Assembly: GCA_964510025.1 (NCBI GenBank)
Contig: CAZDZV010000001.1
Location: 63,949 to 127,948, forward strand
Direction: 5' to 3'
Length of the DNA: 64,000 nucleotides
Origin: an uncultured Methanosarcinales archaeon
Lineage (GTDB): Archaea > Nanobdellota > Nanobdellia > Woesearchaeales > DATDXC01
Shown here: positions 1 through 64,000 of the stretch, one piece after another
Position numbering within the stretch: position 1 is the stretch's first letter
Layout of the letters: every line of letters starts with the position of its first letter
The notes under the pieces: model-generated
The model's input: only the letters and a program-made list of their open reading frames with translations
Told to the model about the DNA's origin: nothing
The model's database searches: none
Made by a program: the position numbers and the translations under genes

Positions 1-141
1 AAATCCGTATTCAGTACGAAGCACCTAGCTGCTATGGTTGCGCTGGTATTCGGCCCGGTACGTATAATATTAATTTGGACATAGCATACATGGGAAAGAG
101 TATAGGGAATGCCACTAGGTCAATAGAGATCAGACAATGAA

Positions 142-1335
142 CTATTTTTTTCTTAGCCTGATATAGTTGGTTTTGCCGGGCTGAATAAATAATTGCAGCA
201 AATTCTTCAGATCTGTATGCAGCTCATCGTTGTTTATCATCTTTGCTAACTCATATACATCTACAGTTGCAAGCTTATCCCATAGTCCTATCTTCTTTAT
301 CGTTTCTTCAAAGGACTTTCGCTGGGGATCATTCTTTTTCGGAAATGTAAGTCTTGGGTATTGCTTCACAAATGCAACATAATCTGAGCCGTAAACATTA
401 TTTATGCCCTCTTTCTGGGCAAATGCGACCAGGGCTTCCTTAATCTTTTCAAGCTTCACTGAGATAGCATCAGACTCTGCCTTTAGCTTTGAATATTCAT
501 TAACAAGATTAAGACCTGGCTCTTTCTTATACTCGTTCTCGCTGATCTCATTCAGCCTATAGAGGTGCTTGAAATTCGGGCATATCATCTGAAATTCGCA
601 CCAGCCGCACAGAGCACTCTGCTTTGCCGGAAACTCCCGGGTATTTTCAATTCTCTCTATCAGCTCCAAGACCTCTGCTTTCAGCTGCTCCAGATCCTGG
701 TCTGACCTTTCGCTCCTTAGCTCCTTATCAAATGCGAGATAATGCCACACAAGAACGACTTTTCTACAATCCTTATAGTTCTGCCTTATGGCTATTGAGT
801 ACAGAGCAAGCTGCCTATCCTGGTCTATCTGGTCCTGAGTAGGCAATGAGTTGGATGTTTTATAATCATGAATCTCATACACGCCTCCTGGAAAGGCTGC
901 TAATCTGTCGATAAAGCCCTGCAATGTATAGCCTTTAATCTTAAGCAAGATCCTATGCTCTAAGCCTATTGTCCTGCCTTGATTGAATGGAAAATACTTG
1001 CTATAGTAGTCTGTAATGAACTTTTCGCCCATCTTCTTGTAGTTGTCAGCTGTAAATTGCTTCCTGACTATCACTATCCCTTCTGTAAAATTCAAATCCC
1101 AGGATTTTCGGTAGAATTCCAAAAGCCCCTTCAGCTTATTCAGCTTGGAAAACCTTAGGTCATTGTACAGCTTTTCCAGGGCCTCATGCACTCTTGAGCC
1201 CATAAAAGCTTCAATGGAATTCTCTATCTCTGTCTCCAGTTTATCTATATATTGATACTTAAACTTAAGCGGACACTGCTCAAAACAGTTCAGTCTTGAA
1301 TGTGAATAGACAGGCATTTTAACCGAAGCTTGCAA
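142..1335 (-). CDS. PD-(D/E)XK (RecB/Cas4-like) nuclease with a C-terminal extension
   Basis: N-terminal YSHSRLNCFEQCPLKFKYQYI resembles the Cas4/PDDEXK_1 start. It has an IDRLA...YEIHDYKT (D..E.K) core, a QLALY motif and a CGWCEF..C cysteine cluster. It overlaps the polB stop by 17 bp. Confidence 0.6.
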   Translation of the reverse strand: MQASVKMPVYSHSRLNCFEQCPLKFKYQYIDKLETEIENSIEAFMGSRVHEALEKLYNDLRFSKLNKLKGLLEFYRKSWDLNFTEGIVIVRKQFTADNYKKMGEKFITDYYSKYFPFNQGRTIGLEHRILLKIKGYTLQGFIDRLAAFPGGVYEIHDYKTSNSLPTQDQIDQDRQLALYSIAIRQNYKDCRKVVLVWHYLAFDKELRSERSDQDLEQLKAEVLELIERIENTREFPAKQSALCGWCEFQMICPNFKHLYRLNEISENEYKKEPGLNLVNEYSKLKAESDAISVKLEKIKEALVAFAQKEGINNVYGSDYVAFVKQYPRLTFPKKNDPQRKSFEETIKKIGLWDKLATVDVYELAKMINNDELHTDLKNLLQLFIQPGKTNYIRLRKK

Positions 1336-3679
1336 GGCTTGTTTGTTTGTGTTTTGCTATCAACTCGTCAAAGCTCTTGTTCTGAAAAGACAAAATGGAG
1401 TCAGCTATAGGCTTTAGCTGCTTTTCGATATAGTGCTCATAGTCGATTTTTGAGGTATTATCATCTATTGGCTCTGGGCCGGCTATAGTCATCACATAAG
1501 ATATAATACCCGGAAGCTCTCTCCCAATCTTTCGTGCTGCCTTTATGTGTGGGGGCGTTGTTTTTATATATTTCGATACATTTTTCCGTATTGCCTTCTT
1601 ATAGACCAATAAATCGTCCATCTTTCCTTTCCTTAAATCAGAAACAAATTCGGTAAGATAATTTTCAATAGGCTTGTTATGGAAAATATGATCAAGTAGC
1701 TCCATCTGAAATTTCTTAGAGAGATCTGTCCAGTCTCTTCTTACAAACTCTAAGCCGGTAAAGGTAATTCTCTCCTTGCCGTTTTCCATCAGCAATCCCG
1801 CGTACCTTTTCTTTGCCCCTTTTTCAGATCCTCTTACCCGAGGCATGAGAAATTTCAGAAATGCTTTTTCAAATTCAAGCTCGAGATAAGATTTTCTTCC
1901 ATATTTTTCCATCACATAGCTCTTATAAAACCTGTTTATCTGTTCCTGTAACCCCCTACCAATATTTTCTGCATCTGAAACAATTTCTGTGTTCGTGTTT
2001 ACAAAAATTGAGTCTGTGTCGCCATAAATTACCTCATAGCCTTTTTGCTCAATCTTTCTCGCTGTGAGTTTATTGAGAAACTGCCCAAAATGAGTTATGC
2101 CATTGGCCATCTCCAGTGAATAGAATCGGCAGGTAGGGTTTGCCAGCACTCCAAAGAAAGAATTCATAAGAATCTTTATTGCCTGGTTAGCTAATTTGTC
2201 TCCTTGTTTCTTTGCTGTATCCCTTTGTTCCCACAATCTCTGGATAAGTAAGGGAAGTATACCTTCCTCATTTCTGAAATGGGCCTTATTCGGCGCCTCT
2301 ATCAGTTTTTTCTTTTCATTTTCCGATAGTCTGGAAAATTCTTCTTGTGGTATGAAACTGTATGGATCTATATTAAAGGTGCGGATTATGCTTGGGTACA
2401 GGCTCTTAAAATCAAGAACGATTATCCCTTTATATATGCCTGGCTTGGACTGCATCACAAATCCGCCCTTTATTCTTTCATCCCTTTCATTTACATAGGC
2501 TGTGGGAGCTACAATCTTCCTTTTCTTACATTCCCGTAGATATAAGGAATCCAGCGAAGCTATGCTTGCATTTACCCTGTCTATCTGCATTCCGGTTATA
2601 AGGCTCCTTTTTATAGAAAGGTCCAATGTACTAGATTTTTCGAGAATATCATAAACCAGTTCAGAATCCTTGAGATTGTAATCGACTAGCTTCTGTGGAT
2701 TCCTCTTATAAAGCTGTTCTATCTCCTTGCCCCGGTCCTCTGATGTTATGAGCTTTTCTTGGCCGAGAACCTGCTTGGCAGCGGTATTCAGCTTATAATC
2801 ATCAAGTCTAAGAAACGAGACCTTCATAAGGTGTATACCATCGATTACCGCCCTGCCCCTAAAGTTGGCTGATGAGTCTGAGAAAAAAGAGTCTGTAATC
2901 CTAAATGAACACTCGATATTCTGCCTACCCAGCACAAAAGGTATTTTATAGGCGCTGAACCTTTTCTTAAGTATCATCAAATCAAAATCAATCAGGTTCC
3001 AGCCTGTGATGATATCCGGATCCAGCTGAATAACAATCCTTTTAAACGCCTCCAACAGCTCTTTTTCTGTCTTGAATGTATCTGCATCCTTATAGTCACC
3101 ATTTTTAAGCAGAAGGACTTTTCTGATATCAGCTGAGTAGAGGGAGACCGAAAAGACCTTGGATGCTTTCATGTCTGTCTCTATGTCTATCGATAGAATT
3201 TTCAGATCAGGCCAGTGTTCTGCTACTGAAATCTCTGGATTTTCATATATCCTATCTACAAAAAGACCTTCATCTGGTGCTGGCCTCCTGTGGCTGCCCT
3301 TGAGCTCCATGGACGCCCTTATTCCATTATCTATCATAAACCGATAGGAGAATCTGATGTCTGCCTCATAGCAGTTGATACCTTTGTCAAGAAATATTTT
3401 TCTCAGCTCGGGAACCTCTCTGGGCACGGAGAGTATCACCTTGATAACCTTGTTTGCTTTAAAATCTCTGAATTCTGAGTCTTTTATTGCAATGTTTTCA
3501 GCCCCTAAATCCTTAAGAATTTGGGCTGCTCTCTGCTTATCATTTTTCCTGATCCAAAAATAGGGTTGAAAGTCGCTGACTGTCACGAAACTCTCCCCAT
3601 TTTCAAGTCTTCCAAAAAGCATAACCTGGGCCTTCTTGTTGTATATGCGATAGGTCGGGTAGATGACAAACGCTTTCAT
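1319..3679 (-). CDS. polB: Family B DNA polymerase (archaeal PolB)
   Basis: 786 aa. Exo motifs SIDIETD, YNLIDFDL and YNLKD..YD are present. Pol motifs A (DFKSLYPSII), B (KILMNSFFGVLA) and C (YGDTDS) are present. Confidence 0.9.
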   Translation of the reverse strand: MKAFVIYPTYRIYNKKAQVMLFGRLENGESFVTVSDFQPYFWIRKNDKQRAAQILKDLGAENIAIKDSEFRDFKANKVIKVILSVPREVPELRKIFLDKGINCYEADIRFSYRFMIDNGIRASMELKGSHRRPAPDEGLFVDRIYENPEISVAEHWPDLKILSIDIETDMKASKVFSVSLYSADIRKVLLLKNGDYKDADTFKTEKELLEAFKRIVIQLDPDIITGWNLIDFDLMILKKRFSAYKIPFVLGRQNIECSFRITDSFFSDSSANFRGRAVIDGIHLMKVSFLRLDDYKLNTAAKQVLGQEKLITSEDRGKEIEQLYKRNPQKLVDYNLKDSELVYDILEKSSTLDLSIKRSLITGMQIDRVNASIASLDSLYLRECKKRKIVAPTAYVNERDERIKGGFVMQSKPGIYKGIIVLDFKSLYPSIIRTFNIDPYSFIPQEEFSRLSENEKKKLIEAPNKAHFRNEEGILPLLIQRLWEQRDTAKKQGDKLANQAIKILMNSFFGVLANPTCRFYSLEMANGITHFGQFLNKLTARKIEQKGYEVIYGDTDSIFVNTNTEIVSDAENIGRGLQEQINRFYKSYVMEKYGRKSYLELEFEKAFLKFLMPRVRGSEKGAKKRYAGLLMENGKERITFTGLEFVRRDWTDLSKKFQMELLDHIFHNKPIENYLTEFVSDLRKGKMDDLLVYKKAIRKNVSKYIKTTPPHIKAARKIGRELPGIISYVMTIAGPEPIDDNTSKIDYEHYIEKQLKPIADSILSFQNKSFDELIAKHKQTSLASFG

Positions 3680-3723
3680 AGAAAAAAGTAGAATGCCCTA
3701 GCTTTTAATAGTTTTGCATAGCA

Positions 3724-6700
3724 CTATCCAGAATCCAGGGTTATTGAGAGAGGGATATTAGCATAAAGCCAGTACCCCCTGCCAGAGCGGATGTTTTCAT
3801 CATCTGCAGGTACAAACTTGTATCTCTGGGCTGCAGGGTCAAAGTAATATATTGTTGATTGCAGCCAGCCTGCTGCCTGTGCTTCAGCCAATGATTTGGT
3901 CTCTATTCCATTAGAGACTTGGGCATCTGACCATAAAAACGTATTTCCAGGAGCAGACCCCCCTGCCTGCCCAAGGGTTATGACAATATCATCCTCAAAA
4001 GCATACAGCCAATATCCTGTTTTGGGCATTAGGTAATCATCATCGCCAGGCACGAATTTGTATCTCTGGGCTGCAGGGTCAAAGTAATATATTGTTGATT
4101 GCAGCCAGCCTGCTGCCTGTGCTTCAGCCAATGATTTGGTCTCTATTCCATTAGATACAATTGCGTCTCCCCAATCAAAGGCATTCATCGATGAATGCCC
4201 AAATAGATTCCAACCATCTGCTAGCAATATCTCCCTGTCTATATTCGACTCAAATGGCTGAAGCGCCGGGGTGAAAAGGTTCCAGGCTGCGTCGATCTCA
4301 ATATCATTTCCATCATGCTCACATATGCATGCGGAAGTGCATGTATCTACCGTATCTGGATTACTGTCATCGCAGTCTTCGTCTATTTCGCATGCTGCCC
4401 CGCATCTTGCCATATCACAGGCATGTGTAAATTGGTAATCATCAGGGGAAGGTAGGGTGCATGAATCTGCAGCTTCAAGGCATTCTGAGGCAATTCCTGC
4501 TGCATAATCCCATGTAAGCAGGTTATCATCCAGATTACAACCTTCTAGCTCCGGAAGGTCGTTTGATGAGCAGTCTACCGGTATACCTGGACCGCAGCCA
4601 AGATAGCTGCATTGCTCAGCGCCATTGCAATATTGACCATCATCGCAGACTGTGTGTTCTGGCGTGTTTACGCATTCACCTGAACTGCAGGAATCCAAGG
4701 TACAGGCTATATTATCATCACAATCAGGAATATTCACAGGCGCGCATTGCGAAATTTCCGAACAGATTTCCTGACCATTGCAGTCATTGGAGTCATCGCA
4801 GTCATCTGTTGATTCTGTAGAATCAAAATAAACCGCTCCGTTTAGGCAAGTTGCGCATGTCCCTGCGTCATCATAGTCAGTGCTGCAGTCTGACCAAACA
4901 CCGTATTCACATATCCTGGTGCCTTGGCATACGCCTGTTCCGCAGTCTTCAGTGATATGATCCACATCCCAGTCATTATCATTATCGATACCATCGCATA
5001 CTTCTTCACCTGAGAACTCAGCATATACAAATTCCGGCCCCCCTTCCAAGCCAAGTGCGCCAGTTATAGAGCCGTCATACCATGATAAGGTGTCAGATGG
5101 AAATGGCCTCGGTATTGTCTGAGAATAAAGCCAGATGTCACCTGAAAACTCATCTTCTCTCCAGAGTTCTGCGAAAAATACTCCATCATTATATGTAAAT
5201 GTAAGCATCGGTTCATATCCTGGTGAGAATTGAGAGTACTCTTTTTTCCAGTCAATCTGGCAGGTATCTTCCTCTGCATTCTCCTGACATCCTTCAAAAA
5301 CATAATATCCTTCAATCTCATAACTAAAATCCGGAAGCAGATAGACATCTACAGATGCCTGTTCTGGGTTGCAACAGTTGCTTACAAAAATCCCTGTTCC
5401 ATCCCACCTATATAGAACATCTCTAGATTTATTATAGAATCCGTCTTTATCAACATCAACAACTATATCATAAGAACCAATTCTGGGATTTTCCCAGATC
5501 ATAGATATGTTAATCTCACCATCTGCAGTTGTAGTCATATTATAAGGTCCATCATCGGTCCTATCTTCTAATTGGCTACCGTCTTCAATATCTGTTGATT
5601 CCCATTTCAGATATATATCGATTGACTTATTTACTTCAAATCCTGCCCCCTTCACGTAGACGGGCTCTACCTTGCTAAATTTTGTCTTAAAATTTCCTTT
5701 TGAGTCACATGGTACTATAGCTTGCACTCTGAATCCATAGTTATCATACTTATCAACTAAATCTGTATTGTAATCAAAGTTCCCATTATTATCGAAATCA
5801 AGAATTAGATTATATCTGCCACCCGTTTCAACAATATACTGCGCCGGTATTTCTCTGTTTAATATATGTTTATTTGATCCTGTATCGAGTATTTTTTTAT
5901 TGGATATTGTTCCATCCGGCTGCGTATGTATTGTCTGCATCCCAACAAAGTCAAAATCCATATCTACCTCTGCGGACCAGTTTATACTTTTGTTGTAAAC
6001 AATAACTGCGATTGTTACGTCCTTACTAGCAGGCAAACCTACCGCTTTAGCATATATTGTGTCACCATCTGTGAAATTGTAAGTATAATTTCCTGTCGCA
6101 TTAGTTGCATCAATGCCCAGGGTATTTGAAAAAATTAAGCCAAAAGGCTGACCACCTTTACCGCTAACATCTAGCAAACGGGAAGCTATCACTGTTATAT
6201 TGTAGAAGCCATCTTCTGGTTGTTTTAGGATTATCCTTTCTATAACATTGTTATTCAAATCTGAGTCTTTGGCAAAGGGATTTTCAGCTGAGTTTTTTCC
6301 ATCAGAGGTAAAGGTATTTCCGAGATATCTAGATCCGGTGGGAGATATGGCTTCCAAATCAAGATCATTCCTTAGAGCCTCTAATGGTTTGTCATGCCAT
6401 GCTAAGGTTATCTTCAAGGGTTTTGATTTTGAGAACCGTGCAAAAAAAGAGACTGCTGAGTCTGTTGAAGCTAAGACTGTTTCATTTGCATCCATATAAC
6501 CAACTGTTGTGTGTCTGCCTAAAGGAAACAAAGATTCTGTTATATTGGCCCTGCCCCATCCTTCGCAAACATTGGGGTAGCCTGTACAATCCACTGGTTC
6601 TCTGATACTTGCACCTCGAAGCGTTGGCACGAACAGCTGGTCAGGCAGGTCTACTGCTCCATTTATTAAAAGGGCTTTTATTAATGGAGCGCTTGGCTTG

Positions 6701-9285
6701 TCATGCATTTTTACCTTTCTCAGATATTCCCTGGCTAATGCAGCTAATCCTGCCACGTGAGGAGTAGCCATGCTTGTCCCCCCTGCAACCATGTAATGAT
6801 CGGTTGCCGTGTAACCGAATTCCGACGGAAGACCCCAACCTACACAGTTAGCATGATTGAAATTTATTCTAACTTCATCCATCTCATCTAGATTATTGCT
6901 ATTTGGCAGATAGTGTCTTATGCCGTCAATACATATGGTTGATCTGCATGATACGATATCAAATCCAGGTGCAACAATATCCGGCTTAATTCTGCCCTGT
7001 ATTTCTGTTCCTCTGCTGCTGAAAACCACAACCTCTTCAGGGGTATAGTGCGGGTCAGGTTGGCCTGCCCTAATTCTAGATGTTCCTGATGCTCCAACTG
7101 TAATAACATTCTTTGCTCTCCCTTGAGAAGTCACTGAATTGCCACCTTGTTCAAAAAGCTGGAAGCTTTCATTTCCGATTACACCATGCTTGAATGCAAA
7201 ATTTGCCTCATTGCCAGCAGCAAATAAGACGGTAATATTGTCATTAATCCAGAGATAACTATCCATAAATGCATTTGTAGTAGGACTGTATCCTCCATCA
7301 CTGCCCCAGCTGTTAGTTTGTATTGTTGCTCCAAAAAAAAGTCTGACAATCCCTATAGGTATGCCCCCAAAGTTCATTGAGCCATATGATCTGTTGAGAG
7401 CTTTGTAAAGATTTGTAGAATTTGGATCGTTATGGTTTGTGTATATCTCATCTTCTCCGAACATTTGAAACCGATAAGGTCGGATTCGACCCATCAAAGT
7501 GGGTATTTGCTGTCCTATTGCTTGCATAACGAGATTTGATTTTGGTGCTGATCCCGGATTAATTGGGCCGCTTGATGCTGCTGAACCTGCAACATGGGTT
7601 CCATGGCCACCGAAATCCTTCACAGTTCCTGTCCCCCAATCTTCCATCTGTATAGACCTCCTATAGAAATCAAGAGTCTGAACTGGGCTATTTGTCCCAT
7701 TGTCAAAACCCGTGTCTGCAATAGTTATTGTCTCATCCTGGCCCTGAATATGAAATCGCTGATTAGTTATTTTTGCTCCGGTAATTAAGAGAGCATGTTT
7801 ATTTAAGGGCCGATATATTGGTGGCGTTGAAATGAATTCCACATCCGGCAGATAGATCAAATCAGTCAATGCATTCATCTTAACGGTAACATGCAATAAT
7901 TTGTCATCTATTTGAGTGACATCTGCTCCAAGAGACACTATATCAGACTTAACGTGTGATATGTGGTCAAATACAGAGACAAGTATATTTATAGTCCCTT
8001 CATCATCTACCAAAGTGCCATCAGGATTAAACAAGGAAATGAGATTGTTGTCCTCTGCGATTTTGTTTACAGGATGATAAATTCCTGCTGCCCGGACATT
8101 TGAGTTCAGTATTATTTCAGCTAAGGTTAGATCAGATTTTACAATAAATACGTCTGTTTGGTACGATAGGAATTTCGTTGCATGTATGGAATCAAAGAAT
8201 TGATCCTGCATATTGTAATCAAATCCGTCAACCAGCTGGACATAATAATATCCGGATTCCTGCTTAGCCAACAGATCTACTGGATAGTCTGCTGTTTCAG
8301 ATAGCGGATCAAATATGGCTGCAGGCAAAAAAATATTTTTATCGCAGGCGTCTCCCTTGCCATCCAGATCATTGTCTGCCTGTCCCGCATTGGCATAATC
8401 TATACAGTTATCACAAGCATCTCCCACGCCATCAGCGTCTGTATCTTCCTGACTTGGGTTGAATATTTCGATGCAATTATCTTCACTGTCATTTACATTG
8501 TCAGAATCATCATCTTGGTCGCAAGCATTTCCAACACCGTCAGTATCGATATCAGTCTGATCAGGATTTATCCTATCAACACAGTTATCGCAGACATCAC
8601 CTATACCATCACTGTCAAAATCTAATTGAGACGGATTATTATGCTCAGGACAATTATCGACAACAGAGTATACTAAGTCGCTATCAGGATCAGAAAAAGG
8701 ATTGTAATCCAGCCAGCCATAGAAAGTAATATTACCATCTAACTTTGAACTGATTTGCTCTGAAAGATTTGAATCCCACCAATTTGATGGTAGATAAACA
8801 TATGAGGATTTATATAGGCCAGCGTAGCTAGGCTGGAAACTAATCGATTCCTTGACCGTGCTTCGGACATTGATTAAATTATTGACAAATGCGTTATATA
8901 GGGTGTCAATAGAAGTAAATCCGCTTAATGTAAGACCTATTTCGTTGTGCTCAAGCAGACTATAATCTATGCTCGCCATTGTATTCTCCAAGTGGACGGC
9001 TTCTTGATACTTTCGTATCACGCAGTTCCTAATTATTATGTTCGATTGATTCTCAACCTTGATGGCTGTGCCGATTCCAGAACCGACAATTGAATGAAAA
9101 TTACAATCAAGAGTAAGATCATTTGCCGAAATTTTAAGACAGTCTCCTTCTGATACCAGGTTTGTCTTCAGTATCCATATGCCAGATGCTGTTGGATTAT
9201 CGTCGCAAGAATTTATATCATAAGCACTTACCTTATGTAGCAAGAAAAATATAAACAATATGTAAATAGCTTTTCTGATTTTCAT
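3724..9285 (-). CDS. Giant secreted subtilisin-like serine protease (peptidase S8) with beta-helix, TSP3-like Ca-binding repeats, Cys-rich module and C-terminal tandem domain
   Basis: 1853 aa with signal peptide MKIRKAIYILFIFFLLHKVSA. S8 triad motifs ITIADTGFD, HGTHVAGSA and GTSMATPHVAGLAAL are present. Four DxDxDGxGDxCDNC repeats are present. N-terminal NIIIRNCVI-type beta-helix repeats are present. Confidence 0.85.
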   Translation of the reverse strand: MKIRKAIYILFIFFLLHKVSAYDINSCDDNPTASGIWILKTNLVSEGDCLKISANDLTLDCNFHSIVGSGIGTAIKVENQSNIIIRNCVIRKYQEAVHLENTMASIDYSLLEHNEIGLTLSGFTSIDTLYNAFVNNLINVRSTVKESISFQPSYAGLYKSSYVYLPSNWWDSNLSEQISSKLDGNITFYGWLDYNPFSDPDSDLVYSVVDNCPEHNNPSQLDFDSDGIGDVCDNCVDRINPDQTDIDTDGVGNACDQDDDSDNVNDSEDNCIEIFNPSQEDTDADGVGDACDNCIDYANAGQADNDLDGKGDACDKNIFLPAAIFDPLSETADYPVDLLAKQESGYYYVQLVDGFDYNMQDQFFDSIHATKFLSYQTDVFIVKSDLTLAEIILNSNVRAAGIYHPVNKIAEDNNLISLFNPDGTLVDDEGTINILVSVFDHISHVKSDIVSLGADVTQIDDKLLHVTVKMNALTDLIYLPDVEFISTPPIYRPLNKHALLITGAKITNQRFHIQGQDETITIADTGFDNGTNSPVQTLDFYRRSIQMEDWGTGTVKDFGGHGTHVAGSAASSGPINPGSAPKSNLVMQAIGQQIPTLMGRIRPYRFQMFGEDEIYTNHNDPNSTNLYKALNRSYGSMNFGGIPIGIVRLFFGATIQTNSWGSDGGYSPTTNAFMDSYLWINDNITVLFAAGNEANFAFKHGVIGNESFQLFEQGGNSVTSQGRAKNVITVGASGTSRIRAGQPDPHYTPEEVVVFSSRGTEIQGRIKPDIVAPGFDIVSCRSTICIDGIRHYLPNSNNLDEMDEVRINFNHANCVGWGLPSEFGYTATDHYMVAGGTSMATPHVAGLAALAREYLRKVKMHDKPSAPLIKALLINGAVDLPDQLFVPTLRGASIREPVDCTGYPNVCEGWGRANITESLFPLGRHTTVGYMDANETVLASTDSAVSFFARFSKSKPLKITLAWHDKPLEALRNDLDLEAISPTGSRYLGNTFTSDGKNSAENPFAKDSDLNNNVIERIILKQPEDGFYNITVIASRLLDVSGKGGQPFGLIFSNTLGIDATNATGNYTYNFTDGDTIYAKAVGLPASKDVTIAVIVYNKSINWSAEVDMDFDFVGMQTIHTQPDGTISNKKILDTGSNKHILNREIPAQYIVETGGRYNLILDFDNNGNFDYNTDLVDKYDNYGFRVQAIVPCDSKGNFKTKFSKVEPVYVKGAGFEVNKSIDIYLKWESTDIEDGSQLEDRTDDGPYNMTTTADGEINISMIWENPRIGSYDIVVDVDKDGFYNKSRDVLYRWDGTGIFVSNCCNPEQASVDVYLLPDFSYEIEGYYVFEGCQENAEEDTCQIDWKKEYSQFSPGYEPMLTFTYNDGVFFAELWREDEFSGDIWLYSQTIPRPFPSDTLSWYDGSITGALGLEGGPEFVYAEFSGEEVCDGIDNDNDWDVDHITEDCGTGVCQGTRICEYGVWSDCSTDYDDAGTCATCLNGAVYFDSTESTDDCDDSNDCNGQEICSEISQCAPVNIPDCDDNIACTLDSCSSGECVNTPEHTVCDDGQYCNGAEQCSYLGCGPGIPVDCSSNDLPELEGCNLDDNLLTWDYAAGIASECLEAADSCTLPSPDDYQFTHACDMARCGAACEIDEDCDDSNPDTVDTCTSACICEHDGNDIEIDAAWNLFTPALQPFESNIDREILLADGWNLFGHSSMNAFDWGDAIVSNGIETKSLAEAQAAGWLQSTIYYFDPAAQRYKFVPGDDDYLMPKTGYWLYAFEDDIVITLGQAGGSAPGNTFLWSDAQVSNGIETKSLAEAQAAGWLQSTIYYFDPAAQRYKFVPADDENIRSGRGYWLYANIPLSITLDSG
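3801..4155. repeat. Two-copy tandem direct repeat (240-bp period) inside the subtilase gene, with a 98-bp core that is 100% identical
   Basis: 3818-3915 is identical to 4058-4155 (ttgtatctctgggctgcagggtcaaagtaatatattgttgattgcagccagcctgctgcctgtgcttcagccaatgatttggtctctattccattaga). It encodes the duplicated peptide VSNGIETKSLAEAQAAGWLQSTIYYFDPAAQRYKFVP. Confidence 0.9.
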
Positions 9286-10451
9286 CTTCCGACTTTATTC
9301 GGTAGCTTGTAGACCGTAAATTGTGGCGAATACACATCCTCAGCACCCAATCCAACTCTGGGTCCAAGACTGGTCATACCTCCTGCAAAAGACACATAAG
9401 CGACCTTTTCTTGAACTGCAAAGGCGGATGCTACACCCGTTACAGACGTTCTTGCCTGCTTTTGCTGCTGTAAAGCCTTTTCCAGCTGCTCTGTTGTGAC
9501 TATAACATGACCTTGCTGGTCGGCCAGACCATATTGTACCACAACCGGTGAACTTCCTACGGCAGATCCCCTAGGATGTGAAGCTATGTATAAAGAACCA
9601 TCAACATAGGCTAAGGCAGTTAGTCCTAGCTTTCCAGGTAACCGCTCAAGCTGATTTTGCACCCATTCCCTGGTTGATATAGCCACAATTTCATCCAATG
9701 GTTCATTCCTAATTCCTCCTGCCCCGTACAGTACACCACCAGCAAATGCTGTCCCTAAATGGGCGGCCGTGAAATATCCTTCTCTTTTTTGCAGTCGATT
9801 TAAGCGTGGTTTTGTTCCTGGTTCAAACTTCAATACCTCAAGGATATCGCTATAGGGTGTCTGCTTACTACCTGTTCTTCCACCTAAGATATATATTAAA
9901 CCGTCATCCCCTATAGTTGCAGAATGTGCGTATCTTGTTATTAAATCGGCCCCAATTGGTAAAGACTCACCTGTCTTAAGGTTCATAAGTTCCGCACTTC
10001 CTAAAACCTGTAGTTCATCCTCTTTTAAGGTATAACCCCCCAATATCAATAAATATTCATTGCCAATAGGTACAATAGCAGGTGATACTCTAGCTGTAGT
10101 CATCTGTGAGAACTCAGTCATCCTGTTTCTGCTCAGATCATATTTTTCAACAGATTTCAGAGCAGCTCTGCGAAAAGTGCTAGATTGTCTTTTCTGTCCT
10201 AGAATTTCAATCTCGCGGGTTTCTGCAACCCTAGCTAGACCACCAACTATGTAGGCGTTCTCTCCATTATTATCCCACAAGACAGCTGAATAGGCTCTTG
10301 GAGTAAGCATGCTAGCTATGGTAACTTCCAATTCAGACTGTGCCACGGGGGCTGGTGGCTGGTTGCCTCTACCCAAATCGACTGGAAGAGCAGCAAGAAC
10401 CAGCCCTAGTCCTGCTCCGCCGGCTCTTCGTAAGAATTGTCTCCTATCCAT
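9282..10451 (-). CDS. Tat-signal Kelch/beta-propeller repeat protein (galactose-oxidase-like fold)
   Basis: Twin-arginine signal MDRRQFLRRAGGAGLGLVLAALP. Repeated YxxGG/IYILGG Kelch-like blades. The stop overlaps the subtilase start (ATGA). GC is visibly higher than the neighbours. Confidence 0.65.
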   Translation of the reverse strand: MDRRQFLRRAGGAGLGLVLAALPVDLGRGNQPPAPVAQSELEVTIASMLTPRAYSAVLWDNNGENAYIVGGLARVAETREIEILGQKRQSSTFRRAALKSVEKYDLSRNRMTEFSQMTTARVSPAIVPIGNEYLLILGGYTLKEDELQVLGSAELMNLKTGESLPIGADLITRYAHSATIGDDGLIYILGGRTGSKQTPYSDILEVLKFEPGTKPRLNRLQKREGYFTAAHLGTAFAGGVLYGAGGIRNEPLDEIVAISTREWVQNQLERLPGKLGLTALAYVDGSLYIASHPRGSAVGSSPVVVQYGLADQQGHVIVTTEQLEKALQQQKQARTSVTGVASAFAVQEKVAYVSFAGGMTSLGPRVGLGAEDVYSPQFTVYKLPNKVGR

Positions 10452-10687
10452 GTAACATCACCTTCAAGAACTTGTTTATCACAACTATCGTTTTTATCCC
10501 CGGGTTAAAAGGAATGTTTTAAAGTTTATAAACTTTTTCATTATTTACTACTTAATAATGTTAACTTCCTCTAATAGAAAACAAGTGCAACCGCCTAGAT
10601 ACCGTTATCCAATTTCTGAAAGTACCTGGACTCCAAGAATAACATTCTTCTGCTATGCCCAAGAATGAAAACTTTGTGGAAATAAAA

Positions 10688-10837
10688 CGCGCCTGCGAAG
10701 ATTCGAACTCCGGACCTAATGCTTACTTCTAAAGCGAAGCTTGCACGATTGCAAAGCTTTGCTCTGAAATAGGAGGCATTCGCTCTTTTTGTCCCTGCGG
10801 CAACAGCAGCAGGAAATCCAAGCTGAGCTACAGGCGC
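10688..10837 (-). tRNA. tRNA-Arg (anticodon CCU) with two putative introns (D-loop region and canonical 37/38)
   Basis: The reverse complement folds by hand into a cloverleaf: acceptor GCGCCUG/CAGGCGC, T-arm CGGAG-UUCGAAU-CUUCG, anticodon stem AAUGC/GCAUU with loop CUCCUA+A. It is about 150 nt, so roughly 75 nt of inserts. Confidence 0.55.
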
Positions 10838-10872
10838 ATATTCAGATGTGAGCAGTATTTTATTTAAAAAGT

Positions 10873-11577
10873 TTACCTAGAAGCCTTTCTTTTTCTGGGT
10901 TTTTTCTTGTAAACATAACCTCTCAAGAATTTTACCCCCAAATAAACAAATGGTGTATCCAGAAGGGCTACGCAAACTTTCAATGCCCAATAGGGTATAA
11001 TCAGGACAAACAAATAGGCAACATTAAATTTTGGATTTGTATTCAATGCTGCTGGAACAAACGAAAAAGGAAGGTAATAAAGGGCTATAAACATAAATAC
11101 TACTGTGTCGATAAACTGGGAGATCATAGTGGAAAGGTTATTCCTAAGCCAAAGAAACTTTCCCTTGGTCTTTTCCTTCCAGAAGTTAAATGACCAGATA
11201 TCGTGCATCTGGCTTACCAAGAATGCTATGATGCTGGCAATGAAAAACCTGATGCTTATGCCGAAAACCTTAGTATATTCTTCTGCCTGCACATAACTCC
11301 TATCAGCGTACGGCAGCCAGACTGATAAGGCTGTCATAGACAAAATGAAAAACATAGACAAGAAGCCTACCCATACGAATTGCTTTGTTTTTTCTTTGCC
11401 GTGCACTTCTGCTATGACATCTGTAATAAGAAAGGTCAGGGGATAGGCGAAAATTCCGACTGAGAATTGGACAAAACCTAGCTGTGCAATCTTTGAACCG
11501 AGCAGACTAGCTGCAACCAAAGAAGATGCAAATAACCCCAAAAAAAGATTTGTCTTGGTTTCCAGGTTCCACCTCAT
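10873..11577 (-). CDS. VUT/YhhQ-family membrane transporter (putative queuosine/7-deazaguanine precursor transporter)
   Basis: Multi-TM protein with YPLTFLITDVIAEVHGK, matching the conserved YhhQ/COG1738 ITD..E.YG block. A paralog is at 21000-21713. Confidence 0.6.
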   Translation of the reverse strand: MRWNLETKTNLFLGLFASSLVAASLLGSKIAQLGFVQFSVGIFAYPLTFLITDVIAEVHGKEKTKQFVWVGFLSMFFILSMTALSVWLPYADRSYVQAEEYTKVFGISIRFFIASIIAFLVSQMHDIWSFNFWKEKTKGKFLWLRNNLSTMISQFIDTVVFMFIALYYLPFSFVPAALNTNPKFNVAYLFVLIIPYWALKVCVALLDTPFVYLGVKFLRGYVYKKKPRKRKASR

Positions 11578-11598
11578 AACAAAACCGAGTTTTATGGC

Positions 11599-12369
11599 TT
11601 ATTTATAATCTTTTCTGTTAGATTTTATAAAGAAGATAAGGGCGCTGACAAATATAAGCAGATAGACTATCTGCTCTATAGTAAGCCCAAGGATAAAGCC
11701 ATATTGGTCTGCAATCTTAAAGAAACCTAGCAAAAACCTTGACAGTGAATACAGAAGCAGAAAGACCAGCAACATGGTTCCAGTCTTGCTCTTTCTTTTA
11801 GTAAGACTTAAGAGAAATAAGAAAATCATAAACAAAGCTATACTATTATAAAGCTGGACCGGATGCCGAAATCCTGCGTGAGACGGGAATTTGACAGCCC
11901 ATGGCACTGATGCTAATCTTCCTACAAATTCACTGTTGATGAAATTAGCTATCCTGCCCAAAGCTAATGCCAGAGGAAGAGGGACCACACATATGTCCAT
12001 CATCCTAAAAAAGTCCATCTTTTTTTTCTTGCAGTAAATATACAGAGCTACGATAGCGCCCAGAAAGCCGCCCAGAAATATTAGTCCGCCTTCCCAGACA
12101 GCCAATATCTTAAGAGGATTTCTGATAAAGTAAGGAATATTGTAGAAAACGAAAAAAAGCCTCGCACCTGATACTGTGCCAACTATCAAATAGAATATAA
12201 GGTCCATAATCTCATCCTTATCCAGATCTATCTTTTTCCGGCTGACTAAGTTCCTGATCATGAAATACGCGATTATGAAACCCAAAGCATAGATTACGCC
12301 ATAATACCTAATCTCCAGAAATCCAATTTTCAAAAGAGTTGGATTAATGCTATGGATGAACACCTTCAA
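11599..12369 (-). CDS. lgt: Prolipoprotein diacylglyceryl transferase homolog
   Basis: Blocks align with E. coli Lgt. YGVIYALGFIIAY corresponds to YGLMYLVGFIFAM. GARLFFVFYN...ILAVWEGGLIFLGGFLGA corresponds to GGRIGYVLFYN...FRVWDGGMSFHGGLIG. LGRIANFINSEFVGR corresponds to AGRLGNFINGELWGR. HPVQLYN corresponds to HPSQLYE. Confidence 0.8.
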   Translation of the reverse strand: MKVFIHSINPTLLKIGFLEIRYYGVIYALGFIIAYFMIRNLVSRKKIDLDKDEIMDLIFYLIVGTVSGARLFFVFYNIPYFIRNPLKILAVWEGGLIFLGGFLGAIVALYIYCKKKKMDFFRMMDICVVPLPLALALGRIANFINSEFVGRLASVPWAVKFPSHAGFRHPVQLYNSIALFMIFLFLLSLTKRKSKTGTMLLVFLLLYSLSRFLLGFFKIADQYGFILGLTIEQIVYLLIFVSALIFFIKSNRKDYK

Positions 12370-13109
12370 ATCCTCTTGATTATTAGATATGCATATAGCC
12401 TATTTATGAAGTGCATGGCATATAAAAAAAACACGCTGATAGCTGCAAATAAATATTTCAACAAACCGGCTGCCTTCAGAGAGCCGAAAGAGAATAGCAG
12501 GCTGAATACTACAGCTGCACACGAAAATACCAGCACCCCATAGTACCTGTCTACTCTCTTGACTGCTGAAATCGTCTTGCTCAGTATTTTGATAAGGCTG
12601 TCCTCTTTTATAGACAGCGAGTGTGCAAAATTTATGAATAAATAAAGAGCCACTCCATACAGGATAAGGAAAAAAGTAGCAAGAGCCTGAAAAAAAGAGT
12701 TTTTGAACAAAAAAAATACCAAAATATTTACAAAGAAGAAAACAGCTAATGCGCATACGATGATTATCAGGTTTAGAAGAAATAATTTCTTGAGATTCAG
12801 CCTCGGTTTCTTCTTGTCATAAAGACCGATTCTCTGCAGTATGAGAGCCTTGAATAGACTATATATAAAAACAAGGAATAGATTGTAGCATAGAAAAAAC
12901 AGCAAAAAGAAGTATATGCCTGAGGTCCTCACATAATTCTGAATTTGATCAGGGTTACCTGGGAGGTATTGTCGAATCAACCATCCGATGGATGCCAATA
13001 TTCCCAAAAAAAGCGCATCAAATAAGAAAATAACAAAGAAATTATTTGGCTTGTGCTTTATAAGTTCCAGGCTCTTGTAAAAAACAGATTCTTTTATTGC
13101 CCAGACCAT
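12366..13109 (-). CDS. Polytopic membrane protein, function unknown
   Basis: 247 aa and highly hydrophobic (F/L/I rich) with several predicted TM helices. It overlaps lgt by 4 bp, consistent with an operon. Confidence 0.4.
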   Translation of the reverse strand: MVWAIKESVFYKSLELIKHKPNNFFVIFLFDALFLGILASIGWLIRQYLPGNPDQIQNYVRTSGIYFFLLFFLCYNLFLVFIYSLFKALILQRIGLYDKKKPRLNLKKLFLLNLIIIVCALAVFFFVNILVFFLFKNSFFQALATFFLILYGVALYLFINFAHSLSIKEDSLIKILSKTISAVKRVDRYYGVLVFSCAAVVFSLLFSFGSLKAAGLLKYLFAAISVFFLYAMHFINRLYAYLIIKRI

Positions 13110-13110
13110 A

Positions 13111-14127
13111 TTAGCATTGTCCTGTAGCAGGCGAGTCGGTTACCTCATAGCCAAAACCAGGGCTTGGTGTTTCTGCAGCTAGTTCCTGGCTGCATTCTTC
13201 TGGAGGCTCTATGAAGCTATTGCAGATTGTGGCTAAATAAGCTGCTGGAGACCTGCCGCTGCTAGCCATCTTCCCGTTTATAACAAGCGATGGTGAACCA
13301 CGAATCCCATACTCATCGTTCTCTTCATCATGTATTGAGAAAGGCGGAAACCTTGTTTCCCATGATGCCTGATCGTTCAGGGTCTCTGTAATCTTATATT
13401 CTTCATCAGTAGCTTCTGTGCAGCCCTCTAACTTAGCTGTATCGATGGATGCTTCTTCTATGCATTCTTCTGAATTGCCTTCTTTTAAGAAACATTTCAG
13501 GTAATCCAGAAATTTATCTGGCTCTTCCTTATCTATGCAATATTGCTGCAGCTGTTCATTCACTTCCACTTCTCCGTGCATTGCATAATTAACAAACTTA
13601 AGTTCAAAATCGATCTTATCGCCCAAAAGCTCTACAACAGGAATGATACCTTTCTCTGACTGTGTCCCATAAGGACAGTGCGACATTACAAATAATTCCA
13701 CAGTCGGCTTTTCTGATTTGACAGCGGCCGGCTCTTGAGTAGCTGAAGTAGGATCCTGAGTTGGTTGTTCTGCCTGTTCTGTCATATCTATAACAGTTGG
13801 AAAAAGAAGTTTGCCGTCTTTTGTAACATATGAATCATACTCATTTCCGGCTATATCCAGCTTCACGTTGTAAAGGTCAGAGTTTTCCTCAACACCTAGC
13901 TGCTTCGCGCTTACACCTGGCTGCATGAGATTAGTATTTATGTAGCTTATTGCCTTATCGGCAGCCTCTTCCGGAGAAAGAACCTGCCCGGCTGATGCAG
14001 GTGAATTGAAATTGAAATATAAAGAAACAATTAACAGTATTGCCAAGATAGTGGTGGTAGACTTCCATATTTCGCTCTTTTTAATCCTGACATTCTTGTG
14101 ATGATGTTCATGTTTTTTAGATTCCAT
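13111..14127 (-). CDS. Membrane-anchored extracytoplasmic thioredoxin-fold (DsbA-like) protein
   Basis: N-terminal TM anchor. Contains SHCPYG (degenerate CxxC) and a C-terminal GSPSLVINGK that resembles the DsbA cis-Pro loop GTPTFVING. The extracellular part is Cys-rich. Confidence 0.4.
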   Translation of the reverse strand: MESKKHEHHHKNVRIKKSEIWKSTTTILAILLIVSLYFNFNSPASAGQVLSPEEAADKAISYINTNLMQPGVSAKQLGVEENSDLYNVKLDIAGNEYDSYVTKDGKLLFPTVIDMTEQAEQPTQDPTSATQEPAAVKSEKPTVELFVMSHCPYGTQSEKGIIPVVELLGDKIDFELKFVNYAMHGEVEVNEQLQQYCIDKEEPDKFLDYLKCFLKEGNSEECIEEASIDTAKLEGCTEATDEEYKITETLNDQASWETRFPPFSIHDEENDEYGIRGSPSLVINGKMASSGRSPAAYLATICNSFIEPPEECSQELAAETPSPGFGYEVTDSPATGQC

Positions 14128-14184
14128 AAAAATACCCCCCTATTTTTATTTCTGGTGAATTGCGATAGTATTTAAATGTTACCT

Positions 14185-14397
14185 TTATATTGTTTTGTTT
14201 TTAGACGAATATTTAGTCACTTTTCTGGCTGTTAGGTCTTTAATTCCGCTTTCCAGCAACCCAAGATCATAAGCTGAACCACATTCGGGGCATATGAAGA
14301 TCACAAGAAATTTACTACCTTTTTTTGTGAATGATGTATGAAATCCCCTTTCGTATCCGCAATTAGAACATACTCTAAACTCGTTCAAATGTGTCAC
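14185..14397 (-). CDS. Small zinc-ribbon protein
   Basis: 70 aa with CSNCG...CPECG (two CxxC pairs). Confidence 0.4.
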   Translation of the reverse strand: MTHLNEFRVCSNCGYERGFHTSFTKKGSKFLVIFICPECGSAYDLGLLESGIKDLTARKVTKYSSKNKTI

Positions 14398-14481
14398 CTG
14401 CCGTATTCAACGCATTCTGCATATGTGTCTGCTAGCACAATCCGCACCATTGTCATAGCCTTCAAATGTGGACCATACATC

Positions 14482-14847
14482 CTATCCCACTTTTATCTCT
14501 TTTGAATATTCCCATAATCCATGGAGATTGCACCTTATCTTTGCTTTCAGGACATGACTTTCATTCAGGCTTATATTAAGCGTCACCTTGGGTGAACCTA
14601 CAACCGGAATAAGATCTGCCCTGCTTATGAACAGGTCGTCTGCTGACAGTTCAATCCATTCTATATAGTGGGTATTCAGATTTGGATGCTGCAGTAGTTT
14701 GCCTACTTCTATTGTAACCGCAAATTGCTCCCCTTGATTCACCTTGTCCGGGCATTCTATTATTGGAATGTGCTTTTTTTCTAGGTCTTCAAGATTATCC
14801 ATATCTTTCGGCCTATTTATCTTCAAAAAAAGATTTTCTTCTGCCAT
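14482..14847 (-). CDS. sor: Superoxide reductase (neelaredoxin-type)
   Basis: KKHIPIIECP and HPNLNTHYIEWIEL match the SOR EKHVPVIE and H..E.HYI.WIEL blocks. The start is taken at the internal Met (MAEENLF) just after the upstream stop at 14852. The long ORF extension is probably spurious. Confidence 0.7.
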   Translation of the reverse strand: MAEENLFLKINRPKDMDNLEDLEKKHIPIIECPDKVNQGEQFAVTIEVGKLLQHPNLNTHYIEWIELSADDLFISRADLIPVVGSPKVTLNISLNESHVLKAKIRCNLHGLWEYSKEIKVG

Positions 14848-14851
14848 GGTA

Positions 14852-15355
14852 TCATCCTCCGTCTGCGATCCATTTTTCTTCTTTGCTGTAGAAACCCTCG
14901 GGATCCTTGATAAATTGGTAAGCCTTATCAATGAGCTCATAATGCGCATTTTCCTGAGCCATAATCCATTTAAAGAACTCCTTAAGCTTTTGGTCATCTG
15001 CTGCTTCATACTGTTGCTTATAGAAGTCATAGGACTTTTTCTCCAATTCAAGCCCGGTTTCATGTGCCTTTAGGTCATCTTCACTCAGCTCTGTTTTTTC
15101 CTTGAACTCCCTGATAGTCATGGAAAAAAACTGCTTGGTCTGCTCAAGCTTGTCTCCTTTCAACTCAATCTGCTTTGTTTTCATATAGCCTTTAAGTTCA
15201 TCTATATGATTTAGCTCTTCGTCAGCAAGATAGCTGAATGTTTTTTCCACAATTGGATTATCGGTAGTCTCTGCTGCTTTTGTATATATGCTATGCCCTT
15301 TTTCCTCAAAATCAATAGCTGTCTTCAGTGCTGTTTTCAAGTCCATTTTATTCAC
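14852..15355 (-). CDS. Rubrerythrin/ferritin-like diiron protein (no rubredoxin domain)
   Basis: Paired E..H motifs: EEKGHSIY, EELNHIDEL, AQENAHYELI. Confidence 0.55.
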   Translation of the reverse strand: MNKMDLKTALKTAIDFEEKGHSIYTKAAETTDNPIVEKTFSYLADEELNHIDELKGYMKTKQIELKGDKLEQTKQFFSMTIREFKEKTELSEDDLKAHETGLELEKKSYDFYKQQYEAADDQKLKEFFKWIMAQENAHYELIDKAYQFIKDPEGFYSKEEKWIADGG

Positions 15356-15397
15356 CTCATTCGGCTGTAGGTAGATATGATTTAATAAGCTTTTGTT

Positions 15398-15886
15398 CTA
15401 TTTTCTCTCCCCCAGAGCTCGGTCCAGCATAAGCAGGCCCTGAGGTGAGTCTTTTATCATCTTAAGCTTCTGGACTATCGCATCGGTCTGCTCTTCTTCT
15501 TCAACCTGCTCGTCCACAAACCACTGCAGCATGGAAAAGGCAGGCTTGTCGTCTTCTTCTTGTGCGAGGTCAACTAAGCTGCTAATCATTCCAGTTACCT
15601 TTACCTCATGGTCGTATACTGCCTGAAAGGCTTCAAGGGGAGATTTCCAGCTTTTAGGGGGCGCATCTATCTTATCTAGAACAACTGCCCCACCCCTTTC
15701 TACAATATGCTTATAGAATCTCATAGCATGCTCCTGCTCCTCCTTCGCCTGCTGCCTCATCCAGCCTGCAAATCCACCCAGGTTAAGGGATTCGAAGTAT
15801 GCAGACATAGACAGGTACATATATCCTGAATATAGCTCTGCATTTATCTGCTTGTTAAGTTCTTGTTCTATTTTTTTGCCTATCAT
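15398..15886 (-). CDS. ftn: Ferritin
   Basis: NAELYSGYMYLSMSAYFES...QEEQEHAMRFYKHIVERGG is a ferritin-like diiron helix bundle, about 160 aa. Confidence 0.7.
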   Translation of the reverse strand: MIGKKIEQELNKQINAELYSGYMYLSMSAYFESLNLGGFAGWMRQQAKEEQEHAMRFYKHIVERGGAVVLDKIDAPPKSWKSPLEAFQAVYDHEVKVTGMISSLVDLAQEEDDKPAFSMLQWFVDEQVEEEEQTDAIVQKLKMIKDSPQGLLMLDRALGERK

Positions 15887-16469
15887 TTTTTTTTACCTCC
15901 TCAAATATGCCTTCAAAGACTATATCTTTAAGGCCTTTCCTATCAGATGGGAATTCCTCCTGCTGTAGCTGCTCTGGAAGATCTTCCTTTTTACCTGGTT
16001 TTCCAATAGCAATCATAGCCTCTATTGCATAGGCCCCTGGCAGATTGATAACATCCCTTGCTTTCTCATAATCAAATCCTTGCATACCATGTGCGACAAC
16101 CCCAATTTTTGAGGCTTGCAGAGCCAAATTTTCCCATGCGGCGCCGGTATCGAATGAATGAGTAATAGACGGCCGCCCATCATAATCAAAGGTTTTTTTT
16201 GACGCCACAACAGCCAGGACTGCTGCCTTCCTAGCCCAGATTTTGTTTCCCTCTGTCAGCAAACTGAAGAAATCATCCCAGTAGCCAGTCCCTTTTCTAG
16301 CATATATGAATCGCCAAGGTTGATTATTATAGGAAGAAGGAGCCCATTTTGCTGCTTCAAATAGACTCATCAGCTCTCTATCTTCCAATGGCTCTTCAGA
16401 TAAAGCTCTAGGAGACCACCTATCAAGAAATATGTGTTCAATTTGGTATTCGGGTTTTCTCATCCTCAA
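15855..16469 (-). CDS. Nitroreductase-family NAD(P)H oxidoreductase
   Basis: RWSPRALSEEPLEDRELMSLFEAAKWAPSSYNNQPWRFIY is the nitroreductase FMN-binding signature. Confidence 0.75.
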   Translation of the reverse strand: MRMRKPEYQIEHIFLDRWSPRALSEEPLEDRELMSLFEAAKWAPSSYNNQPWRFIYARKGTGYWDDFFSLLTEGNKIWARKAAVLAVVASKKTFDYDGRPSITHSFDTGAAWENLALQASKIGVVAHGMQGFDYEKARDVINLPGAYAIEAMIAIGKPGKKEDLPEQLQQEEFPSDRKGLKDIVFEGIFEEVKKNDRQKNRTRT

Positions 16470-17062
16470 TAGTTCCTCTTGTGCAACAATATCCTGTTTA
16501 TATCATGAGTATCATCCGGCATCTCAGCTGGCTGGTTTGCCAACTCATCATAAGGATTGGATATAGGTGAATCGGCCTCTGGCTCTGGCTGGTACAGATT
16601 TACGGAACCAGTCATATAGGATCCTTCCAGGCTCCTTATCCCGTAGGAATTGGCCACATCAGACTGCGAAATCCTTGCTTTATAGAAATTAGCACCACCA
16701 AAGTCCGAGCCTGATAGGTTTGTACCTACAATCCTAGAATAGGAGAAATCCGAGCCGCCAATGTCTAATCCGCTAAAATCCGAACCCGAAATATCCATGC
16801 CTGTAAAATTTGTATCTCTAAGGCTATTTCCTGTGAGATTAACTTTCCGTATGTTACTGTCAATTTCTTCCGCATGTCCCAGATTCCTAATGATAATCTC
16901 GTTTAATCTTCCTTTGTTATCTATTGATATCTGAATTGTACCGGAGAGTCTGCCCTTCCGCAGTTTTTCTATCAGTTCATTGATTGTTTTTGTGTCCATA
17001 TTAAATAGTAAGCTGCAACTGCTTATAATAGCTCCTGTCTTTGCGCCTGTTTTTCCTGACAC
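16466..17062 (-). CDS. Pentapeptide-repeat protein
   Basis: Tandem A(D/N)LSG-type pentapeptides: NLTGNSLRDTNFTGMDISGSDFSGLDIGGSDFSYSRIVGTNLSGSDFGGANF. Confidence 0.7.
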   Translation of the reverse strand: MSGKTGAKTGAIISSCSLLFNMDTKTINELIEKLRKGRLSGTIQISIDNKGRLNEIIIRNLGHAEEIDSNIRKVNLTGNSLRDTNFTGMDISGSDFSGLDIGGSDFSYSRIVGTNLSGSDFGGANFYKARISQSDVANSYGIRSLEGSYMTGSVNLYQPEPEADSPISNPYDELANQPAEMPDDTHDINRILLHKRNY

Positions 17063-17359
17063 TTCAGACAGTAGTATAATGCCGCTGCATCCTTTTCCCC
17101 TAGTTTTTTGTTACACAACCTACAGTGTTTATTCATCTTGACCTCCAAGAAAAAGAAAAAAAATATTTAAAGCTTTTAGCAACATCCGCCTCCTCCCATT
17201 TTCTACTCACCTCCGCAGATAATCAACTGCCTTTTCTTCAGTATAAAGTATCATAATGTTATATAAATTTAGTTACTATAATAAATAAACATATATTATA
17301 ATTTTTTTATAATTTATAGTAAAATATATAAATATTCTTCTACTTCTCTATAATTTATA
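17063..17359. promoter_or_regulatory. AT-rich divergent intergenic region with TATA-like boxes
   Basis: About 300 bp at over 75% AT between divergent genes. Contains aaaatatataaatatt and tttataa immediately upstream of the ATG at 17360 (leaderless-type). Confidence 0.3.
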
Positions 17360-17920
17360 ATGAAGAATGAAATGAACTTCCAAAAAATCGAGGATTTTAA
17401 GAAAAAGATACAAATAAATGAAAAACTAGGATTGGATAGGAAAGATAATATGATTTTATCCCTTATCCAAAATAAACCCAACATATCTCAGATAGAAATC
17501 GGGGAGAAGATAAAATTATCGCAGCCATCTGTCGGGGCAAGGTTAAGGAAGCTAAGGGATAGAGGCATATTATGCCTCAACAGCGGGATGAATTTCAAGA
17601 CAGTTGACCTGAAATTAGCTAAGATAGACATAAACGCAAGCAATATCCAAGCGGTCTTGGGAGAATTTAAGGACTGCCCTTTCTTTATCAATGCGCTTAT
17701 AACTTCCGGCAGATACAATCTGGTGCTGTTCTTTGCTGCGACAGACCTAAAAAGGCTTGAGGGCATAGTCAACTGTCACCTCAGGGACAACCCTAAAGTG
17801 AAAGATATTGAACTTAACGTAGTGATATCTGTAGATAGAGACCTTATCCTGCCACTGAACATAGATTATGAAAACAAAAACCAGATAAACTGCGAGCAGA
17901 AGTGCGCTGACCTTATCTAG
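17360..17920 (+). CDS. Lrp/AsnC-family transcriptional regulator
   Basis: HTH ISQIEIGEKIKLSQPSVGARLRKLRDRGIL followed by a RAM-like C-terminal domain. Confidence 0.55.
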   Translation: MKNEMNFQKIEDFKKKIQINEKLGLDRKDNMILSLIQNKPNISQIEIGEKIKLSQPSVGARLRKLRDRGILCLNSGMNFKTVDLKLAKIDINASNIQAVLGEFKDCPFFINALITSGRYNLVLFFAATDLKRLEGIVNCHLRDNPKVKDIELNVVISVDRDLILPLNIDYENKNQINCEQKCADLI

Positions 17921-18471
17921 CTGCAGATTTCACAGTCTTCCTTGAAGCACATGCATTCCGGCTCAAAATATTCTTTAGGGTGTTGACATGATGGGCACCT
18001 AGCTGGGGGTTCCTTCCCTGTATGGATATATCCGCATTTAGAGCATTTCCATCTTATCGGCTTATCCCTTTTATAGACAGTGTTATCCTCTAACATCGCT
18101 AGCAGCTTTTTATATCTGGCTTCATGCTCTGCCTCTACCTTTGCTATCATCCTGAACTTTTTTGCAGCTTCTGAATTCCCTTCTTCCTCTGCCTTTTCAG
18201 CAAATTGAGGATACATATCTACTGTCTCATGATGCTCTCCAGCAATAGCCTCTTGCAGATTTTTCCTTGTATCACCTATACCTTTAAGCAGCTTGAACTC
18301 GTCTTTTGCATGCTGTTTCTCATTCACCGCTGTCTCTTCAAAGATTTTCGCAATATAGTGATATCCTTCCTTTCTGGCCACCTTAGCGAAAAAGTCATAC
18401 TTGTTTCTTGCCTGACTTTCACCAGCAAACGCTTCTTTCAGATTTCTTTCAGTTTTAGAGATTTTTATCAT
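17917..18471 (-). CDS. rbr: Rubrerythrin
   Basis: Diiron ERNLKEAFAGESQARNKY...EKQHAKDEF...EAEHEARYKK. C-terminal rubredoxin-like CSKCG...CPSC. Confidence 0.8.
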   Translation of the reverse strand: MIKISKTERNLKEAFAGESQARNKYDFFAKVARKEGYHYIAKIFEETAVNEKQHAKDEFKLLKGIGDTRKNLQEAIAGEHHETVDMYPQFAEKAEEEGNSEAAKKFRMIAKVEAEHEARYKKLLAMLEDNTVYKRDKPIRWKCSKCGYIHTGKEPPARCPSCQHPKEYFEPECMCFKEDCEICS

Positions 18472-18543
18472 CCTCCAACATAAAAAAATGCTGTAGACTT
18501 TATAAAAGAAACGTTTAAATAATAACTGATATTCTGATAAGTT

Positions 18544-19110
18544 ATGTTAGACAAAAAAAATTTTTCCAAGATAAGGGAAAATCTTGAAAGATATGACAAG
18601 CAAAGAGAAGAATTAATAAAAAAAGCAAGGGATGTTCTTAGACTATCGAAAAGACTGATATATTCTCTACACAGGCAGGATGAAGGGGAAACAGCAAAAC
18701 TTCTCAAAGAGGTTAAAAGAGAAAAACAAAAATTAGACAGAATAGCCTATGGAGACAAGAAACTATTTTCAGAAGGCAGCTACAGCCATGCCATGCAAGA
18801 ATATGCCGAAGCCTTATGCTACTATGGATTTAACAAAAAAAGGAAGATACCGAATGTAGCTGAACTTAAAATGAGCCAGGAAGATTATCTCATGGGGATC
18901 TGCGATCTTACGGGGGAGCTTGCAAGGAAGGCTGTCACTGTTGCACATAAAAATAAAAAAGAAGTAGAGGAGATCAAGAATTTCATTGAAAATGTATACG
19001 GTGAGTTTATCAAGTTTAATCTAAGGAACAGTGAGTTAAGAAAGAAGTCTGATTCTATAAAATGGAACCTAAAAAAGCTTGAAGAGCTTAGCTATGATAT
19101 CAATAAGTAA
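18544..19110 (+). CDS. Translin-family protein
   Basis: SKRLIYSLHR and DYLMGICDLTGELAR resemble translin SKR.IF.LHR and YL.G.ADLTGELMR. Confidence 0.5.
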   Translation: MLDKKNFSKIRENLERYDKQREELIKKARDVLRLSKRLIYSLHRQDEGETAKLLKEVKREKQKLDRIAYGDKKLFSEGSYSHAMQEYAEALCYYGFNKKRKIPNVAELKMSQEDYLMGICDLTGELARKAVTVAHKNKKEVEEIKNFIENVYGEFIKFNLRNSELRKKSDSIKWNLKKLEELSYDINK

Positions 19111-19126
19111 TCTTTAAATAAAGCTG

Positions 19127-20344
19127 TTGTTTCTAGAAAAAAGTATGTTTAGATTTAAAATAAAGGAAGAACATGGAAAGGCCCGTTTGGGAGCCATTAT
19201 TACGAAGCATGGCAGCTTTAAAACCCCTGCCTTTATCCCGGTAGCTACTTCCGCTACTGTAAGGGGCCTTGACAACAGGGACATAAAGGAAATTACGGAT
19301 GTGGTATTAGCTAATACTTATCATCTGCATCTAAGACCTGGAGACGATATTATCAAAAAGCAGGGAGGGTTACACAAGTTTATGGGCTGGGACAAGCCTA
19401 TTGTCACAGACTCAGGTGGATTCCAGGCATTCAGCCTAGGTCTAGCTGTTGAACATAGGGTTGGCAAAATGGCTGATAATTATCTTGATTTTAGCAACAA
19501 AAAACACCAGATAAGATTGGAGCAAGAAAAGAAATTCGCAAAAGTTGACGATAATGGGGTGGTATTCAAGGATCCTATAGATGGAAGCAGACATAAGCTG
19601 ACAGCTGAAAGCTCCATGAAGATTCAATCCAACCTGGGAGCAGATATTATCTTTGCTTTTGATGAGTGCACATCTCCATTATCCGATAAGGAGTATACGA
19701 CCAAGGCCTTAAAAAGAACGCACAGGTGGGCGCTGAAATGCCTGGAATGCTATGATAAGAGGCAGGCCTTGTTCGGCATTGTGCAGGGAGGGATGTACAA
19801 GGACTTACGTGTCAAAGCCGCAGAATTTATAGGTAAGCTTGATTTTGATGGCTTTGGGATAGGTGGTTCTCTTGGTAAGTCTAAGACAGATATGCACCAA
19901 ATACTTGAATGGTCGCTGCCCATTTTACCTGAGCAAAAACCCAGGCATCTTCTTGGCATAGGGGGTGTCGAAGACCTGTTTAATTCTGTAGAAAGAGGTA
20001 TAGATATGTTTGACTGTGTGGCTCCAACAAGATGGGCAAGGCGCGGGCATGTCTATATCTCTCCTGAATCAGGGGGCAAGCCGAAAAACAAATTCAGGTT
20101 CAACATAGAAAATAAGAGGTATGAAAATGACAGCAGGCCAATAGACAAGAATTGCAGCTGCTATGCCTGCCAGAACCATTCAAGGGCGTATTTAAGGCAC
20201 CTGTTCAAAGCAAGCGAGCTGACATATTTCAGGTTGGCTTCTGTGCATAACCTTAGCTTTATCCTAAATCTTATGAAAGATATCCGCCAGTCTATCGAAG
20301 AAAAAAGATTTCAAAAGCTAAAGAAAAAGTGGCTAATCTGTTAG
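19127..20344 (+). CDS. tgt: tRNA-guanine transglycosylase (catalytic core only, no PUA domain)
   Basis: HGSFKTPAFIPVATSATV, FMGWDKPIVTDSGGFQAFSLG and GIGGS motifs. Zn site CSCYACQNHSRAYLRHL. 405 aa. Confidence 0.8.
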   Translation: MFLEKSMFRFKIKEEHGKARLGAIITKHGSFKTPAFIPVATSATVRGLDNRDIKEITDVVLANTYHLHLRPGDDIIKKQGGLHKFMGWDKPIVTDSGGFQAFSLGLAVEHRVGKMADNYLDFSNKKHQIRLEQEKKFAKVDDNGVVFKDPIDGSRHKLTAESSMKIQSNLGADIIFAFDECTSPLSDKEYTTKALKRTHRWALKCLECYDKRQALFGIVQGGMYKDLRVKAAEFIGKLDFDGFGIGGSLGKSKTDMHQILEWSLPILPEQKPRHLLGIGGVEDLFNSVERGIDMFDCVAPTRWARRGHVYISPESGGKPKNKFRFNIENKRYENDSRPIDKNCSCYACQNHSRAYLRHLFKASELTYFRLASVHNLSFILNLMKDIRQSIEEKRFQKLKKKWLIC

Positions 20345-20956
20345 GAAATACTCACATAGCGTCCTCAGGGGAAGATAATAAAGCATGCTGTGCCTTTGGT
20401 TTAATTTTGGAAATTCCGTGACAGGTATATCTTTGTCAAGGAAATTGCATAATTTTTTCCATCCTTCGCCCTGGCATATATTCAGCACCAGCAGGTCTTC
20501 TTTTCTATCCTTGAAATATGAACTAACATCCCTTATATGCGCCTCATAGGCTTTTCTGAATATCTTCCTATCAAACCCAGCTGATTTGTAAAGATCAAGA
20601 TCTACCTTTCTCCCTTTCTTAAAGACTTTCATAAAAGCAGCCCACTTAAGAAGCTTAAGGTTTTCACACATTTTACCTATAGAACCTAACCAGCTGTCTA
20701 TGTCCCGGACAGTCAGGATAAACTTTGAGTTAGGAAAACTCTTGTCCAGCTTCTTATAAAACCTTGTTATTGGTGTGTCGGTCAGTGCATCGAATTTTGC
20801 AACTCTTTTGAGGTCAATCCAGAGCTTGCCGTCTCTCATCCGAATCATGCGTATAGGATAATGGATAGACTTATAGCCGAGCACTTTCAGAGCTTCTGTC
20901 AGACTTACTGTAGCTGTCCTTGACAAACCAATGCCGAATACCTTGCTGGTAGCCAT
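20333..20956 (-). CDS. Putative sulfotransferase (Sulfotransfer_4-like P-loop)
   Basis: N-terminal KVFGIGLSRTATVSL resembles the PAPS-binding GxGLxRTGTxSL motif. 207 aa. Confidence 0.4.
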   Translation of the reverse strand: MATSKVFGIGLSRTATVSLTEALKVLGYKSIHYPIRMIRMRDGKLWIDLKRVAKFDALTDTPITRFYKKLDKSFPNSKFILTVRDIDSWLGSIGKMCENLKLLKWAAFMKVFKKGRKVDLDLYKSAGFDRKIFRKAYEAHIRDVSSYFKDRKEDLLVLNICQGEGWKKLCNFLDKDIPVTEFPKLNQRHSMLYYLPLRTLCEYFLTD

Positions 20957-20999
20957 GGAATTCTCAAAAATGTATTTTGTATTAAAATCTTTCGTTTAG

Positions 21000-21713
21000 C
21001 TAAGTGGATTTTTTAAGGTGCTTTTTATATATGTGTCTGCTCCAATATACAAACGGAGTGTCAAAGAGGGCTACGAGTAATTTCATGACATAGGATACAA
21101 GAAAAATCTGCAAGACAATGTTCCATTCAAAGAGCTGATTCCATCCAAAAAGCCCAAAAAAGCCGATAAAAGCAATCCATGTGAAGATTATATTATCAAG
21201 CAACTGTGATGTCATTGTTGAAATGTTATTTCTGAGCCACAGGTATCTGCCTTTAAAGACCTTTTTCCAGAAATCAAATGCCCATATATCGTGATTCTGG
21301 GAGACCAGGTATGCAGCCAAACTTGCGAAAGCAATCCTAGGCAAAAAACCAAATATCCGTTCCAATGCGGGACTTAGCGTATCTGTTTCATGGGGTATGA
21401 AGCCAAGGCAGATCTGCATTACAATCGCTACTGTAATGAGGATAAAAAAACCTAGCCATACTGCCTTCTTAGCCTGCTTTTCCCCGTAATTCTCATTCAA
21501 TATGTCAGTAACCAGAAAGGTGGTGCCATACACGATGTTTCCCAAAGCAGTAACCCAGAAAAAAATCTGTACAGTTTTCATAACCTGGATATTTGCGACG
21601 ATTATTGCCATAGTCATCCAGCTGTATAATCCAAGCTTGCCAAAAAACCTATAAGCCAGAATTATACCTAAGAAACTGACCAGCATCAGCAGCATCCATA
21701 GCAGCTCATTCAT
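21000..21713 (-). CDS. VUT/YhhQ-family membrane transporter (paralog of the 10873-11577 gene)
   Basis: FLVTDILNENYGEKQAKK plus an equivalent TM layout. The C-terminal DTPFVY motif is shared with the paralog. Confidence 0.6.
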   Translation of the reverse strand: MNELLWMLLMLVSFLGIILAYRFFGKLGLYSWMTMAIIVANIQVMKTVQIFFWVTALGNIVYGTTFLVTDILNENYGEKQAKKAVWLGFFILITVAIVMQICLGFIPHETDTLSPALERIFGFLPRIAFASLAAYLVSQNHDIWAFDFWKKVFKGRYLWLRNNISTMTSQLLDNIIFTWIAFIGFFGLFGWNQLFEWNIVLQIFLVSYVMKLLVALFDTPFVYWSRHIYKKHLKKST

Positions 21714-21799
21714 CAGGTCATGTAAATCGAGCTGCTATTAAAGTTTATCGGAAAGCTTAACAATAAACTTTATAAATGCTTTTGCAAATCTCTTCATTA

Positions 21800-23545
21800 A
21801 TGAAACGGACTCATAACTGCGGCCAGTTGTCTAGAAAAGATACTGGCAAACAGGTGGCCCTGAGCGGATGGATGCATTCAAGAAGGGATCATGGAGGAAT
21901 TATCTTTGTGGACCTGAGAGACAGGTATGGGCTTACCCAGGTCGTCTTTGATCCCAAACACAATAAACAAGTGCATGCCGAAGCAGAGCATCTTAGGCGG
22001 GAAGATGTCATCATCGTAGAAGGAAAAGTCAGACCCAGAGGCAAAGGACTGGAGAATCCTAAGCTAAAAACAGGTGAGATTGAAGTCCTGGTGGATAAGT
22101 TAACTGTAGTAACGAGAGCTGAAACGCCGCCCATCGAGATAGATGATAAGAAGATTGCCAATGAAGACGTCAGGCTAAGATATAGGTATCTTGATCTAAG
22201 AAGACCTCAGATGCAGAAGCATTTGAGAATAAGGCATGAAGCTGCGCAGGCTGCCAGGGAATTCTTCAACAAAAATGGTTTTTTAGAGATAGAGACCCCT
22301 ATTCTTGTGAGGGCAACCCCAGAAGGGGCCAGGGACTATGTGGTTCCATCAAGAGTTAGTCCTGGAAAATTTTATGCTCTTCCACAAAGCCCTCAGCTAT
22401 ACAAGCAGATATTGATGATTTCAGGTGTTGACAGGTATTATCAGATCGCAAGATGCCTAAGGGATGAAGATCTGAGAGCTGACAGACAGCCAGAGCATAC
22501 CCAGATAGACCTAGAAATGAGCTTTGTTGATGAGAAGGATATAATGGAAACTGTTGAAAGTATGTACAAACATATCTTCAAAAAAGTATTGAAAATAGAA
22601 CTAAGAGAAAAATTTCCGATTTTTAGCTATAAGGAAGTGATGGATCGTTACGGGACAGATAAACCTGATATAAGATTTGGGCTTGAGTTAAAGGATGTTA
22701 GCTCTGTTGTTGCCAGATCAGATTTCACTGTTTTTAAGGATGCAATAAAGAAAGGAGGGGTAGTCAAGTGCATAAATCCTGAAAAGGAAATCTCCCGAAA
22801 AGAGATAGACAGCCTTATTGAACTAGCGCAGCAGTGCGGAGCAAAAGGCATGGCATGGATGCGGGTTACAGAAAAAGGGCTAGAGAGCAATATTGCAAAA
22901 TATTTCAATGAAGAAATACAGAAAGATCTGATTAAGCTAACAGAGGCTAAACCGGGCTCTGTCTTGATGTTTGTTGCAGATAAGGAGAAAACCTCTAATG
23001 AGGTCCTCTCTGCCTTAAGAAAAGAGCTTGGTAAAAGACTTGGTTTAATCGACGAAAAAGAGTTTCGGTTCTGCTGGATAGTAGATTATCCTTTGTTTGA
23101 GAGGGATGAGGATAGTTGGACACCTGCCCACCATATGTTTTCGATGCCCAAGGAAGAATGCTTAGGATACCTAGAGAAGGAGCCCGGCAAGGTGACAGCC
23201 AACCTATTCGATATTGTCCTGAACGGCAGTGAACTAGGCTCAGGCAGCATGAGAATTCATGACCCAGAGGTACAGGAGAAGGTTATGAAGGTCATTGGAT
23301 TATCACATGAAGAAGCGCAGAAGAAATTTGGTTTTTTGCTGGAAGCATATAGATACGGAGCACCTATGCATGGTGGTATGGGGCTGGGATTCGATAGATT
23401 GGTAGCTATAATGCTTGGTTATGATGATATCAGAGAAGTAATTGCCTTTCCAAAAAACAAGAATGCTGAATGCCCTATGGATGGCTCGCCTTCTCAAATT
23501 GACCCAGAACAGCTCAAAGATCTGCATATAAAGACAACTAAGTAG
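21800..23545 (+). CDS. aspS: Aspartyl-tRNA synthetase, bacterial-type length (with GAD-like insertion)
   Basis: MKRTHNCGQL start resembling bacterial MRTHYCG. Class II motifs. About 580 aa, compared with about 430 aa for typical archaeal AspRS. Confidence 0.85.
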   Translation: MKRTHNCGQLSRKDTGKQVALSGWMHSRRDHGGIIFVDLRDRYGLTQVVFDPKHNKQVHAEAEHLRREDVIIVEGKVRPRGKGLENPKLKTGEIEVLVDKLTVVTRAETPPIEIDDKKIANEDVRLRYRYLDLRRPQMQKHLRIRHEAAQAAREFFNKNGFLEIETPILVRATPEGARDYVVPSRVSPGKFYALPQSPQLYKQILMISGVDRYYQIARCLRDEDLRADRQPEHTQIDLEMSFVDEKDIMETVESMYKHIFKKVLKIELREKFPIFSYKEVMDRYGTDKPDIRFGLELKDVSSVVARSDFTVFKDAIKKGGVVKCINPEKEISRKEIDSLIELAQQCGAKGMAWMRVTEKGLESNIAKYFNEEIQKDLIKLTEAKPGSVLMFVADKEKTSNEVLSALRKELGKRLGLIDEKEFRFCWIVDYPLFERDEDSWTPAHHMFSMPKEECLGYLEKEPGKVTANLFDIVLNGSELGSGSMRIHDPEVQEKVMKVIGLSHEEAQKKFGFLLEAYRYGAPMHGGMGLGFDRLVAIMLGYDDIREVIAFPKNKNAECPMDGSPSQIDPEQLKDLHIKTTK

Positions 23546-24419
23546 TATATTGGGAAATCCTTTTATTCACGCTTTCAAGCCTATCATAGTTTTGCTGAAG
23601 CTTGCTAATCTGAATCTTAGCACCATCACTTCCATGGTGCCCAAGCCTTTCTATTTGCTTTGCTACCATGCCCAGCCTTGCTGTGATTTTGGCCTGCAAA
23701 GGACCAAGTGCAGATATGCAGCGCTCCTGAAGTGAAGGATCTTCTTCATAAGCATCCATCATCTTCTCCAGAGCTGCTGCAGCTGGCTCATCCTGTGAAT
23801 GGCTCAGCCATGAATCTGCAGCTTTATAGTATGGTGCAAATTCATCACCGTACATATATCTAAACAGTAAAGGTAATTTTTCATGAGGAGTTTCGCCAGT
23901 AGCATCCAGAACCATGGTCTTGAGAACTCTCATATCAGAAGCATAAGTTGGCATCACTCGTTGTTCCAAAAAGGCTGTGGTTTTATCAAAAAGCCTCTGC
24001 AGCCTGTCATAAGTATCAGGAATTGAGGATTGTGCGTTCTCGCTGTAGGCCAGTAATTCAGTAAGCAATTCAGATCCAGATGTTTGCAGATGGTTTCTTC
24101 TTAGGTGCTCCTGTAACACAGGCTGGTGCTCTTTAACCTGATGGACCATCTCTCTGAGGTCTCGTGTTTCGTGCCTCAGAACAGCCACTGCCTGGTAAAA
24201 TATATCCCTCTGGGCTTCTGGATATTGGTGTTCATCTGAATGCAAAGGTTCTGATGCTTTTTCAAGCTTTTTCAGGAGCGCTGTAAGCCCCCGAATCTCT
24301 GCAGCAGTTGCAGGTTGATCTGTCTGTCTTTTCCCATATAGTTGCTGAAAAGTATTGTTTGCACTATAGAAGGCTCGGGCAATCTCCCATATTGTTGAAG
24401 TATGCATATCTAAATTCAT
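23538..24419 (-). CDS. Hypothetical alpha-helical protein (orphan, higher GC)
   Basis: 293 aa with no recognisable motif. It is Q/H/E-rich with few Lys, unlike its neighbours. It is followed by a roughly 380-bp region that is more than 80% AT. Confidence 0.4.
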   Translation of the reverse strand: MNLDMHTSTIWEIARAFYSANNTFQQLYGKRQTDQPATAAEIRGLTALLKKLEKASEPLHSDEHQYPEAQRDIFYQAVAVLRHETRDLREMVHQVKEHQPVLQEHLRRNHLQTSGSELLTELLAYSENAQSSIPDTYDRLQRLFDKTTAFLEQRVMPTYASDMRVLKTMVLDATGETPHEKLPLLFRYMYGDEFAPYYKAADSWLSHSQDEPAAAALEKMMDAYEEDPSLQERCISALGPLQAKITARLGMVAKQIERLGHHGSDGAKIQISKLQQNYDRLESVNKRISQYTT

Positions 24420-24803
24420 TTTGTTACATTAATCACTTATTTTCTTTATTCTATTATTTTTTATAACTTGATAGGTTGTTTTATTGCTGGAAATATATCA
24501 GAAAAATGTTATAAATATAACATTTATTATATTATTATATAAATTATAATGTTTATATAAATCTTTCGATTTGTTGGGAGAAATCAGTTCACTGGACAAG
24601 CCTGATTAGTTAAAATTATTGCTTATAACGCCCTAAAAACCATATATTGATATAGCACTAGCCACATGACATCTATGCGTAAGATATTTAAAAAGAGAGC
24701 TACTATAACTACTCCAGGTTGTTTTGAACAGCCTACCTCACTTCCTGGGGCTTTATTGCCCATAATATAAGGGAAGAATGAAATAAGACGCGAAAAGCAA
24801 GAG

Positions 24804-25112
24804 GTGGAATATATGAAAGAAGAAAATACTGGCAATAAGCCAGAAAAGAAATTCAGTACTGGAGCAATAACAGCTACAGTCTGGAAAAATTCCGGCACTA
24901 GCAAAAGAACCGGAGAACCTGTAGAGTTTCGAACAATAACTCTGCAGAGAAGGTATACAGACAAAGAGGGTAAGTGGCAGACATCTAATTCTATGAGAAT
25001 TAATGACTTGCCAAAGGCTTCTTTGGTTCTGCAGAAAGCCTATGAATACCTTGTCCTAAAAGGACAAGGCTCAGATTCTTCAGATGTAGATGTTGAAGAT
25101 ATAATTATGTAG
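24804..25112 (+). CDS. Small hypothetical protein with acidic C-terminal tail
   Basis: 102 aa ending DSSDVDVEDIIM. Possibly an OB-like nucleic-acid-binding protein. Preferred over the hydrophobic antisense ORF. Confidence 0.35.
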   Translation: MEYMKEENTGNKPEKKFSTGAITATVWKNSGTSKRTGEPVEFRTITLQRRYTDKEGKWQTSNSMRINDLPKASLVLQKAYEYLVLKGQGSDSSDVDVEDIIM

Positions 25113-25152
25113 GGTGTTGAAACTGACAAAAAAGCAAAAAGGTGATGATAAT

Positions 25153-26130
25153 ATGAAACAAGAACTTGAGAAACCAATTGAGGTTGAGGAAACTAATGAA
25201 GAAAAGGGTGTTACAGACCTTCCGGGAGTTGGAGCTGCCACAGCAGAAAAGCTCAAGACATCAGGGTATGGCGATCTTATGGCAATAGCTGTTGCCACGC
25301 CTGGCGAGCTTATAGAAAGCTCAGGTGTCAGTGAATCAGCTGCAAAGAAGATTATCGCTGCCGCCAGAAGTTCATTGAACATGGGATTTGAGTCAGGAGA
25401 AGATTTTCTTAAGAGAAGACAAAAGATAAACAAGATTAGCACAGGTTCAAAGAACTTTGACAAGCTTCTTGGTGGAGGATTTGAGACCGGTGCAATCACA
25501 GAGATATACAGCGCATATGGAGGCGGAAAAACACAGATAGCACATATACTTGCTGTTAACGCGCAGAAGGACATGGATGACTCAGTGGTTGTCTTTATCG
25601 ACACAGAATCAACATTCAGGCCTGAAAGGATAATGCAGATTGCGCAGGGAGCTGGACTGGATCCCAACAAGGTCCTAAGAAATATAAAAGTAGCAAGGGC
25701 ATATAACTCTGACCACCAGATGCTATTGGCTGAAAAGGCAGAAGATCTCATAAAAAAACAGGGGTTAAAGGTCAAGCTGATAGTTGTAGACTCTTTAACA
25801 GCACACTTCAGAGCAGAATTTGTGGGCAGAGGAACATTGGCGGACAGGCAGCAGAAACTGAACAAGCATATGCATGTACTTGCAAAACTTGCAGATATGT
25901 TCAATTTGTGCGTATATGTAACAAACCAAGTCATGGCCAAGCCAGATATGTTCTTTGGTGATCCTACAGAAGCTATCGGCGGCCATATTGTAGCCCATAA
26001 CTCACAAACAAGGATATACATAAGAAAAGGCAAGAAAGGCAGCAGAGTTGCGAAGCTTGTTGACTCACCTTCGCTCCCAGATGGGGAAGTAAATTTCTAC
26101 ATGACTGAAAAGGGACTTAAGGACGTCTAA
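25153..26130 (+). CDS. radA: DNA repair and recombination protein RadA
   Basis: N-terminal HhH ([12 protein letters not shown]), Walker [10 protein letters not shown], RecA core. SD-like aaaggtga upstream of the ATG at 25153. Confidence 0.9.
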
Positions 26131-26200
26131 TTCTTTTTTTATTTTTTTAAAATACAAATTATTTTATACATTACGGGGTATCCTCCTTGTAGGTGATATC

Positions 26201-26617
26201 ATGTCTACGTATACAAAACATCTCTGGTTCAATACACAGGAAAGAATAGAATTCATAAATATCACAGACAGGGTGCAGGATGCGATTAATGAGTCCGGAA
26301 TAAAGGAAGGCATAGTGCTGGTCAATGCGATGCATATTACGGCTTCAGTCTACATAAATGATGCTGAATCCGGCCTGATAAATGATTTCAAACGATGGCT
26401 CCAGAAGCTTGCTCCTACTGATGTTCACCTATACAGACACAATGAGACAGGAGAAGACAATGCCTATGCCCATCTTTGGAGAACCATAATGGGAAGAGAA
26501 GCTGTGTGCGCTATCACTGAAGGTAAACTTGATTTTGGCCCTTGGGAGCAGATATATTATGCTGAGTTTGATGGCAGAAGAAAAAAAAGATTAATGGTAA
26601 AAATCGTAGGAGAATAA
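26201..26617 (+). CDS. YjbQ/UPF0047 family protein
   Basis: Layout typical of the secondary thiamine-phosphate synthase family ([21 protein letters not shown]), 138 aa. Confidence 0.65.
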
Positions 26618-26657
26618 AGAGATAGATTTATAAAATAAGGTCAATTTTTAATGCTTA

Positions 26658-27044
26658 TTGCACGCAAGTGCAAGATCAAAAATATTAGATAAGGTGAAAA
26701 AAAATATGAGAAGAGAAGGTTTTAGAGAACCGCCAGTTCAAGTTGGCGAAGAGTTAGATGTGAAGATAGAGGCTGTCGGTGCAAAAGGAGATGGCATAGC
26801 AAAGAGGAACGGATTTGTCCTTTTTGTACCTGGAGTTAAGGAAGGAGACGAAGTAAGGATAAAAGTTACCAAGGTTCTGCGAAAGGCAGGATTCGCCGAG
26901 GTAGTAGGTTCAAGTGAAAAGCAGGAGGAAGAACCAGAACAGGAAGAACAATCTGAGGAGCCAGCTGAGGAAGAAGCCGAACCTGAAGAAAGCTCTGAGG
27001 ATAATGAAGACTTTGGCAGTGAACTTGTAGACAAGGAAAAATAG
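26658..27044 (+). CDS. TRAM-domain protein with acidic tail
   Basis: VGEELDVKIEAVGAKGDGIAKRNGFVLFVPGVKEGDEVRIKVTKV is a TRAM OB-fold, followed by an E-rich tail. Confidence 0.65.
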   Translation: MHASARSKILDKVKKNMRREGFREPPVQVGEELDVKIEAVGAKGDGIAKRNGFVLFVPGVKEGDEVRIKVTKVLRKAGFAEVVGSSEKQEEEPEQEEQSEEPAEEEAEPEESSEDNEDFGSELVDKEK

Positions 27045-27108
27045 ATTTCTGATTTTTTGTTTTATTTTTTTGGTATATCTTTATATATAGATAATCTGTT
27101 CTTTTTTT

Positions 27109-27645
27109 ATGAGACTTTTTATTGGGATTGACTTTCACAAGGAAGCCTATTATCTCAAAGGACTGCAGAATATAATAAACATGTGTTCGGCCACGCTAAA
27201 GCTTACAGGTTCGTTTCATCTTACCCTAAAGTTTTTAGGAGAGGTCCCTGAAAAAAGCATCCCCCTGATTAAGGAACAGCTTGAATCTGTCAATTTCAGC
27301 AGTTTTTACGTAAATTTGGATGGAATCGGGTTCTTTCCGAACCAAAACTGCGCCAGGGTTCTTTGGGTAGGGATCAAGCCACAAGAAAAGATTGTTGAGC
27401 TGCAACAGAAGATAGAAAGTTCTTTAGAAAAATTCAATTTTAAAAGAGATTACAAATTCCATCCACACATTACTATAGCTAGGATTAAGACTATAATCAA
27501 CCAGGATAGATTGCTGGAAAGCATACAAAGGGCTGATATCAAGAAGGTCACGAAAAAAATCAGCTCTTTTCGGCTGGTACAAAGCGAATTAACCCAAAAA
27601 GGCCCTATTTATAAGGATCTGGCTGTCTTTGGTTCTAAAGAATAG
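27109..27645 (+). CDS. ligT: RNA 2',3'-cyclic phosphodiesterase / 2'-5' RNA ligase (LigT, 2H family)
   Basis: Two HxT/S motifs, HLTLKFLG and HPHITIAR. Confidence 0.75.
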   Translation: MRLFIGIDFHKEAYYLKGLQNIINMCSATLKLTGSFHLTLKFLGEVPEKSIPLIKEQLESVNFSSFYVNLDGIGFFPNQNCARVLWVGIKPQEKIVELQQKIESSLEKFNFKRDYKFHPHITIARIKTIINQDRLLESIQRADIKKVTKKISSFRLVQSELTQKGPIYKDLAVFGSKE

Positions 27646-27754
27646 TAATATTTTTAAACTGGAATGCAGTCCCATATTACACTACCGACGCTTTAACCTG
27701 GCTACAGGTTAATGAGATGGCTGCTTGAGGTTATAAAAAAAGCAGGAGAGTAAA

Positions 27755-28357
27755 ATGAGCGAAGAGAATAAACTTTTGGTATCGCAGGACCTGTATCTGA
27801 AATCAGGCATACATATTGGAACAAAGTTCAGGACTAAATACATGGAGCAGTTCATATATAAGACCAGGCCTGATGGATTATCTGTCCTGAATCTCCAGAA
27901 GATAGATGAAAGAATAAGCATAGTTGCCAGTCTATTAGCACACTACAAGCCTGAGGAAATCCTGATAGTATCCAGAAGAGAAAACGGATGGAAAGCTGTT
28001 AAGGAATTTGGAAAGGTCACTGGCATAAAGGTTGTAGCCGGCAGATATCCTCCGGGAATGCTGACCAATCCTGCACTGGAGATTTATCATGAGGCAAAAA
28101 TAATAATGGTTACAGACTCGTGGCCTGACAGAAATGCAATATTAGATGCAAATCAGATAGGCATCCCGGTAATTGCACTATGCGACACCAACAACCAAAG
28201 CAACAACATAGATCTTGTGCTGCCATGTAACAATAAGGGAAAGAAAAGCCTTGGCCTCCTATTCTGGATCCTCGCAAGAGAATATCTGAGAAAAAAAGGC
28301 ATCATAGGTGAAAATGAAGACCTTAAGGAAAAGATTGAGGATTTCACAGAGGATTAA
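27755..28357 (+). CDS. rps2: Ribosomal protein uS2
   Basis: LLVSQDLYLKSGIHIGTKFRTKYMEQFIY. Archaeal-size at 200 aa. Confidence 0.85.
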   Translation: MSEENKLLVSQDLYLKSGIHIGTKFRTKYMEQFIYKTRPDGLSVLNLQKIDERISIVASLLAHYKPEEILIVSRRENGWKAVKEFGKVTGIKVVAGRYPPGMLTNPALEIYHEAKIIMVTDSWPDRNAILDANQIGIPVIALCDTNNQSNNIDLVLPCNNKGKKSLGLLFWILAREYLRKKGIIGENEDLKEKIEDFTED

Positions 28358-29325
28358 ATAAGCTTTATCAGGTCTTTTATGGCTTTTTCTAAATCTTTTT
28401 TTTCAAAAAGTACCTTATACACCTGGGATGTAAGAAGCATCTCAATATCATTTTTTTTGCTGAATTCATAGACAGATTTGGCTGTTGTTATACCCTCTGC
28501 TATCATACCGTGCATATCTTCCTTGATTTCTTCAAATTTTTTTCCTTGGGCTATGCGGCGCCCGACAAATCGATTTCTGCTATGCTTGCTGGTGCATGTA
28601 GCAATTAGGTCCCCTACACCAGCTAATCCATAGATAGTCTTTCGTTTTGCCCCAAAAAATCTGCCGAACTTGTTCATCTCTGTCAAACCATAAGTTATTA
28701 TGGCGCCTTTGGCATTATCTCCAAAACCAAGTCCGTCGACAACGCCGCTTGCTATCGCGGTGATGTTTTTTATGGCTCCGCATATCTCTACACCTATTAT
28801 GTCATCATGCGGATAAACCTTGAAGTATGCGGTTTCCAGGCTTGGTTTGATCTTTTGCAGCATCTCCTGGTCTTCTGATGCTATTGTGGTTGCTGTTGGT
28901 ATTTTGCGTGCTACTTCTTCACAGTGGTTTGGTCCGGAAAGCGCAACTATCTCAGCTTTTCCTAGCTCTTCACCCAAAACCTGGCTCATCCGCTTATATG
29001 TTGATTGCTCTATGCCTTTAGCTACACTTACTATTATCGAATTTTTGCCTATGTAAGGAGCAAAATCTCTTGCAGTATGCCTCATGAATTGAGATGGCAC
29101 GGCAAAGATGATCATATCGGCTCCCTTAGCTAAACTGTAATCGTTAGCCAGAAGAAGCTTATCTGAAAGCTTGATGCTGGGCAGGAACCAAGTATTTACC
29201 CTGTCTTTTTTCATTATATCCAGCAGCTCTTTTTCCCTAATCCACAGGCTAACTTCATTCTTTTCTGACAGCATATTGGCTAATGTAGTGCCCCAGCCTC
29301 CTGCGCCAACCACTGTTATTCTCAT
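28354..29325 (-). CDS. gpsA: NAD(P)H-dependent glycerol-3-phosphate dehydrogenase (bacterial GpsA type)
   Basis: MRITVVGAGGWGTTLA Rossmann start, and a GpsA-like layout along the full 323 aa. Confidence 0.8.
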   Translation of the reverse strand: MRITVVGAGGWGTTLANMLSEKNEVSLWIREKELLDIMKKDRVNTWFLPSIKLSDKLLLANDYSLAKGADMIIFAVPSQFMRHTARDFAPYIGKNSIIVSVAKGIEQSTYKRMSQVLGEELGKAEIVALSGPNHCEEVARKIPTATTIASEDQEMLQKIKPSLETAYFKVYPHDDIIGVEICGAIKNITAIASGVVDGLGFGDNAKGAIITYGLTEMNKFGRFFGAKRKTIYGLAGVGDLIATCTSKHSRNRFVGRRIAQGKKFEEIKEDMHGMIAEGITTAKSVYEFSKKNDIEMLLTSQVYKVLFEKKDLEKAIKDLIKLI

Positions 29326-29972
29326 TTGAAGTTATACTCCTGGTTTGTCAGCTTACCTATCTCCTTCATGACTTTTGTGGTTATTTTTCTTAGAGCGGCA
29401 TAATCGTTCTCTTTTCCGTAATAATCCTGAAAATACATTAATCTACCTATATGCATGTCTGCCTTTTTAAACCTTGGTATAAGTTTTCCTTTTGGGAGTA
29501 TGCTAAAGGTCCCCCTTAACCCTACTGGCAGAACAGGTACCCTTGCGTTCAAAGCAAGCCTTGCCACTCCTGTCTTCGCCCTTAGCAGCTTTCCTGTCAT
29601 CGACCTAGTGCCTTCTGGATGCAAGGATATAATCTTCCCCTGCTTTAGGGCCTTGATGGCCCAGACAACTGCCTCTTTCCCCCCTTTTTCACGGTCTACG
29701 GGTATTGCGTCTGCCCACCTGTGGAATGCTTTTTTTAGCGGACTGTCAAAATGCTCTTTTTTGGCAAGAAAATGGATGCGCTTATTAAGATAGTTGATAA
29801 ATACTGTAGAGATAATAAGATGGTCCATATATGATGCATGATTAGCAGCGATTATGAAACCCCTGTCTTTTGGAATATTTTCGAGCCCGGTAATCTTCCT
29901 AATATAAGGGGACATTAACACCTTAAAAACTCGTTTCCCTATTTCATGTACCATTCTAATACCTATATTCAA
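29322..29972 (-). CDS. 1-acyl-sn-glycerol-3-phosphate acyltransferase family (PlsC-like)
   Basis: HX4D motif ANHASYMDHL, FPEGTRS motif, and a PVLPVG block. Confidence 0.75.
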   Translation of the reverse strand: MNIGIRMVHEIGKRVFKVLMSPYIRKITGLENIPKDRGFIIAANHASYMDHLIISTVFINYLNKRIHFLAKKEHFDSPLKKAFHRWADAIPVDREKGGKEAVVWAIKALKQGKIISLHPEGTRSMTGKLLRAKTGVARLALNARVPVLPVGLRGTFSILPKGKLIPRFKKADMHIGRLMYFQDYYGKENDYAALRKITTKVMKEIGKLTNQEYNFK

Positions 29973-30603
29973 GGCCTGCCAGTCCTGCGATCCTCTCCAT
30001 TATTACCCTAGTAACATGATTCAATACCCGCTGGCTCTTCTCTTTTCCAAAATATTTGTTAAGGTGCATAGGTCTTCCAATATTTATTTCACATCGCTTA
30101 AATCCAGGAACCTTCGCTCCCTTAGGCATTATCTCATGGGTGCCTACAGAGCCGATTGGAATTACAGGAACCTGGGCTGTCAGGGCAAGTTTTGCTACGC
30201 CTGTCTTTGCTTTCATCAGGCTACCATCAATCGACCTATGACCTTCTGGAAATATGCCCACTATCTCTTTTTTCTTCAAGCAATGCAAAGCGAGCTGAAA
30301 TGCTTTTTCGTTTATTCTTTTTGCCTCTGCAGTTGATTCATCCACACGGACAGGGATGCATCTCCCCCATTCAAGAAATTTTCTTAAAAAAAAGTTTTTG
30401 TAGAAACGATCGTTGCAGTACATATGCACATATCTATTCAGATAATTCATCAACAAAGTAGGCAAAATCAGATCATCGGCAAAACTTCCATGGTTGGCAG
30501 CGAATATAAATACCGGCTCCTTGAGCTTTTCCAATCCATTAACCTTTCTTATCCAAAGCCTCACAGCTGGTACCAGACTAATTCTAGCAATAGGATAGAC
30601 CAT
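29956..30603 (-). CDS. 1-acyl-sn-glycerol-3-phosphate acyltransferase family (PlsC-like), second copy
   Basis: HX4D motif ANHGSFADDL, FPEGHRS, PVIPIG. It overlaps the previous gene. Confidence 0.75.
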   Translation of the reverse strand: MVYPIARISLVPAVRLWIRKVNGLEKLKEPVFIFAANHGSFADDLILPTLLMNYLNRYVHMYCNDRFYKNFFLRKFLEWGRCIPVRVDESTAEAKRINEKAFQLALHCLKKKEIVGIFPEGHRSIDGSLMKAKTGVAKLALTAQVPVIPIGSVGTHEIMPKGAKVPGFKRCEINIGRPMHLNKYFGKEKSQRVLNHVTRVIMERIAGLAGLEYRY

Positions 30604-31769
30604 TATTCTTTAAGCTCTTTGATTAGCGCTTCCAAAAATTGCTTGGCATCTGCAACAATACCGTAATCCGCTATTGAAAAAATCATAGCATTAGGATCCT
30701 TATTTATAGCAACAATGATTTCTGAATTCTGCATGCCCGCCCTATGCTGTATTGCCCCTGAAATACCACAGGCAATATACATTCTTGGGCGGACGGTCTT
30801 TCCGGTCTGGCCTACTTGATGATCTTTGGAAATCCATCCTTCATCTACCACTGCCCTTGAAGCTCCTACTTCAGCACCCAGCAAAGAAGCCAGCTCTTCC
30901 AGTAATTTGAAATTTTCTTTCTTACACAGCCCCCTCCCACCTGAGACGATAATCTTGGCATCATCCAAATTTGCCTTTTTCTTCTGACCTTTGATAATAT
31001 TGACAATCTTTGTCTTGCTGTCTTTATCTGTTATTTTGGCATCAACTTTGATAATCTTTCCTTCTCTTTTTTCATCCTTTGGACAAATCTCAAATATTCC
31101 CGGCCGCACTGTTGACATCTGGGGGCGGTGCTTAGGACATTTAATCTGTGCCATTATATTGCCGCCAAATGCAGGTCTTGTCTGTAAAAGCAGGCCGTCG
31201 TTGTCAATATCCAAACCTGTACAGTCTGCAGTCAATCCTGTATCGATACGCTGCGCAATCCGGGGGGCTAAGTCCCGCCCGATATTGGTGGCGCCATATA
31301 TCACTATCTGGGGATTTTCTTTTTGTATTAGTTCAGATATGACCTTTGCATATGGATCCGTCCTGTAGTCTTTAAGCTGCTTGTTTTCAAACAGGTAGAC
31401 TTTATCTGCGCCATGCTGGATCAGCTGCTCAGACAAAGAATCCTGCTTTTCACAGGCAAGCACAGCTCCTACCTGCACATTTAGTTTTTGTGCAAGCGCT
31501 CTTGCCTTACCCAGAATCTCAAATGATACTCTTGATATCCTATTATTTCTCTGCTCTGCAAATATCCAGACCTCATCTCCATCCTTTCTCTTCTGTTTTG
31601 CAGGCTTTACCGTGTAAACCTCGACGTATCTATTGTCTATTGCATTTTGCAGATCCAGCGAATCGCTTACGTCAGCATAATCGTCTCCCTTATTAAGGAC
31701 TACCCCGTTTATAGTAAGCGAAAATCCCGGATAATCATCTTTTAGTCTAACTTTTACCATTTCAATCAA
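30603..31769 (-). CDS. etfA: Electron transfer flavoprotein alpha subunit
   Basis: C-terminal FAD block IVAINKDPNAMIFSIADYGIVAD. It carries an N-terminal extension of about 70 aa. Confidence 0.8.
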   Translation of the reverse strand: MIEMVKVRLKDDYPGFSLTINGVVLNKGDDYADVSDSLDLQNAIDNRYVEVYTVKPAKQKRKDGDEVWIFAEQRNNRISRVSFEILGKARALAQKLNVQVGAVLACEKQDSLSEQLIQHGADKVYLFENKQLKDYRTDPYAKVISELIQKENPQIVIYGATNIGRDLAPRIAQRIDTGLTADCTGLDIDNDGLLLQTRPAFGGNIMAQIKCPKHRPQMSTVRPGIFEICPKDEKREGKIIKVDAKITDKDSKTKIVNIIKGQKKKANLDDAKIIVSGGRGLCKKENFKLLEELASLLGAEVGASRAVVDEGWISKDHQVGQTGKTVRPRMYIACGISGAIQHRAGMQNSEIIVAINKDPNAMIFSIADYGIVADAKQFLEALIKELKE

Positions 31770-32550
31770 ATTTCTGGATCATTTCTTTTTGCTTAAACTC
31801 ATCAATAAGCTTTGTGGCCATCTCCTTAACATTTCCCTTGAGCATCTCGCCGGGTGATTTTGCACTGGGAGTGAATGTCTTCTTCACTTTGGTTGGGCTT
31901 GACTTAATTCCTACCTTGCTATCCTGTACATTAATGTCCTTGGCAGACCAAATGACCATCTCTTTTTCAAATGACTTATCTATCCCCTCTAGGGTAGGAT
32001 ATCCCGGATCATTCAGATTGGCTGTGCATGTCAGCAAAACCGGAAACTTTGACTCAATTATCTCATATCCATCTTCCAGTTCCCTTTCAGCAACCACCTT
32101 TTCCCTTTCAACACTTATTTTCTGCACGTAAGTTATCTGGGGTATATCCAAAGACTCCGCAAGCTGGGGCCCGACCTGGGCTGTATCGCCGTCAATCGCT
32201 TGCCTCCCACAAAGCACCATGTCATAGTCTTTTATCTTATTTATTGCTGCAGCCAGGGCGTTTGCCGTTGCCCAGGTATCTGAACCGGCAAACTTAATGT
32301 CTGAAAGGAGAATCGCCTGGTCAGCGCCCATAGCAAGCGCTTCCCTCAGGGCATCTTCTGCTTGCGGCGGGCCCATCGTGATTACTGTGACCTTAGATTT
32401 GTCCTTAATTCTAATTGCTTCTGCTATTGCATTTTTGTCCTCTGGGTTGATTATGGTGGGGACACCTTCCCTTATCAAACGGCCTGTTTTGGGATCTATC
32501 TTAACCTCTGTTGTATCGGGCACCTGTTTAATGCAGACAATAATGTGCAT
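31762..32550 (-). CDS. etfB: Electron transfer flavoprotein beta subunit
   Basis: MHIIVCIKQVPDT start typical of EtfB. 262 aa. Confidence 0.8.
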   Translation of the reverse strand: MHIIVCIKQVPDTTEVKIDPKTGRLIREGVPTIINPEDKNAIAEAIRIKDKSKVTVITMGPPQAEDALREALAMGADQAILLSDIKFAGSDTWATANALAAAINKIKDYDMVLCGRQAIDGDTAQVGPQLAESLDIPQITYVQKISVEREKVVAERELEDGYEIIESKFPVLLTCTANLNDPGYPTLEGIDKSFEKEMVIWSAKDINVQDSKVGIKSSPTKVKKTFTPSAKSPGEMLKGNVKEMATKLIDEFKQKEMIQKFD

Positions 32551-32551
32551 C

Positions 32552-33706
32552 TTAGAAACCCCTACCGAGCAGCTGTGCAGCTATAACCAGGCGCTGAATC
32601 TCGCTAGTGCCCTCATATATCTCCGTAATCTTGGCATCCCTGTAAAGACGCTCTAAAGGATAATCCTTCATATAACCGTAACCTCCATGAATCTGGATTG
32701 CTTTCCGGGTAACATCCATTGCTACCTCCGATGCGAACAGTTTAGCCATAGCTGCTTCTTTTATGTATTTCTTCTTCTGATCTTTGAGATATGCTGCCCT
32801 GAAACAAAGGAGCCTGGCTGCCTCTATCGATGTGGCCATGTCTGCAAGCATAAACTGAATCGATTGGAACTTGTGCAACTTCCTTTTAAACTGTTCCCTT
32901 TCATTCACATATTTCAGTGATTCCTCATATGCAGCCTGGGCTATGCCAACTCCTTGCGCGCCTATTCCGATTCTTCCTGAATCTAAGGTCCACATCGTCT
33001 GCATAAATCCCCTTCCTTCAATACCTCCAATAAGGTTGGCTTGGGGCACGCGCATATCCTGAAAGATTATCTCTGATGTATTGCTGCCTCTAAGGCCTAG
33101 CTTGTCTTCCTTTTTCCCTACACTGAAGCCTGGAGTCTTTTTTGGCTCGACTATAAAAAGTGAAATGCCCTTATAGCCCGCGCTTTTATCTGTCATAGCA
33201 ACAATATTTATAAGATCGGCCACCCCGCCGTTGGTGATAAAAATCTTGCTCCCGTTTATTATAAATTCATCCTTGTCTTTCACTGCTGTCGTCTGAACAT
33301 TTGATGCATCGCTTCCTGCATTCGGTTCAGTCAGGGCAAAAGCCCCAAGATATTTACCTGAAGCAAGCAAAGGCAGAAATTTCCTTTTCTGTTCTTCTGT
33401 ACCGTAATTTACTATCGGGCCGCAGGCCAAGCTTGTATGGGCCCCCATCGTCACCGCGGTTGCGTTGCATGCTCGCGACATCTCCTCCATTATTATTGTC
33501 TGAGAAACAGCATCCAGCTCGGCCCCCTTATACTTCTTGGGTATCGACATGCCCATTATTCCTAGCTGTGAAAGCTTCTTGATCTGCTCTGAAGGAAAAA
33601 TCTCTCTCTGATCAGCTTCAGCGGCAAAGGGCTTAACTTCCTTTTCCGCGAACGCATGGATCATGCTTTTTATCATCAACTGCTTTTTAGTAAAGCTAAA
33701 GTCCAT
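32552..33706 (-). CDS. Acyl-CoA dehydrogenase (butyryl-CoA dehydrogenase-like)
   Basis: ACAD N-terminal, middle and C-terminal domains. Catalytic Glu in YEGTSEIQ. 384 aa. Confidence 0.85.
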   Translation of the reverse strand: MDFSFTKKQLMIKSMIHAFAEKEVKPFAAEADQREIFPSEQIKKLSQLGIMGMSIPKKYKGAELDAVSQTIIMEEMSRACNATAVTMGAHTSLACGPIVNYGTEEQKRKFLPLLASGKYLGAFALTEPNAGSDASNVQTTAVKDKDEFIINGSKIFITNGGVADLINIVAMTDKSAGYKGISLFIVEPKKTPGFSVGKKEDKLGLRGSNTSEIIFQDMRVPQANLIGGIEGRGFMQTMWTLDSGRIGIGAQGVGIAQAAYEESLKYVNEREQFKRKLHKFQSIQFMLADMATSIEAARLLCFRAAYLKDQKKKYIKEAAMAKLFASEVAMDVTRKAIQIHGGYGYMKDYPLERLYRDAKITEIYEGTSEIQRLVIAAQLLGRGF

Positions 33707-33719
33707 TGTTTCCCCCCGA

Positions 33720-34454
33720 TTAAATCATCATCGCACCATCTACACGAATTACCTGGCCCGAGATATATCTGGCGCTGTCTGATGCAAGAAATACCGCCAA
33801 GTCAGCAACATCCTTCGGCGTTCCCATCTCCCTAAAGGATATAATCTCAAGTATCTTATCTAACATGACAACAGGTATCTTTTCTGTCATCCTGCTTTTT
33901 ATGAAACCAGGAGCGATGGCATTGACTGTTATTTTATGCTTTCCCACTTCCTTAGCCAATGATTTTGTAAATCCAATAATACCTGCTTTAGTTGCAGCAT
34001 AATTACACTGCCCAAAATTTCCGCCAAGGCCCACGACAGAGGATATGTTAATAATCCTTCCTCCCTCAGGTATCAGGGGTAGCATGTTATGGGTAACATT
34101 ATAGATTCCTGTTAAATTAACATTAATAACAGCGTTCCATTCCTCGGGCGTCATTTTTTTCAGTGTCCTGTCCTTTGTTATCCCTGCATTATTGATGAGA
34201 ATATCAACTTTCTTATGCTTGTCCTTTATTTCTTCTGCCATAGATTTGCAGTCTTCAAAATTAGATACATCAGCCGTCACGACGTAGGCCTCTACACCGA
34301 GATCCTTAAGCTCTGCTGCGAATGAGTTCGCCTGATTTTCAGCTGATTTAATGTCATTTATAATGATATTTACCCCTTGTTTAGCTAGTTCTAGAGCAAT
34401 GGCCTTTCCAATGCCCTGAGAAGCACCAGAAATCAAAGCAAATTTTCCTTTCAT
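33720..34454 (-). CDS. 3-oxoacyl reductase (FabG-like SDR)
   Basis: Rossmann ISGASQGIGKA, NNAG, and a YxxxK catalytic motif. Start taken at the internal MKGKFALISGAS. Confidence 0.8.
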   Translation of the reverse strand: MKGKFALISGASQGIGKAIALELAKQGVNIIINDIKSAENQANSFAAELKDLGVEAYVVTADVSNFEDCKSMAEEIKDKHKKVDILINNAGITKDRTLKKMTPEEWNAVINVNLTGIYNVTHNMLPLIPEGGRIINISSVVGLGGNFGQCNYAATKAGIIGFTKSLAKEVGKHKITVNAIAPGFIKSRMTEKIPVVMLDKILEIISFREMGTPKDVADLAVFLASDSARYISGQVIRVDGAMMI

Positions 34455-34738
34455 TAAATCACCCAAAAAAAAAGAAATTGTGAGCATATTTAAATTTTTC
34501 TAAACGTTAGATTTATAAATAAGTCTTGAATTCAATTCCCCATGAGCAATAGATACTACAGCAACAGATTGAGAAAAATAGAAAAGAAAAAGCTCAAGGT
34601 CAGAAGAAGAAAAAGCAGACCAAAATCTTTTAAGACAGAGGAAGCCGCCAGAAAATGGGCGGAATCTAACAAGATTAAAAAATATGTCCTGAAAGACCTG
34701 AAAACAGGGGATAAGAAGAAGATTATAGTGGTAGCTGA

Positions 34739-35863
34739 TTAGACTTTCTTTAGTATATGGCATGTAGTTGTGCCGCCCGCTCCTCCGATGTTATGTGCCA
34801 GTGCAATTTTAGTCCGTGTGAGCTGACGATCTCCTGCCTTGTTTCTCATCTGCTCCACTATTTCATAGATCATCCCAAGCCCTGTAGCTGAGACAGGATG
34901 ACCTTTTGCCTTCAATCCCCCAGAAGTGTTTATAGGCAGCCTGCCATCTATGTTAACATAACCATCCCTTATAAGCTTATACGCCTCTCCTTTTTTGCAG
35001 AAACCGATATCTTCATAAGCGATAAGCTCAACGCTGGTGAACGCGTCATGAACCTCCGCAAAATCAATATCTGATCTCTGCAAATTGGCCTGTTTAAAAG
35101 CCTCGTTGGCTGTAACGACAGAACCATCCCATGTTGTCATATCATCTCTTTCAAAAGGAAGAGGATCGGTGCACAAAGAAGACGCCAGAATCTTAACTTC
35201 TGTTTTGTCTTTTGTCAAAACTGCAGCAACAGAGCCATCTACGCTTATGCTGCAGTCAAAGAGCCTGAGAGGGGAAGTTACGATATGAGCATTCTTGATA
35301 TCTTCAAAAGACACCTTTTTCTTGTAAAAATAGGCCTTTGGGTTCAGGAATGCGTTCTCATGGTTCTTAAAGGCCACTAATGCAAGGTCATCTGTAGTCG
35401 TATCTGGATAGTTATCAAGGTATTGCTGGGCAATCAATGCATTTTCTCCTGGAAAGTTCAATCCTTCCAATTGTTCCCATCTTGATTCAGCTGCCATACC
35501 GAACTCTTCAGTAATATGCTCGGTGTTCCTTGTATTACCATGCAGCTTTTCAACTCCCACGGCGAGTATATTGTCGTAGCCAATCCTATTTGCTGTCCAT
35601 AAAGCGGCTCCTCCACCTGCACATGCTGCTGGCACCCTGATTATAGGGATATTTTTTTTTAGCATACCTGATAGCATTGAAGAAAAATGCCGTTGAAATT
35701 CTCCAGTATAAAACCATTCCAAGGTACTGCACACAACAGCATCGATCTTATTAAGGGAAATGTCTGCATCTTTCAGGGCCTCAGTTATGGCCTGGTAGGC
35801 CAAAAGATGGGAGGGTTTGTCGTGAATCCTGTATGGTGTTGAACCTACCCCCTTAATGTACAT
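34739..35863 (-). CDS. Archaeal-type thiolase (SCP-x/acetyl-CoA C-acyltransferase-like)
   Basis: Active-site VPAACAGG and a thiolase fold. 374 aa. Confidence 0.7.
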   Translation of the reverse strand: MYIKGVGSTPYRIHDKPSHLLAYQAITEALKDADISLNKIDAVVCSTLEWFYTGEFQRHFSSMLSGMLKKNIPIIRVPAACAGGGAALWTANRIGYDNILAVGVEKLHGNTRNTEHITEEFGMAAESRWEQLEGLNFPGENALIAQQYLDNYPDTTTDDLALVAFKNHENAFLNPKAYFYKKKVSFEDIKNAHIVTSPLRLFDCSISVDGSVAAVLTKDKTEVKILASSLCTDPLPFERDDMTTWDGSVVTANEAFKQANLQRSDIDFAEVHDAFTSVELIAYEDIGFCKKGEAYKLIRDGYVNIDGRLPINTSGGLKAKGHPVSATGLGMIYEIVEQMRNKAGDRQLTRTKIALAHNIGGAGGTTTCHILKKV

Positions 35864-36392
35864 TTACTTCACCATACCCAATTTCCAGTGCCTTCCTGTT
35901 TAGACCTATCAGCTGTTCTTTCCCCTTAAGTACTATTGGGAGAGCCTGAAACGCAGATTTGATATTTAGAATGTTCCGGCTACCAATATATGCTCCGACA
36001 AGTATGAGATTGGCTACTTTCTTATTACCTAGCTGTTCTGCCAGCCTGGTGGCTTCAATTCCTATCTTATTGAGGTCTTTTCTTGCAGGACTTACCCTAC
36101 ACTCAGATGTGTTCAGTATGATGAGTCCTTTCTTCTGAATCAGGGGTTCAAACCTTTCGAGTGATGGCTGATTCATTATGATAGCAGTGCTAGGATTTAC
36201 GACAACAGGAGAACCGATGGGTTTATCAGAGATGATTGCTGTTGAATTGGCAGTGCCTCCGCGCATCTCTACCCCATAGCTAACCATGCCGCATGTATGC
36301 AGGCCCTGTTCCATGGCGGCGTTAGCTATCAATGAGCCCGCCAACACAACACCCTGACCACCATATCCTGCACACGTAATTTTATCTATCAT
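35853..36392 (-). CDS. korG: 2-oxoacid:ferredoxin oxidoreductase gamma subunit
   Basis: CAGYGGQGVV start typical of KorG/PorG. Confidence 0.75.
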   Translation of the reverse strand: MIDKITCAGYGGQGVVLAGSLIANAAMEQGLHTCGMVSYGVEMRGGTANSTAIISDKPIGSPVVVNPSTAIIMNQPSLERFEPLIQKKGLIILNTSECRVSPARKDLNKIGIEATRLAEQLGNKKVANLILVGAYIGSRNILNIKSAFQALPIVLKGKEQLIGLNRKALEIGYGEVNVH

Positions 36393-37173
36393 TGTCTCTA
36401 AAAACCCCCAAGGGAAAATACTCTTGCATCTGTTCCACGAACTTGATGCTATCTTTCATGTCTTTATGCCAGTTTGTAGGGCACATTGACAGAACTTCAA
36501 CAAAACTATAGCCTTTGCCATCAAGCTGGTATTGGAAAGCTTTCTTTATCGCGTTTCTTGTCCTTTTTATATTTGCGGCGCTGTTGACTGCTACCCTTTC
36601 AATATAAGAGGGCGCTTCAAGTACCGATAGAAGCTCACACATCTTGATAGGAGGGCCTTCTTGATTTCTGCCCCTGCCTTCCGGAGTGGTCGTAGTCCTC
36701 TGCCCGGGGATTGTCGTTGGAGCCATCTGGCCACCTGTCATTCCGTATACTGCGTTGTTAATAAAAATCACAGTTATATTTTCGCCTCTGTTTGCCGTAT
36801 GAATCGTCTCATTTGTTCCAATCGCCGCCAAATCACCGTCACCCTGGTAGGCGAAAACCAGTTTATCTGGCAGACATCGCTTTATTGCCGACATCACAGA
36901 TGGGACCCTGCCGTGGGCGCACTCAATAACATCGATATTAAAGTAATTGTAAAAAAGAACCGCACAACCTACGGGGGCGCTAGCTATTGTCTTTTCTCGA
37001 AGATTCATCTCATCCAGAATTTCTCCAATCAGCCTGTGTACGATGATATGCCCGCAGCCCGGACAGTAGTGCATCCTTGCATCTTTTAGTGATTTGATCG
37101 ACTTAGCATCCTGATTCTTTTTTGGAGCATAATCGTGCTCTTCTGTCAGCTCGTATCTTCTATATGGTTTCAT
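36382..37173 (-). CDS. korB: 2-oxoacid:ferredoxin oxidoreductase beta subunit (TPP-binding)
   Basis: CPGCGH motif and a GDG TPP motif. Start taken at MKPYRRYE, giving an ATGA overlap with the korA stop. Confidence 0.8.
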   Translation of the reverse strand: MKPYRRYELTEEHDYAPKKNQDAKSIKSLKDARMHYCPGCGHIIVHRLIGEILDEMNLREKTIASAPVGCAVLFYNYFNIDVIECAHGRVPSVMSAIKRCLPDKLVFAYQGDGDLAAIGTNETIHTANRGENITVIFINNAVYGMTGGQMAPTTIPGQRTTTTPEGRGRNQEGPPIKMCELLSVLEAPSYIERVAVNSAANIKRTRNAIKKAFQYQLDGKGYSFVEVLSMCPTNWHKDMKDSIKFVEQMQEYFPLGVFRDNDR

Positions 37174-38222
37174 ATTATTTCCTGAATCTTTTTGAATATC
37201 TGTTCGGTATCCGGATACCAGCCACCGCCATGTCCAAGAAAATGATATTGCCCTTTGCATTCGGTGGACAGTCTCACGTCCTCTATAAACTGGCCCTCAC
37301 TCATCTCTACTATGAGAAAAGTTTTTTCTGCATATTTCCTGAATATGGACTTAGGGAAGGGCCACAGGGCAATTGGTCTAATCATGCCCACCTTCAACCC
37401 GTTTTCCCTTGCTACATCCACTGCCTCCCTAGAAACTCGCGCCGAGATACCATATGAAGCTATCAGAATATCCGCATCCTTGGTCTCGTATTCCTCGCAG
37501 AGCTGCAAATCCTTCTCAATCTTTCTGTACTTCTTCTGCAGATGTATATTATGCTTTACAAGCAGATCAGGAGGTCTGAGCAAAAGCGTTTTTATGATGT
37601 GGGGTGATCTACCTTCACAACCTGTCAGAGTCCAGCTGTCTTTTCTTGGAAGCTTTAGGATCGGATTATAGGGCCTCATTTCAACAGGCTCTACCATCTG
37701 GCCCATTATCCCATCTGAAAGAACCATCACCGGATTTCTGTAATAATCTGCAAAATCAAATGCCTTCATCATCAGGCCATATAGTTCTTGCAGATTTGAG
37801 GGTGAAAGCACTATAAGACGATAATCTCCATGGCCACCGCCTTTTGTGGCTTGAAAATAATCTCCCTGAGAACCGCGGATATTGCCTAGGCCTGGCCCTC
37901 CCCTCTGCATGTTGACAATGACGCATGGAAGCTCTGCTGCTGCTATATAAGAAATACCTTCCTGCTTTAAGGCGATGCCCGGGCTGCTTGATGAAGTCAT
38001 ACATCTTGTCCCTGTTGAAGCCGCCCCGAACAGCATGTTAATTGCTGACAGCTCTGCCTCTGCCTGTATGAAGATGCCTCCTGCCTCAGGCATAAAAATT
38101 GACATATATTCCGGCACCTCGTTCTGGGGAGTTATAGGATAGCCGGCATAGAACCTGCATTTTGCTGCAATGGCTGCATGAACCAGGGCTTCATTTCCTT
38201 TCATAAGTCTTTTTTCATGCAT
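37170..38222 (-). CDS. korA: 2-oxoacid:ferredoxin oxidoreductase alpha subunit
   Basis: GNEALVHAAIAAKCRFYAGYPITP start typical of KorA/PorA. Confidence 0.8.
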   Translation of the reverse strand: MHEKRLMKGNEALVHAAIAAKCRFYAGYPITPQNEVPEYMSIFMPEAGGIFIQAEAELSAINMLFGAASTGTRCMTSSSSPGIALKQEGISYIAAAELPCVIVNMQRGGPGLGNIRGSQGDYFQATKGGGHGDYRLIVLSPSNLQELYGLMMKAFDFADYYRNPVMVLSDGIMGQMVEPVEMRPYNPILKLPRKDSWTLTGCEGRSPHIIKTLLLRPPDLLVKHNIHLQKKYRKIEKDLQLCEEYETKDADILIASYGISARVSREAVDVARENGLKVGMIRPIALWPFPKSIFRKYAEKTFLIVEMSEGQFIEDVRLSTECKGQYHFLGHGGGWYPDTEQIFKKIQEII

Positions 38223-39351
38223 TTTGCTTAATAAGTCTTGATCCGATCGCTGGCTTCAGCTCTATCCGGCAGGCATCTAGCTCATCTCCAACAGTGACAA
38301 TCTCCCTGAGGTCTCCAGATCCTATGCCTAGCCTTTCTGCTGCATCAATTAAGGGTATTTTTCTCAGCATCCCTATTTCTTGGAAAACCTTATCCAACGC
38401 TACAGGATCCTTTGATGCGAGAAGCATATTCAGGAAAGCTGGTTCTCCGTATTTCAACGGGCCGTTGCCTTGCATCCCGATTGAGGCATCTCCCAGAGTA
38501 ATGTACCTAGGCAGCACCTTATGCAGATGTGCAATTGCATCAAGGGCCTTCAACGGATCCCTTGCCATTTCTTTATAATTTTCTTTTGAGACCAGCCTGG
38601 TCATATTTTCAAGGGCGCCTGAAATTCCCAAAAGCAGATGGGTTTTCATCACTGGTACATTTATCACCAGATCTTTAGTTGCGATCTCCTTAGTCAGCTG
38701 AAACCTGAACCCCCCTGATTCTTTTTCAACATAATCTGTCTGGGACAAATCTACCAACCTTATGCCCCATTTCTTGCAGAGCTTGCCGAAGCCAGATTTC
38801 CTTGCAGCATTATCAAAGTCTCCATACTGGACCTGTTCGGCAACCACGATATTTTCAGCGCTGGCTCCTTTTTTTGTGAGATATTCTATCAAAGAATCAA
38901 CAACCCTGGGATTTGTAGTAATAGCCATATATGGATAAGCTGCTGCCATAATATTCGGTTTTATCAGGATATTTGAATCCTTCTCAATATCGACATCCCC
39001 TATCAAAGAGAAAGCCTGTTTTGTTGCCTCAAAAAAATCATACTTGATTTTTATGATCGATACTGCACTCTCATCTTCACTCTTTTCCCACCGATATTCA
39101 TCCCCAATCTTATATTCTCTCATCGTCTTCTTCGGCATCCGGTTTCCGTGCTCATCCTCTAGAATAAGAGTGTAGTAAGGGACTATAGGGTGCATGATAG
39201 AAGGAATGGTGACTTCTGTAAGTCCAATAACCTTTGTTTTATTTCCCACCTGTTTCGATATCTTTGCATTACAGTAGATACATTCTTCAATAGGATATAT
39301 CCACTTTTTTTTGCATTTTTTACATATCCATCTTATTATCAACTCAACCAC
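38215..39351 (-). CDS. DUF35-like Zn-ribbon/OB-fold N-domain fused to a DUF362-like C-domain
   Basis: N-terminal CKKCKKKW...CIYCN Zn ribbon plus OB, like the thiolase scaffold protein. The C-terminal 280 aa resemble DUF362. It overlaps the next thiolase by 8 bp. Confidence 0.45.
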   Translation of the reverse strand: MVELIIRWICKKCKKKWIYPIEECIYCNAKISKQVGNKTKVIGLTEVTIPSIMHPIVPYYTLILEDEHGNRMPKKTMREYKIGDEYRWEKSEDESAVSIIKIKYDFFEATKQAFSLIGDVDIEKDSNILIKPNIMAAAYPYMAITTNPRVVDSLIEYLTKKGASAENIVVAEQVQYGDFDNAARKSGFGKLCKKWGIRLVDLSQTDYVEKESGGFRFQLTKEIATKDLVINVPVMKTHLLLGISGALENMTRLVSKENYKEMARDPLKALDAIAHLHKVLPRYITLGDASIGMQGNGPLKYGEPAFLNMLLASKDPVALDKVFQEIGMLRKIPLIDAAERLGIGSGDLREIVTVGDELDACRIELKPAIGSRLIKQNA

Positions 39352-40468
39352 CCATTTTCCTAAAAATATGTACGCTTATGGTAGCTCCAACCCCACCAAT
39401 ATTTTGGGTCAGGCCATATCTGTGCCTTGAAACCTGTCTTTCTTTACATTCCCCTCTAAGCTGCTTAACAATTTCGTATATCTGCGCCATGCCTGTCGGG
39501 CTTATAGGGTGGCCTCTAGCTTTCAAACCCCCACTAACATTGACTGGAAGCTTTCCATCTAAATTTGTGATACCCTCCCTTATTAGCTCCGCACCTTTCC
39601 CTTTATTGCAGAAGCCAAGATCTTCGTAGCTCATTAGTTCAAGAATGGTAAATGCATCATGAAGTTCTGCAACGTCAATATCCTTAGCTGATATTCCTGA
39701 ACTTTTATATGCCTGACCCGCCGCTTCTTTCGTGGCCTTCAGTTCTGTCAGGCTCTCTCTTTCGAAGGTCATAAGATAGTCTGTAGCTAATCCAGAGCCT
39801 GCTACCTCGATATCTGACTTATCCTTAGTCAAAACCGCTGCCGCTGCCCCATTCACGCTTATACTACAATCATACAGCCTGAAAGGCGAGGCAACTATTG
39901 GGGATCCCTTTATGGCTTCCAAGGTAACCTTTTTTTTATAGAAATGCGCTTTCGGGTTTAAATATGCATTCTCATGATTCTTGTGAGCAATCATTGCAAG
40001 GTCATCCGAAGTGGTGCCAAATTCCAGCATGTGCTGTTGTGCCAGGAGCGCATTTTCCGCGGGAAACACCAATCCTTCTGGCTGGCTCCATATCCTATCA
40101 GCAGCCGTAAGAATCTCATTTGTAACCACTTCTGTCTTATTGCAGGCTAATTTTTCAGTAGCCAGCACAAGCACATTATCATATTGCAGCCTAAGCGCTG
40201 TCCAGAATGCGGCCCCGCCCCCACCACAAACAGCGGGAACCCGTATTATAGGTATTTTTGTCTTGAAAAGAGAACTGACAATGGATGGATAGTGCCTCTG
40301 CCTTTCATCTGTGTGGATAGTGTCACTTGTAGAAATCACCATTGCATTTATGTCTTTAAGTGAAACGTCTGATTCATCCAAGGCCTCGTAGGCTGCTTCA
40401 TAGGCCATACCTGCAGTTGTCCTATCGGCCAAAGAAAATTTAGTCATGCCAACGCCTTGAACATACAT
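39344..40468 (-). CDS. Archaeal-type thiolase, paralog of the 34739-35863 gene
   Basis: VPAVCGGGGAAF active-site region. Same length at 374 aa and collinear similarity. Confidence 0.7.
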   Translation of the reverse strand: MYVQGVGMTKFSLADRTTAGMAYEAAYEALDESDVSLKDINAMVISTSDTIHTDERQRHYPSIVSSLFKTKIPIIRVPAVCGGGGAAFWTALRLQYDNVLVLATEKLACNKTEVVTNEILTAADRIWSQPEGLVFPAENALLAQQHMLEFGTTSDDLAMIAHKNHENAYLNPKAHFYKKKVTLEAIKGSPIVASPFRLYDCSISVNGAAAAVLTKDKSDIEVAGSGLATDYLMTFERESLTELKATKEAAGQAYKSSGISAKDIDVAELHDAFTILELMSYEDLGFCNKGKGAELIREGITNLDGKLPVNVSGGLKARGHPISPTGMAQIYEIVKQLRGECKERQVSRHRYGLTQNIGGVGATISVHIFRKMGG

Positions 40469-40476
40469 ATGAGCAC

Positions 40477-41010
40477 CTATTTAAAAGCTGGACTATGCTG
40501 GCTCCTGAACTCCTTCCTGTCAACAACAGCCAACATCAGGGTTGATTCTGCTATAATCTTGTTATCCTTAAGGACCTTACCCTGCAATAGGGCTCCCCTA
40601 TCATCCTGCCCCATAAGGGCCACTTCGTAAGTCAATTGATCACCTGGAAAAGCCGGCGCAGAAAATTTGGCATCCTTAATCTTATAGGCCAGGACATCCT
40701 TGGAATGGTGATCTTCCAGATTGTATCTCACTAGGAGCGTAGCAGCTTGTCCCATCCCCTCTACTATGAGGGCACCGGGCATTATAGGAAAACCCGCAAA
40801 ATGACCCTTTACATACCATTCGTTAGCTGTCACATTTTTCACAGCCACTATCTTATTTTTATCCAATCCCGCCACCTTATCTATCATCAAAAAGGGGTAT
40901 TCGTATGGAATTATCTGCCTTATGGCATTCATATCCAGCTGGCCTTTTTGATCCTTTAAATCGTCTATCGATTTCATTTTTAACCCCCCGCAATTTGGCA
41001 TTTTTAGCAA
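40477..41010 (-). CDS. 3-hydroxyacyl dehydratase (FabZ-like hotdog)
   Basis: IPYEYPFLMIDKV...HFAGFPIMPGALIVEGMGQ matches FabZ IPHRYPFLLVDRV...HFPG.PVMPGVL..EAMAQ. Confidence 0.75.
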   Translation of the reverse strand: MLKMPNCGGLKMKSIDDLKDQKGQLDMNAIRQIIPYEYPFLMIDKVAGLDKNKIVAVKNVTANEWYVKGHFAGFPIMPGALIVEGMGQAATLLVRYNLEDHHSKDVLAYKIKDAKFSAPAFPGDQLTYEVALMGQDDRGALLQGKVLKDNKIIAESTLMLAVVDRKEFRSQHSPAFK

Positions 41011-41104
41011 AGTGTAATTTATTTATATAATTTTCGTAAAATGACAAGCTATATGCATCACGAAAACGAATAGTTTAAATAACACTTTATAACCCTATGT
41101 AGTC

Positions 41105-42955
41105 ATGAAAAAGAAAGGAAAAATAGAGAAATTGCTTAACAATTCACTGATGAAAATTGTGCAGGGCTACAGACTGTTTAGAAGAACACTTAAAAAAACA
41201 AAACAGGCTATGCCTGAGGTTTATGGCCAGATAGATAATGTTCTCAAGCAGAATCTCGTTACCTTTGAAAGAAACAACCAGAGCTTCTCTGATGCGATTG
41301 TTGACAGGCTTATCAGAAAGCTCCCAACTTTAGGTGAGGAGAAGCTGACCAAAATAATAAACGGCGGTTCTTCAAAGTCTTTTTTTGATATGCTAAATAA
41401 GAGCCTCGGAGCGACCCTGGAAGAGGAGAAAGACTATACAAAGCTGGAAAAAGAAAAGCTGTTTAACAGCATCCTTATAGCTAACAGGGGAGAGATCGCC
41501 CTTAGGATCATAAGAGCTTGTAAGGAACTAGGAATCAAAGTCTATGTGATTTACTCCAAACCTGAAAAAAATACACTTTTTGTCAAATTTGCAGATAAGG
41601 CTTATTGCATTGGAAACCCCAGAGACTATCTGAACATCAGGAAGATAATCAAAATAGCCAAAAAAGCAAAAGCAGATGCTATACATCCTGGATATGGATA
41701 CTTATCTGAAAATTCCCAGTTTGCCAAGCTTTGCCTAAAAAACAAAATAAACTTTATAGGACCGAATATCAAGGCACTAGAGCTTATGGGCAACAAGGTT
41801 AAAGCCAGAAAGATAATAAGCAAAATGGGAATAAATGTTATAGCAGGAACAGTCACTCCCCTTAAAAATCTGGAAGACGCACAGTCAGCTGCCCAGGAAA
41901 TCGGCTATCCTGTTATATTGAAGGCCGCTTTGGGCGGCGGCGGCAAGGGCATGCGAGTTGTCTATTCAGGGGATAAGCTTGAAACGGCATTCAAAAGCGC
42001 CTCAACTGAAGCGCAAGCTGCATTTGGTGATCATTCTTTATATATGGAAAAATACATAGAAAAACCAAAGCATATTGAGTTTCAGATTTTGGCAGATAAA
42101 TTCAAGAATATTGTCCATTTGGGAGAAAGAGACTGCAGCATACAAAGAAGGCATCAGAAGCTTATTGAAGAGGCTCCGTCAACGGTATTGAATGGGAAAT
42201 TAAGAGAAAAAATTGGAAAAGATGCCAGAAGAATAGCCTCCAAAATAGGGTATAAGGGTGCTGGAACAGTTGAGTTCCTGCTAGATAAGAGAAAAAATTA
42301 TTATTTTATGGAAATGAACGCGCGTATACAGGTAGAACATGGAATAACTGAGATGATAAGCGGGGTAGATCTTGTTAAGGAGCAGATAAGAATCGCCGCC
42401 GGAGGCAAGCTTACCTATAAACAGGAAGATATCAAGCTCAACGGGTGGGCTATAGAGTGCAGGATAAATGCTGAGAACCCGTTTGATGATTTTAAACCTA
42501 GCACTGGCATTGTCACTAATTATTTACCTCCAGGTGGCCGTGATATACGTATATCAAGCCATTCGTACACAGGGCATGTCATATCTCACCATTATGATCC
42601 GCTCATCTCAAATCTTATATGCGGGGGTAAGAACAGAAATGAGGCAATCGCCAGAATGAAGAGGGCGCTTGAAGAATATATTATCGAGGGCGTACAAACC
42701 AATATCCCTTTTCATAAGCTAGTAATGCAAGATAAGGATTTTATCAAAGGCAATATAAGCACAGATTTTATAGAAAAAAATAAAATAATTGAAAAGCTGA
42801 GAAAGCACAAGATTAGGAAAAAAGAGCTTTCAAAAAAGGAAAAATTACTCATAATAACGACAGCTGTATCCAGATATATGGAGGGCAGAGAGAATGATGC
42901 TCCGGACAACTGGGTTATCGCAGGTAGGCAGGAACAGCTAAATCAAAATGTTTAG
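41105..42955 (+). CDS. accC: Biotin carboxylase (acyl-CoA carboxylase subunit) with N- and C-terminal extensions
   Basis: NSILIANRGEIALRIIRA and the ATP-grasp GGGGKGMR motif. An N-terminal extension of about 110 aa is not present in canonical AccC. Confidence 0.8.
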   Translation: MKKKGKIEKLLNNSLMKIVQGYRLFRRTLKKTKQAMPEVYGQIDNVLKQNLVTFERNNQSFSDAIVDRLIRKLPTLGEEKLTKIINGGSSKSFFDMLNKSLGATLEEEKDYTKLEKEKLFNSILIANRGEIALRIIRACKELGIKVYVIYSKPEKNTLFVKFADKAYCIGNPRDYLNIRKIIKIAKKAKADAIHPGYGYLSENSQFAKLCLKNKINFIGPNIKALELMGNKVKARKIISKMGINVIAGTVTPLKNLEDAQSAAQEIGYPVILKAALGGGGKGMRVVYSGDKLETAFKSASTEAQAAFGDHSLYMEKYIEKPKHIEFQILADKFKNIVHLGERDCSIQRRHQKLIEEAPSTVLNGKLREKIGKDARRIASKIGYKGAGTVEFLLDKRKNYYFMEMNARIQVEHGITEMISGVDLVKEQIRIAAGGKLTYKQEDIKLNGWAIECRINAENPFDDFKPSTGIVTNYLPPGGRDIRISSHSYTGHVISHHYDPLISNLICGGKNRNEAIARMKRALEEYIIEGVQTNIPFHKLVMQDKDFIKGNISTDFIEKNKIIEKLRKHKIRKKELSKKEKLLIITTAVSRYMEGRENDAPDNWVIAGRQEQLNQNV

Positions 42956-43637
42956 CATCTTCTTTTATAAGAAAATAGGTTCTACAAATTCCAAAGCTAA
43001 GACAATGCCCAAGCATGGCACTGTGATAGTGGCTCAGGAACAGACAGAAGGCAGGGGCAGATTTAAAAGAGAATGGTTTTCAGAAAAAGGGGGCCTATAC
43101 TTCTCTGTGGTCTTAAGGAGTGACAAGGTTGCCAATTTAAGATTTCTTACCTTCATGGCAGCTATTGCCCTGCACAAAGCTGTCAAGGAGCACTATGGTT
43201 TAAAATGCACGATAAAATGGCCCAATGATTTGATGATTGGCAAAAAAAAGCTAGCCGGCATCTTAACTGAGAGTATTATTGGGAATAAGGTAGTTGCCAT
43301 AATTGGCATCGGGATAAATACCAACAATGCGTTGCCTTCCGGTATCAGAGCTGAATCCTTATCAAGAATTCTAAAGAGGAAGATAAATAATAGAAAGCTA
43401 CTGCAGATATTCTTACACAATCTAGAGGAATATCTTAAGCTAGTGGACAATGGGAAACATGGTAGAATAATATCTGACTGGAAAAGAAGATCCTTTCTTG
43501 GCAGCGAAGTCAGGGTTTGCAGTCTGAAAGGAGAATACACAGGAATAGCCTATAATGTCAACGATGATTGCTGCCTTGTTCTCAAGAAAAACAATAAATA
43601 TACTGTTATTGAGGAAGGAGACGTATACATATGCTAG
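42948..43637 (+). CDS. birA: Biotin--protein ligase
   Basis: GRGRFKREWFSEKGGLYFSVVL and KWPNDLMIGKKKLAGIL BPL motifs. Confidence 0.75.
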   Translation: MFSIFFYKKIGSTNSKAKTMPKHGTVIVAQEQTEGRGRFKREWFSEKGGLYFSVVLRSDKVANLRFLTFMAAIALHKAVKEHYGLKCTIKWPNDLMIGKKKLAGILTESIIGNKVVAIIGIGINTNNALPSGIRAESLSRILKRKINNRKLLQIFLHNLEEYLKLVDNGKHGRIISDWKRRSFLGSEVRVCSLKGEYTGIAYNVNDDCCLVLKKNNKYTVIEEGDVYIC

Positions 43638-45088
43638 ACATGTTCGATTTCTGTATGATTTGATATTTCCGAATTTGTAGTGCATAAATCAGCTACAGTC
43701 AAGCTATGGATATCTTCATTTCCGGTCATTCTTGCAAAAGTCTCTAGTTCCTGCCTAACAACGTTGAGAAAGTTCTCAAGCCTTTTCGCACTTTTATCTA
43801 TGTCAAGTCTTTGCCTTAGCTTTTCATCATGGGTGGTAACGCCAACCGGACAGTTGTTTGTATTGCATACGTTATATTGCTGACATGCACACGCCATTAA
43901 GGCGGCAGTGCCAATAGCTATTGCATCTGCCCCTAATGCAAGAGCCTTAACAAAGTCAGAAGGAACTCTCAGTCCGCCGGTTATATGGAGGCTGATATCT
44001 TTTACATCATGCTCATCAAAATATTTTTTTGCCCTGTAGAGTGCATAGATTGTAGGCACAGATGAGGAGTCCTTAATCGATTTAGGAGATGCGCCAGTGC
44101 CGCCCGGCCTTCCATCAATGGTGATAAAGTCAGGCTCGGCGTAGACTGCTATTTGCAGATCATCCTCAATATGGCCTGCGGCGATCTTAATCCCAATCGG
44201 AGCACCTTCAGACTTGTCCCTCAACCACTTCACCTTTTTCTTGAGATCTTCCTTATTTTTTATATCATTGAAACTTGCTGGACTTTCTATATAGTGCCCT
44301 TTCTCAGATCCCCTAATCTGAGCTATCTCTTCTGTAACTTTATCCGCAGGCATTTCCCCGCCTAGTCCTGGTTTTGTGGATTGCCCAATTTTGATCTCAA
44401 TTCCATCAACATTCTTCAGGTTTTCGTCTGTTACGCTGTAGGCGTTCGGAACATATTCAAAAATATATTTATAAGCGCTTTTTCTTGAATCCTCCAAGAT
44501 GCCGCCCTCACCTGAACACATTGCTGTTTTGACTGCTGCCGAGCCTTTAGCCAGTGCTATCTTCACTTCCCTTGATAAGGCTCCGAAAGACATGTGCGTT
44601 ATATAAACAGGAAAGGAAATTTGAATGGGCTTTTTTGCCTTCTTTCCGATTATCGTCGTCAAATTAACTTTTTTATCCTTATTGAGAGGGATCTTTGCCA
44701 GCTGTGCGCCCTTGATGAGGATATCATCCCAAGAAACAACATGTTTTTTGGTGCGCATAGGCTCTGTTACAGATTTTCCGGTCCTGGCCACCTCATGAAT
44801 AAAATCCATCCATTTCTCTGTTTTATCATTTTGCCTCGTCCACTGAGAAAGATAATCATCCTGAGGCTCTTCCTTTTTCCCCTGCATATCATCATAATTC
44901 TTTTTCTTTTCCTGAAATTCCTTACCACTAATTTCTTTCAGATTCTCCCTGGATGCGCCGCAAACAGGACACCTCCAATCATCAGGAAGCTCCTCTTTAG
45001 TCACCCCCCTATCAATGCCTGCATTCTGATCCCCTATCTCAGAATCAAATACAAATACGTTGCATACTGTACAGATGTATTTGCTCAT
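43634..45088 (-). CDS. Rubredoxin-fused glutamate synthase-like FMN domain protein (archaeal GltB-domain 2 family)
   Basis: N-terminal CTVC...CPVC rubredoxin knuckles, then a GltS FMN/Fe-S domain (GGTGASP, CxxxC cluster). Confidence 0.7.
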   Translation of the reverse strand: MSKYICTVCNVFVFDSEIGDQNAGIDRGVTKEELPDDWRCPVCGASRENLKEISGKEFQEKKKNYDDMQGKKEEPQDDYLSQWTRQNDKTEKWMDFIHEVARTGKSVTEPMRTKKHVVSWDDILIKGAQLAKIPLNKDKKVNLTTIIGKKAKKPIQISFPVYITHMSFGALSREVKIALAKGSAAVKTAMCSGEGGILEDSRKSAYKYIFEYVPNAYSVTDENLKNVDGIEIKIGQSTKPGLGGEMPADKVTEEIAQIRGSEKGHYIESPASFNDIKNKEDLKKKVKWLRDKSEGAPIGIKIAAGHIEDDLQIAVYAEPDFITIDGRPGGTGASPKSIKDSSSVPTIYALYRAKKYFDEHDVKDISLHITGGLRVPSDFVKALALGADAIAIGTAALMACACQQYNVCNTNNCPVGVTTHDEKLRQRLDIDKSAKRLENFLNVVRQELETFARMTGNEDIHSLTVADLCTTNSEISNHTEIEHV

Positions 45089-45585
45089 CTTATCTCCTTA
45101 AACTGGGATTTTTTCGCTCCGCAGATTGGGCAGGTATCTGGAGCATCAGCTTCAACAGTGTTTCCACAGACCTGGCATACAAATACCCTCTCTTGGTTCA
45201 GATCTCTCTCTGATTCCAGCGCTTCCAGTGCTTTCTTATACAGTCCTGCATGTATCTCTTCAACTTTATTTGCCCTAAAAAAAGATATATGGGCATCCTG
45301 GTGTTTATCGTCTTTAGCATCCTGAATCATCCCAGGGTACATGTTCTGGAACTCATGGGTTTCCCCCTCTATCGCTTCTTTTAGATTTTGCTTCGTAGAT
45401 CTAATCCCGCCCATTGCTTTTAGGTGCTCGATTGCGTGGACAGTCTCGGCATCAGCTGCGGCCCTAAAAAGTTTTGCAATTTCCTTTAACCCCTCCTTCT
45501 CCGCCTGATCGGCAAAAGCAATATATTTTCTGTTTGCCTGACTCTCTCCGGCAAATGCTTTTTTTAGATTTCCTTCAGTTTTCAT
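45085..45585 (-). CDS. rbr: Rubrerythrin
   Basis: EGNLKKAFAGESQANRKY diiron domain plus C-terminal CQVCG...CPICG. Start taken at MKTEGNL. Confidence 0.75.
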   Translation of the reverse strand: MKTEGNLKKAFAGESQANRKYIAFADQAEKEGLKEIAKLFRAAADAETVHAIEHLKAMGGIRSTKQNLKEAIEGETHEFQNMYPGMIQDAKDDKHQDAHISFFRANKVEEIHAGLYKKALEALESERDLNQERVFVCQVCGNTVEADAPDTCPICGAKKSQFKEIR

Positions 45586-45623
45586 CCTTCGCCCCCGAAT
45601 GCCACAAATAGCAAACATCCTAG

Positions 45624-46055
45624 TTAAGTGCGTGACTTATTTAAAGCTAGTGCTTTTGCATTAAAAATTTTTTTTACATCATCCGGAACCGGAACAGGCT
45701 CCATATCCTTATTGATGAAAACATTTACCGTGTATGCCTCTGCAATAATCTCCCTGCTTGACTTGTTGAAGACCTTATAGATAAATTTAATGCTGGAATT
45801 CCCGATTTTCGAGACCGCAGTCTCCAAGACTACGATATCGTCATATCCGACGGGCTTGCGGTAATTTACTTTAATTTCAACTACAGGAGCAAAAAAGCCT
45901 TTCTTCTCCAGCTCAGCGTATGATATGCCACGGTTACGCAATATCTCTGTCCTGCCCGCCTCAAACCAGTCCAGATAGCGAGCATAATAGACTACCCCGA
46001 AATGATCGGTATCAGAATACCTCACCCGATGCTCTGTAATATCTTTCATATACAT
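45624..46055 (-). CDS. Acyl-CoA thioesterase (YbgC/4HBT hotdog)
   Basis: HRVRYSDTDHFGVVYYARYLDWFEAGRTE matches the 4HBT signature. Confidence 0.7.
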   Translation of the reverse strand: MYMKDITEHRVRYSDTDHFGVVYYARYLDWFEAGRTEILRNRGISYAELEKKGFFAPVVEIKVNYRKPVGYDDIVVLETAVSKIGNSSIKFIYKVFNKSSREIIAEAYTVNVFINKDMEPVPVPDDVKKIFNAKALALNKSRT

Positions 46056-46127
46056 ATTAGCAAGATGCGCATGTTTATTACTCTTTGCTTTTTAATTAGT
46101 GTACTGCTGTATAATAATCTTTAAATA

Positions 46128-46400
46128 TTGACATGTATTCTTAGCTTTAGAATGCCCTGGCTAAAAAAGGTCCCTTTGCTCAAAAAGATATTCGAGTTTG
46201 GATATACTATGCTTCTTATAATAATATTAAGCGCGATTTCTGGACTGATACTGGCTTTTCCTGTTATGTGGCTGTGGAACTTTGTATTTCAAAGAATGAA
46301 TGAAGCTTTACATATCAATGTATTTCAAGCCTGGGCGCTCAATGTACTAACAGGCATACTATTTGGCTATAAGAATACCAGTTCGAAAAATGATAGATAA
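46128..46400 (+). CDS. Small hypothetical membrane protein
   Basis: 90-aa ORF with two hydrophobic segments. No homology recognised. Confidence 0.25.
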   Translation: MTCILSFRMPWLKKVPLLKKIFEFGYTMLLIIILSAISGLILAFPVMWLWNFVFQRMNEALHINVFQAWALNVLTGILFGYKNTSSKNDR

Positions 46401-46529
46401 AGAATTGTCCGAACTTGCATCTTATTTTGAAGAGACCGCCCTAATCGAGGAAGGCAAGAAGATGTGCAGACTGCTAGCAAAAAAAGGGGTTAAGATAAGA
46501 GAGCACAAGTGGACAGAACTTGAAGCTTC

Positions 46530-46913
46530 TTAGTTGATTACCATAAGGACATCGTCCTTATCAACATTCTGATTCTTCTTGACACGTATCTCTTTGATGG
46601 TGCCTGACTTATCTGCAACCAAGTTGTTTTCCATCTTCATCGCCACTATGGTTGCCAGAGAGTCCCCTGCCTTGACCTTTTCTCCAACTTTTACGTTGAT
46701 AGCCACAACCGTGCCTGGGAGGGGGGCCTTAATGATGTCTTTGGACCTATCGTCATGGTCGTCTGTGTCCTCAAGAAAAATCTGCTCTTGCTTTTGTTTG
46801 GTCTCTACCTGATAGAGGTTCCCTTCAAAACGGATAAGAATCTTTCCGTTTCCAACTTCTTCGATGTTTACAGCATATTCTTTTCCGTCTAAATTAACTA
46901 TAATCTCTTGCAT
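46530..46913 (-). CDS. Biotin carboxyl carrier protein
   Basis: Biotinyl-lysine motif IVAMKMEN in a lipoyl/biotinyl hybrid-barrel context. 127 aa. Confidence 0.75.
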   Translation of the reverse strand: MQEIIVNLDGKEYAVNIEEVGNGKILIRFEGNLYQVETKQKQEQIFLEDTDDHDDRSKDIIKAPLPGTVVAINVKVGEKVKAGDSLATIVAMKMENNLVADKSGTIKEIRVKKNQNVDKDDVLMVIN

Positions 46914-46916
46914 TTC

Positions 46917-48452
46917 TTAAAGAGGCATATTACCATGCTTCTTGGGCGGCCGCTTATCCCTTTTGTTAGCTATAATCTTGAGAATCCGAATGAGTGTCTT
47001 TCTTGTGTCTCTAGGCTCAATTATAGCATCCACCTTGTTCTGCGATGCTGCCAAATATGGATTCAGAAATTTTTCGGAGAATTCCCTTATCTTCTGGCTG
47101 CGCATTTTAGCAGGATTCTTAGACGAGCTGACCTCTTTTCTGTGAATAATCTTGACAGCCTGTTCTGCCCCCATAACAGCTATTTCCGCACTGGGCCAAG
47201 CAATAACCTTATCGTAACCCATCTCCTTTGATACCAGGGCGATATATGCGCCGCCGTATGCCTTTCTCATAACCAGACTTATCTTAGGCACTGTTGCTTC
47301 TGAATAAGCGTACAATATCTTTGCACCATGTCTAATTATGCCGTTATGCTCCTGGTCTGATCCAGGCAGATACCCTGTAACATCGACAAGGTTGATTAGC
47401 GGTATATTAAAGGCGTCACAGAACCTGACAAATCTGGATATCTTATCTGAACTGTCGATGTCAAGGCAGCCTGCGAGTACACAGGGCTGGTTTGCCACTA
47501 TCCCGACAACATCATTATTAAGCCTGGCAAAACCTACAACGACGTTTTGGGCATAATCTTTCTGTACCTCAAAAAATGAATTCTTGTCAAAGATCTCATT
47601 TACAACTTTTTTAACGTCATAACTTTTTCTGGAATCAGAGGGCACAATCTTTTCAAGCATCTCGTTGGTCCTCTCTGGATTATCGTTCATATTAATCAAT
47701 GGCGGATTTTCTAGATTATTGTTTGGTAGGTAGCTTAGCAATTTCTTGATTTTCAGTATACATGCCTTTTCGTCATCTGATATAAAATGTGCCACCCCAC
47801 TCTTGGAGCTATGAATCTGCGCTCCTCCCAGCCCGTTAAGGTCTATATTTTCCTTTGTAACGCTCTTCACAACATCAGGACCAGTAATGAACATATAACT
47901 TGTTTTGTTTACCATAAATGTAAAATCAGTAAGGCTCGGGCTGTATACCGCTATACCGGCACACGGCCCCATAATAGCTGAAATCTGAGGAACCACCCCG
48001 GATGCCAGCATGTTCTTTAGAAATATGGATCCGCCTCCATCCAAGCTGTTTATCCCTTCCTGGATCCTTGCTCCTCCGGAATCAAGAAGACCGACCACAG
48101 GCGCTCCATTCTTAAGGGCCAGTTCAAATATCTCCACTATTTTCTTGTTGTGCATCTCGCCCATGGAACCGCCCACAAACGAGAAATCCTGCGAGTATAC
48201 ATAAACAGGCCTATGGTTGATCGTCCCGTATCCGGTTACTACACCATCCCCTAATTTTTTTTTCTGTTGAAGGCTAAAATTTTGACTTTGCAGCTCTGCA
48301 AAGGCACCAATCTCGACAAAAGAGCCAGGGTCAACAAGCAACCCAATCCGTTCACGTGCGGTCAACTTGCCTTTCTGATGCTGTATCTTGATGGCACCTT
48401 CATCCTCAAGCGCCTTCACCTTTTTAGCAAATATTTTTGTCTTATCCGGCAT
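46917..48452 (-). CDS. Acyl-CoA carboxylase carboxyltransferase subunit (AccD/PccB-like)
   Basis: 511 aa with two crotonase-like halves. Motifs SMGEMHNKKIVEI and GGAYIAL are typical of PccB/MmdA. Confidence 0.85.
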   Translation of the reverse strand: MPDKTKIFAKKVKALEDEGAIKIQHQKGKLTARERIGLLVDPGSFVEIGAFAELQSQNFSLQQKKKLGDGVVTGYGTINHRPVYVYSQDFSFVGGSMGEMHNKKIVEIFELALKNGAPVVGLLDSGGARIQEGINSLDGGGSIFLKNMLASGVVPQISAIMGPCAGIAVYSPSLTDFTFMVNKTSYMFITGPDVVKSVTKENIDLNGLGGAQIHSSKSGVAHFISDDEKACILKIKKLLSYLPNNNLENPPLINMNDNPERTNEMLEKIVPSDSRKSYDVKKVVNEIFDKNSFFEVQKDYAQNVVVGFARLNNDVVGIVANQPCVLAGCLDIDSSDKISRFVRFCDAFNIPLINLVDVTGYLPGSDQEHNGIIRHGAKILYAYSEATVPKISLVMRKAYGGAYIALVSKEMGYDKVIAWPSAEIAVMGAEQAVKIIHRKEVSSSKNPAKMRSQKIREFSEKFLNPYLAASQNKVDAIIEPRDTRKTLIRILKIIANKRDKRPPKKHGNMPL

Positions 48453-48610
48453 TTTTATACAGGCTTCACAAATGCAGCTGTTTTTAAAAATGTTTTGATT
48501 GGCAAAATTCCGTAAGCTTTATAAATTGGCTAACGTTTCTCTGTTAAGATAGCCCGAGTTCATGTGAGCGTTTTTAGGGTTCCTATATTCTCGGCTATTA
48601 GGTGTAAATA

Positions 48611-49096
48611 ATGGAAGATACAAAAAAGGATTTCAAACATATTGTCAGGATCGCAAATACTGATTTAAAAGGAGAAAGGAATATTGAAATTGCCCTCAGG
48701 AGCATCAAAGGTGTTGATTTTATGTTCGCTAACATGGTCTGCGTGATGTCTGATATTGACCGAAACAAAAAGACAGGAGACCTAAACGCTGATGAGATTA
48801 AGAAATTAAATGAAATCATAAGCGATCCGTTGAAACATGGTGCTCCATTATGGATGCTTAATAGGAGAAAAGACTATCAAGACGGGAAGATGAAGCATAT
48901 AACCTCTGCGGATTTAACATTCACACAAGATAATGATATAAAAAGGATGAAAAAAATCAGAAGCTATAGGGGTGTCCGGCATTCTGTCGGACTTCCTGTA
49001 CGGGGCCAGAGAACAAAGGCCAACTTCAGGAAGAACAAAGGCAAGGTACATCTGGGCGTCAAGAAAAAAGCGGGCGCCAATTCTGGAAGGACATAA
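48611..49096 (+). CDS. rps13: Ribosomal protein uS13
   Basis: HIVRIANTDLKGERNIEIALRSIKGVD. Confidence 0.85.
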   Translation: MEDTKKDFKHIVRIANTDLKGERNIEIALRSIKGVDFMFANMVCVMSDIDRNKKTGDLNADEIKKLNEIISDPLKHGAPLWMLNRRKDYQDGKMKHITSADLTFTQDNDIKRMKKIRSYRGVRHSVGLPVRGQRTKANFRKNKGKVHLGVKKKAGANSGRT

Positions 49097-49098
49097 AA

Positions 49099-49677
49099 AT
49101 GGGAGATCCTAGAAGAAGAAGAAAAAAGTATGCAAAACCTATGCATCCATGGCAGAAAGAAAGAATCGATGCAGAAAGGATTTTCCTGAAAGAATATGGA
49201 CTTAAAAATAAGAAAGAAATTTGGAAGATGGATTCATTGCTGAGGAAATTCAAGAGACAGGCAAAAAGACTAATAAAGCTACCGAAGGAAAAGGCAAAAT
49301 CTGAAATTGATGGGCTTCTGAAAAAATTAGCTACACTGGGTTTAGTTGGTAAGAATCCGGGAATTGAAGATGTCTTAAGCATTGAACTTAAAGATCTTCT
49401 GGAGCGCAGACTGCAGACCATATTGCACAGAAAAAAACTGGCAGCTAGTGCAATTCAAGCACGCCAATTCATAACTCACATGCATGTCAGCGTTGGAGAG
49501 AGGGTCGTGAGCTCCCCCTCATACCTGGTTTCAATTGATGAAGAAAGCAAGATATCTTTCAGATCAGGCTCAGCACTTTTCAGTGAGGATCATCCAGAAA
49601 GAAAAGCAACTAAAGAAGATGATAAAAAGCACAATAAAGAAAAGGAGACCGTAACAAATGGTAAGGGAGAAAACTAG
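49099..49677 (+). CDS. rps4: Ribosomal protein uS4 (S4/S9e)
   Basis: [15 protein letters not shown] start. S4 domain. Confidence 0.85.
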
Positions 49678-50056
49678 ATGGGGAATCGCACATATTTATG
49701 CTTCCTATAATAATACTATAATACATATAACAGATATGACAGGAACAGAAACAGTAGTGATCACCTCAGGTGGCCAGGTGGTAAAGTCAGACAGGATGGA
49801 AAGCTCGCCAACTGCAGCTATGATGGCTGCTAAGAAAGCTGCCGAAACTGCTAAAGAAAAAGGTATAAATGGAATACACGTAAAGATTAAGGCGCCTGGT
49901 GGGCATAATGGTCCCTCCAACCCTGGCCCGGGTGCACAAGCAGCAATTAGGGCATTATCAAGAATGGGACTGAGGATAGGTATTATTGAGGACGTCACCC
50001 CTGTACCACATGATGGCTGCAGGAAAAAAGGTGGCAGGAGAGGCAGAAGGGTATAA
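49658..50056 (+). CDS. rps11: Ribosomal protein uS11
   Basis: [19 protein letters not shown]...[11 protein letters not shown]. Confidence 0.85.
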
Positions 50057-50070
50057 AGAGGGGATTATGG

Positions 50071-50871
50071 ATGGAAATTAGGCTATTGGAAAAAAATGAT
50101 AAGGAAAATAAACTTTCTTTTGTATTAAAGGACTCTAAACCAGCATATGCAAATACATTAAGGAGAATTATGACAGGGGAAGTGCCTGTAATGGCTATCG
50201 AAAATGTCGAGATAAGAAAAAACAGCTCGATCCTGTATGACGAAATGATTGCCCACAGGCTAGGCCTAATACCATTAACTACTGATCTGAAATCCTATAA
50301 CTTACCATCTGAATGCAAATGTGAAGGCAAAGGATGCGCCAGATGCCAGTTGAAACTAAAGCTGAAGGCCAAAGAAGCCGGGATTGTCTATGCCTCTGAA
50401 ATCAAAAGCAAGGATCCTGCTATCAAATCTGCGTATCCCAAGATCCCTGTAGTGAAGCTGTTGAAAGGCCAGAATCTGGAGCTTGAAGCTACTGCACAAC
50501 TAGGAACAGGTGCTGTTCATGCAAAATGGAGTCCGGGACTGGTATATTACAACCAAAAACCAATAATTGAGATAGATAACAGTAAGATTGAGGATCCCCA
50601 AAAGTGTGCTGATATTTGCCCTATGGGCGTCTTTGAAGTTAAAGACAATAAGCTGGTTGTATCTAAAGATAAGATGATGGATTGCCACCTCTGCGAGGCC
50701 TGTTCAGACCTGTGCGGGAAGGATGCAATAAAGATTACTGCGTCCAATGATTTCATATTCCATATGGAATCCTGGGGCCAACTGGACTGTAAACAGATCT
50801 TTTTAGAATCCATCAACATATTTAACAAAAGCCTAGAAGAATTTATAGGTATATGTCAGGAACTCAAATAA
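50071..50871 (+). CDS. rpoD: DNA-directed RNA polymerase subunit D (Rpo3) with 4Fe-4S domain
   Basis: ANTLRRIM dimerisation motif. Inserted CxxCxxC..C ferredoxin-like domain. Confidence 0.85.
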   Translation: MEIRLLEKNDKENKLSFVLKDSKPAYANTLRRIMTGEVPVMAIENVEIRKNSSILYDEMIAHRLGLIPLTTDLKSYNLPSECKCEGKGCARCQLKLKLKAKEAGIVYASEIKSKDPAIKSAYPKIPVVKLLKGQNLELEATAQLGTGAVHAKWSPGLVYYNQKPIIEIDNSKIEDPQKCADICPMGVFEVKDNKLVVSKDKMMDCHLCEACSDLCGKDAIKITASNDFIFHMESWGQLDCKQIFLESINIFNKSLEEFIGICQELK

Positions 50872-50885
50872 GCATCCTTGTTAAC

Positions 50886-50969
50886 GCGAGGGTGCCGGAG
50901 TGGTCAAACGGGCACGGTTGAGGGCCGTGTGGCTTAGTGCCTGCGCGAGTTCAAACCTCGTCCCTCGCA
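50886..50969 (+). tRNA. tRNA-Leu (anticodon GAG), class II with long variable arm
   Basis: Acceptor GCGAGGG/CCCUCGC, anticodon stem CACGG/CCGUG with loop UUGAGGG, variable arm UGGCUUAGUGCCUGC, T-arm GCGAG-UUCAAAC-CUCGU. 84 nt. Confidence 0.75.
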
Positions 50970-50975
50970 TATAAA

Positions 50976-51341
50976 ATGACAAAAAGAACAGGACCATCAA
51001 ATCCAGTGCTGATCAGACTAGTTAATGATCTAAAAAAGGCCTCTATTGATCAGCAGGTCAACATATGGAAGAAGGTTGCATATAATTTAGAAAAGCCAAC
51101 CCGTGGCAGGAGGATAGTAAATCTATCAAAAATCAATAGGTTTACTAAAGAGAACGATATAATCATCGTCCCGGGGAAAGTGCTTGGATCAGGGATGCTG
51201 GATCATAAGCTTACAATATCAGCTTACCAGTTTTCAACAAGCGCACTTGAAAAAATAAGCAAGATAGGCGGGAAGATAGTACCGTTAACTGATCTCCTAA
51301 AAGAGAGTCCAAAGGGCAAAAAGATAAAGATAATAGGTTAA
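50976..51341 (+). CDS. rpl18e: Ribosomal protein eL18 (L18e)
   Basis: Start taken at MTKRTGPSNP. The ORF-track start at 50937 would overlap the tRNA. Confidence 0.8.
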   Translation: MTKRTGPSNPVLIRLVNDLKKASIDQQVNIWKKVAYNLEKPTRGRRIVNLSKINRFTKENDIIIVPGKVLGSGMLDHKLTISAYQFSTSALEKISKIGGKIVPLTDLLKESPKGKKIKIIG

Positions 51342-51342
51342 G

Positions 51343-51759
51343 ATGATCATTGACGCGACAAACTTAATATTGGGAAGATTGAGCAGCTATGCTGCTAAAA
51401 AAGCGATATTAGGTGAAAATGTCGATATAGTAAACTGTGAAAAGGCAATAGTGTCTGGAAGAAAGGATTTTTTAATAAAAAGATATGAAGATAGAAAAAA
51501 CAGAGGAACCCATAAAGGACCGTTTATGCCGAAACAACCTAACCTATTTGTCAGAAGGGCGATAAGAGGCATGCTTCCCTATAAAAAAGAGAAAGGCAAG
51601 GCAGCTTTCAAGAGGATTAAATGCCATATGGGTATCCCCGCATCAATAAAGGACAAGAAATTTCATCAGCTTAAGAATGCAGAAATCTCCAGGTTACCGA
51701 CATTAAATTTTATGCGCGTATCGGATATCTGTAGAAAAATGGGTGGAAAAATTGAGTAA
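51343..51759 (+). CDS. rpl13: Ribosomal protein uL13
   Basis: IIDATNLILGRLSSYAAKK. Confidence 0.85.
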   Translation: MIIDATNLILGRLSSYAAKKAILGENVDIVNCEKAIVSGRKDFLIKRYEDRKNRGTHKGPFMPKQPNLFVRRAIRGMLPYKKEKGKAAFKRIKCHMGIPASIKDKKFHQLKNAEISRLPTLNFMRVSDICRKMGGKIE

Positions 51760-52156
51760 GATAATAACTACATCCGGCAAGAGGAAGGGTGCTGTTGCTA
51801 GAGCTACACTTAAGAAGGGAAATGGCACAATAAAGATTAATAATGTATCTCTTGACTTGTATCAACCAAGAATTTATAGATTAAGGATAAGAGAACCCAT
51901 CTTGCTTGCAGAGAAGTCAATCAATGATATTGATATATTTGTAAAAGTAATGGGAGGGGGCATCTCCAGCCAAGCTGATGCGGCAAGATTAGCGATAGCA
52001 AAAGCTATTGTTGATTACTCAAAGAGCAATAAACTGAGAGATAAGTTTTTAAAATATGACAGAACATTATTGGTTGGGGATGTCAGAAGAAAGGAGACGC
52101 ATAAGCCTAACAGGCACGGTAAAGCAAGGGCAAAGGTTGCAAAAAGCTATAGGTGA
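51743..52156 (+). CDS. rps9: Ribosomal protein uS9
   Basis: C-terminal RRKETHKPNRHGKARAKVAKSYR. Confidence 0.85.
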   Translation: MEKLSKIITTSGKRKGAVARATLKKGNGTIKINNVSLDLYQPRIYRLRIREPILLAEKSINDIDIFVKVMGGGISSQADAARLAIAKAIVDYSKSNKLRDKFLKYDRTLLVGDVRRKETHKPNRHGKARAKVAKSYR

Positions 52157-52359
52157 TTAATATGATTATACCAGTAAGGTGTTTCTCGTGTGGGAAACCA
52201 GTAGGCCATCTTTGGGAAAAGTTCAAGGAAAAGATAGATAAGGGAGAAGACAGAAAAAAGGCCCTAGATGATATCGGGTTAGAAAGATATTGCTGTAGGG
52301 CACTGTTCATGGGACATGTTGATCTGATAGATCAGGCAGCTGTTTTCAAGAAATTCTAA
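52153..52359 (+). CDS. rpoN: DNA-directed RNA polymerase subunit N (Rpo10)
   Basis: MIIPVRCFSCGKPVG...CCR Zn-binding motif. 68 aa. Confidence 0.8.
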   Translation: MINMIIPVRCFSCGKPVGHLWEKFKEKIDKGEDRKKALDDIGLERYCCRALFMGHVDLIDQAAVFKKF

Positions 52360-52586
52360 AATAAGCATTGTCCTTTGCGGATTATGTTAGTAGCAGCCTT
52401 ATCCAGCACTGCAGGCTTTATGGATGATATGCTTGCACTAATATGGAACGGTTTTACGGCAGATATTAATTGTTAAGCATTCTTAGTCCGAATATTTATG
52501 GGAAATCAGCCTATTTAAAATGCAAAGCAGCTGTCTAGATGTTCTTGTCGAAACCATAAAAATTTTAAACGAATTCTGATTCCCAG

Positions 52587-55232
52587 ATGGGTATGGTTAA
52601 TTTTAACAAAATATCGAAGAAATGGCAGAAAAGGTGGGAAGATGCTGGTATATTCCATACCAAAGTCGATCCTAAGAAAAATAAGTTATATGTTCTTGAA
52701 ATGTACCCATACCCCAGCGGGTCTGGTTTGCATATGGGGCATGCACGCAACTATTGCATAGGGGATGCCTTTGCCAGATTCAAGAGGATGCGGGGATTTA
52801 ATGTTCTCTATCCAATGGGATATGACAGCTTTGGTTTGCCTGCTGAAAATGCTGCCATAAAAGCTAAATCTCATCCGAAGATATTCACTGAAAAAGCTAT
52901 AAAGAATTTCCAGAAACAGCAAAAAGCACTGGGCTTAAGCTATGACTGGAACAGGATGATTATGTCCCATGATCCTGCATACTACAGATGGGACCAATGG
53001 ATATTTCTCAAAATGTATGAAAAGGGTCTTGCCTACAAGAGGAAAGCTACGGTGAATTGGTGTCCAAAGTGCAATACGGTGCTGGCTAACGAGCAGGTAC
53101 ATAATGGAAAATGCTGGCGGCATACTGATACCCAAGTTGAGTTTAAAGAGCTAAACCAGTGGTTTTTAAAGATTACTGCCTACGCTGATGAGCTCCTGGA
53201 CGATATACCTAACCTTAACTGGAATGAGGATGTAAAGACAATGCAGAAAAACTGGATAGGAAAGAGTAAAGGAACCCTTATCCATTTTCCTGTCGTAGAT
53301 AAAGAAAAAACACTCACAGTTTTTACCACAAGACCGGACACATTTTTTGGAATCACCTTTTTGGTGTATGCGCCGGAGCATCCAGACGTGCTGCAGCTAG
53401 TGGAAGGCACAGAATATGAGCAGAAGGTCCGGGCATTCATCAGCAAAGTCATGGCGCAAGATAGATTTGATAGAACTGCGGAAGATAAAGAAAAAGAAGG
53501 TATGTTCATAGGACAGTATGCGATAAACCCCGTAACAAAGGAAAAAATCCCGATTTATATAGCAAATTTTGTCCTATACGAGTATGGGACCGGCGCTATT
53601 ATAGCGGTTCCTGCCCATGACCAAAGGGATTTTGAATTTGCCAAGAAATACAATCTTCCAATAAAGGTAGTGATAAACCCTCCGGACTACGATCTTAATG
53701 CTGACAAAATGGCAAGGGCATATATTGGAAGCGGCAACATGGTTAATTCTGCCCAATTTGATGGAATGAACAATATAGACGCAATAAATGAAATAACAAA
53801 ATTTCTGCAAGAGAAAGGCTACGGGAAATTTACCACACAATACAGACTCAGAGACTGGCTTATATCAAGGCAGAGATTCTGGGGCTGCCCTATTCCAATT
53901 GTCTATTGTGACAAATGCGGAACAGTTGCTGTAAATGAAAACGAGCTTCCAGTTAGGCTTCCGGATGACGTAAAATTCACCAGTGCCAAAAATCCCCTTA
54001 TTGAGCACGAAAATTTTGTAAATACTGATTGCCCAAAATGCGGAGGAAATGCGAAGAGAGAAACAGATACAATGGACACATTTATTGACTCTTCCTGGTA
54101 TTACCTAAGATACTGCGATCCTAATAACAACAGACAGGCTTTTAATCCTGAAAAGGCAGCCTACTGGATGCCAATAGACATGTACATAGGGGGAAAAGAG
54201 CATGCCACTATGCACCTCATATATTTCAGATTCTTCACCAAATTTCTGCGAGATATTGGAATGGTCAAAATTGATGAACCTGCTTTAAATCTGTTTAACC
54301 AGGGCATGCTCCATAAGAATGGGGTTGTTATGAGCAAAAGTAAGGGAAATGTCGTAACGCAGGAAGAGATCTCAGAGAAGTATGGTATAGATACTGCTCG
54401 TTTTTTCCTGCTTTTTGTCGCAGCACCGGATAAGGATATGGAATGGGATGACAAAGGAATCGAAGGCGCATATAGGTTCCTAAAAAAGCTCTATTATCTG
54501 GTTGACACAAAGGATAGAGTTAAGAAGGAAATAAAAATTCAGGAGACCAAGATTCACAAAACAGTGAAGGATGTGACTGAATATATAAATAATTTCAACT
54601 ATAACAAAGCCCTGATTAGGATAATGGAGACCGTAAATTACATCCATAATGAGGAGAAAATAAGCCAGGATATAATTGAAAAACTAATCTTGATTTTAAG
54701 CCCCTTCACCCCCCATATTTGTGAGGAACTTTGGGAGAGGATTGGCAGGAACGGTTTTGTATCGAATCATGAGTGGCCCGAGTATGACGAAGAGAAAATC
54801 GACACTACACTAGAAGCACAGGAAGGTATCATTGATCAGACATTGGCGGATATAAGATCTGTAATAGAGCTGGCAGACATTGAGCCGAAGAATATCACTT
54901 TGATCATGGCTTCTGCCTGGAAATATGATGTCTTTAGGAAGATCAAGGATAAATTAGAGAAAACAAGAAATATAAGTGAGATAATAAAAGACGTAAAGGA
55001 TGGAAAGCATGATAAGGAGATAGCACAATTCGTGCAGAAGGCTATTAAAAATCCAGCGAAATTGCCTGAATATATATTGTCCCCGGAAGAGGAGATTGAT
55101 GCTTTAAGCAGAGCTAAGGATAAGATATCGAGCATATTTAAATGTGATGTTGAAGTTAAAGTTGCCGAAGAATCAGAAAGTCCAAAAGCAAAGAGTGCGG
55201 CTCCTTACAAGCCTGCGATTGTGGTATCCTAA
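52587..55232 (+). CDS. leuS: Leucyl-tRNA synthetase (archaeal type)
   Basis: HMGHARNY (HIGH), KMSKS variant VMSKSKGN, CP1 editing domain. 881 aa. Confidence 0.9.
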   Translation: MGMVNFNKISKKWQKRWEDAGIFHTKVDPKKNKLYVLEMYPYPSGSGLHMGHARNYCIGDAFARFKRMRGFNVLYPMGYDSFGLPAENAAIKAKSHPKIFTEKAIKNFQKQQKALGLSYDWNRMIMSHDPAYYRWDQWIFLKMYEKGLAYKRKATVNWCPKCNTVLANEQVHNGKCWRHTDTQVEFKELNQWFLKITAYADELLDDIPNLNWNEDVKTMQKNWIGKSKGTLIHFPVVDKEKTLTVFTTRPDTFFGITFLVYAPEHPDVLQLVEGTEYEQKVRAFISKVMAQDRFDRTAEDKEKEGMFIGQYAINPVTKEKIPIYIANFVLYEYGTGAIIAVPAHDQRDFEFAKKYNLPIKVVINPPDYDLNADKMARAYIGSGNMVNSAQFDGMNNIDAINEITKFLQEKGYGKFTTQYRLRDWLISRQRFWGCPIPIVYCDKCGTVAVNENELPVRLPDDVKFTSAKNPLIEHENFVNTDCPKCGGNAKRETDTMDTFIDSSWYYLRYCDPNNNRQAFNPEKAAYWMPIDMYIGGKEHATMHLIYFRFFTKFLRDIGMVKIDEPALNLFNQGMLHKNGVVMSKSKGNVVTQEEISEKYGIDTARFFLLFVAAPDKDMEWDDKGIEGAYRFLKKLYYLVDTKDRVKKEIKIQETKIHKTVKDVTEYINNFNYNKALIRIMETVNYIHNEEKISQDIIEKLILILSPFTPHICEELWERIGRNGFVSNHEWPEYDEEKIDTTLEAQEGIIDQTLADIRSVIELADIEPKNITLIMASAWKYDVFRKIKDKLEKTRNISEIIKDVKDGKHDKEIAQFVQKAIKNPAKLPEYILSPEEEIDALSRAKDKISSIFKCDVEVKVAEESESPKAKSAAPYKPAIVVS

Positions 55233-56083
55233 AATTTCCAGAACAGCTTTTTTTTCGTACGATTAAGCAACTGCTTGAAACTGCCTTCTCTACCTGCGTA
55301 GAAGATAACGGACAAAATGATTACAAGCGGTATAGATATCCAGATAATCCGGCTCCACGGACTTTTATAACACCTATTGTTCCTGCATATGCTGTCCTGG
55401 CATTCATATCCATTAAAGCATTGTTTTCCTGCTTGTTTCCTATCGGTCCATCCCTGGTCTGAACAATACTCTGTTTCTGTGGTTGTTCCATATGATACAC
55501 ACTCATCGCCCTGCTGGCATCCCTGGATAGTCTCATATTTGCAGGAAGTTTCCTCGCATAAGTCGATTGTACATGGATTATCGTCCGCACATTCCTCATC
55601 GCTGATGCAGCCAGTGAGCTTCATGCATCGATTTCTTAGGCATCTATACCCACTGCTGCATCCGCAGTCGTAGCAACATAAATCTTTTGTCTCATTTTCC
55701 CCACAAATATCATCAAAATTACAGTCTTCGATAGTCCATGTCTGATCCAGGTCAACATCAAGAGGAGATTCCCCGGAACCGTAAAAATAATATTCTGCTT
55801 CATCATATTGATCATTTACAAGTATATTCTTAACCACCAGTTCAGATCTATCCGGTAGGGCATCTGCATCTTTCTCTTCCAATGTAGTCAAAAGCCTATT
55901 ATTAATCCTAAATTTTGCAGACTGTCCAGAAACCACGACCAATTCCACAACATATATGCCATTGTCAGTCTGGTAGGCTTTTGCCTCGCCCTCCTGCAAA
56001 GAATCCTTTACAAAAATACTGTGGCCAGCATAAGCAGGTAAGCAAAAGATGCATATGACAAATAAGCAAATAACCAGTTTCAT
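55229..56083 (-). CDS. Secreted Cys-rich protein with C-terminal TM anchor
   Basis: Signal peptide, then a roughly 110-aa block with more than 25 Cys (NPCTIDLC-like motifs also seen in the subtilase Cys-rich module), then a TM helix and a basic tail. Confidence 0.45.
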   Translation of the reverse strand: MKLVICLFVICIFCLPAYAGHSIFVKDSLQEGEAKAYQTDNGIYVVELVVVSGQSAKFRINNRLLTTLEEKDADALPDRSELVVKNILVNDQYDEAEYYFYGSGESPLDVDLDQTWTIEDCNFDDICGENETKDLCCYDCGCSSGYRCLRNRCMKLTGCISDEECADDNPCTIDLCEETSCKYETIQGCQQGDECVSYGTTTETEYCSDQGWTDRKQAGKQCFNGYECQDSICRNNRCYKSPWSRIIWISIPLVIILSVIFYAGREGSFKQLLNRTKKKLFWKF

Positions 56084-56128
56084 ATTAATACCATATGTTT
56101 ATTTTGATATTTAAAACTGTTGATTTTG

Positions 56129-56692
56129 TCATGCCGCCCCTCTGCTTTCTCCAAAATAAATCCCCTGTGCAATAATATGTGCAGAGCGGATCGGCTCAGG
56201 AATTAAGGAGCGGGTGCATGTGATTCTCAAAATCTCCTGCACATTGCCAATATCCGTTCCTTTAAACTGCACATATATCTTTCCGATCCTTACTGGGGGA
56301 CCTGCATTCTTTATAAATTCCATTTTGTTTTTCTTACCCAGATTATAGAGAGTCTTTTCGATTCTACCGATATCTGGTCTCCTTCTAATGACCACCACAA
56401 CAGGGATCCCTGTCTTTTCAAAGAGCTTTTTGATGTCTACTACATTGAATCCGCCTAAAGCAATCCCGTCCAGAAGTATGCATTGTAGCTGAGCCTTAAA
56501 TTTGGTGGTGTTAATCATGGTAATCAGCCTTGAGGTCGCATCATCTCCGTCGACAGTTATTTTTGTAGAAATCACTCCATCCAGCCAGGAGCCGCCGCGA
56601 AATATGGTCCCAATTACAAATATCTCTTTATCCTTAGAAAATTTATCAAAAGGAGAATCATCTATGCCTACGACCCTTATTTCTTTCTTCAT
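56129..56692 (-). CDS. DUF99/UPF0215 family protein
   Basis: RVVGIDDSPF N-terminal signature of the archaeal DUF99 family. 187 aa. Confidence 0.5.
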   Translation of the reverse strand: MKKEIRVVGIDDSPFDKFSKDKEIFVIGTIFRGGSWLDGVISTKITVDGDDATSRLITMINTTKFKAQLQCILLDGIALGGFNVVDIKKLFEKTGIPVVVVIRRRPDIGRIEKTLYNLGKKNKMEFIKNAGPPVRIGKIYVQFKGTDIGNVQEILRITCTRSLIPEPIRSAHIIAQGIYFGESRGAA

Positions 56693-56747
56693 TGGATTAT
56701 ACTATTATAGCAATATTTAAATATTTACCTGAGTTATTAAGACAGAT

Positions 56748-58577
56748 ATGTGCGGCATAGTCGGCTATGTGGGAGAGAGAAAAGCTGCTCAGATACTGGT
56801 GGAAGGCCTGAAAAGGCTCGAATATAGGGGCTATGACTCTGCTGGTATAGCAACTATTAGCAGAGAGGGAATTTTGATAAAAAAGGATATTGGTAGAATA
56901 GAAGATATCAACAGCAGCGTGAAATTCTTTGAGATGGAAGGAACTTCTGGAATATCCCACTGCAGATGGGCCACACATGGAAAGGTAACAAAGGAAAATG
57001 CTCATCCGCACTGTAATTTTGAGAAAACAATCTCTCTCGTCCATAATGGAATAATAGAAAATTATAGCGAGCTTAAGAAAAAGCTGATAAAAAAGGGTTA
57101 CAGGTTCAGCTCTGACACCGATACAGAGGTGATCGTGCACCTTATAGATAGTCTTTATAAGGGAGACCTGAAAGAAGCTGTAGCAAAGGCCTTGGAGAAA
57201 GTAGAAGGCAGCTACGCCTTAGGTGTGATAAGTTCAGAAGAGCCGGGCAGAATTATAGCTTCAAGAAAGGAAAGTCCTCTAGTAATAGGATTAGGCTCCA
57301 ATGAAAATTATATAGCGTCAGATGTGCCGGCTATACTTAAGAATACAAATAAGATAATATATCTTGAAAATGAAGAGGTCGCAGATATCACCAAGGACAA
57401 AGTTGAGGTTTTTGATCTGAGCGGAAAAAGAAAACTGAAAAAAATTGAAACCATAGAATGGGATGCTGAAATGGCAGAAAAGACAGGTTATAAGCATTTT
57501 ATGCTAAAGGAGATTCATGAGCAACCCCGAGCGATAGAGGAGACTGTAAAAGGAAGAATTTTAAACGGTGATCTTAATCTTGGCGAGGAACTGGGGCTTT
57601 CAGCTAAAGAAATAAAGGATATAAAAAGAATTATAATCGTAGCCTGCGGAACCAGCTGGCATGCCGGAATTGTCGGTGAGTTCATGATTGAAGAATTGAC
57701 TAAAATTCCCGTTGAAGTAGAATATGCATCAGAATTCAGGTATCGGGACCCGATAATTGATAAAGGTACAATTGTTATAGCTATTTCACAGAGTGGGGAA
57801 ACTGCTGATACCCTGGCGGCACTAAGAGAGGCAAAAAAGAAGGGAGCGCAGATAATAGCGATCTGCAACGTTAAAGGAAGCTCAATCGCCAGAGAATCAG
57901 ATTCAGTTCTATATACCCATGCTGGCCCGGAGGTAGGTGTAGCGTCCACAAAGGCCTTTACCTGTCAGCTGATCGTGCTTTATCTGCTTACTGTATATTT
58001 TGGGAAAACCAGAGAGATTATACCAAAGGATTATGTCAGGGACAGGATCAGGAACCTAAGAATGCTCCCTTTACAAATGCAGGCTGTATTAGAGGACAGA
58101 GATTATATCAAGTTACACGCTGAAAAGTTTTACAAGGGCAAGAATGCTCTATATCTGGGAAGAGGGATCAACTATCCAATAGCCCTAGAAGGAGCTTTGA
58201 AGCTGAAGGAGATATCTTACATCCATGCAGAGGGTTATCCTGCTGCTGAAATGAAGCATGGACCGATAGCGCTGATAGACAAGGATATGCCTACTGTCGT
58301 AATAGCGATGAGAGATAACAGGACATACAAGAAAGTATTGAGCAACATAGAGGAGATAAAATCCAGGGGAGGCATAGTTATAGCTGTAGCATCAAAAGGA
58401 GACAATGAGATACCAAAGAAGGTGGATCATACGCTATATGTTCCATATAACTCTTATATACTGAATCCTATTCTTGCGGTTATACCCCTGCAGTTATTGG
58501 CTTATTATATCGCTGTAAAAAGAGGGTGCAATGTTGATAAACCTAGAAATCTTGCAAAGAGCGTAACGGTCGAGTAA
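56748..58577 (+). CDS. glmS: Glutamine--fructose-6-phosphate aminotransferase
   Basis: MCGIVGYVG Ntn start, two SIS domains, C-terminal KSVTVE. 609 aa. Confidence 0.9.
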   Translation: MCGIVGYVGERKAAQILVEGLKRLEYRGYDSAGIATISREGILIKKDIGRIEDINSSVKFFEMEGTSGISHCRWATHGKVTKENAHPHCNFEKTISLVHNGIIENYSELKKKLIKKGYRFSSDTDTEVIVHLIDSLYKGDLKEAVAKALEKVEGSYALGVISSEEPGRIIASRKESPLVIGLGSNENYIASDVPAILKNTNKIIYLENEEVADITKDKVEVFDLSGKRKLKKIETIEWDAEMAEKTGYKHFMLKEIHEQPRAIEETVKGRILNGDLNLGEELGLSAKEIKDIKRIIIVACGTSWHAGIVGEFMIEELTKIPVEVEYASEFRYRDPIIDKGTIVIAISQSGETADTLAALREAKKKGAQIIAICNVKGSSIARESDSVLYTHAGPEVGVASTKAFTCQLIVLYLLTVYFGKTREIIPKDYVRDRIRNLRMLPLQMQAVLEDRDYIKLHAEKFYKGKNALYLGRGINYPIALEGALKLKEISYIHAEGYPAAEMKHGPIALIDKDMPTVVIAMRDNRTYKKVLSNIEEIKSRGGIVIAVASKGDNEIPKKVDHTLYVPYNSYILNPILAVIPLQLLAYYIAVKRGCNVDKPRNLAKSVTVE

Positions 58578-58578
58578 C

Positions 58579-59049
58579 ATGATAAAATACAGGAAAGCCA
58601 GAATGGGCGATGCAGAGAAGATAGGTTATGTGCTCAAAGAATGCTATAATATCAAGAGCAAAGAAGAAGGGATCCGTGCCTTTAAGGAAGAAACAGCTAA
58701 AGGCTACAACTATATTGTTGCTGTTAATAATGCAGATATAATCGGACTGACAAGCTGGCAGATGCATGGCCTCCCAAAGCATGGACTGTGTGAACTTGAC
58801 AGGATTGCAGTTCTTGGTAAATTTCGCGGAAGGGGTGTGGCAAAAAAGTTGTTTGAAGCTCTGGTTAAGGCTGCTAAAAGTAGATATAATAAATTTGGGT
58901 ATAGACTTCGAAAATTATATATCTTGACACATGCTGACAACAAAAGGGCGCAAGAATTTTATGAGAAGATGGCCTGCAAGCATGAAACCACATTAAGGCG
59001 GCATTATTATAAGGACGTAGATGAGTTTGTTTTCTCTAGATTCTTCTAG
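58579..59049 (+). CDS. GNAT-family N-acetyltransferase
   Basis: RIAVLGKFRGRGVAKKLFEAL acetyl-CoA binding motif. Confidence 0.65.
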   Translation: MIKYRKARMGDAEKIGYVLKECYNIKSKEEGIRAFKEETAKGYNYIVAVNNADIIGLTSWQMHGLPKHGLCELDRIAVLGKFRGRGVAKKLFEALVKAAKSRYNKFGYRLRKLYILTHADNKRAQEFYEKMACKHETTLRRHYYKDVDEFVFSRFF

Positions 59050-59822
59050 GATATCTTCCTAAAATAACTCAAAAAACCGGTGTGGACATTTTGTGTTGTG
59101 ATTGGCCTAATTTTTCTGTCTTTCACTTCCCAGTCCCTCTTAATGATCTCTGTGGTATTCAGATGAACAAAATTATCCTTTTTCTGTAGACAATTTACCA
59201 AATCTACAGTTTGTGAAATTGAAGGTGAATAATTGACCAGATATCCCCCAACTTTGAGGGCCTTTTCAGCTACGTTAACAGCTTTCCAGGGTGCCGGAAG
59301 ATCCAAGCTTATCATATCGACATTCTTTTCGTCTATGCCCTCCATTATATCCTTGTGCTTGACTACCAAGTTCTCCATTTTCAACTTTTCCTTGTTGGCT
59401 TTTGCAACCTTGTAGAAATCTTCTCTAATTTCATAGGTCGAAACCTTTTTGCATATGTGTGCAAGAAAAATTGCCAGCGCGCCAGAACCTGCCCCTGCAT
59501 CCACCACATTACTGGTCTTGTTTATACCAGTATATGCGATTATCATACCAATATCCTTAAGAGAAATTATCTGGGCGGATCTCCTAATTTTCTTATAGAT
59601 ATCCATGAAATCAGCATCGAGTATATGGAATTCCTTATCCTGGTTTGTAGTAACTGTTGAGCCGTTTTTCTTACCAAAAGATATCTTGTCGATCACGCCT
59701 TCCTGGCAGTGAAAATCCTTGGACAAGTCTTCCACCAGATATTTTCTTGGTTTTGTAGCTGTTATAGTCTTTTTCAGTTCTTCAACAAATTCCTTCTTTT
59801 CTTTTCTTATGAGAGTCTTCAT
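59046..59822 (-). CDS. trmI: tRNA (adenine-N1)-methyltransferase TrmI/Gcd14 family
   Basis: VVDAGAGSGALAIFLA SAM motif, YEIREDF, and DLPAPW exactly as in TrmI. Confidence 0.75.
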   Translation of the reverse strand: MKTLIRKEKKEFVEELKKTITATKPRKYLVEDLSKDFHCQEGVIDKISFGKKNGSTVTTNQDKEFHILDADFMDIYKKIRRSAQIISLKDIGMIIAYTGINKTSNVVDAGAGSGALAIFLAHICKKVSTYEIREDFYKVAKANKEKLKMENLVVKHKDIMEGIDEKNVDMISLDLPAPWKAVNVAEKALKVGGYLVNYSPSISQTVDLVNCLQKKDNFVHLNTTEIIKRDWEVKDRKIRPITTQNVHTGFLSYFRKIS

Positions 59823-59917
59823 CTTAATGAACGGGCCGAAAGGATCGAGCTTAGCCTCCTTGCTTCTCCAATAAATGCCATCTTTGATGCCTTGAACCGC
59901 TCGATTCAGGAATAAAA

Positions 59918-60035
59918 CGGGCCTGGGAAGATTCGAACTCCCGACCTTCAGCTTACTTCTTAGGATAGAAGGCTGCCGCTCTTTTTGTTCCTACAAGCTT
60001 CGCTCAATAGGATATCCAAACTGAGCTACAGGCCC
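59918..60035 (-). tRNA. tRNA-Arg (anticodon UCU) with two putative introns
   Basis: The reverse complement has acceptor GGGCCUG/CAGGCCC, T-arm GGGAG-UUCGAAU-CUUCC, anticodon stem GCAGC/GCUGA with loop CUUCUA+A. The architecture and D-region insert (UCCU..AGGAACAAAAAGAGCG) parallel the tRNA at 10688-10837. Confidence 0.55.
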
Positions 60036-60239
60036 ATAGAGCTGAGAATAAGAGTTTCATATTTAAATCTTATTGTAAAGGCATTTGGGAAGCATCGGTC
60101 ACTTTTTGGGTACATTTTTTCTTTCGTTCCCAATATACCCAGCAGTTCTTTCCAAATTTCTCCCAATTAATACAGCCTTCGCAGCATTTAGGTACTTCTT
60201 CTGCCATAGGTCATGGAAACAAAAATTTATTTAAAAAAT

Positions 60240-61340
60240 TTATGGTAGGAATCTCTTGGGATTCTTAATCTTATCAGGAAGATATTTTTCTATAACGTAA
60301 TTTAAGCCCCATTTTGCCAAAGCCTGCTGTTCGGCCCTGACTTTCATAGTCACTAATTTTTTTATTGCTTTTTGCCATTCCTTATGATGCTGCACAAACG
60401 GATCGTTCTTCACCGCATCCCTGGCACGCTTTATATCCACATCTTTCAATTGATGTGTTGGCAGCTTATAATCTTCGATATCATAGGGCGTAACCCCCAA
60501 AAAGCTTGCATTTGGAACGCAAAAATATTCATTGATGTGTGCTGCATTGCCGGACCCTACTTTCAGAGTCCTGTAGATGTTGAAATAACCGTATGGATCG
60601 CCGTCCGTAAAAACATATACAGGTATTTTCTTATCGTCACTGAGTTTCCGGATAAATCTTCGACAAGCCCTGGTCGGAACCCCGCCCATAGAAACCAGTA
60701 TACAGCTGGCTTTTTTCCAATATTTGTGCTTCACTAGACGCTGGAACATGCCCGCTGTCTCTATAGCAAGAATAAATTTCGCGTCGGTCTGGAACCTAAG
60801 ATGCTCGACTGAGATAGGTATGGAATAAGCACCTGATCCAAACTTTGTACAGTCTATCTTAAGCTGCTTTTTTGTATCCGGATCCTGGTCTATAACTGTT
60901 AATTTTCCGGCAACCTCCCCGCCTTTCTCCTCAGGAATAAATCCCATCTGCTCCCTGTTAACCATAAGCATAGCTTCTACGTCATCCATAACAGAATCTG
61001 ACTCGGTCTGTTCATTGAATTTGGCTTCTTCCCAATTCTTTGAGATATAATAAGCCTCTCTCTTGGATGCGATATCATCTGTGTTGATTAACTGTTTTGA
61101 GAGCGCCATCATCCTTAGTGTCTGGGCAAATGTCTTCACTGTAGCTGCAGTAAGGGTTCTTTCTTTTTTCTTGCCTATCAACTCCAAGTAACCTTCTTTT
61201 GGATCGTATTTAACATTTGATAGTGACCTTAGAGGCATATCCAGCTGAGGCTGTTTTTTTTTCAAGATTTTCTTATAGACTCCCTCTGCAAGATCCTTAA
61301 TCTCCTTTAAAATTGACGTTGCCATCTTATCCTTCTCCAA
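60240..61340 (-). CDS. top6A: DNA topoisomerase VI subunit A (Spo11 homolog)
   Basis: Catalytic-Tyr region KREAYYIS. Toprim motifs ILAIETAG and FTDGDPYG. Confidence 0.85.
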   Translation of the reverse strand: MEKDKMATSILKEIKDLAEGVYKKILKKKQPQLDMPLRSLSNVKYDPKEGYLELIGKKKERTLTAATVKTFAQTLRMMALSKQLINTDDIASKREAYYISKNWEEAKFNEQTESDSVMDDVEAMLMVNREQMGFIPEEKGGEVAGKLTVIDQDPDTKKQLKIDCTKFGSGAYSIPISVEHLRFQTDAKFILAIETAGMFQRLVKHKYWKKASCILVSMGGVPTRACRRFIRKLSDDKKIPVYVFTDGDPYGYFNIYRTLKVGSGNAAHINEYFCVPNASFLGVTPYDIEDYKLPTHQLKDVDIKRARDAVKNDPFVQHHKEWQKAIKKLVTMKVRAEQQALAKWGLNYVIEKYLPDKIKNPKRFLP

Positions 61341-62973
61341 GTTTTGTCTGCTTTTCCTTGCCTATCTTAGCAAATTCTTCATCATACAAAGGATTATTGA
61401 CAGATATCTTCTCAAGCTTGCCCCTTTTCTTCTCCAGAAGCTCCCTAAGCAATTTTTCCACCTTTTCTTCCTCTGTTTTGCTATAGCCTACAAGCTCCAT
61501 GAGGGCATTGGCAACATGGGGTATATATGTCTCTATATAGCTTCGCTTAGCCCCCTCTATCTGTATCCTTCTTTTTTTGTGGATGAATTTTGACAGCTTT
61601 CTTCCGCAGTCCTGCAGAGCTAGTTTAATCTCCTTTATGATCTCGGGATAATGAGCTATAGCTTCTTTGCTTTCTGACGTAAAAGGAACCCAAACAGAGC
61701 CTATATGCACTGCTATTGCGGCTGGACCGGTAGGAAAAGAATTTTTGCTCTGATTAAGGCCGTAGTTCCTCCAGGTAGTCGCTGTAACTGATCTGGATAT
61801 TGCACAAGCTCCTTGCTGATACAGCAGAGGAACCCTATTTGCGTAACGATATACCTTTACTGAATCTTCTGCGCTCAGCTCTCCTCCGTAAGCAATACCA
61901 ACTTCAACTATGAATGGATTGCCCCTGTACACAGATGGTGGCCTTGTGGTTGCGCAGTAAAATTCTGCGTTTATCTCTTTCCTCAGGCCTTTTTCAAGAA
62001 GATCTTCCCCAATAGGGGAGATGCAGTCTGTCGGAGGGGCAATTATCTTTGTTTTTTGTATTCCTTTGTATAGGCTTTCTGCCATCTCCCTGTTAATCTC
62101 CGCTGGCTTTGTTGTGGGCAGAAGGGCTGAATTTTCACATATCTGTTTTGAGGTACCTGGCCCAACCCTTGAAAATTCCTGGGTCAGAAAAGCCTGCAAT
62201 GTCCTTGCTTGGGTATTTTTAAGCATAGATATCAAGAAACCCAATTCCACCCCGTATGGATGGGGCTTAATTTCAACAGTCTGTTTTGGCAGCTGTTCGG
62301 TCGCTCTTGGGAATATTATCTGTTCTGCCCTAGGATTTGTGTATATAATGGTAACGTGCGGATTCACAATAGCTGTCTGCTTAAGATATTGATCTATCGA
62401 TTGTGAGCCGCCTACATAAGAGCCTTCCAGATCAAGCTCTATTCTTGTACCGTGAGGTTTATTCCATTCAACAATCTCTTCCTTGACAATTTCCGGCTTA
62501 TTCTTCTGAGTGTTGATCTTAAGCTCGTAATAATGGGCTTTGCTTTTGTCGCTTATCCTGGATGTTATTTTAGAAGGCTTTCCTGTAGTGAGCTGGGAAT
62601 AAAGTACAGAAGCTGAGATGCCTATGCCCTGCTGTCCCCGGCTCTGACTAAGCTTGAAAAACTTAGATCCATAAAGAAGCCTTGCAAATATGTGCGGTAT
62701 CTGCTTTTTAACGATGCCCGGGCCATTGTCTTCAACGATGACCCTGAACTTATCGTTGCCCAAATCAATAAGCTCCACAGATATCTCAGGCAGTACTCTT
62801 CCATCCTCACAGGCATCGAGGCTGTTGTCAACAGCTTCCTTGATAGTAGTCATCAGAGCCTTCCGCTTGTTGTCAAACCCGAGAAGATGCCGATTTCTGG
62901 CGAAGAATTCTGCTACACCTATCTCTCTCTGCTTTTTTGCCAGCTCCAAGGCTATTGGTGACTCATCTGCCAT
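61327..62973 (-). CDS. top6B: DNA topoisomerase VI subunit B (GHKL ATPase)
   Basis: Bergerat-fold motifs EAVDNSLDA and DNGPGI. Transducer domain. Confidence 0.85.
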   Translation of the reverse strand: MADESPIALELAKKQREIGVAEFFARNRHLLGFDNKRKALMTTIKEAVDNSLDACEDGRVLPEISVELIDLGNDKFRVIVEDNGPGIVKKQIPHIFARLLYGSKFFKLSQSRGQQGIGISASVLYSQLTTGKPSKITSRISDKSKAHYYELKINTQKNKPEIVKEEIVEWNKPHGTRIELDLEGSYVGGSQSIDQYLKQTAIVNPHVTIIYTNPRAEQIIFPRATEQLPKQTVEIKPHPYGVELGFLISMLKNTQARTLQAFLTQEFSRVGPGTSKQICENSALLPTTKPAEINREMAESLYKGIQKTKIIAPPTDCISPIGEDLLEKGLRKEINAEFYCATTRPPSVYRGNPFIVEVGIAYGGELSAEDSVKVYRYANRVPLLYQQGACAISRSVTATTWRNYGLNQSKNSFPTGPAAIAVHIGSVWVPFTSESKEAIAHYPEIIKEIKLALQDCGRKLSKFIHKKRRIQIEGAKRSYIETYIPHVANALMELVGYSKTEEEKVEKLLRELLEKKRGKLEKISVNNPLYDEEFAKIGKEKQTKLGEG

Positions 62974-63512
62974 GCCTGTACCTCTTTTTTCTTCATCTCT
63001 CTTCGCTTTTTTTCCAAGAATTTATAAACATTTGCATGCATACTTCCCTGCAGAAGAAGCTCTACTGATTTTTTTGCGATAGGCGCGCATTCCGCAGTAC
63101 CTATGATAGATATTGTCTTCCCATAAACAGAGATGTAGCACTCAGAAAGCTCTTCGATGAGCCTTCTTGACTTGCCTTCTTTTCCTATAACCCTGCCTTT
63201 AAGCCTGAGGGCAGAGTCTTTAGATTTTCCGCTATATTCCTTTATTTCAATTATCTCTAAGACATAGTCCGGCTTGAGGAGCAGCTGCGCGATTTCCGGA
63301 TTGAAGCCCCTGCCAATGGCCTGTATTATCTCACGCGCGGAGAATAACCCGAGGGCCTCTTCGCCTGATACAAATATATCTCCCTCCTTTGAGTCAACCT
63401 CTATATTTGTCTTCGTATCCTTTTCAATCTCTTTTTTTATTGAGCCTGATTTGCCTATTAGGACAGCTACCCTCTCCTTAGGAATCTTCAGTTCATAGCG
63501 ATATTCAGTCAT
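62952..63512 (-). CDS. KH-domain RNA-binding protein (archaeal Dim2/Pno1-like)
   Basis: Two KH GxxG motifs (IGKSGSI, IGKEGKS). It is adjacent to a RIO kinase, as in many archaea. Confidence 0.6.
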   Translation of the reverse strand: MTEYRYELKIPKERVAVLIGKSGSIKKEIEKDTKTNIEVDSKEGDIFVSGEEALGLFSAREIIQAIGRGFNPEIAQLLLKPDYVLEIIEIKEYSGKSKDSALRLKGRVIGKEGKSRRLIEELSECYISVYGKTISIIGTAECAPIAKKSVELLLQGSMHANVYKFLEKKRREMKKKEVQAWQMSHQ

Positions 63513-63540
63513 GATGACAAATTGGAAAATGGCTGGATTT

Positions 63541-64000
63541 TTAAGTTTTGTTGTTAATCAATCTGATAATTCTTTCTTCGTCATCATATACTTTGATCTT
63601 TCGGAAGAAGGCCAGGACATTCCTAATGTCCCTCTGTAGAAATTCTTGCGCTCTGGGGCTGTTTATAGGCACGCATTGTGAGAAATCTATGAAAACGGGT
63701 TTTTCATCAAAATTTAGTATGTTGAATGAAGATAGGTCAGCGTGCACCAATCCTGCCCTGTACATCCTTACAATATTCTGGATGATGTCATCAAGAAATT
63801 TGAGCGGCTCCTCTGGAGGCTTATCCTTAAGCCGTGGTGCAATCTCGGCTTTTCGTCCTATAAATTCAAGAAGAAGAATATTGTTCTTGAACGTAATCGG
63901 CAAAGGCACGCTAACGTTTCCTGCCCTTGCCTTAAGCAGGTTTCGGTATTCACGCTGAACCCAGGCAAATATTATCTTCCTTTTTTTGCCCCTGAGCCCT
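63541..64000 (-). CDS. RIO-type serine kinase, partial (N-terminus beyond window end)
   Basis: Catalytic loop LVHADLSSFNIL and metal-binding IDFSQ. I translated the frame upstream by hand and it stays open to position 64000 (…WVQREYRNLLKARAGNVSVPLP…). The ORF-track Met at 63909 is actually a GTG codon. Confidence 0.7.
   Translation of the reverse strand, partial: GLRGKKRKIIFAWVQREYRNLLKARAGNVSVPLPITFKNNILLLEFIGRKAEIAPRLKDKPPEEPLKFLDDIIQNIVRMYRAGLVHADLSSFNILNFDEKPVFIDFSQCVPINSPRAQEFLQRDIRNVLAFFRKIKVYDDEERIIRLINNKT

Follow-up and report, generated by a model that had tools for sequence, protein, structure and literature searches.

The 64,000-nucleotide stretch of DNA analysed here, hereafter the window, belongs to an archaeon, a small DPANN member of the Woesearchaeales/Nanoarchaeota. 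As a first-pass annotation had proposed, the host is archaeal: Pfam calls across the window identified archaeal flanking genes, including RadA, S2, PolB, Topo VI A/B and Endo dU, as well as the archaeal block S13-S4-S11-RpoD(Fe-S)-L18e-L13-S9. All genes listed by that annotation between positions 28354 and 48452 are present where it had placed them, with identities confirmed by Pfam and NCBIfam. The core follows the order S2, then GpsA-PlsC-PlsC-EtfAB-Bcd-FabG-thiolase-DUF35/DUF362-thiolase-FabZ, then biotin carboxylase, and is syntenic in 16 species-level relatives, whose GpsA proteins are 54-71% identical. A scan of GC and GC3 along the window revealed no break. Given this syntenic order and the lack of a compositional break, the contig is not a chimera, a possibility that had been raised earlier; the junction between S2 and GpsA recurs in 14 of the 16 relatives.

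FabZ and GpsA are the first and last of 13 genes on a single strand, with intergenic spacing of -17 to +13 nt, apart from one 251-nt gap and one 91-nt overlap, the latter a start-codon artefact. This gene arrangement is far beyond chance, and vertical inheritance of the operon within Woesearchaeales is the best explanation. An 87-aa open reading frame at 34500-34763 was rejected as a real gene, being of low complexity and having a homolog in none of the relatives.

The last gene of the operon encodes GpsA, an NAD(P)H-dependent sn-glycerol-3-phosphate (G3P) dehydrogenase (28354..29325, minus strand; PF01210, PF07479, PF20618), which scores 389 bits against the NCBIfam NF000942 cut-off of 257 and is found in all 16 related loci. 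The gene of a 46%-identical GpsA relative sits in the classic bacterial der-plsY-gpsA neighbourhood. Whereas bacterial relatives combine gpsA with plsY, the present operon combines it with two acyl-CoA-compatible PlsC-type enzymes, both of which occur in 15 of the 16 loci and contain the HX4D motif. PlsC-a (29322..29972, minus strand; PF01553, E 4e-30) is predicted to be a canonical-looking lysophosphatidate/glycerol-phosphate acyltransferase; its sole PDB match is T. maritima PlsC (5kym, E 5e-22), and its clade conserves NHxSYxDH, LAKkE, IPxDR, PEGTR and VPvxP. Its divergent paralog PlsC-b (29956..30603, minus strand; PF01553, E 3e-21), 39% identical to PlsC-a, keeps HX4D and PEGxR, has a motif II without K/R and lacks the DR motif, making it a candidate first-step (GPAT-like) or lysolipid acyltransferase.

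The enzymes of carbon-chain elongation begin with the first gene of the operon, which encodes a FabZ-type (3R)-hydroxyacyl dehydratase (40477..41010, minus strand; PF07977). It scores 122 against the NF000582 equivalog cut-off of 113, its best PDB matches are without exception FabZ, and it keeps both catalytic-motif residues, the His and the Glu of GHF...EG. The FabG-like SDR, a 3-oxoacyl reductase (33720..34487, minus strand; PF13561, PF00106), probably starts at the Met at 34454 and contains the S...YxxxK motif; it passes the FabG subfamily model NF009466 (262 against 222) and scores 292.5 against 297.75 for TIGR01830. Two archaeal-type ketothiolases, thiolase 1 (34739..35863) and its paralog thiolase 2 (39344..40468), both on the minus strand and with PF22691 (Thiolase_C_1), share 52.5% identity and conserve the nucleophilic Cys and the His, which lies in a GHP motif in thiolase 1. 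The best PDB matches of thiolase 1 are 7yvy and 6esq, followed by BbsB, where 6esq is the thiolase from the thiolase/HMGCS/DUF35 complex of M. thermolithotrophicus; thiolase 2 belongs to PRK06064 and to the M. thermolithotrophicus-type acetyl-CoA acetyltransferases. The DUF35-type thiolase partner reported earlier is present, not as a separate open reading frame but, according to fold search, as the N-terminal ~100 residues (Zn-ribbon/OB) of a DUF35-DUF362 fusion (38215..39351, minus strand). We propose that this domain serves as a thiolase scaffold; the C-terminal domain has the LarA fold. The thiolase/DUF35 architecture was shown to produce fatty acids in S. acidocaldarius, whose homologous thiolase did not use malonyl-CoA (bioRxiv 10.1101/2024.07.05.601840). 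The likeness to an ACP-independent archaeal fatty-acid route was rightly noted. The label "bacterial-type" holds for GpsA, PlsC, FabG, FabZ and Bcd-EtfAB but not for the archaeal-type thiolases and DUF35, so the module is a hybrid.

Three genes spanning 30603-33706 on the minus strand encode EtfA, EtfB and an acyl-CoA dehydrogenase (ACAD). The large subunit EtfA (30603..31769; PF01012 and the FAD-binding domain PF00766, E 8e-40) has a conserved, cysteine-free N-terminal extension of ~66 residues, and its best PDB matches are all bifurcating (CarE 6fah, 1e-106; 5ol2_A, 8e-102; 7koe; 4kpu; LctC), compared to 5e-47 for human Etf. The small subunit EtfB (31762..32550; PF01012), also of bifurcating type, matches CarD (6fah_B, 2e-89) and C. 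difficile EtfB (5ol2_B, 5e-83) far better than the human protein (6e-31), and its stretch GRQAIDGDTAQVGPQ is identical in C. difficile EtfB. The ACAD (32552..33706), with all three ACAD domains, is of butyryl-CoA dehydrogenase (Bcd) type; its top PDB match (5ol2_C, 3.6e-138) is the Bcd in the bifurcating C. difficile Bcd-EtfAB complex, and further butyryl and short-chain ACADs rank next. Overall, matches to structurally characterised bifurcating complexes, which work reductively, surpass those to non-bifurcating Etfs by at least 50 orders of magnitude. We propose that the ACAD acts as an enoyl-CoA reductase. This role is supported by a non-orthologous replacement in relative L003, where the ACAD-Etf slot is taken by an SDR that, among solved structures, is closest to human peroxisomal trans-2-enoyl-CoA reductase.

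Within the operon there is also a three-subunit VorB-type 2-oxoacid:ferredoxin oxidoreductase (35853-38222, minus strand), which the first-pass annotation did not list. Its alpha subunit (37170..38222; PF01855, PF17147), of the 2-ketoisovalerate class, passes the VorB subfamily model NF005507 (499 against 399). The TPP-binding beta subunit (36382..37173; PF02775) and the gamma subunit (35853..36392; PF01558) fall into PorB/KorB-type and PorC/KorC-type families, respectively; gamma is at the same position in only three of the 16 loci. The beta reading frame reaches 37260, and a start at 37173 is more likely; in an identical Logan contig the beta gene call begins 4 nt ahead of the alpha stop codon.

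An acyl-CoA carboxylase and a thioesterase are associated with the operon through conserved proximity. The biotin carboxylase (41105..42955, plus strand; PF00289, PF02786, PF02785), transcribed divergently from the operon, has an N-terminal extension of ~119 residues and passes TIGR00514 accC (627.2 against 626.5); its gene adjoins FabZ in L013, L014 and L016, and the Bcd gene in L006. It is followed by a BirA-type biotin-protein ligase (42948..43637, plus strand; PF03099). On the minus strand lie a YbgC/FadM-type acyl-CoA thioesterase (45624..46055; PF13279, PF03061; TIGR00051, 93.9 against 68.7), the biotin carboxyl carrier protein (46530..46913; PF00364) with its AMKM biotinylation motif, and a PccB/MmdA 12S-type carboxyltransferase (46917..48452; PF01039, E 2e-185), whose best NCBIfam model is TIGR01117 (mmdA subfamily), at 761 bits under the cut-off of 999. 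The last three are contiguous in L006.

Outside this region, yet functionally tied to the lipid module, lies the gene of Lgt, the bacterial phosphatidylglycerol:prolipoprotein diacylglyceryl transferase (11599..12369, minus strand; PF01790, E 6e-64; TIGR00544, 176 against 119 in NCBIfam). It conserves E. coli Lgt residues Y26, R143, N146, E151, G154 and R239, and the named homologs among the best 120 matches are all from Woesearchaeota or Nanoarchaeia. The Lgt gene adjoins PlsC-b within the operon of L003 and lies ~4 kb from that of L008. A genuine Lgt in the window implies diacylglycerol lipids in the membrane.

In agreement with the first-pass annotation, Pfam found no ACP, KAS, PlsX/PlsY, GGGPS or DGGGPS in the substantial open reading frames of the window; FabD was likewise missing from them, and tblastn with the E. 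coli and B. subtilis ACPs gave no match in the window or the 16 related loci. These genomes have been reported to lack G1PDH (PMC5059525) as well as GGGPS and DGGGPS (PMC8421398), and therefore need another source of membrane lipids.

From the protein families, the catalytic motifs they conserve, the structure of the operon and its synteny we infer substrates, flux direction, complex formation and product chain length, and we give an even chance to the following pathway. The VorB-type oxidoreductase would provide acetyl-CoA or branched acyl-CoA primers, and the two thiolases, joined by the DUF35 domain, would condense acyl-CoA with acetyl-CoA. The 3-oxoacyl-CoA would be reduced by the FabG-like SDR and dehydrated to enoyl-CoA by FabZ. 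Bcd and EtfAB would then reduce enoyl-CoA with NADH while simultaneously reducing ferredoxin, an exergonic reaction that could drive the otherwise unfavourable thiolase condensation. The acyl-CoA from this CoA-based reverse beta-oxidation would be used by the PlsC paralogs to convert G3P, made from DHAP by GpsA, into lysophosphatidate and then phosphatidate. Lgt would anchor lipoproteins with the diacylglycerol phospholipid that results.

Three other readings compete with this pathway. The first is host-lipid remodelling. The prevailing published view, in which the lipids of DPANN archaea are acquired from the host or are altered host lipids (PMC11868695, PMC7242380), counts against synthesis. 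So do the PlsC paralogs, neither of which reaches the curated TIGR00530 cut-off (PlsC-a, 97 against 103 in NCBIfam): PlsC-b scores equally with lysophospholipid (Aas-type) acyltransferase models, and most of the two-helix membrane motif at the N-terminus of TmPlsC is missing from PlsC-a. Beside these stand the overlaps EtfA/PlsC-b (1 nt), PlsC-b/PlsC-a (17 nt) and PlsC-a/GpsA (4 nt), so tight that the redox and lipid-assembly enzymes are co-transcribed and probably translationally coupled. Butyrate-type fermentation is the second rival. The ACAD is nearest to short-chain (butyryl-CoA) dehydrogenases, so the cycle may end at C4-C6. Also counted against synthesis are two negative results: ACAD-EtfAB went undetected in the sequenced portion of several relatives, and no malonyl-CoA-using enzyme is visible for the carboxylase. 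Beta-oxidation, earlier put forward as another possible reading of the ACAD, Etf and thiolase genes, is the weakest rival and does not rank equally: the Etf belongs to the bifurcating (reductive) class.

Taken with the synthesis pathway, the gene content suggests that the lineage probably makes bacterial-style membrane lipids. The capacity for ester-linked G3P phospholipids suggested earlier is a reasonable reading of the operon structure, tempered by the short-chain character of the ACAD, the unseen malonyl-CoA consumer and the head-group genes: CdsA, PgsA, Pss and other head-group enzymes were not seen in the window or the sampled flanks of the 16 loci. The gene content is partly known, as GpsA without G1PDH, PlsC, Fab genes and Bcd-EtfAB have been published for Woesearchaeota (PMC5059525, PMC6431249, PMC8204110, PMC10936187, PMC8421398), piecemeal and with other interpretations. 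What is new is their assembly into one conserved operon, in which carrier-protein-free elongation is joined to G3P synthesis and acylation.

Two redox genes lie nearby, both probably outside the lipid module. A flavoprotein that joins rubredoxin to a GltS-type FMN domain (43634..45088, minus strand; PF00301, PF01645) is missing from the equivalent region of L006, and a rubrerythrin (45085..45618, minus strand; PF02915, PF21349), not found in the related loci, probably serves in oxidative-stress protection.

The module at 28354-48452 is built around a minus-strand run of ~13 genes extending from 41010 to 28354, as revealed by the ORF listing and by Pfam and NCBIfam scans. In order, the run encodes FabZ, thiolase 2 (Thl2, 39344-40468), a DUF362 protein (38215-39351), the alpha, beta and gamma subunits of a 2-oxoacid:ferredoxin oxidoreductase, thiolase 1 (Thl1, 34739-35863) and a FabG-like SDR, followed by a Bcd-type acyl-CoA dehydrogenase (ACAD, 32552-33706), EtfB, EtfA, the acyltransferases PlsC-b (29956-30603) and PlsC-a (29322-29972), and finally GpsA. 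The intergenic distances range from -17 to +13 nt with two exceptions: thiolase 1 and the SDR lie 251 nt apart, and an apparent overlap of 91 nt stems from a beta-subunit ORF that was called too long. The stop of EtfA overlaps with the start of PlsC-b, PlsC-b with PlsC-a, and PlsC-a with GpsA. The biotin carboxylase and BirA are transcribed divergently from FabZ, and beyond BirA sit a rubredoxin-GltS-like flavoprotein, a rubrerythrin, a YbgC-type thioesterase, a biotin carboxyl carrier protein (BCCP) and a PccB/MmdA-type carboxyltransferase. All of the genes that the first-pass annotation had named in this region are present, and the oxidoreductase inside the operon adds to its list. GpsA, FabZ, the SDR (at the level of a FabG subfamily), AccC, VorB (oxidoreductase alpha subunit) and YbgC/FadM score above their curated NCBIfam cut-offs.

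The flanks are archaeal, encoding RadA, S2, an S13-S4-S11-RpoD(Fe-S)-L18e-L13-S9 block, a family-B polymerase, topoisomerase VI A/B, Endo dU and translin. The named nearest homologs of GpsA, the DUF362 protein and the prolipoprotein diacylglyceryl transferase Lgt all come from MAGs labelled by their depositors as 'Candidatus Woesearchaeota', 'Nanoarchaeota' or 'Nanoarchaeia'. Scanning one genome per GTDB species yielded 16 related loci of ~20 kb each, compared to ~64 kb here, onto which the window proteins were mapped by tblastn. GpsA was found in 16/16 loci and both PlsC paralogs in 15/16. S2 directly adjoins GpsA in 14/16 loci, with RadA, TRAM and LigT beyond S2, and the order EtfA-EtfB-ACAD-SDR-Thl1-(oxidoreductase)-DUF362-Thl2-FabZ|BC recurs in every locus whose contig extends so far. 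The core GpsA-PlsC-PlsC-SDR-thiolase-DUF362-thiolase-FabZ is kept at the loci L003, L013, L014 and L016, where ACAD-Etf is missing at this site. Among these relatives, L006 comes from isolate YT1_767, which belongs to the Woesearchaeota 'subgroup J' described by Huang et al. 2021 (PMC8421398).

The many genes of bacterial affinity, including the flanking bacterial-type AspRS, LeuRS, TGT and Lgt, might suggest that assembly or binning had spliced a bacterial fragment onto archaeal flanks, a chimera that the first-pass annotation expected to betray itself by a compositional break. However, no such break exists: GC and GC3 are 0.428 and 0.434 in the module against 0.408 and 0.414 in the flanks, a difference of less than one standard deviation. 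Moreover, the archaeal S2 junction is kept in 14 relatives that were independently assembled in different studies, and the divergence of the module genes parallels that of the housekeeping genes on either side, with identities to relatives of 54-71% for GpsA, scaling with those of S2 (72-82%) and RadA (68-85%). The artefact, of negligible probability, is refuted by this synteny across independent assemblies, and a chimera or HGT island is likewise ruled out by the flat composition and the conserved synteny with archaeal S2, RadA, TRAM and LigT. Altogether, flat GC and GC3, S2 synteny and parallel divergence indicate that this archaeal clade has long carried the module and passed it on by vertical inheritance.

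GpsA matches PF01210, PF07479 and PF20618, and its NF000942 score of 389 against a cut-off of 257 places it firmly in the family; its product is predicted, from family membership only, to be the sn-3 stereoisomer. The closest non-Woesearchaeal GpsA, sharing 52% identity, falls in cluster P0241 (loci L018 and L019, on contigs of no more than 3 kb), the named members of which are Promethearchaeota (Asgard) MAGs. Both PlsC proteins belong to PF01553 and carry motif I (HX4D), motif III and motif IV, namely NHASYMDH, PEGTRS and VPVLPVG in PlsC-a, and NHGSFADD, PEGHRS and VPVIPIG in PlsC-b, all of which are kept across the 15 orthologous pairs. Their scores lie far above the Pfam gathering score but below the TIGR00530 cut-off of 102.95, narrowly for PlsC-a (97.0) and more widely for PlsC-b (52.2). 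The PlsC-a orthologs hold all classical acyltransferase motifs (NHxSYxDH, LAKkE, IPxDR, PEGTR and VPvxP), whereas the PlsC-b orthologs keep HX4D and PEGxR with a degenerate motif II, which suggests that the two paralogs use different acceptors. In addition, PlsC-b scores equally against the Aas-type lysophospholipid acyltransferase and PlsC models. As the paralogs are kept as a pair in 15 genomes, they point to two distinct steps, and the simplest assignment would be acylation of G3P and then of lysophosphatidate by the PlsC pair. One bacterial GpsA relative, 46% identical, is encoded in a canonical der-plsY-gpsA cluster. PlsY requires an acyl-phosphate derived from acyl-ACP, and PlsC-type enzymes can use acyl-CoA; the PlsC-type genes in place of plsY thus fit the absence of ACP from the window and the 16 loci.

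The two thiolases share 52.5% identity, and both retain the nucleophilic Cys and the GHP histidine. They are of the archaeal DUF35-partnered type, with best matches to 6esq and the M. thermolithotrophicus-type family. The DUF35-type partner noted in the first-pass annotation does exist, but instead of having its own ORF it is fused N-terminally to the DUF362 protein, the first ~100 residues of which comprise a CxxC...CxxC zinc ribbon and an OB fold (AlphaFold model of the protein, pLDDT 89 and pTM 0.89). A candidate for a separate DUF35 ORF (34500-34763, 87 aa) is of low complexity, with no Pfam match and no homolog in relatives, and was discarded. The remainder of the fused protein adopts a LarA-like fold. 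DUF362, which is uncharacterised, shares a Pfam clan with DUF2088, the LarA N-domain family (PMC11770544). No histidine of the DUF362 domain is invariant across an alignment of 40 homologs, which makes a LarA-like mechanism doubtful, and a LarA-type (nickel-pincer) racemase was not adopted as a candidate, conserved histidines not being evident. Some few homologs are ~485 aa long and contain ~110 aa extra. As a putative partner of DUF35-dependent thiolases, the DUF362 family would gain its first functional context.

A DUF35-partnered archaeal-type ketothiolase, with the DUF35 fold in an adjacent protein, thus shares one operon with a FabG-like SDR, FabZ and Bcd-EtfAB, as in ACP-independent fatty acid synthesis, and these last three are analogous, not orthologous, to the Sulfolobus enzymes. 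The Pfam scan of the window revealed none of the bacterial type II components ACP, malonyl-CoA:ACP transacylase (FabD) and KAS; tblastn found no ACP in the window or the 16 loci. A hidden ACP was also sought in the gaps 34488-34738 and 46056-46529, again with none found there or elsewhere in the window and loci. These are the only sizeable intergenic gaps of the module, and each holds a small ORF on the opposite strand, one of ~66 aa and highly basic (34530-34742, plus strand), the other of ~90 aa with two TM segments (46128-46400, plus strand). Neither ORF has a family match, and no homologs of them were seen in relatives. At L003, upstream of the lipid cluster and next to a thiolase, lies a KAS III/HMG-CoA-synthase-like protein (L003:307-1326, plus strand), for which an HMGCS of the MVA type and an alternative condensing enzyme are both conceivable identities.

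The acyl-CoA carboxylase is complete, consisting of a biotin carboxylase (AccC, TIGR00514 score 627.2 against 626.5), a BCCP with the AMKM biotinyl-lysine motif (PF00364), a carboxyltransferase (PF01039, 2e-185) and BirA (PF03099). The biotin carboxylase (41105-42955, plus strand) has a conserved N-terminal extension of ~119 residues. As the carboxyltransferase is of the PccB/MmdA type, the substrate may be either acetyl- or propionyl-CoA. Biotin carboxylase and carboxyltransferase are conserved neighbours of the operon in the related loci, and no malonyl-CoA-using enzyme is visible as a consumer for the carboxylase. The oxidoreductase alpha subunit falls in the VorB (2-ketoisovalerate) subfamily, and the complex is a possible supplier of branched or straight primers; its three genes occur at this position in only 2-3 relatives. 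The head-group enzymes CdsA, PgsA and Pss were not found in the window or the sampled flanks of the 16 loci. In these flanks, the ten best membrane-protein candidates are transporters, a signal-peptide peptidase, PAP2-like and YdjM proteins and similar, with no CDP-alcohol transferase or prenyltransferase among them.

For both Etf subunits, the top matches are the five bifurcating Etfs of known structure (CarDE, C. difficile Bcd-Etf, T. maritima, A. fermentans and LctBC), with E-values of 1e-53 to 1e-106, compared to 1e-31 to 1e-47 for non-bifurcating Etfs, and EtfB shares the GRQAIDGDTAQVGPQ segment with its C. difficile counterpart. The adjoining ACAD is of the Bcd type, with 5ol2_C as its best PDB match, and is most similar to butyryl and short-chain dehydrogenases, including C. 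difficile Bcd. Given this short-chain similarity, the elongation cycle might end at C4-C6. In bifurcating Bcd-EtfAB complexes, NADH reduces both enoyl-CoA and ferredoxin, and the reaction is strongly exergonic. EtfA possesses a complete ETF_alpha FAD-binding domain (PF01012 and PF00766). At least for this genome, this contradicts the remark of Huang et al. 2021, who stated that the Etf FAD-binding domain is absent and doubted bifurcation in subgroup J (PMC8421398). EtfA (30603-31769, minus strand) also has a conserved N-terminal extension of ~66 residues, at the position of the ferredoxin domain in A. woodii CarE; a ferredoxin domain is ruled out here because the extension is cysteine-free.

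At L003, the ACAD-Etf position is occupied by an SDR, the best solved relative of which is human peroxisomal trans-2-enoyl-CoA reductase (PECR, 3.7e-55), compared to 1.8e-49 for the best FabG. A PECR-like SDR in this slot independently supports an enoyl-reductase role for the enzymes it replaces, as suggestive, not decisive, evidence.

A further lipid-related gene lies outside the operon at 11599-12369 on the minus strand and encodes Lgt (PF01790, 6e-64; TIGR00544 score 176 against a cut-off of 119), an enzyme that moves the diacylglyceryl group of phosphatidylglycerol onto lipoproteins. Compared to E. coli Lgt, the residues Y26, R143, N146, E151, G154 and R239 are conserved, and H103 and E243 are replaced by Leu and Gly, respectively. 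At L003 the Lgt gene (4641-5390) is inside the operon, immediately upstream of PlsC-b. At L008 (15734-16504) its distance to the operon, in which the end of gpsA is at 10975, is ~4 kb, and the membrane protein that accompanies it there is also its partner in the window. In the window this neighbour (12366-13109, minus strand) is a multi-pass membrane protein of 247 aa, immediately upstream of Lgt, with no Pfam match and 29% identity to its L008 counterpart (L008:16506-17249); it may be a partner in lipoprotein processing. A search at E <= 1e-10 retrieved 1324 Lgt homologs, and the named proteins among the best 120 are all from Woesearchaeota or Nanoarchaeia. A bona fide bacterial-type Lgt is thus present in an archaeal genome and widespread in Woesearchaeota and Nanoarchaeia. 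As a 2025 paper stated archaeal Lgt homologs to be unknown (PMC12462473), this lineage appears to be an exception to the reported absence of Lgt from archaea. Such an exception would be expected if its membrane contains diacylglycerol phospholipids. A regex scan found no lipobox-bearing ORFs in the window, whose ~60 genes are too few for this to be informative.

From sequence, fold and gene order, we propose that CoA-based chain elongation and G3P acylation are coupled in this operon, which we consider the likeliest of the readings and give about even odds. Condensation would be catalyzed by the archaeal thiolase/DUF35 pair, reduction by the FabG-type SDR and dehydration by FabZ, two enzyme types that share (3R) stereochemistry, and the Bcd-type ACAD with EtfAB would carry out the fourth step. 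Bifurcating reduction of enoyl-CoA by NADH, with concurrent reduction of ferredoxin, would pull the unfavourable thiolase condensation, and the resulting acyl-CoA chains would be transferred by the PlsC pair onto G3P made by GpsA, the overlaps among the EtfA, PlsC and GpsA genes tying these activities together. We further speculate that Woesearchaeales of this clade have wholly replaced the archaeal membrane, making diacyl-sn-G3P phospholipids de novo by a hybrid ACP-free synthase with bifurcating enoyl reduction, and lipidating their surface proteins by a bacterial Lgt; this bolder version we think improbable. If true, a natural archaeal lineage would stand wholly on the bacterial side of the lipid divide, with a fatty-acid synthase architecture undescribed in any domain and a lipid synthesis that doubles as ferredoxin-reducing metabolism.

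The same genes might instead serve salvage and remodelling. Fatty acids or lysolipids would then come from a bacterial host or detritus, the PlsC pair would re-acylate lysophospholipids or build phosphatidate from scavenged chains, GpsA would supply or recycle the backbone, and the thiolases, SDR, FabZ and Bcd-Etf would only trim, elongate or modify imported chains. Such a role is in line with the equal scores of PlsC-b on Aas-type and PlsC models, the position of both paralogs under the TIGR00530 cut-off and the lack of visible head-group enzymes in the window and sampled flanks, as well as with a large secreted subtilase and other surface proteins in the window, which are typical of scavengers. 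It is also the prevailing published view that DPANN archaea do not synthesize such building blocks and modify host lipids (PMC11868695; PMC7242380). Nevertheless, Pfam revealed no FadD acyl-CoA synthetase, acyl-ACP synthetase or phospholipase in the operon or window, and remodelling would not call for all four steps of an elongation cycle plus genes for primer supply and a carboxylase. The relatives, moreover, are members of Woesearchaeota subgroup J, for which a host-independent life has been predicted (PMC8421398). Overall, we consider salvage unlikely.

The elongation enzymes could also constitute a fermentation, in which thiolase, 3-oxoacyl reductase, dehydratase and Bcd-EtfAB form a butyrate or short-chain acyl-CoA pathway that re-oxidises NADH and reduces ferredoxin for a hydrogenase or Rnf, the adjacency to GpsA and PlsC being a lineage-specific operon fusion with no shared flux. 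The closeness of the ACAD to C. difficile Bcd and other butyryl-CoA dehydrogenases, the bifurcating type of EtfAB and the 2-oxoacid:ferredoxin oxidoreductase within the operon all agree with this, and Huang et al. 2021 read the Bcd-EtfAB, Rnf and [FeFe] hydrogenase of subgroup J as energy and redox metabolism (PMC8421398). Canonical butyrate pathways, however, use Hbd and crotonase where a FabG/FabZ pair and DUF35-partnered thiolases are found here, and the window contains no butyrate kinase, phosphotransbutyrylase or CoA-transferase. The stop-start overlaps joining EtfA to PlsC-b, PlsC-a and GpsA, a sign of translational coupling, the retention of the thiolase, SDR, FabZ, PlsC and GpsA genes at loci lacking ACAD-Etf at this site, and the conserved neighbourhood of biotin carboxylase and carboxyltransferase also argue against it, and a purely fermentative role thus seems quite improbable. 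Elongation and fermentation are nonetheless compatible, as a bifurcating reductase would let chain synthesis double as a redox valve. The first-pass annotation had flagged beta-oxidation as well, in which ACAD-EtfAB, hydratase, dehydrogenase and thiolase would degrade lipid-derived fatty acids and GpsA would oxidise G3P to DHAP. Formally, each of the four reaction types has its enzyme, and in principle these enzymes could run either way, but this direction is very unlikely: the Etf falls in the bifurcating, not the quinone-linked, clade, and the Pfam scan of the window shows no ETF:quinone oxidoreductase, FadD, crotonase-type hydratase or HAD-type dehydrogenase. In addition, Woesearchaeota lack respiratory chains (PMC8421398), the acyltransferases, carboxylase and BirA are biosynthetic, and the L003 slot of ACAD-Etf holds a PECR-like enoyl-CoA reductase.

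[quoted passage not shown] Both systems would rely on ACP-independent CoA-thioester chemistry without KAS, FabD or ACP, with condensation by a DUF35-partnered archaeal-type thiolase, an SDR ketoreductase, a hot-dog-fold dehydratase and dedicated enoyl-CoA reduction. They differ in several parts. Here DUF35 forms a fusion protein with a LarA-fold DUF362 domain, flanked by two thiolase paralogs, the reductase and dehydratase are of bacterial FabG and FabZ types compared to SDR and MaoC types in Sulfolobus, and a bifurcating-type Bcd-EtfAB stands in place of an NADPH-dependent MDR enoyl reductase. Moreover, the genes share one operon with GpsA and two PlsC, a link to G3P ester lipids that Sulfolobus lacks.

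The reductase unit itself resembles Bcd-EtfAB of Clostridia (C. difficile 5OL2, A. fermentans 4KPU) and A. woodii CarCDE (6FAH), which provide the best sequence matches for all three subunits, share the three-gene ACAD-EtfB-EtfA unit and the conserved GRQAIDGDTAQVGPQ segment of EtfB, and likewise belong to anaerobic hosts with ferredoxin-based metabolism. However, it sits in a lipid-assembly operon rather than a butyrate (hbd-crt-bcd) or caffeate operon, and EtfA differs from CarE in its N-terminal extension. Compared to bacterial G3P initiation (GpsA with PlsX/PlsY/PlsC or PlsB/PlsC), a bona fide GpsA and the clustering of gpsA with acyltransferase genes are shared, and PlsC-a holds the four acyltransferase motifs, with TmPlsC as its sole solved relative. 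By contrast, PlsX, PlsY, PlsB and ACP are lacking here, and two small PlsC-type paralogs, with acyl-CoA presumably as acyl donor, occupy the plsY site. The host, moreover, is an archaeon, and one in which, going by published work (PMC5059525, PMC8421398), the archaeal G1P route is missing.

Bacterial-type lipid genes in an archaeon are not in themselves a new finding. GpsA without G1PDH was reported for Woesearchaeota (Yokobori 2016, PMC5059525), GpsA with PlsC for DPANN (Coleman 2019, PMC6431249), bacterial fatty acid synthesis genes including a G3P dehydrogenase near MEP genes for a 52-genome Woesearchaeota clade (Castelle 2021, PMC8204110), Bcd-EtfAB in the absence of GGGPS and DGGGPS (Huang 2021, PMC8421398), and FabG, FabI, FabZ, the MEP pathway and a cyclopropane-FA synthase (Zhang 2024, PMC10936187). 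These reports, which cover Woesearchaeota, Marine Group II/III and Asgard, share with ours the lineage, GpsA, PlsC, FabG/FabZ, Bcd-EtfAB and an MEP pathway elsewhere in the genome, but list the genes separately, read Bcd-EtfAB as energy metabolism, and hold that membrane lipids cannot be synthesized or that host lipids are modified. In the searchable literature we found no description of a single conserved operon for these genes, of an archaeal thiolase/DUF35 condensing core in which DUF35 and a LarA-fold DUF362 domain form one protein, of a placement of Bcd-EtfAB at the enoyl-reductase step, of two differentiated PlsC paralogs replacing PlsY beside GpsA, or of a true Lgt accompanying the system. 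Judged from its gene content, the system may be described as an ACP-independent archaeal fatty-acid synthase joined to bacterial-type G3P lipid assembly.

The lipid divide, which separates archaeal G1P-isoprenoid ethers from bacterial G3P-acyl esters, is central to models of early cells and of eukaryogenesis, the latter requiring a switch of membrane type in an archaeal lineage. Surveys agree that Woesearchaeota lack G1PDH, GGGPS and DGGGPS, and have concluded that their membranes cannot be made or are borrowed (PMC5059525, PMC8421398). The scattered 'bacterial' genes turn out to form one conserved operon in a clade predicted to be host-independent. The operon has a coherent predicted logic, comprising primer supply, an ACP-free elongation cycle, a G3P backbone and two acylation steps, with Lgt linked to it. 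A vague observation of gene presence thereby becomes a defined set of ~13 genes that is directly testable, and the main interest is that the lipid-divide question is made experimentally tractable in a natural archaeal lineage.

Several other genes of the window deserve mention. A bacterial-type queuine tRNA-ribosyltransferase (TGT, 19127-20344, plus strand) and two Vut_1/YhhQ-type transporters (10873-11577 and 21000-21713, both minus strand) match the bacterial queuosine system in DPANN (Castelle et al. 2021, PMC8204110). Among the archaeal housekeeping genes lie an AspRS with a GAD insertion domain and a bacterial-type look (21776-23545, plus strand) and a LeuRS with the bacterial-type editing domain PF13603 (52587-55232, plus strand). 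Between RpoD and L18e, ARAGORN predicted a tRNA-Leu(GAG) (50886-50969, plus strand). Rfam gave no tRNA match there at the gathering threshold, and under permissive settings nothing but a tRNA-Sec-like match of 19.6 bits; either the tRNA is divergent or the prediction is false. For an anaerobe, the oxygen-defence gene set at 14482-18471 and 43634-45618 is dense, consisting of a desulfoferrodoxin, a ferritin, a nitroreductase, a rubredoxin fused to a GltS-type FMN domain and three rubrerythrin-family proteins (14852-15355, 17917-18471 and 45085-45618). Finally, the region 3724-10451 on the minus strand encodes a secreted subtilase (S8) of 1853 aa with thrombospondin-type repeats, followed by a Kelch-repeat protein with the twin-arginine signal MDRRQFLRRAG..., both of which are probably surface or extracellular proteins.

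Follow-up and report, generated by a model that had tools for sequence, protein, structure and literature searches.

A conserved gene cluster around ACAD, EtfB and EtfA

We analysed a 64-kb stretch of DNA (the window) from an archaeal host whose nearest relatives are Woesearchaeota/'Nanoarchaeota' MAGs; the host is a tiny uncultured archaeon (Woesearchaeota, DPANN). Three contiguous minus-strand ORFs, arranged head to tail, encode a Bcd-like acyl-CoA dehydrogenase of 384 amino acids (ACAD; 32552..33706), the small subunit EtfB (31762..32550; PF01012) and the large subunit EtfA (30603..31760; PF01012 and PF00766). The ACAD matches all three ACAD domains of Pfam (E 2e-55 to 2e-29) and is the proposed enoyl-CoA reductase subunit; EtfB is the predicted site of the bifurcating FAD and of NADH, and EtfA of the electron-transfer FAD. 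ORFs and domains confirm a preliminary description of this DNA, which placed ACAD directly 5′ of etfB-etfA in the Bcd-EtfAB arrangement. The EtfA ORF spans 30603-31769; translation probably begins at the ATG at 31760, which gives a protein of 385 amino acids identical to a database protein (P0001). Gaps of 1 nt separate ACAD from EtfB and EtfB from EtfA, and EtfA ends in a TAATG junction, in which its stop codon runs into the start codon of a PlsC-type acyltransferase gene.

The trio forms the middle of a conserved supercluster. Its downstream part, on the minus strand, includes KorABG in some genomes, an archaeal/SCP2-type thiolase (thiolase 2; 34739..35863; Thiolase_C_1, 1.2e-44; 'thiolase domain-containing protein' in NCBIfam) and a FabG-type 3-oxoacyl reductase of the SDR type (33720..34454; adh_short_C2, 1.7e-64), which passes the FabG subfamily model NF009466 and scores 292.7 bits against TIGR01830, below the cut-off of 297.75. 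After the trio come two PlsC-family acyltransferases, both with the HX4D motif (PlsC 1, 29956..30603, PF01553, 3.1e-21; PlsC 2, 29322..29972, PF01553, 3.7e-30, with 97 bits against TIGR00530, cut-off 103), and GpsA, a bacterial-type NAD(P)H glycerol-3-phosphate dehydrogenase (28354..29325; PF07479, PF01210 and PF20618). A minus-strand ORF at 34500-34763 (87 amino acids) is probably no gene; a basic 66-amino-acid ORF lies on the plus strand at the same place.

The upstream part encodes an acyl-CoA carboxylase (ACC), comprising a carboxyltransferase (46917..48452, minus; PF01039, 2.2e-185), a biotin carboxyl carrier protein (BCCP; 46530..46913, minus; PF00364, 1.7e-19), a biotin carboxylase with a 120-amino-acid N-terminal extension (41105..42955, plus; Biotin_carb_N, CPSase_L_D2 and Biotin_carb_C) and the biotin protein ligase BirA (42948..43637, plus; PF03099 and PF02237). 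It also encodes a 4HBT-type acyl thioesterase (45624..46055, minus; PF13279 and PF03061), a FabZ-type (R)-3-hydroxyacyl dehydratase (40477..41010, minus; PF07977; 122.2 bits against the NCBIfam equivalog NF000582, cut-off 113) and thiolase 1 (39344..40468, minus; Thiolase_C_1, 2.3e-48). The best PDB matches of thiolase 1 are archaeal acetyl-CoA acetyltransferases (7yvy, 1.4e-62; 6esq_A, 4.6e-55), with which its nucleophile Cys aligns. Beside it lies a DUF35-like protein (Zn ribbon and OB fold) fused to DUF362 (38215..39351, minus; DUF362, 2.8e-40), presumably a thiolase partner or scaffold. Foldseek pairs the N-terminal ~100 amino acids of its AF2 model (pLDDT 89.4) with the DUF35 components of thiolase complexes (6ok1, 7pxp, 6esq and 5m3k; E 3e-4 to 2e-3); for the C-terminal part it gives LarA-like folds (E 2e-7). 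At E<=1e-5 the fusion family comprises 338 members; of the best 120, those with a taxon name come from Woesearchaeota/Nanoarchaeota. Lgt, a phosphatidylglycerol-using enzyme, is also encoded in the window. One conserved cluster thus unites ACC, a thioesterase, a thiolase partner of the DUF35 type, both PlsC proteins and GpsA, which makes the lipid-synthesis context much stronger than the preliminary description had it.

Gene order in the supercluster is kept in at least 11 other assemblies at 45-82% amino-acid identity. Such an arrangement goes far beyond what chance would give. The tightly packed unit FabG-ACAD-EtfB-EtfA-PlsC-PlsC-GpsA recurs across this range of divergence in loci L002-L009, L018 and L059 and on a JGI contig of 400 kb. 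PlsC 1 directly follows EtfA on the 3′ side in every Woesearchaeota-type locus. The upstream groups CT-BCCP-thioesterase, BirA-BC and FabZ-thiolase-DUF35/DUF362 are likewise conserved in relatives: the biotin carboxylase lies beside FabZ in L056, L057, L059 and the JGI contig, and the thioesterase is kept in L056, L059 and the JGI contig. L008 (MAG YT1_182) carries, next to FabG-ACAD-Etf, a FabK-like NMO gene together with four genes for CoA transferases. In L057, a distant relative, the ACC-FabZ-thiolase-DUF362-FabG part occurs without ACAD-Etf or PlsC at the same site.

KorABG, a 2-oxoacid:ferredoxin oxidoreductase, lies 2.1 kb upstream of the trio on the same strand, as first described. Its genes encode the gamma subunit (KorG; 35853..36392; PF01558, 1.6e-31), the TPP-binding beta subunit (KorB; 36382..37176; PF02775, with a PorB_KorB subfamily match), the start of which we reset to the ATG at 37176 to avoid a 90-nt overlap with KorA, and a VorB-like alpha subunit (KorA; 37170..38222; POR_N and PFOR_II; PDB matches 1yd7 and 8ys5). 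KorABG is optional: at least three relatives (the JGI contig, L057 and L008) lack it in the cluster. The idea that it feeds electrons to ACAD-EtfAB does not hold, since KorABG reduces ferredoxin, as a reductive Bcd-EtfAB would. KorA passes the cut-off of the NCBIfam VorB model NF005507 (498.7 against 399 bits), which suggests that KorABG supplies acyl-CoA starters instead.

Bifurcation-type features of the trio

All three proteins match solved bifurcating complexes best, namely Bcd-EtfAB of Clostridium difficile and CarCDE of Acetobacterium woodii. The top solved relative of the ACAD is the reductive C. difficile Bcd (5ol2_C, 3.6e-138, 60% identity, 464 bits), ahead of CarC (6fah_C, 7e-104, 351 bits). 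The YEG motif keeps its catalytic Glu (equivalent to MCAD E376). In its acyl pocket the ACAD resembles a short-chain Bcd: at MCAD positions 95/96/99/100/166/255 it has A/V/G/A/F/G, and C. difficile Bcd has G/V/S/A/F/G.

EtfB scores 302.6 bits against CarD, 281.6 against C. difficile EtfB and 184-216 against the remaining three solved bifurcating EtfB chains (five in all, 184-303); canonical ETF-beta proteins reach 45-111 bits, a gap of about 190 bits. The second-FAD region that the preliminary description wished to see is present: GRQAIDGDTAQVGP, beginning at residue 115, is identical in CarD and C. difficile EtfB. The closest solved relatives of EtfA are CarE (6fah_A, 1e-106) and 5ol2_A (8e-102), and Foldseek places its AF2 model (mean pLDDT 81.6) with 5ol2_A, 4kpu_A, 7koe_B and 6fah. 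Residues 194-200 form a TRPAFGG motif, the Arg of which hydrogen-bonds N5 of the bifurcating FAD in AfETF (PMC12042025).

EtfA has an N-terminal extension ahead of the Etf core, as first proposed (about 70 amino acids; here 63 residues, 31572..31760, minus). It consists of a mini-domain (residues 1-48), which AF2 models as four strands, a helix and a strand (pLDDT about 82), and a disordered Lys/Glu linker (about 50-60). Its suggested role as a bifurcation-associated domain stands as to position, which is that of the 2x[4Fe-4S] domain of CarE, and fails as to clusters, which it cannot bind because it contains no Cys. We found no Pfam match for the mini-domain and no homology to the ferredoxin domain (hhalign against Fer4 N-termini, probability 7%). 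The extension has at most two Cys in 97 of the 120 best homologues and is replaced by a 2x[4Fe-4S] domain in eight; basal Woesearchaeota EtfAs (P0079, P0094 and others) retain the 8-Cys domain.

By sequence, the trio is a Clostridium-type Bcd/EtfAB module with all the hallmarks of electron bifurcation, and its products probably form a flavin complex of bacterial (Firmicutes-like) origin. It shares three subunits and the order acad-etfB-etfA with the complexes of C. difficile and A. fermentans (5ol2, 4kpu/4l1f; 60/55/53% identity for acad/etfB/etfA), as well as an identical EtfB bifurcating-FAD region, the catalytic Glu and the EtfA Arg. Unlike these, it is found in an archaeon, is predicted to be co-transcribed with PlsC and GpsA, carries the Cys-free EtfA domain and is accompanied by FabG, FabZ and an archaeal thiolase with a DUF35 partner rather than by Hbd, Crt and a classical thiolase. 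CarCDE (6fah) is the top solved match for EtfB and EtfA, and CarE has an N-terminal domain of about 65 residues with the 8-Cys pattern; in contrast, the window's EtfA domain is without clusters and its ACAD is nearer Bcd than CarC.

A candidate enoyl-CoA reductase for ester-lipid synthesis

Neither Pfam scans nor tblastn found Hbd, Crt, FabI, FabK or ACP in the window. In other Woesearchaeota loci, tblastn found no Hbd or Crt and, the FabK-like gene of L008 standing apart, no FabI, FabK or ACP. The trio was earlier proposed to be the missing enoyl reductase; no other candidate occurs in the 64-kb window, and the word 'missing' can be used of the window alone. L008 has its FabK-like gene beside FabG, and the genome beyond the window may still hold FabI/K/V, ACP or archaeal lipid genes. 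A Bcd-EtfAB with bifurcation hallmarks inside a lipid-type cluster is therefore the best candidate for the enoyl reductase of the pathway. We favour, at a probability of roughly 0.55, the reading that it is an NADH-driven, ferredoxin-reducing enoyl-CoA reductase that closes an ACP-independent fatty-acid cycle feeding ester-lipid synthesis.

If the complex works like the solved ones of C. difficile and A. fermentans, NADH would reduce the FAD held by EtfB; one electron would pass downhill through the EtfA FAD and the ACAD FAD to trans-2-enoyl-CoA and the other uphill to ferredoxin. Two rounds would give 2 NADH + Fd(ox) + enoyl-CoA -> 2 NAD+ + Fd(red) + acyl-CoA. In the proposed CoA-based cycle, the thiolase with its DUF35-DUF362 partner would catalyse condensation, FabG would reduce the 3-oxo group, FabZ would dehydrate the (R)-3-hydroxyacyl thioester and ACAD-EtfAB would reduce the enoyl thioester, a strongly exergonic step that could pull the unfavourable condensation. 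Both PlsC proteins, predicted to be co-transcribed, would then esterify the acyl-CoA products to GpsA-made glycerol-3-phosphate, yielding phosphatidic acid. The cluster thus has the appearance of an entire pathway from acetyl-CoA to bacterial-type ester phospholipid that needs no carrier protein. What we observe are the gene identities, the bifurcation-type sequence features and the conserved gene order; we infer complex formation, bifurcation, reductive direction, chain length and the use of acyl-CoA as PlsC donor.

A thiolase/DUF35/SDR/dehydratase fatty-acid synthase has been demonstrated experimentally in Sulfolobus (bioRxiv 10.1101/2024.07.05.601840). The ACP-independent S. acidocaldarius system (Schmerling et al., bioRxiv 2024) uses a thiolase, DUF35, an SDR ketoacyl-CoA reductase and a dehydratase, works on CoA esters and ends with a separate enoyl-CoA reductase, as proposed here. 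That reductase is described as NADPH-dependent, whereas ours would be a three-subunit flavin complex predicted to reduce ferredoxin; the window also differs in the DUF35-DUF362 fusion, the FabZ-type dehydratase and the linkage to ACC and PlsC/GpsA. The trio would take the chemical step and pathway position of FabI, FabL, FabK and FabV of FAS II; it is a member of none of these, has an unrelated fold and cofactor logic and presumably acts on a CoA, not an ACP, thioester. As an independent parallel, 13 bacterial loci have CarE-type EtfBA (with or without ACAD) beside fabD or inside plsX-[ACAD-etfB-etfA]-fabD-fabG-acpP-fabF.

Several points count against the favoured reading: the FabK-like and CoA-transferase genes of L008, the lack of ACAD-Etf and PlsC at the site in L057, the published view that bifurcation is unlikely and, for C12-C18 substrates, the short-chain-like pocket. 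Thiolases use acetyl-CoA, and an ACC, which makes malonyl-CoA, fits poorly beside them for this reason. The earlier interpretation as a bifurcating enoyl-CoA reductase endures in its Bcd-EtfAB type, second-FAD region and lipid context, and not in the electron role of KOR or an EtfA extension that proved Cys-free.

Alternative roles and published context

An unlikely alternative is a fermentative redox module, in which Bcd-EtfAB works with the thiolases, FabG and FabZ to turn acetyl-CoA into butyryl- or caproyl-CoA, re-oxidises NADH and, as Clostridia do, provides hydrogenase or Rnf with reduced ferredoxin, and the neighbouring lipid genes have an unrelated function. The ACAD pocket, the CoA-transferase genes of L008, a nearby thioesterase that could release free acid and the fermentative energy scheme with Rnf and [FeFe] hydrogenase of Huang et al. 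2021 (PMC8421398) are consistent with it. However, the cycle enzymes are the biosynthetic (R)-specific FabG and FabZ in place of Hbd and Crt; butyrate kinase, Ptb and CoA transferase are absent from the window; butyrate fermentation has no use for the conserved biotin carboxylase, BCCP, carboxyltransferase and BirA; and the EtfA-PlsC junction, with its predicted translational coupling, is kept in every relative.

Catabolic operation, in which acyl-CoA from scavenged host lipids is oxidised to enoyl-CoA and ferredoxin from KorABG drives NAD+ reduction (confurcation), is improbable. In its favour, Bcd-EtfAB is reversible in principle, reduced ferredoxin would come from KorABG in the same cluster, and lipid scavenging is assumed for DPANN archaea (PMC11868695). 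Against this, the window encodes no acyl-CoA synthetase, (S)-specific hydratase or Hbd; ACC, BirA, PlsC and GpsA indicate synthesis; and three relatives with ACAD-Etf or the remaining cluster lack KorABG there.

An ordinary non-bifurcating ETF-ACAD pair is very improbable. It is the view taken for four Woesearchaeota subgroup J MAGs by Huang et al. 2021 (Nat Commun; PMC8421398), and the loss of all cluster-binding Cys from the EtfA N-terminal domain would fit it. Yet GRQAIDGDTAQVGP is also unaltered in the EtfBs of two of the MAGs of Huang et al., YT1_182 (L008) and Yap2000.bin4.8 (L009), EtfB is far closer to bifurcating than to canonical ETF-beta, EtfA contains PF00766, and the solved bifurcating EtfABs 5ol2 and 4kpu also lack a ferredoxin domain. 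Equally hard to credit is acyl-chain modification, in which ACAD-Etf introduces a double bond for anaerobic unsaturated fatty acids by FabX-type backtracking (in H. pylori, the flavoenzyme FabX dehydrogenates acyl-ACP in the course of fatty-acid synthesis; PMC8626469) and is no general reductase: it would account for the FabK-like gene in L008, but the window's cluster would then have no enoyl reductase at all, no isomerase partner is evident and an oxidation needs no bifurcating, NADH-oxidising Etf.

The presence of Bcd-EtfAB in Woesearchaeota is already known. The available text of Huang et al. 2021 (PMC8421398) describes the same trio in the same phylum, infers a Firmicutes origin, judges bifurcation unlikely and reports that the four MAGs lack GGGPS and DGGGPS, which, like Lgt in the window, speaks for the favoured reading; it does not tie the trio to the adjoining PlsC/GpsA/Fab/ACC genes. 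None of the papers that we found makes this link.

Gene content and genomic setting

Open reading frames and Pfam assignments place one run of genes, almost without gaps, between 28.3 and 41.0 kb, all on the minus strand. It opens with a FabZ-like dehydratase (40477-41010) that passes the NCBIfam FabZ equivalog cut-off, a first thiolase (39344-40468) that is closest to archaeal acetoacetyl-CoA thiolases and has its nucleophilic Cys aligned, and a DUF362 protein with a CxxC...CxxC N terminus (38215-39351). The 2-oxoacid:ferredoxin oxidoreductase (KOR) follows, as KorA (37170-38222; above the NCBIfam cut-off for the VorB, or 2-oxoisovalerate, subfamily), KorB (36382-37176) and KorG (35853-36392). 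A second thiolase (34739-35863) and a FabG-type SDR (33720-34454), which narrowly misses one NCBIfam FabG model and passes another, precede the acyl-CoA dehydrogenase (ACAD; 32552-33706), EtfB (31762-32550) and EtfA (30603-31760). Two PlsC-family acyltransferases with intact HX4D motifs (29956-30603 and 29322-29972) and GpsA (28354-29325) complete the run. The gene calls and coordinates of the preliminary description, and its 2-kb distance to KOR, were correct.

Junctions in the run are overlaps or 1-nt gaps, including the 1-nt gaps between ACAD, EtfB and EtfA; at a TAATG junction, one base is common to the EtfA stop and the PlsC start. The single interruption is the interval between thiolase 2 and FabG, where an 87-aa minus-strand ORF looks non-coding. 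This interval is the site of unrelated insertions in relatives; here it holds, on the opposite strand, a strongly basic ORF of 66 aa (MSNRYYSNRLRKIEKKK...; 34503-34703, plus strand) and, by eye, a TATA-like TTTAAATA (34487-34494) about 36 nt ahead of the FabG ATG.

A biotin carboxylase gene (41105-42955, plus strand) diverges from FabZ, with BirA (42948-43637, plus strand) beside it; farther on, the minus strand encodes a 4HBT thioesterase (45624-46055), BCCP (46530-46913) and an acyl-CoA carboxyltransferase (46917-48452). Because the biotin carboxylase, BirA, BCCP and carboxyltransferase are all near the ACAD-Etf trio, a complete acyl-CoA carboxylase (ACC) is part of the neighbourhood. At its N terminus the biotin carboxylase is extended by 120 residues (41105-41464, plus strand) that match no Pfam family; the extension seems to be conserved, judging by homologues on other contigs that are 629-646 aa long. 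No RNA element is involved, as an Rfam scan of the window gave no match and ARAGORN found one tRNA-Leu.

The flanks encode archaeal-type ribosomal proteins (S2, S13, S4, S11, L13 and S9), RadA, a family B DNA polymerase, Topo VI A and an Rpb3-like subunit. The closest EtfA homologues with a source name (55-75% identity) are mostly from Woesearchaeota or 'Nanoarchaeota archaeon' metagenome-assembled genomes (MAGs), which are DPANN; one is labelled Candidatus Nomurabacteria. Recent transfer or mis-binning was rejected, given a GC content of 0.41-0.46 compared with 0.39-0.43 in the flanks, archaeal genes on both sides, and flanking S2, LigT, TRAM and RadA genes that recur in other assemblies.

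AspRS (21776-23545, plus strand) with its GAD domain, LeuRS (52587-55232, plus strand) with a PF13603 editing domain, a queuine tRNA-ribosyltransferase (19127-20344, plus strand) and two Vut_1 transporters (10873-11577 and 21000-21713, minus strand) carry features that we take to be typical of bacteria. The ribosyltransferase and transporters agree with an earlier report of a queuosine pathway in DPANN (Castelle et al. 2021; PMC8204110). The window also encodes Lgt, a prolipoprotein diacylglyceryl transferase, at full length and of the bacterial type (11599-12369, minus strand; PF01790, 5.7e-64; Escherichia coli 5azb, 3.9e-32); according to a 2025 Nat Commun paper, archaeal Lgt homologues had not been identified until then (PMC12462473). 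As Lgt uses phosphatidylglycerol, it fits an ester-lipid membrane. Genes with which anaerobes defend themselves against oxygen and ROS are scattered around the cluster (43634-45618, minus strand, and 14482-18471); they encode two rubrerythrins, desulfoferrodoxin, ferritin and a glutamate-synthase-domain protein fused to rubredoxin. Two related loci (L056 and L059) and a 400-kb JGI contig lack the pair at 43634-45618 in that position. An 1853-aa protein (3724-9285, minus strand) that combines a subtilase domain with a thrombospondin type 3 repeat adjoins a Kelch-repeat protein and may have a surface or host-interaction role.

A probable ACAD-EtfAB complex of the bifurcating type

By sequence comparison, the window EtfB groups with experimentally bifurcating EtfB proteins rather than with AMP-binding canonical ETF-beta. 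Bit scores against solved bifurcating chains were 302.6 (6fah_B, CarD of A. woodii), 281.6 (5ol2_B, C. difficile), 215.6 (7koe_A, T. maritima), 203.4 (4kpu_B, A. fermentans) and 184.2 (7qh2_B, LctB), compared with 111 (1efv_B), 91 (1efp_B), 89 (1o94_C) and 45 (5ow0_B) against canonical ETF-beta. The preliminary description had proposed to look for a second-FAD motif in EtfB, and it is present: from residue 115 the protein reads GRQAIDGDTAQVGP, letter for letter as in CarD and C. difficile EtfB. We take G(R/K)QAIDGDTAQVG to be the conserved segment at the second, bifurcating FAD; its counterpart in human ETFB, aligned to the window EtfB, is GKQAIDDDCNQTGQ.

The partners agree. EtfA has CarE (1e-106) and C. 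difficile EtfA (8e-102) as its best solved matches, and contains the FAD domain PF00766 (8e-40) and a TRPAFGG motif (residues 194-200) that is invariant across 100 homologues. In the A. fermentans protein, R146 of EtfA hydrogen-bonds N5 of the bifurcating FAD (PMC12042025), and its counterpart, the Arg of TRPAFGG, is kept in the window. ACAD matches C. difficile Bcd (5ol2_C) at 3.6e-138 and 60% identity with the catalytic Glu kept, so that its nearest solved relative, a point also raised at the outset, is a Bcd from a reductive complex. Both checks named in the preliminary description as possible refutations thus favour its hypothesis. Its acyl-pocket positions, mapped onto MCAD numbering, are Bcd-like; as Bcd is itself small at 95 and 99, they do not tell chain length. 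As in butyrate-type Bcd-EtfAB, an ACAD gene orthologous to Bcd adjoins etfB-etfA, and the assignment of the trio to the bifurcating Bcd-EtfAB type is well supported by sequence. Woesearchaeota EtfAB was judged non-bifurcating by Huang et al. 2021 (PMC8421398). The bifurcating-type features, together with the occurrence of GRQAIDGDTAQVGP in EtfB of two MAGs from that study (YT1_182, locus L008, and Yap2000.bin4.8, locus L009), contradict that call.

The 63-residue N-terminal extension of EtfA had been proposed as the extra domain of bifurcating Etfs. Eight related Woesearchaeota-type EtfAs have a 2x[4Fe-4S] ferredoxin domain of the same place and size, as in CarE, with 8 (or 9) N-terminal Cys (P0078, P0079, P0089, P0092, P0094, P0099, P0109 and P0114). 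CarE/LctC-type EtfAs have two CxxCxxCxxxC motifs in their N-terminal ~65 residues, whereas the window EtfA has no Cys in its first 75; versions with at most two Cys occur in 97 of the 120 best homologues. The domain therefore cannot carry clusters, and Pfam detected neither Fer4 nor any other match at this N terminus. In the AlphaFold prediction, residues 1-48 fold compactly, with four strands followed by a helix and one more strand (pLDDT ~82), and lead into a disordered Lys/Glu linker. Position, size and a rough neighbour-joining tree, where the Woesearchaeota EtfAs with Fer4 are the first to branch off, make descent from a ferredoxin domain plausible. MAFFT aligns a single 'CP', kept in about half of the Cys-poor forms, with the ferredoxin CP, and a residual 'Q.AI' with Fer4 motifs. 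Comparison of the N termini alone with Fer4 forms using hhalign gave a probability of 7%, with the match confined to the linker, and Foldseek against CarE aligned the Etf core (323 columns) and not the N-terminal domain. The extension has the place and size of the CarE domain but not its cysteines; because the bifurcating 5ol2 and 4kpu structures lack such a domain, a clusterless extension is no argument against bifurcation.

A conserved cluster and a candidate lipid pathway

We scanned species-representative genomes with EtfA and metagenomes with FabZ, and looked up DUF362 homologues twice. The EtfA scan recovered nine Woesearchaeota-type loci with the order thiolase-DUF362-KorABG-thiolase-FabG-ACAD-EtfB-EtfA-PlsC-PlsC-GpsA, then S2, as far as contigs reach. 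The upstream half (CT-BCCP-thioesterase, BirA-BC and FabZ-thiolase-DUF362) is found in L052, L053, L056, L059 and the 400-kb JGI contig. Order is kept despite unrelated insertions (in L006 and L059, for example, KorA is separated from KorB by an epimerase and an aminotransferase) and at protein identities of 45-82%, a sign of selection on linkage. KorABG is missing from the JGI contig, L008 and L057. In L057 (FabZ, 46% identity), ACC-FabZ-thiolase-DUF362-FabG is present, but ACAD-Etf and PlsC-GpsA are absent at that site.

The DUF362 protein appears to be a fusion. In its AF2 model (pLDDT 89), the first ~100 residues match by Foldseek the DUF35 thiolase partners ChsH2 (6ok1_D), BbsA (7pxp_E), PhlB (5m3k_B) and that of the M. 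thermolithotrophicus thiolase/HMGCS complex (6esq_F); the resemblance is seen by fold search only, as Pfam finds no DUF35 at this N terminus. The remainder has a predicted fold like that of LarA, a nickel-pincer racemase. At E<=1e-5 the family comprises 338 proteins; of the best 120, those with a named source come from Woesearchaeota or Nanoarchaeota. The model suggests that a thiolase is paired with a DUF35 (Zn ribbon and OB) protein here as in the Sulfolobus-type fatty-acid synthase.

The best-supported reading, to which we give a probability of roughly 55% on the basis of conserved gene order rather than experiment, is that ACAD-EtfAB serves as enoyl reductase in a pathway to fatty acids and ester lipids that does not depend on ACP. 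KOR and ACC would supply starter and extender, thiolase with the DUF35-DUF362 protein would condense them, FabG would reduce the 3-oxo group and FabZ would carry out an (R)-specific dehydration. ACAD-EtfAB, the sole candidate seen in the cluster, would then reduce the enoyl intermediate, and the two PlsC enzymes would transfer acyl groups to glycerol-3-phosphate from GpsA. Pfam scans and tblastn found no Hbd, Crt, FabI, FabK or ACP in the 64-kb window. Bacterial FAS II uses ACP, KAS-type FabH/FabF and FabD, whereas the scanned ORFs of the window have no PP-binding, ketoacyl-synt or Acyl_transf_1 domain; tblastn searches for ACP gave matches in bacterial loci and none in the window or the Woesearchaeota loci. 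In Sulfolobus, a thiolase/DUF35/SDR/dehydratase complex and a separate enoyl-CoA reductase make fatty acids, as shown experimentally (bioRxiv 10.1101/2024.07.05.601840). That reductase is described as NADPH-dependent, whereas the window cluster has a candidate flavin complex instead.

Textbook potentials are about -10 mV for crotonyl-CoA/butyryl-CoA, -320 mV for NAD and -420 mV for ferredoxin. With these values the coupled reaction would still release free energy (about -40 kJ/mol), which would suffice to drive the unfavourable condensation by thiolase and still give back reduced ferredoxin. KOR cannot feed electrons to an ACAD-EtfAB that runs reductively, since both reduce ferredoxin. Dispensable in some relatives, KOR more likely makes acyl-CoA starters, and the VorB-like match of KorA suggests that these may be branched. 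The suggestion that ACAD-EtfAB is the missing enoyl reductase of the FabG/FabZ/thiolase set remains the best supported, with no other candidate in the window, but it is tempered by L008, which has a separate thiolase-DUF35 pair ahead of FabG-ACAD-EtfB-(Fer4)EtfA-PlsC-PlsC-GpsA and, upstream of FabG, a FabK-like NMO-family protein (L008:5199-6128) and four CoA-transferase genes (L008:2136-5189). This example shows that the ACAD-Etf module and a FabK-like enzyme can occur together. The presence of a carboxylase does not sit easily with thiolase chemistry.

We consider the main rival, a fermentative butyryl- or caproyl-CoA module, improbable. The butyrate-type operon works with Hbd and Crt, whereas FabG and FabZ take their place here; Hbd and Crt queries from C. 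acetobutylicum, run with tblastn, matched L037 and L044 only, and neither was found in the window or any Woesearchaeota locus. Fermentation would leave this absence unexplained, as well as ACC and BirA, the stereochemistry of FabG and FabZ, and an EtfA-PlsC junction that is universal. We regard three further readings as very unlikely: that the complex works in reverse, as a catabolic enzyme, that the ETF does not bifurcate, and that the pair has a desaturation role like that of FabX. An ester-lipid pathway fits the absence of GGGPS and DGGGPS from subgroup J MAGs, as reported by Huang et al. 2021 (PMC8421398), the 'bacterial fatty acid synthesis' genes, G3P dehydrogenase included, of Woesearchaeota in Castelle et al. 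2021 (PMC8204110), and the Lgt of the window.

Bacterial parallels and implications

Thirteen of the 42 non-Woesearchaeota loci in the EtfA scan have Etf beside or within core fab genes. Four (L019, L023, L026 and L033) have yceD-plsX-ACAD-etfB-etfA-fabD-fabG-acpP-fabF, or the part that the contig covers (for example, L026:6006-14798), three (L032, L034 and L038) have etfA-fabD-fabG-acpP-fabF or a near variant, and six from Thermodesulfovibrionales/Nitrospirae (L020, L021, L022, L024, L030 and L045) have etfB-(Fer4)etfA-fabD. These loci come from MAGs of anaerobes (Desulfobacterota-like, Thermodesulfovibrionales/Nitrospirota and others) and encode CarE-type EtfBA with or without ACAD. In a rough tree their EtfAs form a clade apart from those of Woesearchaeota, so the link between Etf/ACAD and lipid synthesis arose, or was kept, more than once. 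In a literature search short of most subscription journals, we found no paper on fatty-acid synthesis with an enoyl reductase that depends on Etf and no description of Etf/ACAD in bacterial fab operons.

The Bcd-EtfAB module is of a known kind, reported before in the same phylum. What is new is its fixed place in an archaeal lipid operon, the cysteine-free EtfA domain and the sequence-level evidence against the published 'non-bifurcating' call, by which the judgement that Woesearchaeota EtfAB cannot bifurcate would be corrected. The joint claim that ACAD-EtfAB is a fifth, energy-conserving class of fatty-acid-synthesis enoyl reductase, in both Woesearchaeota and anaerobic bacteria, is more tentative, and we rate it as possible rather than probable. 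If it is true, the Woesearchaeota complex closes a self-contained, ACP-free route from acetyl-CoA to phosphatidate, giving a self-made bacterial-type ester membrane in an archaeon without GGGPS and DGGGPS and reduced ferredoxin in every elongation round; CarE-type EtfBA in the bacterial plsX-fabD-fabG-acpP-fabF operons would have the same function with acyl-ACP as substrate, a hint that the solution is widespread in anaerobes and has been overlooked. If the enoyl-reductase reading is right, it supplies the missing reductive step of a full fatty-acid and ester-phospholipid pathway in a lineage reportedly without archaeal ether-lipid enzymes. Such archaea would build bacterial-type membranes themselves rather than steal them, which is testable with a defined 20-kb gene set, and in making their membrane lipids they would gain reduced ferredoxin rather than merely spend reducing power.

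What the first reader, a model, noticed from the sequence alone, without database searches (positions are those of the whole stretch)
38215..39351. Unusual fusion: DUF35-like thiolase scaffold domain fused to a DUF362-like domain, translationally coupled to a thiolase
The N-terminal Zn-ribbon/OB region resembles DUF35 proteins, which form complexes with archaeal thiolases and HMG-CoA synthase. Here it is extended by about 280 aa of a different fold with the DUF362 flavour, and it overlaps the downstream thiolase gene by 8 bp. A second thiolase paralog lies 3.5 kb away. The fusion may tether an additional enzymatic or regulatory function to the condensing enzyme complex.
Basis: inference. Interest (0 to 1): 0.5.

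Follow-up and report, generated by a model that had tools for sequence, protein, structure and literature searches.

The report
Thiolase adaptor fused to DUF362 domain
A DPANN archaeon encodes, between two thiolase genes in a fatty-acid/ester-lipid gene cluster, a protein that joins a DUF35-like zinc-ribbon/OB "thiolase-docking" module to a lactate-racemase-fold DUF362 domain; the same docking module is fused to the next-step ketoreductase in other archaea, so the fusion most likely tethers a second domain to the condensing enzyme.

Summary
Window 38215-39351 (minus strand) is one 378-aa ORF. Residues 128-323 match Pfam DUF362 (139 bits). Residues 1-105 match no Pfam model, but a confident AlphaFold model (pLDDT 90.5) shows a 4-Cys zinc ribbon plus OB fold, and its best structural matches are DUF35 proteins from thiolase complexes.

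Corrections: the coupled thiolase lies upstream, not downstream. The 8-bp overlap depends on the GTG start.

The architecture is conserved in over 300 Woesearchaeota/Nanoarchaeota proteins. In all five related loci examined it sits between two thiolase paralogs. Those loci carry FabZ-like, SDR, acyl-CoA dehydrogenase/ETF (missing in two), acetyl-CoA carboxylase, PlsC and GpsA genes.

A profile of the N-module finds only 120 protein clusters. In these it is fused to DUF362, to 3-hydroxyacyl-CoA dehydrogenase or to an SDR. In every 3HCDH or canonical-DUF362 locus examined (7 of 7), the fusion directly follows a thiolase gene.

I conclude it is a thiolase-docking adaptor carrying a next-step domain. 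In this clade the DUF362 domain has Glu where generic DUF362 has a conserved Lys, and it lacks a following His, so it may be catalytically altered or inactive. No binding or activity was tested. It is a new variant of a known kind.

The parts
38215..39351 (-). Fusion gene, 378 aa with the GTG start (375 aa if the TTG at 39342 is used)
   Evidence: ORF list. Start-codon region. 100% identical protein P0001 of 375 aa.
39262..39330 (-). Rubredoxin-like zinc ribbon, aa 8-30 (C10, C13, C24, C27)
   Evidence: The Cys residues are nearly invariant in alignment A1. The model shows beta hairpins here.
39037..39261 (-). OB-fold part of the DUF35-like module, aa 31-105
38242..39036 (-). LarA-fold DUF362 domain, aa 106-370 (Pfam core aa 128-323 = 38383-38970)
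   Evidence: Pfam PF04015, 139 bits. Foldseek to malate/lactate racemases 7s91, 6d6z, 2yjg and 5huq, E 7e-8 to 1e-4.
38608..38610 (-). Codon of Glu248, at the position where generic DUF362 has the Lys of its 'KN' motif
   Evidence: Alignments A3 and a local MAFFT run.
39344..40468 (-). Thiolase-1 (archaeal/SCP2-type), immediately upstream and translationally coupled
   Evidence: Pfam Thiolase_C_1. Closest solved structures 7yvy and 6esq thiolases.
34739..35863 (-). Thiolase-2, a paralog 53% identical to thiolase-1
   Evidence: In related genomes it directly follows the fusion gene.
35853..38222 (-). Three-subunit 2-oxoacid:ferredoxin oxidoreductase (alpha 37170-38222, beta 36382-37260, gamma 35853-36392), inserted between the fusion gene and thiolase-2
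   Evidence: Pfam and NCBIfam (VorB subfamily, 499 bits). Absent from this position in homologous loci L001, L002 and L004-L006.
40477..41010 (-). FabZ/FabA-like dehydratase, first gene of the minus-strand block
   Evidence: Pfam FabA and NCBIfam FabZ.
33720..34487 (-). FabG-like SDR (candidate 3-ketoacyl-CoA reductase)
   Evidence: Pfam adh_short_C2, E 1.7e-64.
30603..33706 (-). Acyl-CoA dehydrogenase (32552-33706), ETF beta (31762-32550), ETF alpha (30603-31769)
   Evidence: ACAD and ETF beta are read from the ORF translations and by position-matching to genes carrying precomputed Pfam Acyl-CoA_dh/ETF hits in L001; they were not scanned here. Pfam ETF + ETF_alpha hits for ETF alpha.
28354..30603 (-). 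GpsA-type G3P dehydrogenase (28354-29325) and two PlsC-type acyltransferases (29322-29972, 29956-30603)
   Evidence: Pfam.
41105..48452 (.). Acetyl-CoA-carboxylase set: biotin carboxylase 41105-42955 (+), BirA 42948-43637 (+), 4HBT thioesterase 45624-46055 (-), BCCP 46530-46913 (-), carboxyltransferase 46917-48452 (-)
   Evidence: Pfam. The same genes flank the fusion gene in L001, L002 and L004-L006.

Best explanation
The protein is the adaptor subunit of a thiolase-centred, CoA-based (no ACP seen) fatty-acid-synthesis machinery in a Woesearchaeota-type DPANN archaeon.

Its N-terminal zinc-ribbon/OB module is a divergent structural relative of DUF35. I infer that it clamps onto the thiolase encoded just upstream, and probably also onto the paralog thiolase-2, as DUF35 does in solved thiolase complexes.

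This holds the C-terminal LarA-fold DUF362 domain next to the condensing enzyme. In sister fusions that slot is occupied by the next-step enzyme, either 3-hydroxyacyl-CoA dehydrogenase or an SDR ketoreductase.

In this clade a separate FabG-like SDR is present. The DUF362 domain has lost the family's conserved Lys (now Glu248) and the following His. I therefore infer that it works mainly as a non-redox docking or acyl-CoA-handling platform that helps assemble thiolase(s), SDR and FabZ-like dehydratase, so the unfavourable condensation is pulled forward by channelling.

What is shown: the architecture, the folds, the conservation, the synteny and the alternative fusions. What is inferred: binding to thiolase, complex assembly, loss of catalysis and the biosynthetic direction.

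For: 2. Gene coupling. There is a 1-nt gap or an 8-bp overlap with thiolase-1. In 5 of 5 homologous loci the gene lies directly between two thiolase paralogs.

3. Modularity. A profile of the N-module against 1.84 billion proteins finds 120 clusters: 42 with DUF362, 26 with 3HCDH, 1 with an SDR, 13 other long proteins (9 scanned, no significant Pfam match) and 38 short ones. The 3HCDH fusions (3 of 3 loci) and the canonical-DUF362 fusions (4 of 4 loci) directly follow a thiolase gene.

4. A second, more degenerate DUF362-fusion lineage lies in the same kind of cluster, thiolase ... fusion-SDR-FabZ-PlsC-ACC. A thiolase lies upstream in 32 of 37 loci of at least 7 kb.

5. Precedent. [quoted passage not shown] DUF35 fused to a partner enzyme is already known from ChsH2 (6ok1) and from an HMGS-DUF35 fusion (PMC12960953).

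6. Lys-to-Glu change and loss of His in the target clade, compared with generic and canonical fused DUF362.

Against: No multimer model or experiment shows binding.

The DUF362 domain keeps many invariant polar residues in this clade: K131, T146, N147, E172, N231, K236, E248, N249, D288 and the GNGP loop. That fits a working ligand site as well as a scaffold.

The acyl-CoA dehydrogenase and ETF genes are typical of beta-oxidation, so the direction of the pathway is not settled.

The equivalence of Glu248 with LarA Lys184 rests on motif spacing and on a sub-threshold Lar_N match (E 0.041), not on a verified superposition.
Confidence: 0.55

Rival explanations
1. The DUF362 domain is an active enzyme of the pathway. 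It would be a LarA-like hydride-transfer or other catalyst acting on the thiolase product, for example 3-oxoacyl-CoA reduction or 3-hydroxyacyl-CoA epimerisation, or on malonyl-CoA. The N-module delivers it to the thiolase.
For: In glycan-type cassettes, canonical DUF362 fusions (4 of 4 loci) occupy exactly the place that 3HCDH fusions (3 of 3 loci) occupy: thiolase, then fusion, plus an N-acyltransferase and a Polysacc_deac_1/DUF3473 protein. This suggests functional equivalence. Many polar residues of the domain are invariant in the target clade. Generic DUF362 has an H-x9-K-x13-14-H motif that mirrors LarA H174/K184/H200 (LarA residues from PMC11770544).
Against: In the target clade the Lys is Glu, the distal His is missing and the proximal His varies (H/D/N). 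A sister lineage in the same kind of cluster has also lost the KPN and GNGP motifs. The cluster already encodes an SDR, a dehydratase and a reductase system. No cofactor-synthesis genes were seen, but only 64 kb was available.
Confidence: 0.25
2. The cluster runs in the degradative direction (beta-oxidation of scavenged fatty acids). The fusion scaffolds thiolytic cleavage rather than synthesis.
For: Acyl-CoA dehydrogenase plus ETF alpha/beta are classic beta-oxidation components. Thiolases are reversible. DPANN archaea are generally thought to scavenge lipids (PMC7242380).
Against: The conserved neighbours are biosynthetic: acetyl-CoA carboxylase subunits with BirA, a FabZ-like (R)-specific dehydratase, a FabG-like SDR, two PlsC acyltransferases and GpsA. 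The sister cluster uses FabK-like NMO reductases and a cyclopropane-fatty-acid synthase instead of ACAD/ETF. No enoyl-CoA hydratase of the crotonase type and no acyl-CoA synthetase is present in the block.
Confidence: 0.15
3. The N-terminal module is a nucleic-acid- or protein-binding zinc-ribbon/OB domain unrelated to thiolase docking, comparable to the DUF35-fold translation recovery factor Trf. The thiolase adjacency would be only operonic.
For: Trf (6htj) is among the structural matches. There is no sequence-level DUF35 signal.
Confidence: 0.05
4. The fusion is an artefact: a frameshift or assembly join of two separate genes.
For: None found.
Against: The reading frame is continuous. The full-length architecture appears in hundreds of independent assemblies. 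A confident single model has the two domains packed together, pTM 0.89.
Confidence: 0.01

Closest known systems
[quoted passage not shown]
   Same: A 4-Cys zinc ribbon followed by an OB fold. The gene sits beside an archaeal-type thiolase. The structures are similar. Thiolase-1 is closest to the 7yvy and 6esq thiolases.
   Different: There is no detectable sequence relationship. The model shows no N-terminal segment before the ribbon. The module is fused to a ~270-aa domain. The partners are two thiolase paralogs, not a thiolase plus HMG-CoA synthase.
S. acidocaldarius fatty-acid synthase complex: ketothiolase/DUF35 (Saci_1121/1120) + SDR reductase + MaoC dehydratase (bioRxiv 10.1101/2024.07.05.601840)
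   Same: It is an ACP-independent, thiolase-based pathway in which a DUF35-type protein mediates assembly with the reductase and the dehydratase. The window encodes a thiolase, a DUF35-like module, an SDR and a dehydratase in one block.
   Different: Here the adaptor is fused to DUF362. The dehydratase is FabZ-like rather than MaoC. The candidate enoyl reductase is ACAD/ETF rather than an NADPH enoyl-CoA reductase. Acetyl-CoA carboxylase, PlsC and GpsA genes are linked. Nothing has been tested biochemically.
ChsH2(DUF35)-Ltp2 and Shy(DUF35)-Sal steroid aldolases (6ok1, 9myr); HMGS-DUF35 fusion in Pseudomonas (PMC12960953)
   Same: A DUF35 domain is covalently fused to an enzyme of the adjacent step and docks it onto a thiolase-fold protein.
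   Different: The fusion partner differs (MaoC hydratase or HMGS there, DUF362 here). The lineage and the pathway also differ.
PhlABC / MucABC acyltransferases (5m3k, 9vbt)
   Same: Two thiolase-fold paralogous subunits are bridged by a small zinc-ribbon/OB protein. The window likewise has two thiolase paralogs flanking the adaptor in related genomes.
   Different: Those enzymes carry out Friedel-Crafts C-acetylation in bacterial antibiotic pathways. Their adaptor is free-standing.
LarA (lactate racemase) superfamily, DUF2088, same Pfam clan CL0471 as DUF362
   Same: The fold is the same (Foldseek E 7e-8). Generic DUF362 shows an H-x9-K-x13-14-H pattern like LarA H174/K184/H200.
   Different: The domain is shorter. 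The Lar_N model is not matched above threshold. The target clade has Glu at the Lys position and no distal His.

Membership tests
DUF35 (Pfam PF12172 zf-ChsH2 + PF01796 OB_ChsH2_C) | Rubredoxin-like four-Cys zinc ribbon directly followed by an OB fold | tested here: met
   C10, C13, C24 and C27 are nearly invariant. The AF2 topology fits.
DUF35 (Pfam PF12172 zf-ChsH2 + PF01796 OB_ChsH2_C) | Structural similarity to solved DUF35 proteins above the generic OB-fold background | tested here: met
DUF35 (Pfam PF12172 zf-ChsH2 + PF01796 OB_ChsH2_C) | Sequence match to the family models | tested here: not met
   No Pfam hit at E<=10. hhalign against six Pfam-verified DUF35 proteins gives probability 2%. 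A local HMM gives nothing. The N-module profile recovers no canonical DUF35 protein among 1.84 billion proteins.
DUF35 (Pfam PF12172 zf-ChsH2 + PF01796 OB_ChsH2_C) | Gene adjacent to a thiolase-fold gene | tested here: met
   Window. Also 5/5, 3/3 and 4/4 related loci.
DUF35 (Pfam PF12172 zf-ChsH2 + PF01796 OB_ChsH2_C) | Physical complex with a thiolase-fold protein | not testable with these tools
   No multimer prediction was available. This needs AF-Multimer or a pull-down.
DUF362 (Pfam PF04015) | Match to the family model above the gathering score | tested here: met
   139 bits against a cutoff of 24, profile positions 1-198 of 200.
DUF362 (Pfam PF04015) | Family-wide K(T/N)H...KN...H motif, as seen in two bacterial DUF362 proteins and in canonical fused forms | tested here: not met
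   The target has KTH...GALEN with Glu248 and no distal His. The generic comparison rests on only two bacterial sequences plus five fused ones.
LarA / DUF2088 nickel-pincer racemases | Fold similarity | tested here: met
   7s91 at E 6.7e-8, plus 6d6z, 2yjg and 5huq.
LarA / DUF2088 nickel-pincer racemases | Match to Pfam Lar_N | tested here: not met
   13.5 bits against a cutoff of 23.3, E 0.041.
LarA / DUF2088 nickel-pincer racemases | Cofactor-binding Lys184 and His200, catalytic His108/His174 (PMC11770544) | tested here: inconclusive
   Motif spacing and the weak Lar_N alignment place E248 at the K184 position and H238 at the H174 position. No residue-level superposition could be made.
LarA / DUF2088 nickel-pincer racemases | LarB/LarC/LarE cofactor-synthesis genes in the genome | not tested
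   Only a 64-kb window is available.
Archaeal thiolase-based fatty-acid synthase (S. acidocaldarius type) | Ketothiolase + DUF35-type adaptor + SDR ketoacyl-CoA reductase + (R)-hydroxyacyl-CoA dehydratase encoded together | tested here: met
   Thiolase-1/-2, fusion, SDR and FabZ-like genes. The dehydratase and the reductase belong to different families than in Sulfolobus.
Archaeal thiolase-based fatty-acid synthase (S. acidocaldarius type) | Stable multi-enzyme complex and de novo fatty-acid synthesis | not testable with these tools
   This requires biochemistry or labelling.

The most novel reading that the evidence does not exclude
Canonical DUF362 would be a LarA-like, cofactor-dependent enzyme that acts on the thiolase product. 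It would be a non-homologous substitute for 3-hydroxyacyl-CoA dehydrogenase, delivered to the thiolase by a dedicated zinc-ribbon/OB docking module. That would give DUF362, a large family with no function reported in the literature searched, its first function.

The window's protein would be the version of this module recruited into an ACP-independent fatty-acid synthase. Together with the linked ACC, PlsC and GpsA genes, this would let DPANN archaea make bacterial-type ester lipids themselves.
Probability: 0.2. Interest if true: 0.8.

Novelty: new variant of a known kind. Interest (0 to 1): 0.6.

Why it matters
DUF35 proteins are emerging as organisers of thiolase complexes in the mevalonate pathway, in archaeal fatty-acid synthesis, in steroid side-chain cleavage and in antibiotic acylation. 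This finding adds a divergent branch that current sequence models miss. Public sources name its members only as 'DUF362 domain-containing protein', or as 3-hydroxybutyryl/3-hydroxyacyl-CoA dehydrogenase for the 3HCDH fusions.

It shows the N-module as a portable docking unit fused to DUF362, 3HCDH or an SDR. That gives a concrete, testable handle on the function of DUF362.

It also marks a conserved gene cluster (thiolases, FabZ-like, SDR, ACAD/ETF or FabK-like, acetyl-CoA carboxylase, PlsC, GpsA) in Woesearchaeota-type archaea. These organisms are usually assumed to scavenge lipids. The cluster therefore bears on the archaeal/bacterial 'lipid divide'.

Tried and rejected
- Pfam and NCBIfam on the N-terminal 126 aa alone found only noise.
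- PDB sequence searches with profiles of the whole family and of the N-module found nothing.
- PDB sequence searches with two generic bacterial DUF362 proteins, run to obtain a residue-level alignment to LarA, found only ferredoxin-domain hits or noise. The Glu248/Lys184 equivalence therefore stays inferential.
- The genome-contig scan with the canonical-type fusion P0147 returned only generic DUF362 genes without the N-module.
- The afdb50 fold library was not available.
- hhalign of the N-module against six canonical DUF35 proteins taken from plasmids was not significant, although the alignment was in register.
- I considered the Ala in the thiolases' 'HDAF' an anomaly relative to 'HDCF' in 6esq. 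I dropped this because the conserved motif is HDxF (PMC12960953) and 7yvy also has HDAF.
- I checked the 66-aa N-terminal extension of ETF alpha for a ferredoxin-type Cys motif and found none.
- Literature searches for DUF362, PF04015 and DPANN fatty-acid synthesis found no description of this fusion.
Full report
**The observation**

Window 38215-39351 on the minus strand is a single 378-aa ORF with a GTG start. Pfam DUF362 (PF04015) matches aa 128-323 at 139 bits against a cutoff of 24. The N-terminal 126 aa match nothing in Pfam, even at E<=10.

The upstream gene on the same strand (39344-40468) is an archaeal/SCP2-type thiolase. Its TGA stop (39346-39344) overlaps the GTG start by 8 bp. A TTG at 39342 would give the N-terminus MIIRW that most homologs share, and it is preceded by GGTGG. 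Either way the two genes are tightly coupled.

It is upstream. The real downstream neighbour is the alpha subunit of a three-subunit 2-oxoacid:ferredoxin oxidoreductase. It overlaps the fusion gene by 8 bp (ATGCATGA). A second thiolase, 53% identical to the first, follows the oxidoreductase at 34739-35863.

**Is the fusion real, and what are the two halves?**

A search of 5.8 billion proteins gave 338 hits. Nearly all of the 120 best listed are full-length, 365-380 aa. Where the source gives a name, it is Woesearchaeota or Nanoarchaeota 'DUF362 domain-containing protein'.

In an alignment of 31 of these proteins the N-terminal ~105 aa are as conserved as the rest. Features include CxxC-x10-CxxC (C10, C13, C24, C27) and invariant G43, H54-P55, P58-Y59 and D66.

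AlphaFold2 with this alignment gives pLDDT 90.5 and pTM 0.89. Foldseek against the PDB splits the model cleanly:
- The C-terminal part matches malate and lactate racemases of the LarA family (7s91, 6d6z, 2yjg, 5huq), E 7e-8 to 1e-4.
- The N-terminal part matches only DUF35 proteins: ChsH2-DUF35 in the Ltp2 aldolase, BbsA of benzoylsuccinyl-CoA thiolase, the DUF35 of the archaeal thiolase/HMG-CoA synthase complex, SSO2064, PhlB, chains of the MucABC complex and Trf.

Sequence methods do not see this relationship:
- hhalign against six Pfam-verified DUF35 proteins taken from plasmids gives probability 2%, although the alignment is in register.
- A local DUF35 HMM finds nothing in the window.
- A HMMER profile of the N-module recovers no canonical DUF35 protein among 1.84 billion proteins.

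So the N-terminus is DUF35-like by fold, by architecture and by gene context. By sequence it is not a member of the Pfam family. DUF362 and the LarA N-domain (DUF2088) belong to the same Pfam clan (PMC11770544), which fits the fold result.

**Context**

The window is archaeal. It holds RadA, an RNA polymerase subunit D with an Fe-S domain, and archaeal ribosomal proteins.

The minus-strand block reads as follows:
- FabZ-like dehydratase
- thiolase-1
- the fusion
- oxidoreductase alpha, beta, gamma
- thiolase-2
- FabG-like SDR
- acyl-CoA dehydrogenase
- ETF beta and alpha
- two PlsC acyltransferases
- GpsA

On the other side lie biotin carboxylase, BirA, a thioesterase, BCCP and carboxyltransferase.

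Five homologous loci from other assemblies keep most of this neighbourhood, with the fusion gene directly between the two thiolase paralogs. L001 and its unsequenced twin have the whole set. L002 and L004-L006 lack ACAD/ETF, and other genes lie between thiolase-2 and the SDR. The oxidoreductase insertion is therefore particular to this genome.

GpsA in Woesearchaeota and PlsC in DPANN have been noted before (PMC6431249). I found no paper that describes the fusion or the fatty-acid block.

**The N-module is portable**

The N-module profile finds only 120 clusters (50% identity) in 1.84 billion proteins. Classified locally and with Pfam, they divide as follows:
- 42 carry DUF362.
- 26 carry a 3-hydroxyacyl-CoA dehydrogenase (3HCDH_N + 3HCDH). 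Examples are P0167 and P0170, with N-module E about 1e-19.
- One carries an SDR (P0212).
- 13 are other long proteins; the nine scanned with Pfam had no significant match.
- 38 are short, either fragments or free-standing modules.

The 3HCDH fusions form a sizeable family of about 365 aa. The few source names given are Methanocella, Methanothrix and 'Candidatus Scalindua'. In 3 of 3 loci they directly follow an archaeal-type thiolase.

A further group joins the N-module to a canonical DUF362 with a Cys-rich C-terminal extension; one member is labelled Candidatus Diapherotrites. In 4 of 4 loci it also directly follows a thiolase.

A third DUF362 group of about 340 aa lies in clusters with the order thiolase ... 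fusion - SDR - FabZ - PlsC - biotin carboxylase - BCCP - BirA - carboxyltransferase. A thiolase lies upstream in 32 of 37 loci of at least 7 kb. Four of the five exceptions have under 1.5 kb of upstream sequence. In L034 this cluster also holds a FakA/DegV fusion, a DUF359/cytidylyltransferase protein (I read DUF359 as the archaeal dephospho-CoA kinase family; own knowledge, not checked), a cyclopropane-fatty-acid synthase and FabA-NMO (FabK-like) proteins.

The recurring unit is therefore 'thiolase followed by [zinc-ribbon/OB module - X]'. X is a ketoacyl-CoA reductase/hydroxyacyl-CoA dehydrogenase or DUF362. This is the strongest evidence that the module docks its passenger onto the thiolase.

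It also matches published biochemistry. In S. acidocaldarius the ketothiolase/DUF35 pair binds the SDR reductase and the dehydratase (bioRxiv 10.1101/2024.07.05.601840). DUF35 fused to partner enzymes is already known from ChsH2 and from an HMGS-DUF35 fusion.

**The DUF362 domain**

I compared the family with two generic bacterial DUF362 proteins fetched from plasmids. These and the canonical fused forms share KPN, TxP, K(T/N)H, (A/G)xKN followed 13-14 residues later by His, and DGxxxxEGxGP.

The H-x9-K-x13-14-H spacing mirrors LarA His174, Lys184 (which tethers the cofactor) and His200 (the nickel ligand) (PMC11770544). A sub-threshold Lar_N match puts target residues 201-245 on Lar_N profile positions 129-173. 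That is consistent with His238 at the His174 position and residue 248 at the Lys184 position. This equivalence is an inference. I could not obtain a residue-level superposition.

- The window's clade keeps KPN, TTNP, KT(H/D/N) and GDxxIGMQGNGP. It has an invariant Glu248-Asn249 instead of Lys-Asn, and mostly no distal His.
- The 340-aa group has also lost the KPN and GNGP motifs.
- Both groups that lack the Lys sit in clusters with a separate FabG-like SDR.
- The Lys-keeping group sits in glycan-type cassettes: thiolase, fusion, an N-acyltransferase of the Hexapep, Acetyltransf_9 or Antibiotic_NAT type, and a Polysacc_deac_1/DUF3473 protein in three of the four loci. The 3HCDH fusions sit in the same kind of cassette.

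This pattern suggests that canonical DUF362 and 3HCDH are alternatives for processing acetoacetyl-CoA. It also suggests that in the fatty-acid clusters the domain has drifted toward a structural or altered role.

**Mechanism proposed**

I take the protein to be the adaptor of a CoA-based, thiolase-driven fatty-acid synthase.
- The N-module binds the thiolase dimer(s).
- The DUF362 domain, held beside the active site, serves mainly as a docking or acyl-CoA-handling platform.
- Together with the SDR and the FabZ-like dehydratase, this pulls the unfavourable condensation forward by channelling.

Confidence is 0.55. I am more confident in the docking role of the N-module than in the non-catalytic reading of DUF362. 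What is shown: folds, conservation, synteny, alternative fusions and the residue changes. What is inferred: binding, complex formation, loss of catalysis and the biosynthetic direction.

Rival explanations are:
- an active DUF362 enzyme (0.25)
- a degradative cluster (0.15)
- a non-thiolase role for the N-module (0.05)
- an artefact (0.01)

**Novelty and verdict**

DUF35-type adaptors are known, and so are DUF35 fusions to partner enzymes. The new elements are:
- a sequence-divergent, unannotated branch of the module
- its N-terminal fusion to a LarA-fold DUF362 domain, with 3HCDH and SDR as alternative partners
- its fixed place in a conserved fatty-acid/ester-lipid cluster of DPANN archaea

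I rate it a new variant of a known kind, interest 0.6. The most novel reading the evidence does not exclude is that DUF362 is a LarA-like enzyme replacing 3HCDH, and that these archaea make ester lipids de novo. I give that a probability of about 0.2.

Noticed in passing
Proteins P0167, P0170, P0179, P0193, P0217 (3HCDH fusions) and P0212 (SDR fusion); loci L008 4133-6368, L009 4869-7095, L010 3264-7110: The same zinc-ribbon/OB module is fused N-terminally to 3-hydroxyacyl-CoA dehydrogenase in a sizeable ~365-aa family (source names where given: Methanocella, Methanothrix, 'Ca. Scalindua') and once to an SDR. In the three loci examined these fusion genes directly follow a thiolase gene. Public names call them plain 3-hydroxybutyryl-CoA dehydrogenases, and the extra ~90 aa is unannotated.
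   Followed up: partly
L098 6874-11277, L099 1-3203, L110 3869-7722, L111 2988-7479, compared with L008-L010: Fusions of the module to a canonical DUF362 (Lys and His kept, Cys-rich C-terminal extension) sit in the same kind of cassette as the 3HCDH fusions. The cassette is thiolase, fusion and an N-acyltransferase, with a Polysacc_deac_1/DUF3473 protein in three of the four loci, among glycan-synthesis genes. This looks like a non-homologous replacement and may hint at the function of DUF362.
   Followed up: partly
window 35853-38222 (-): A VorB-type 2-oxoacid:ferredoxin oxidoreductase (alpha, beta, gamma; no delta/ferredoxin subunit nearby) is inserted between the fusion gene and thiolase-2, with overlapping start and stop codons. 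It is absent from this position in five related loci. It could supply acyl-CoA primers, possibly branched ones.
   Followed up: partly
window 28354-48452; loci L001, L002, L004-L006: A conserved cluster lies between housekeeping genes (ribosomal protein S2, RadA) in a DPANN archaeon. It encodes acetyl-CoA carboxylase subunits with BirA, a thioesterase, FabZ-like, two thiolases, an SDR, ACAD/ETF, two PlsC and GpsA. Together these amount to a bacterial-type ester-lipid route. No ACP, AcpS, FabD or KAS gene was identified in the genes scanned, about 37 of the window's roughly 60.
   Followed up: partly
L018-L097, e.g. L034 2169-13064: A second lineage has a related cluster with a degenerate DUF362 fusion. 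It also holds a FakA-DegV fusion, a DUF359/cytidylyltransferase protein (possibly archaeal CoA synthesis), a cyclopropane-fatty-acid synthase, a FabA-like/NMO (FabK-like) fusion, a second NMO, PlsC and ACC. It has only one thiolase.
   Followed up: partly
Proteins P0116, P0119, P0120, P0125-P0129 (about 488 aa); P0114, P0129: Long variants carry a ~110-aa insertion near the C-terminus. It aligns with the Cys-rich extension (DGKPCSGC...GCPP) of the canonical-type fusions, but the Cys residues are lost. Some family members have also lost one or all four zinc-ribbon Cys residues.
   Followed up: no
window 41105-42955 (+): The biotin carboxylase has a ~115-aa N-terminal extension before the Biotin_carb_N domain. 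Homologs in related loci are similarly long, 637-646 aa. The extension has no Pfam match.
   Followed up: no
window 43634-45618 (-): A rubredoxin fused to a glutamate-synthase-type FMN domain (484 aa) and an apparent rubrerythrin (by inspection of the translation; not scanned) sit inside the carboxylase/lipid cluster, between BirA and the thioesterase. They are not at this position in the related loci inspected.
   Followed up: no
window 30603-31769 (-): ETF alpha has a 66-aa N-terminal extension before the ETF domain. It has no Cys motif, so it is not a ferredoxin domain of the CarE type.
   Followed up: yes
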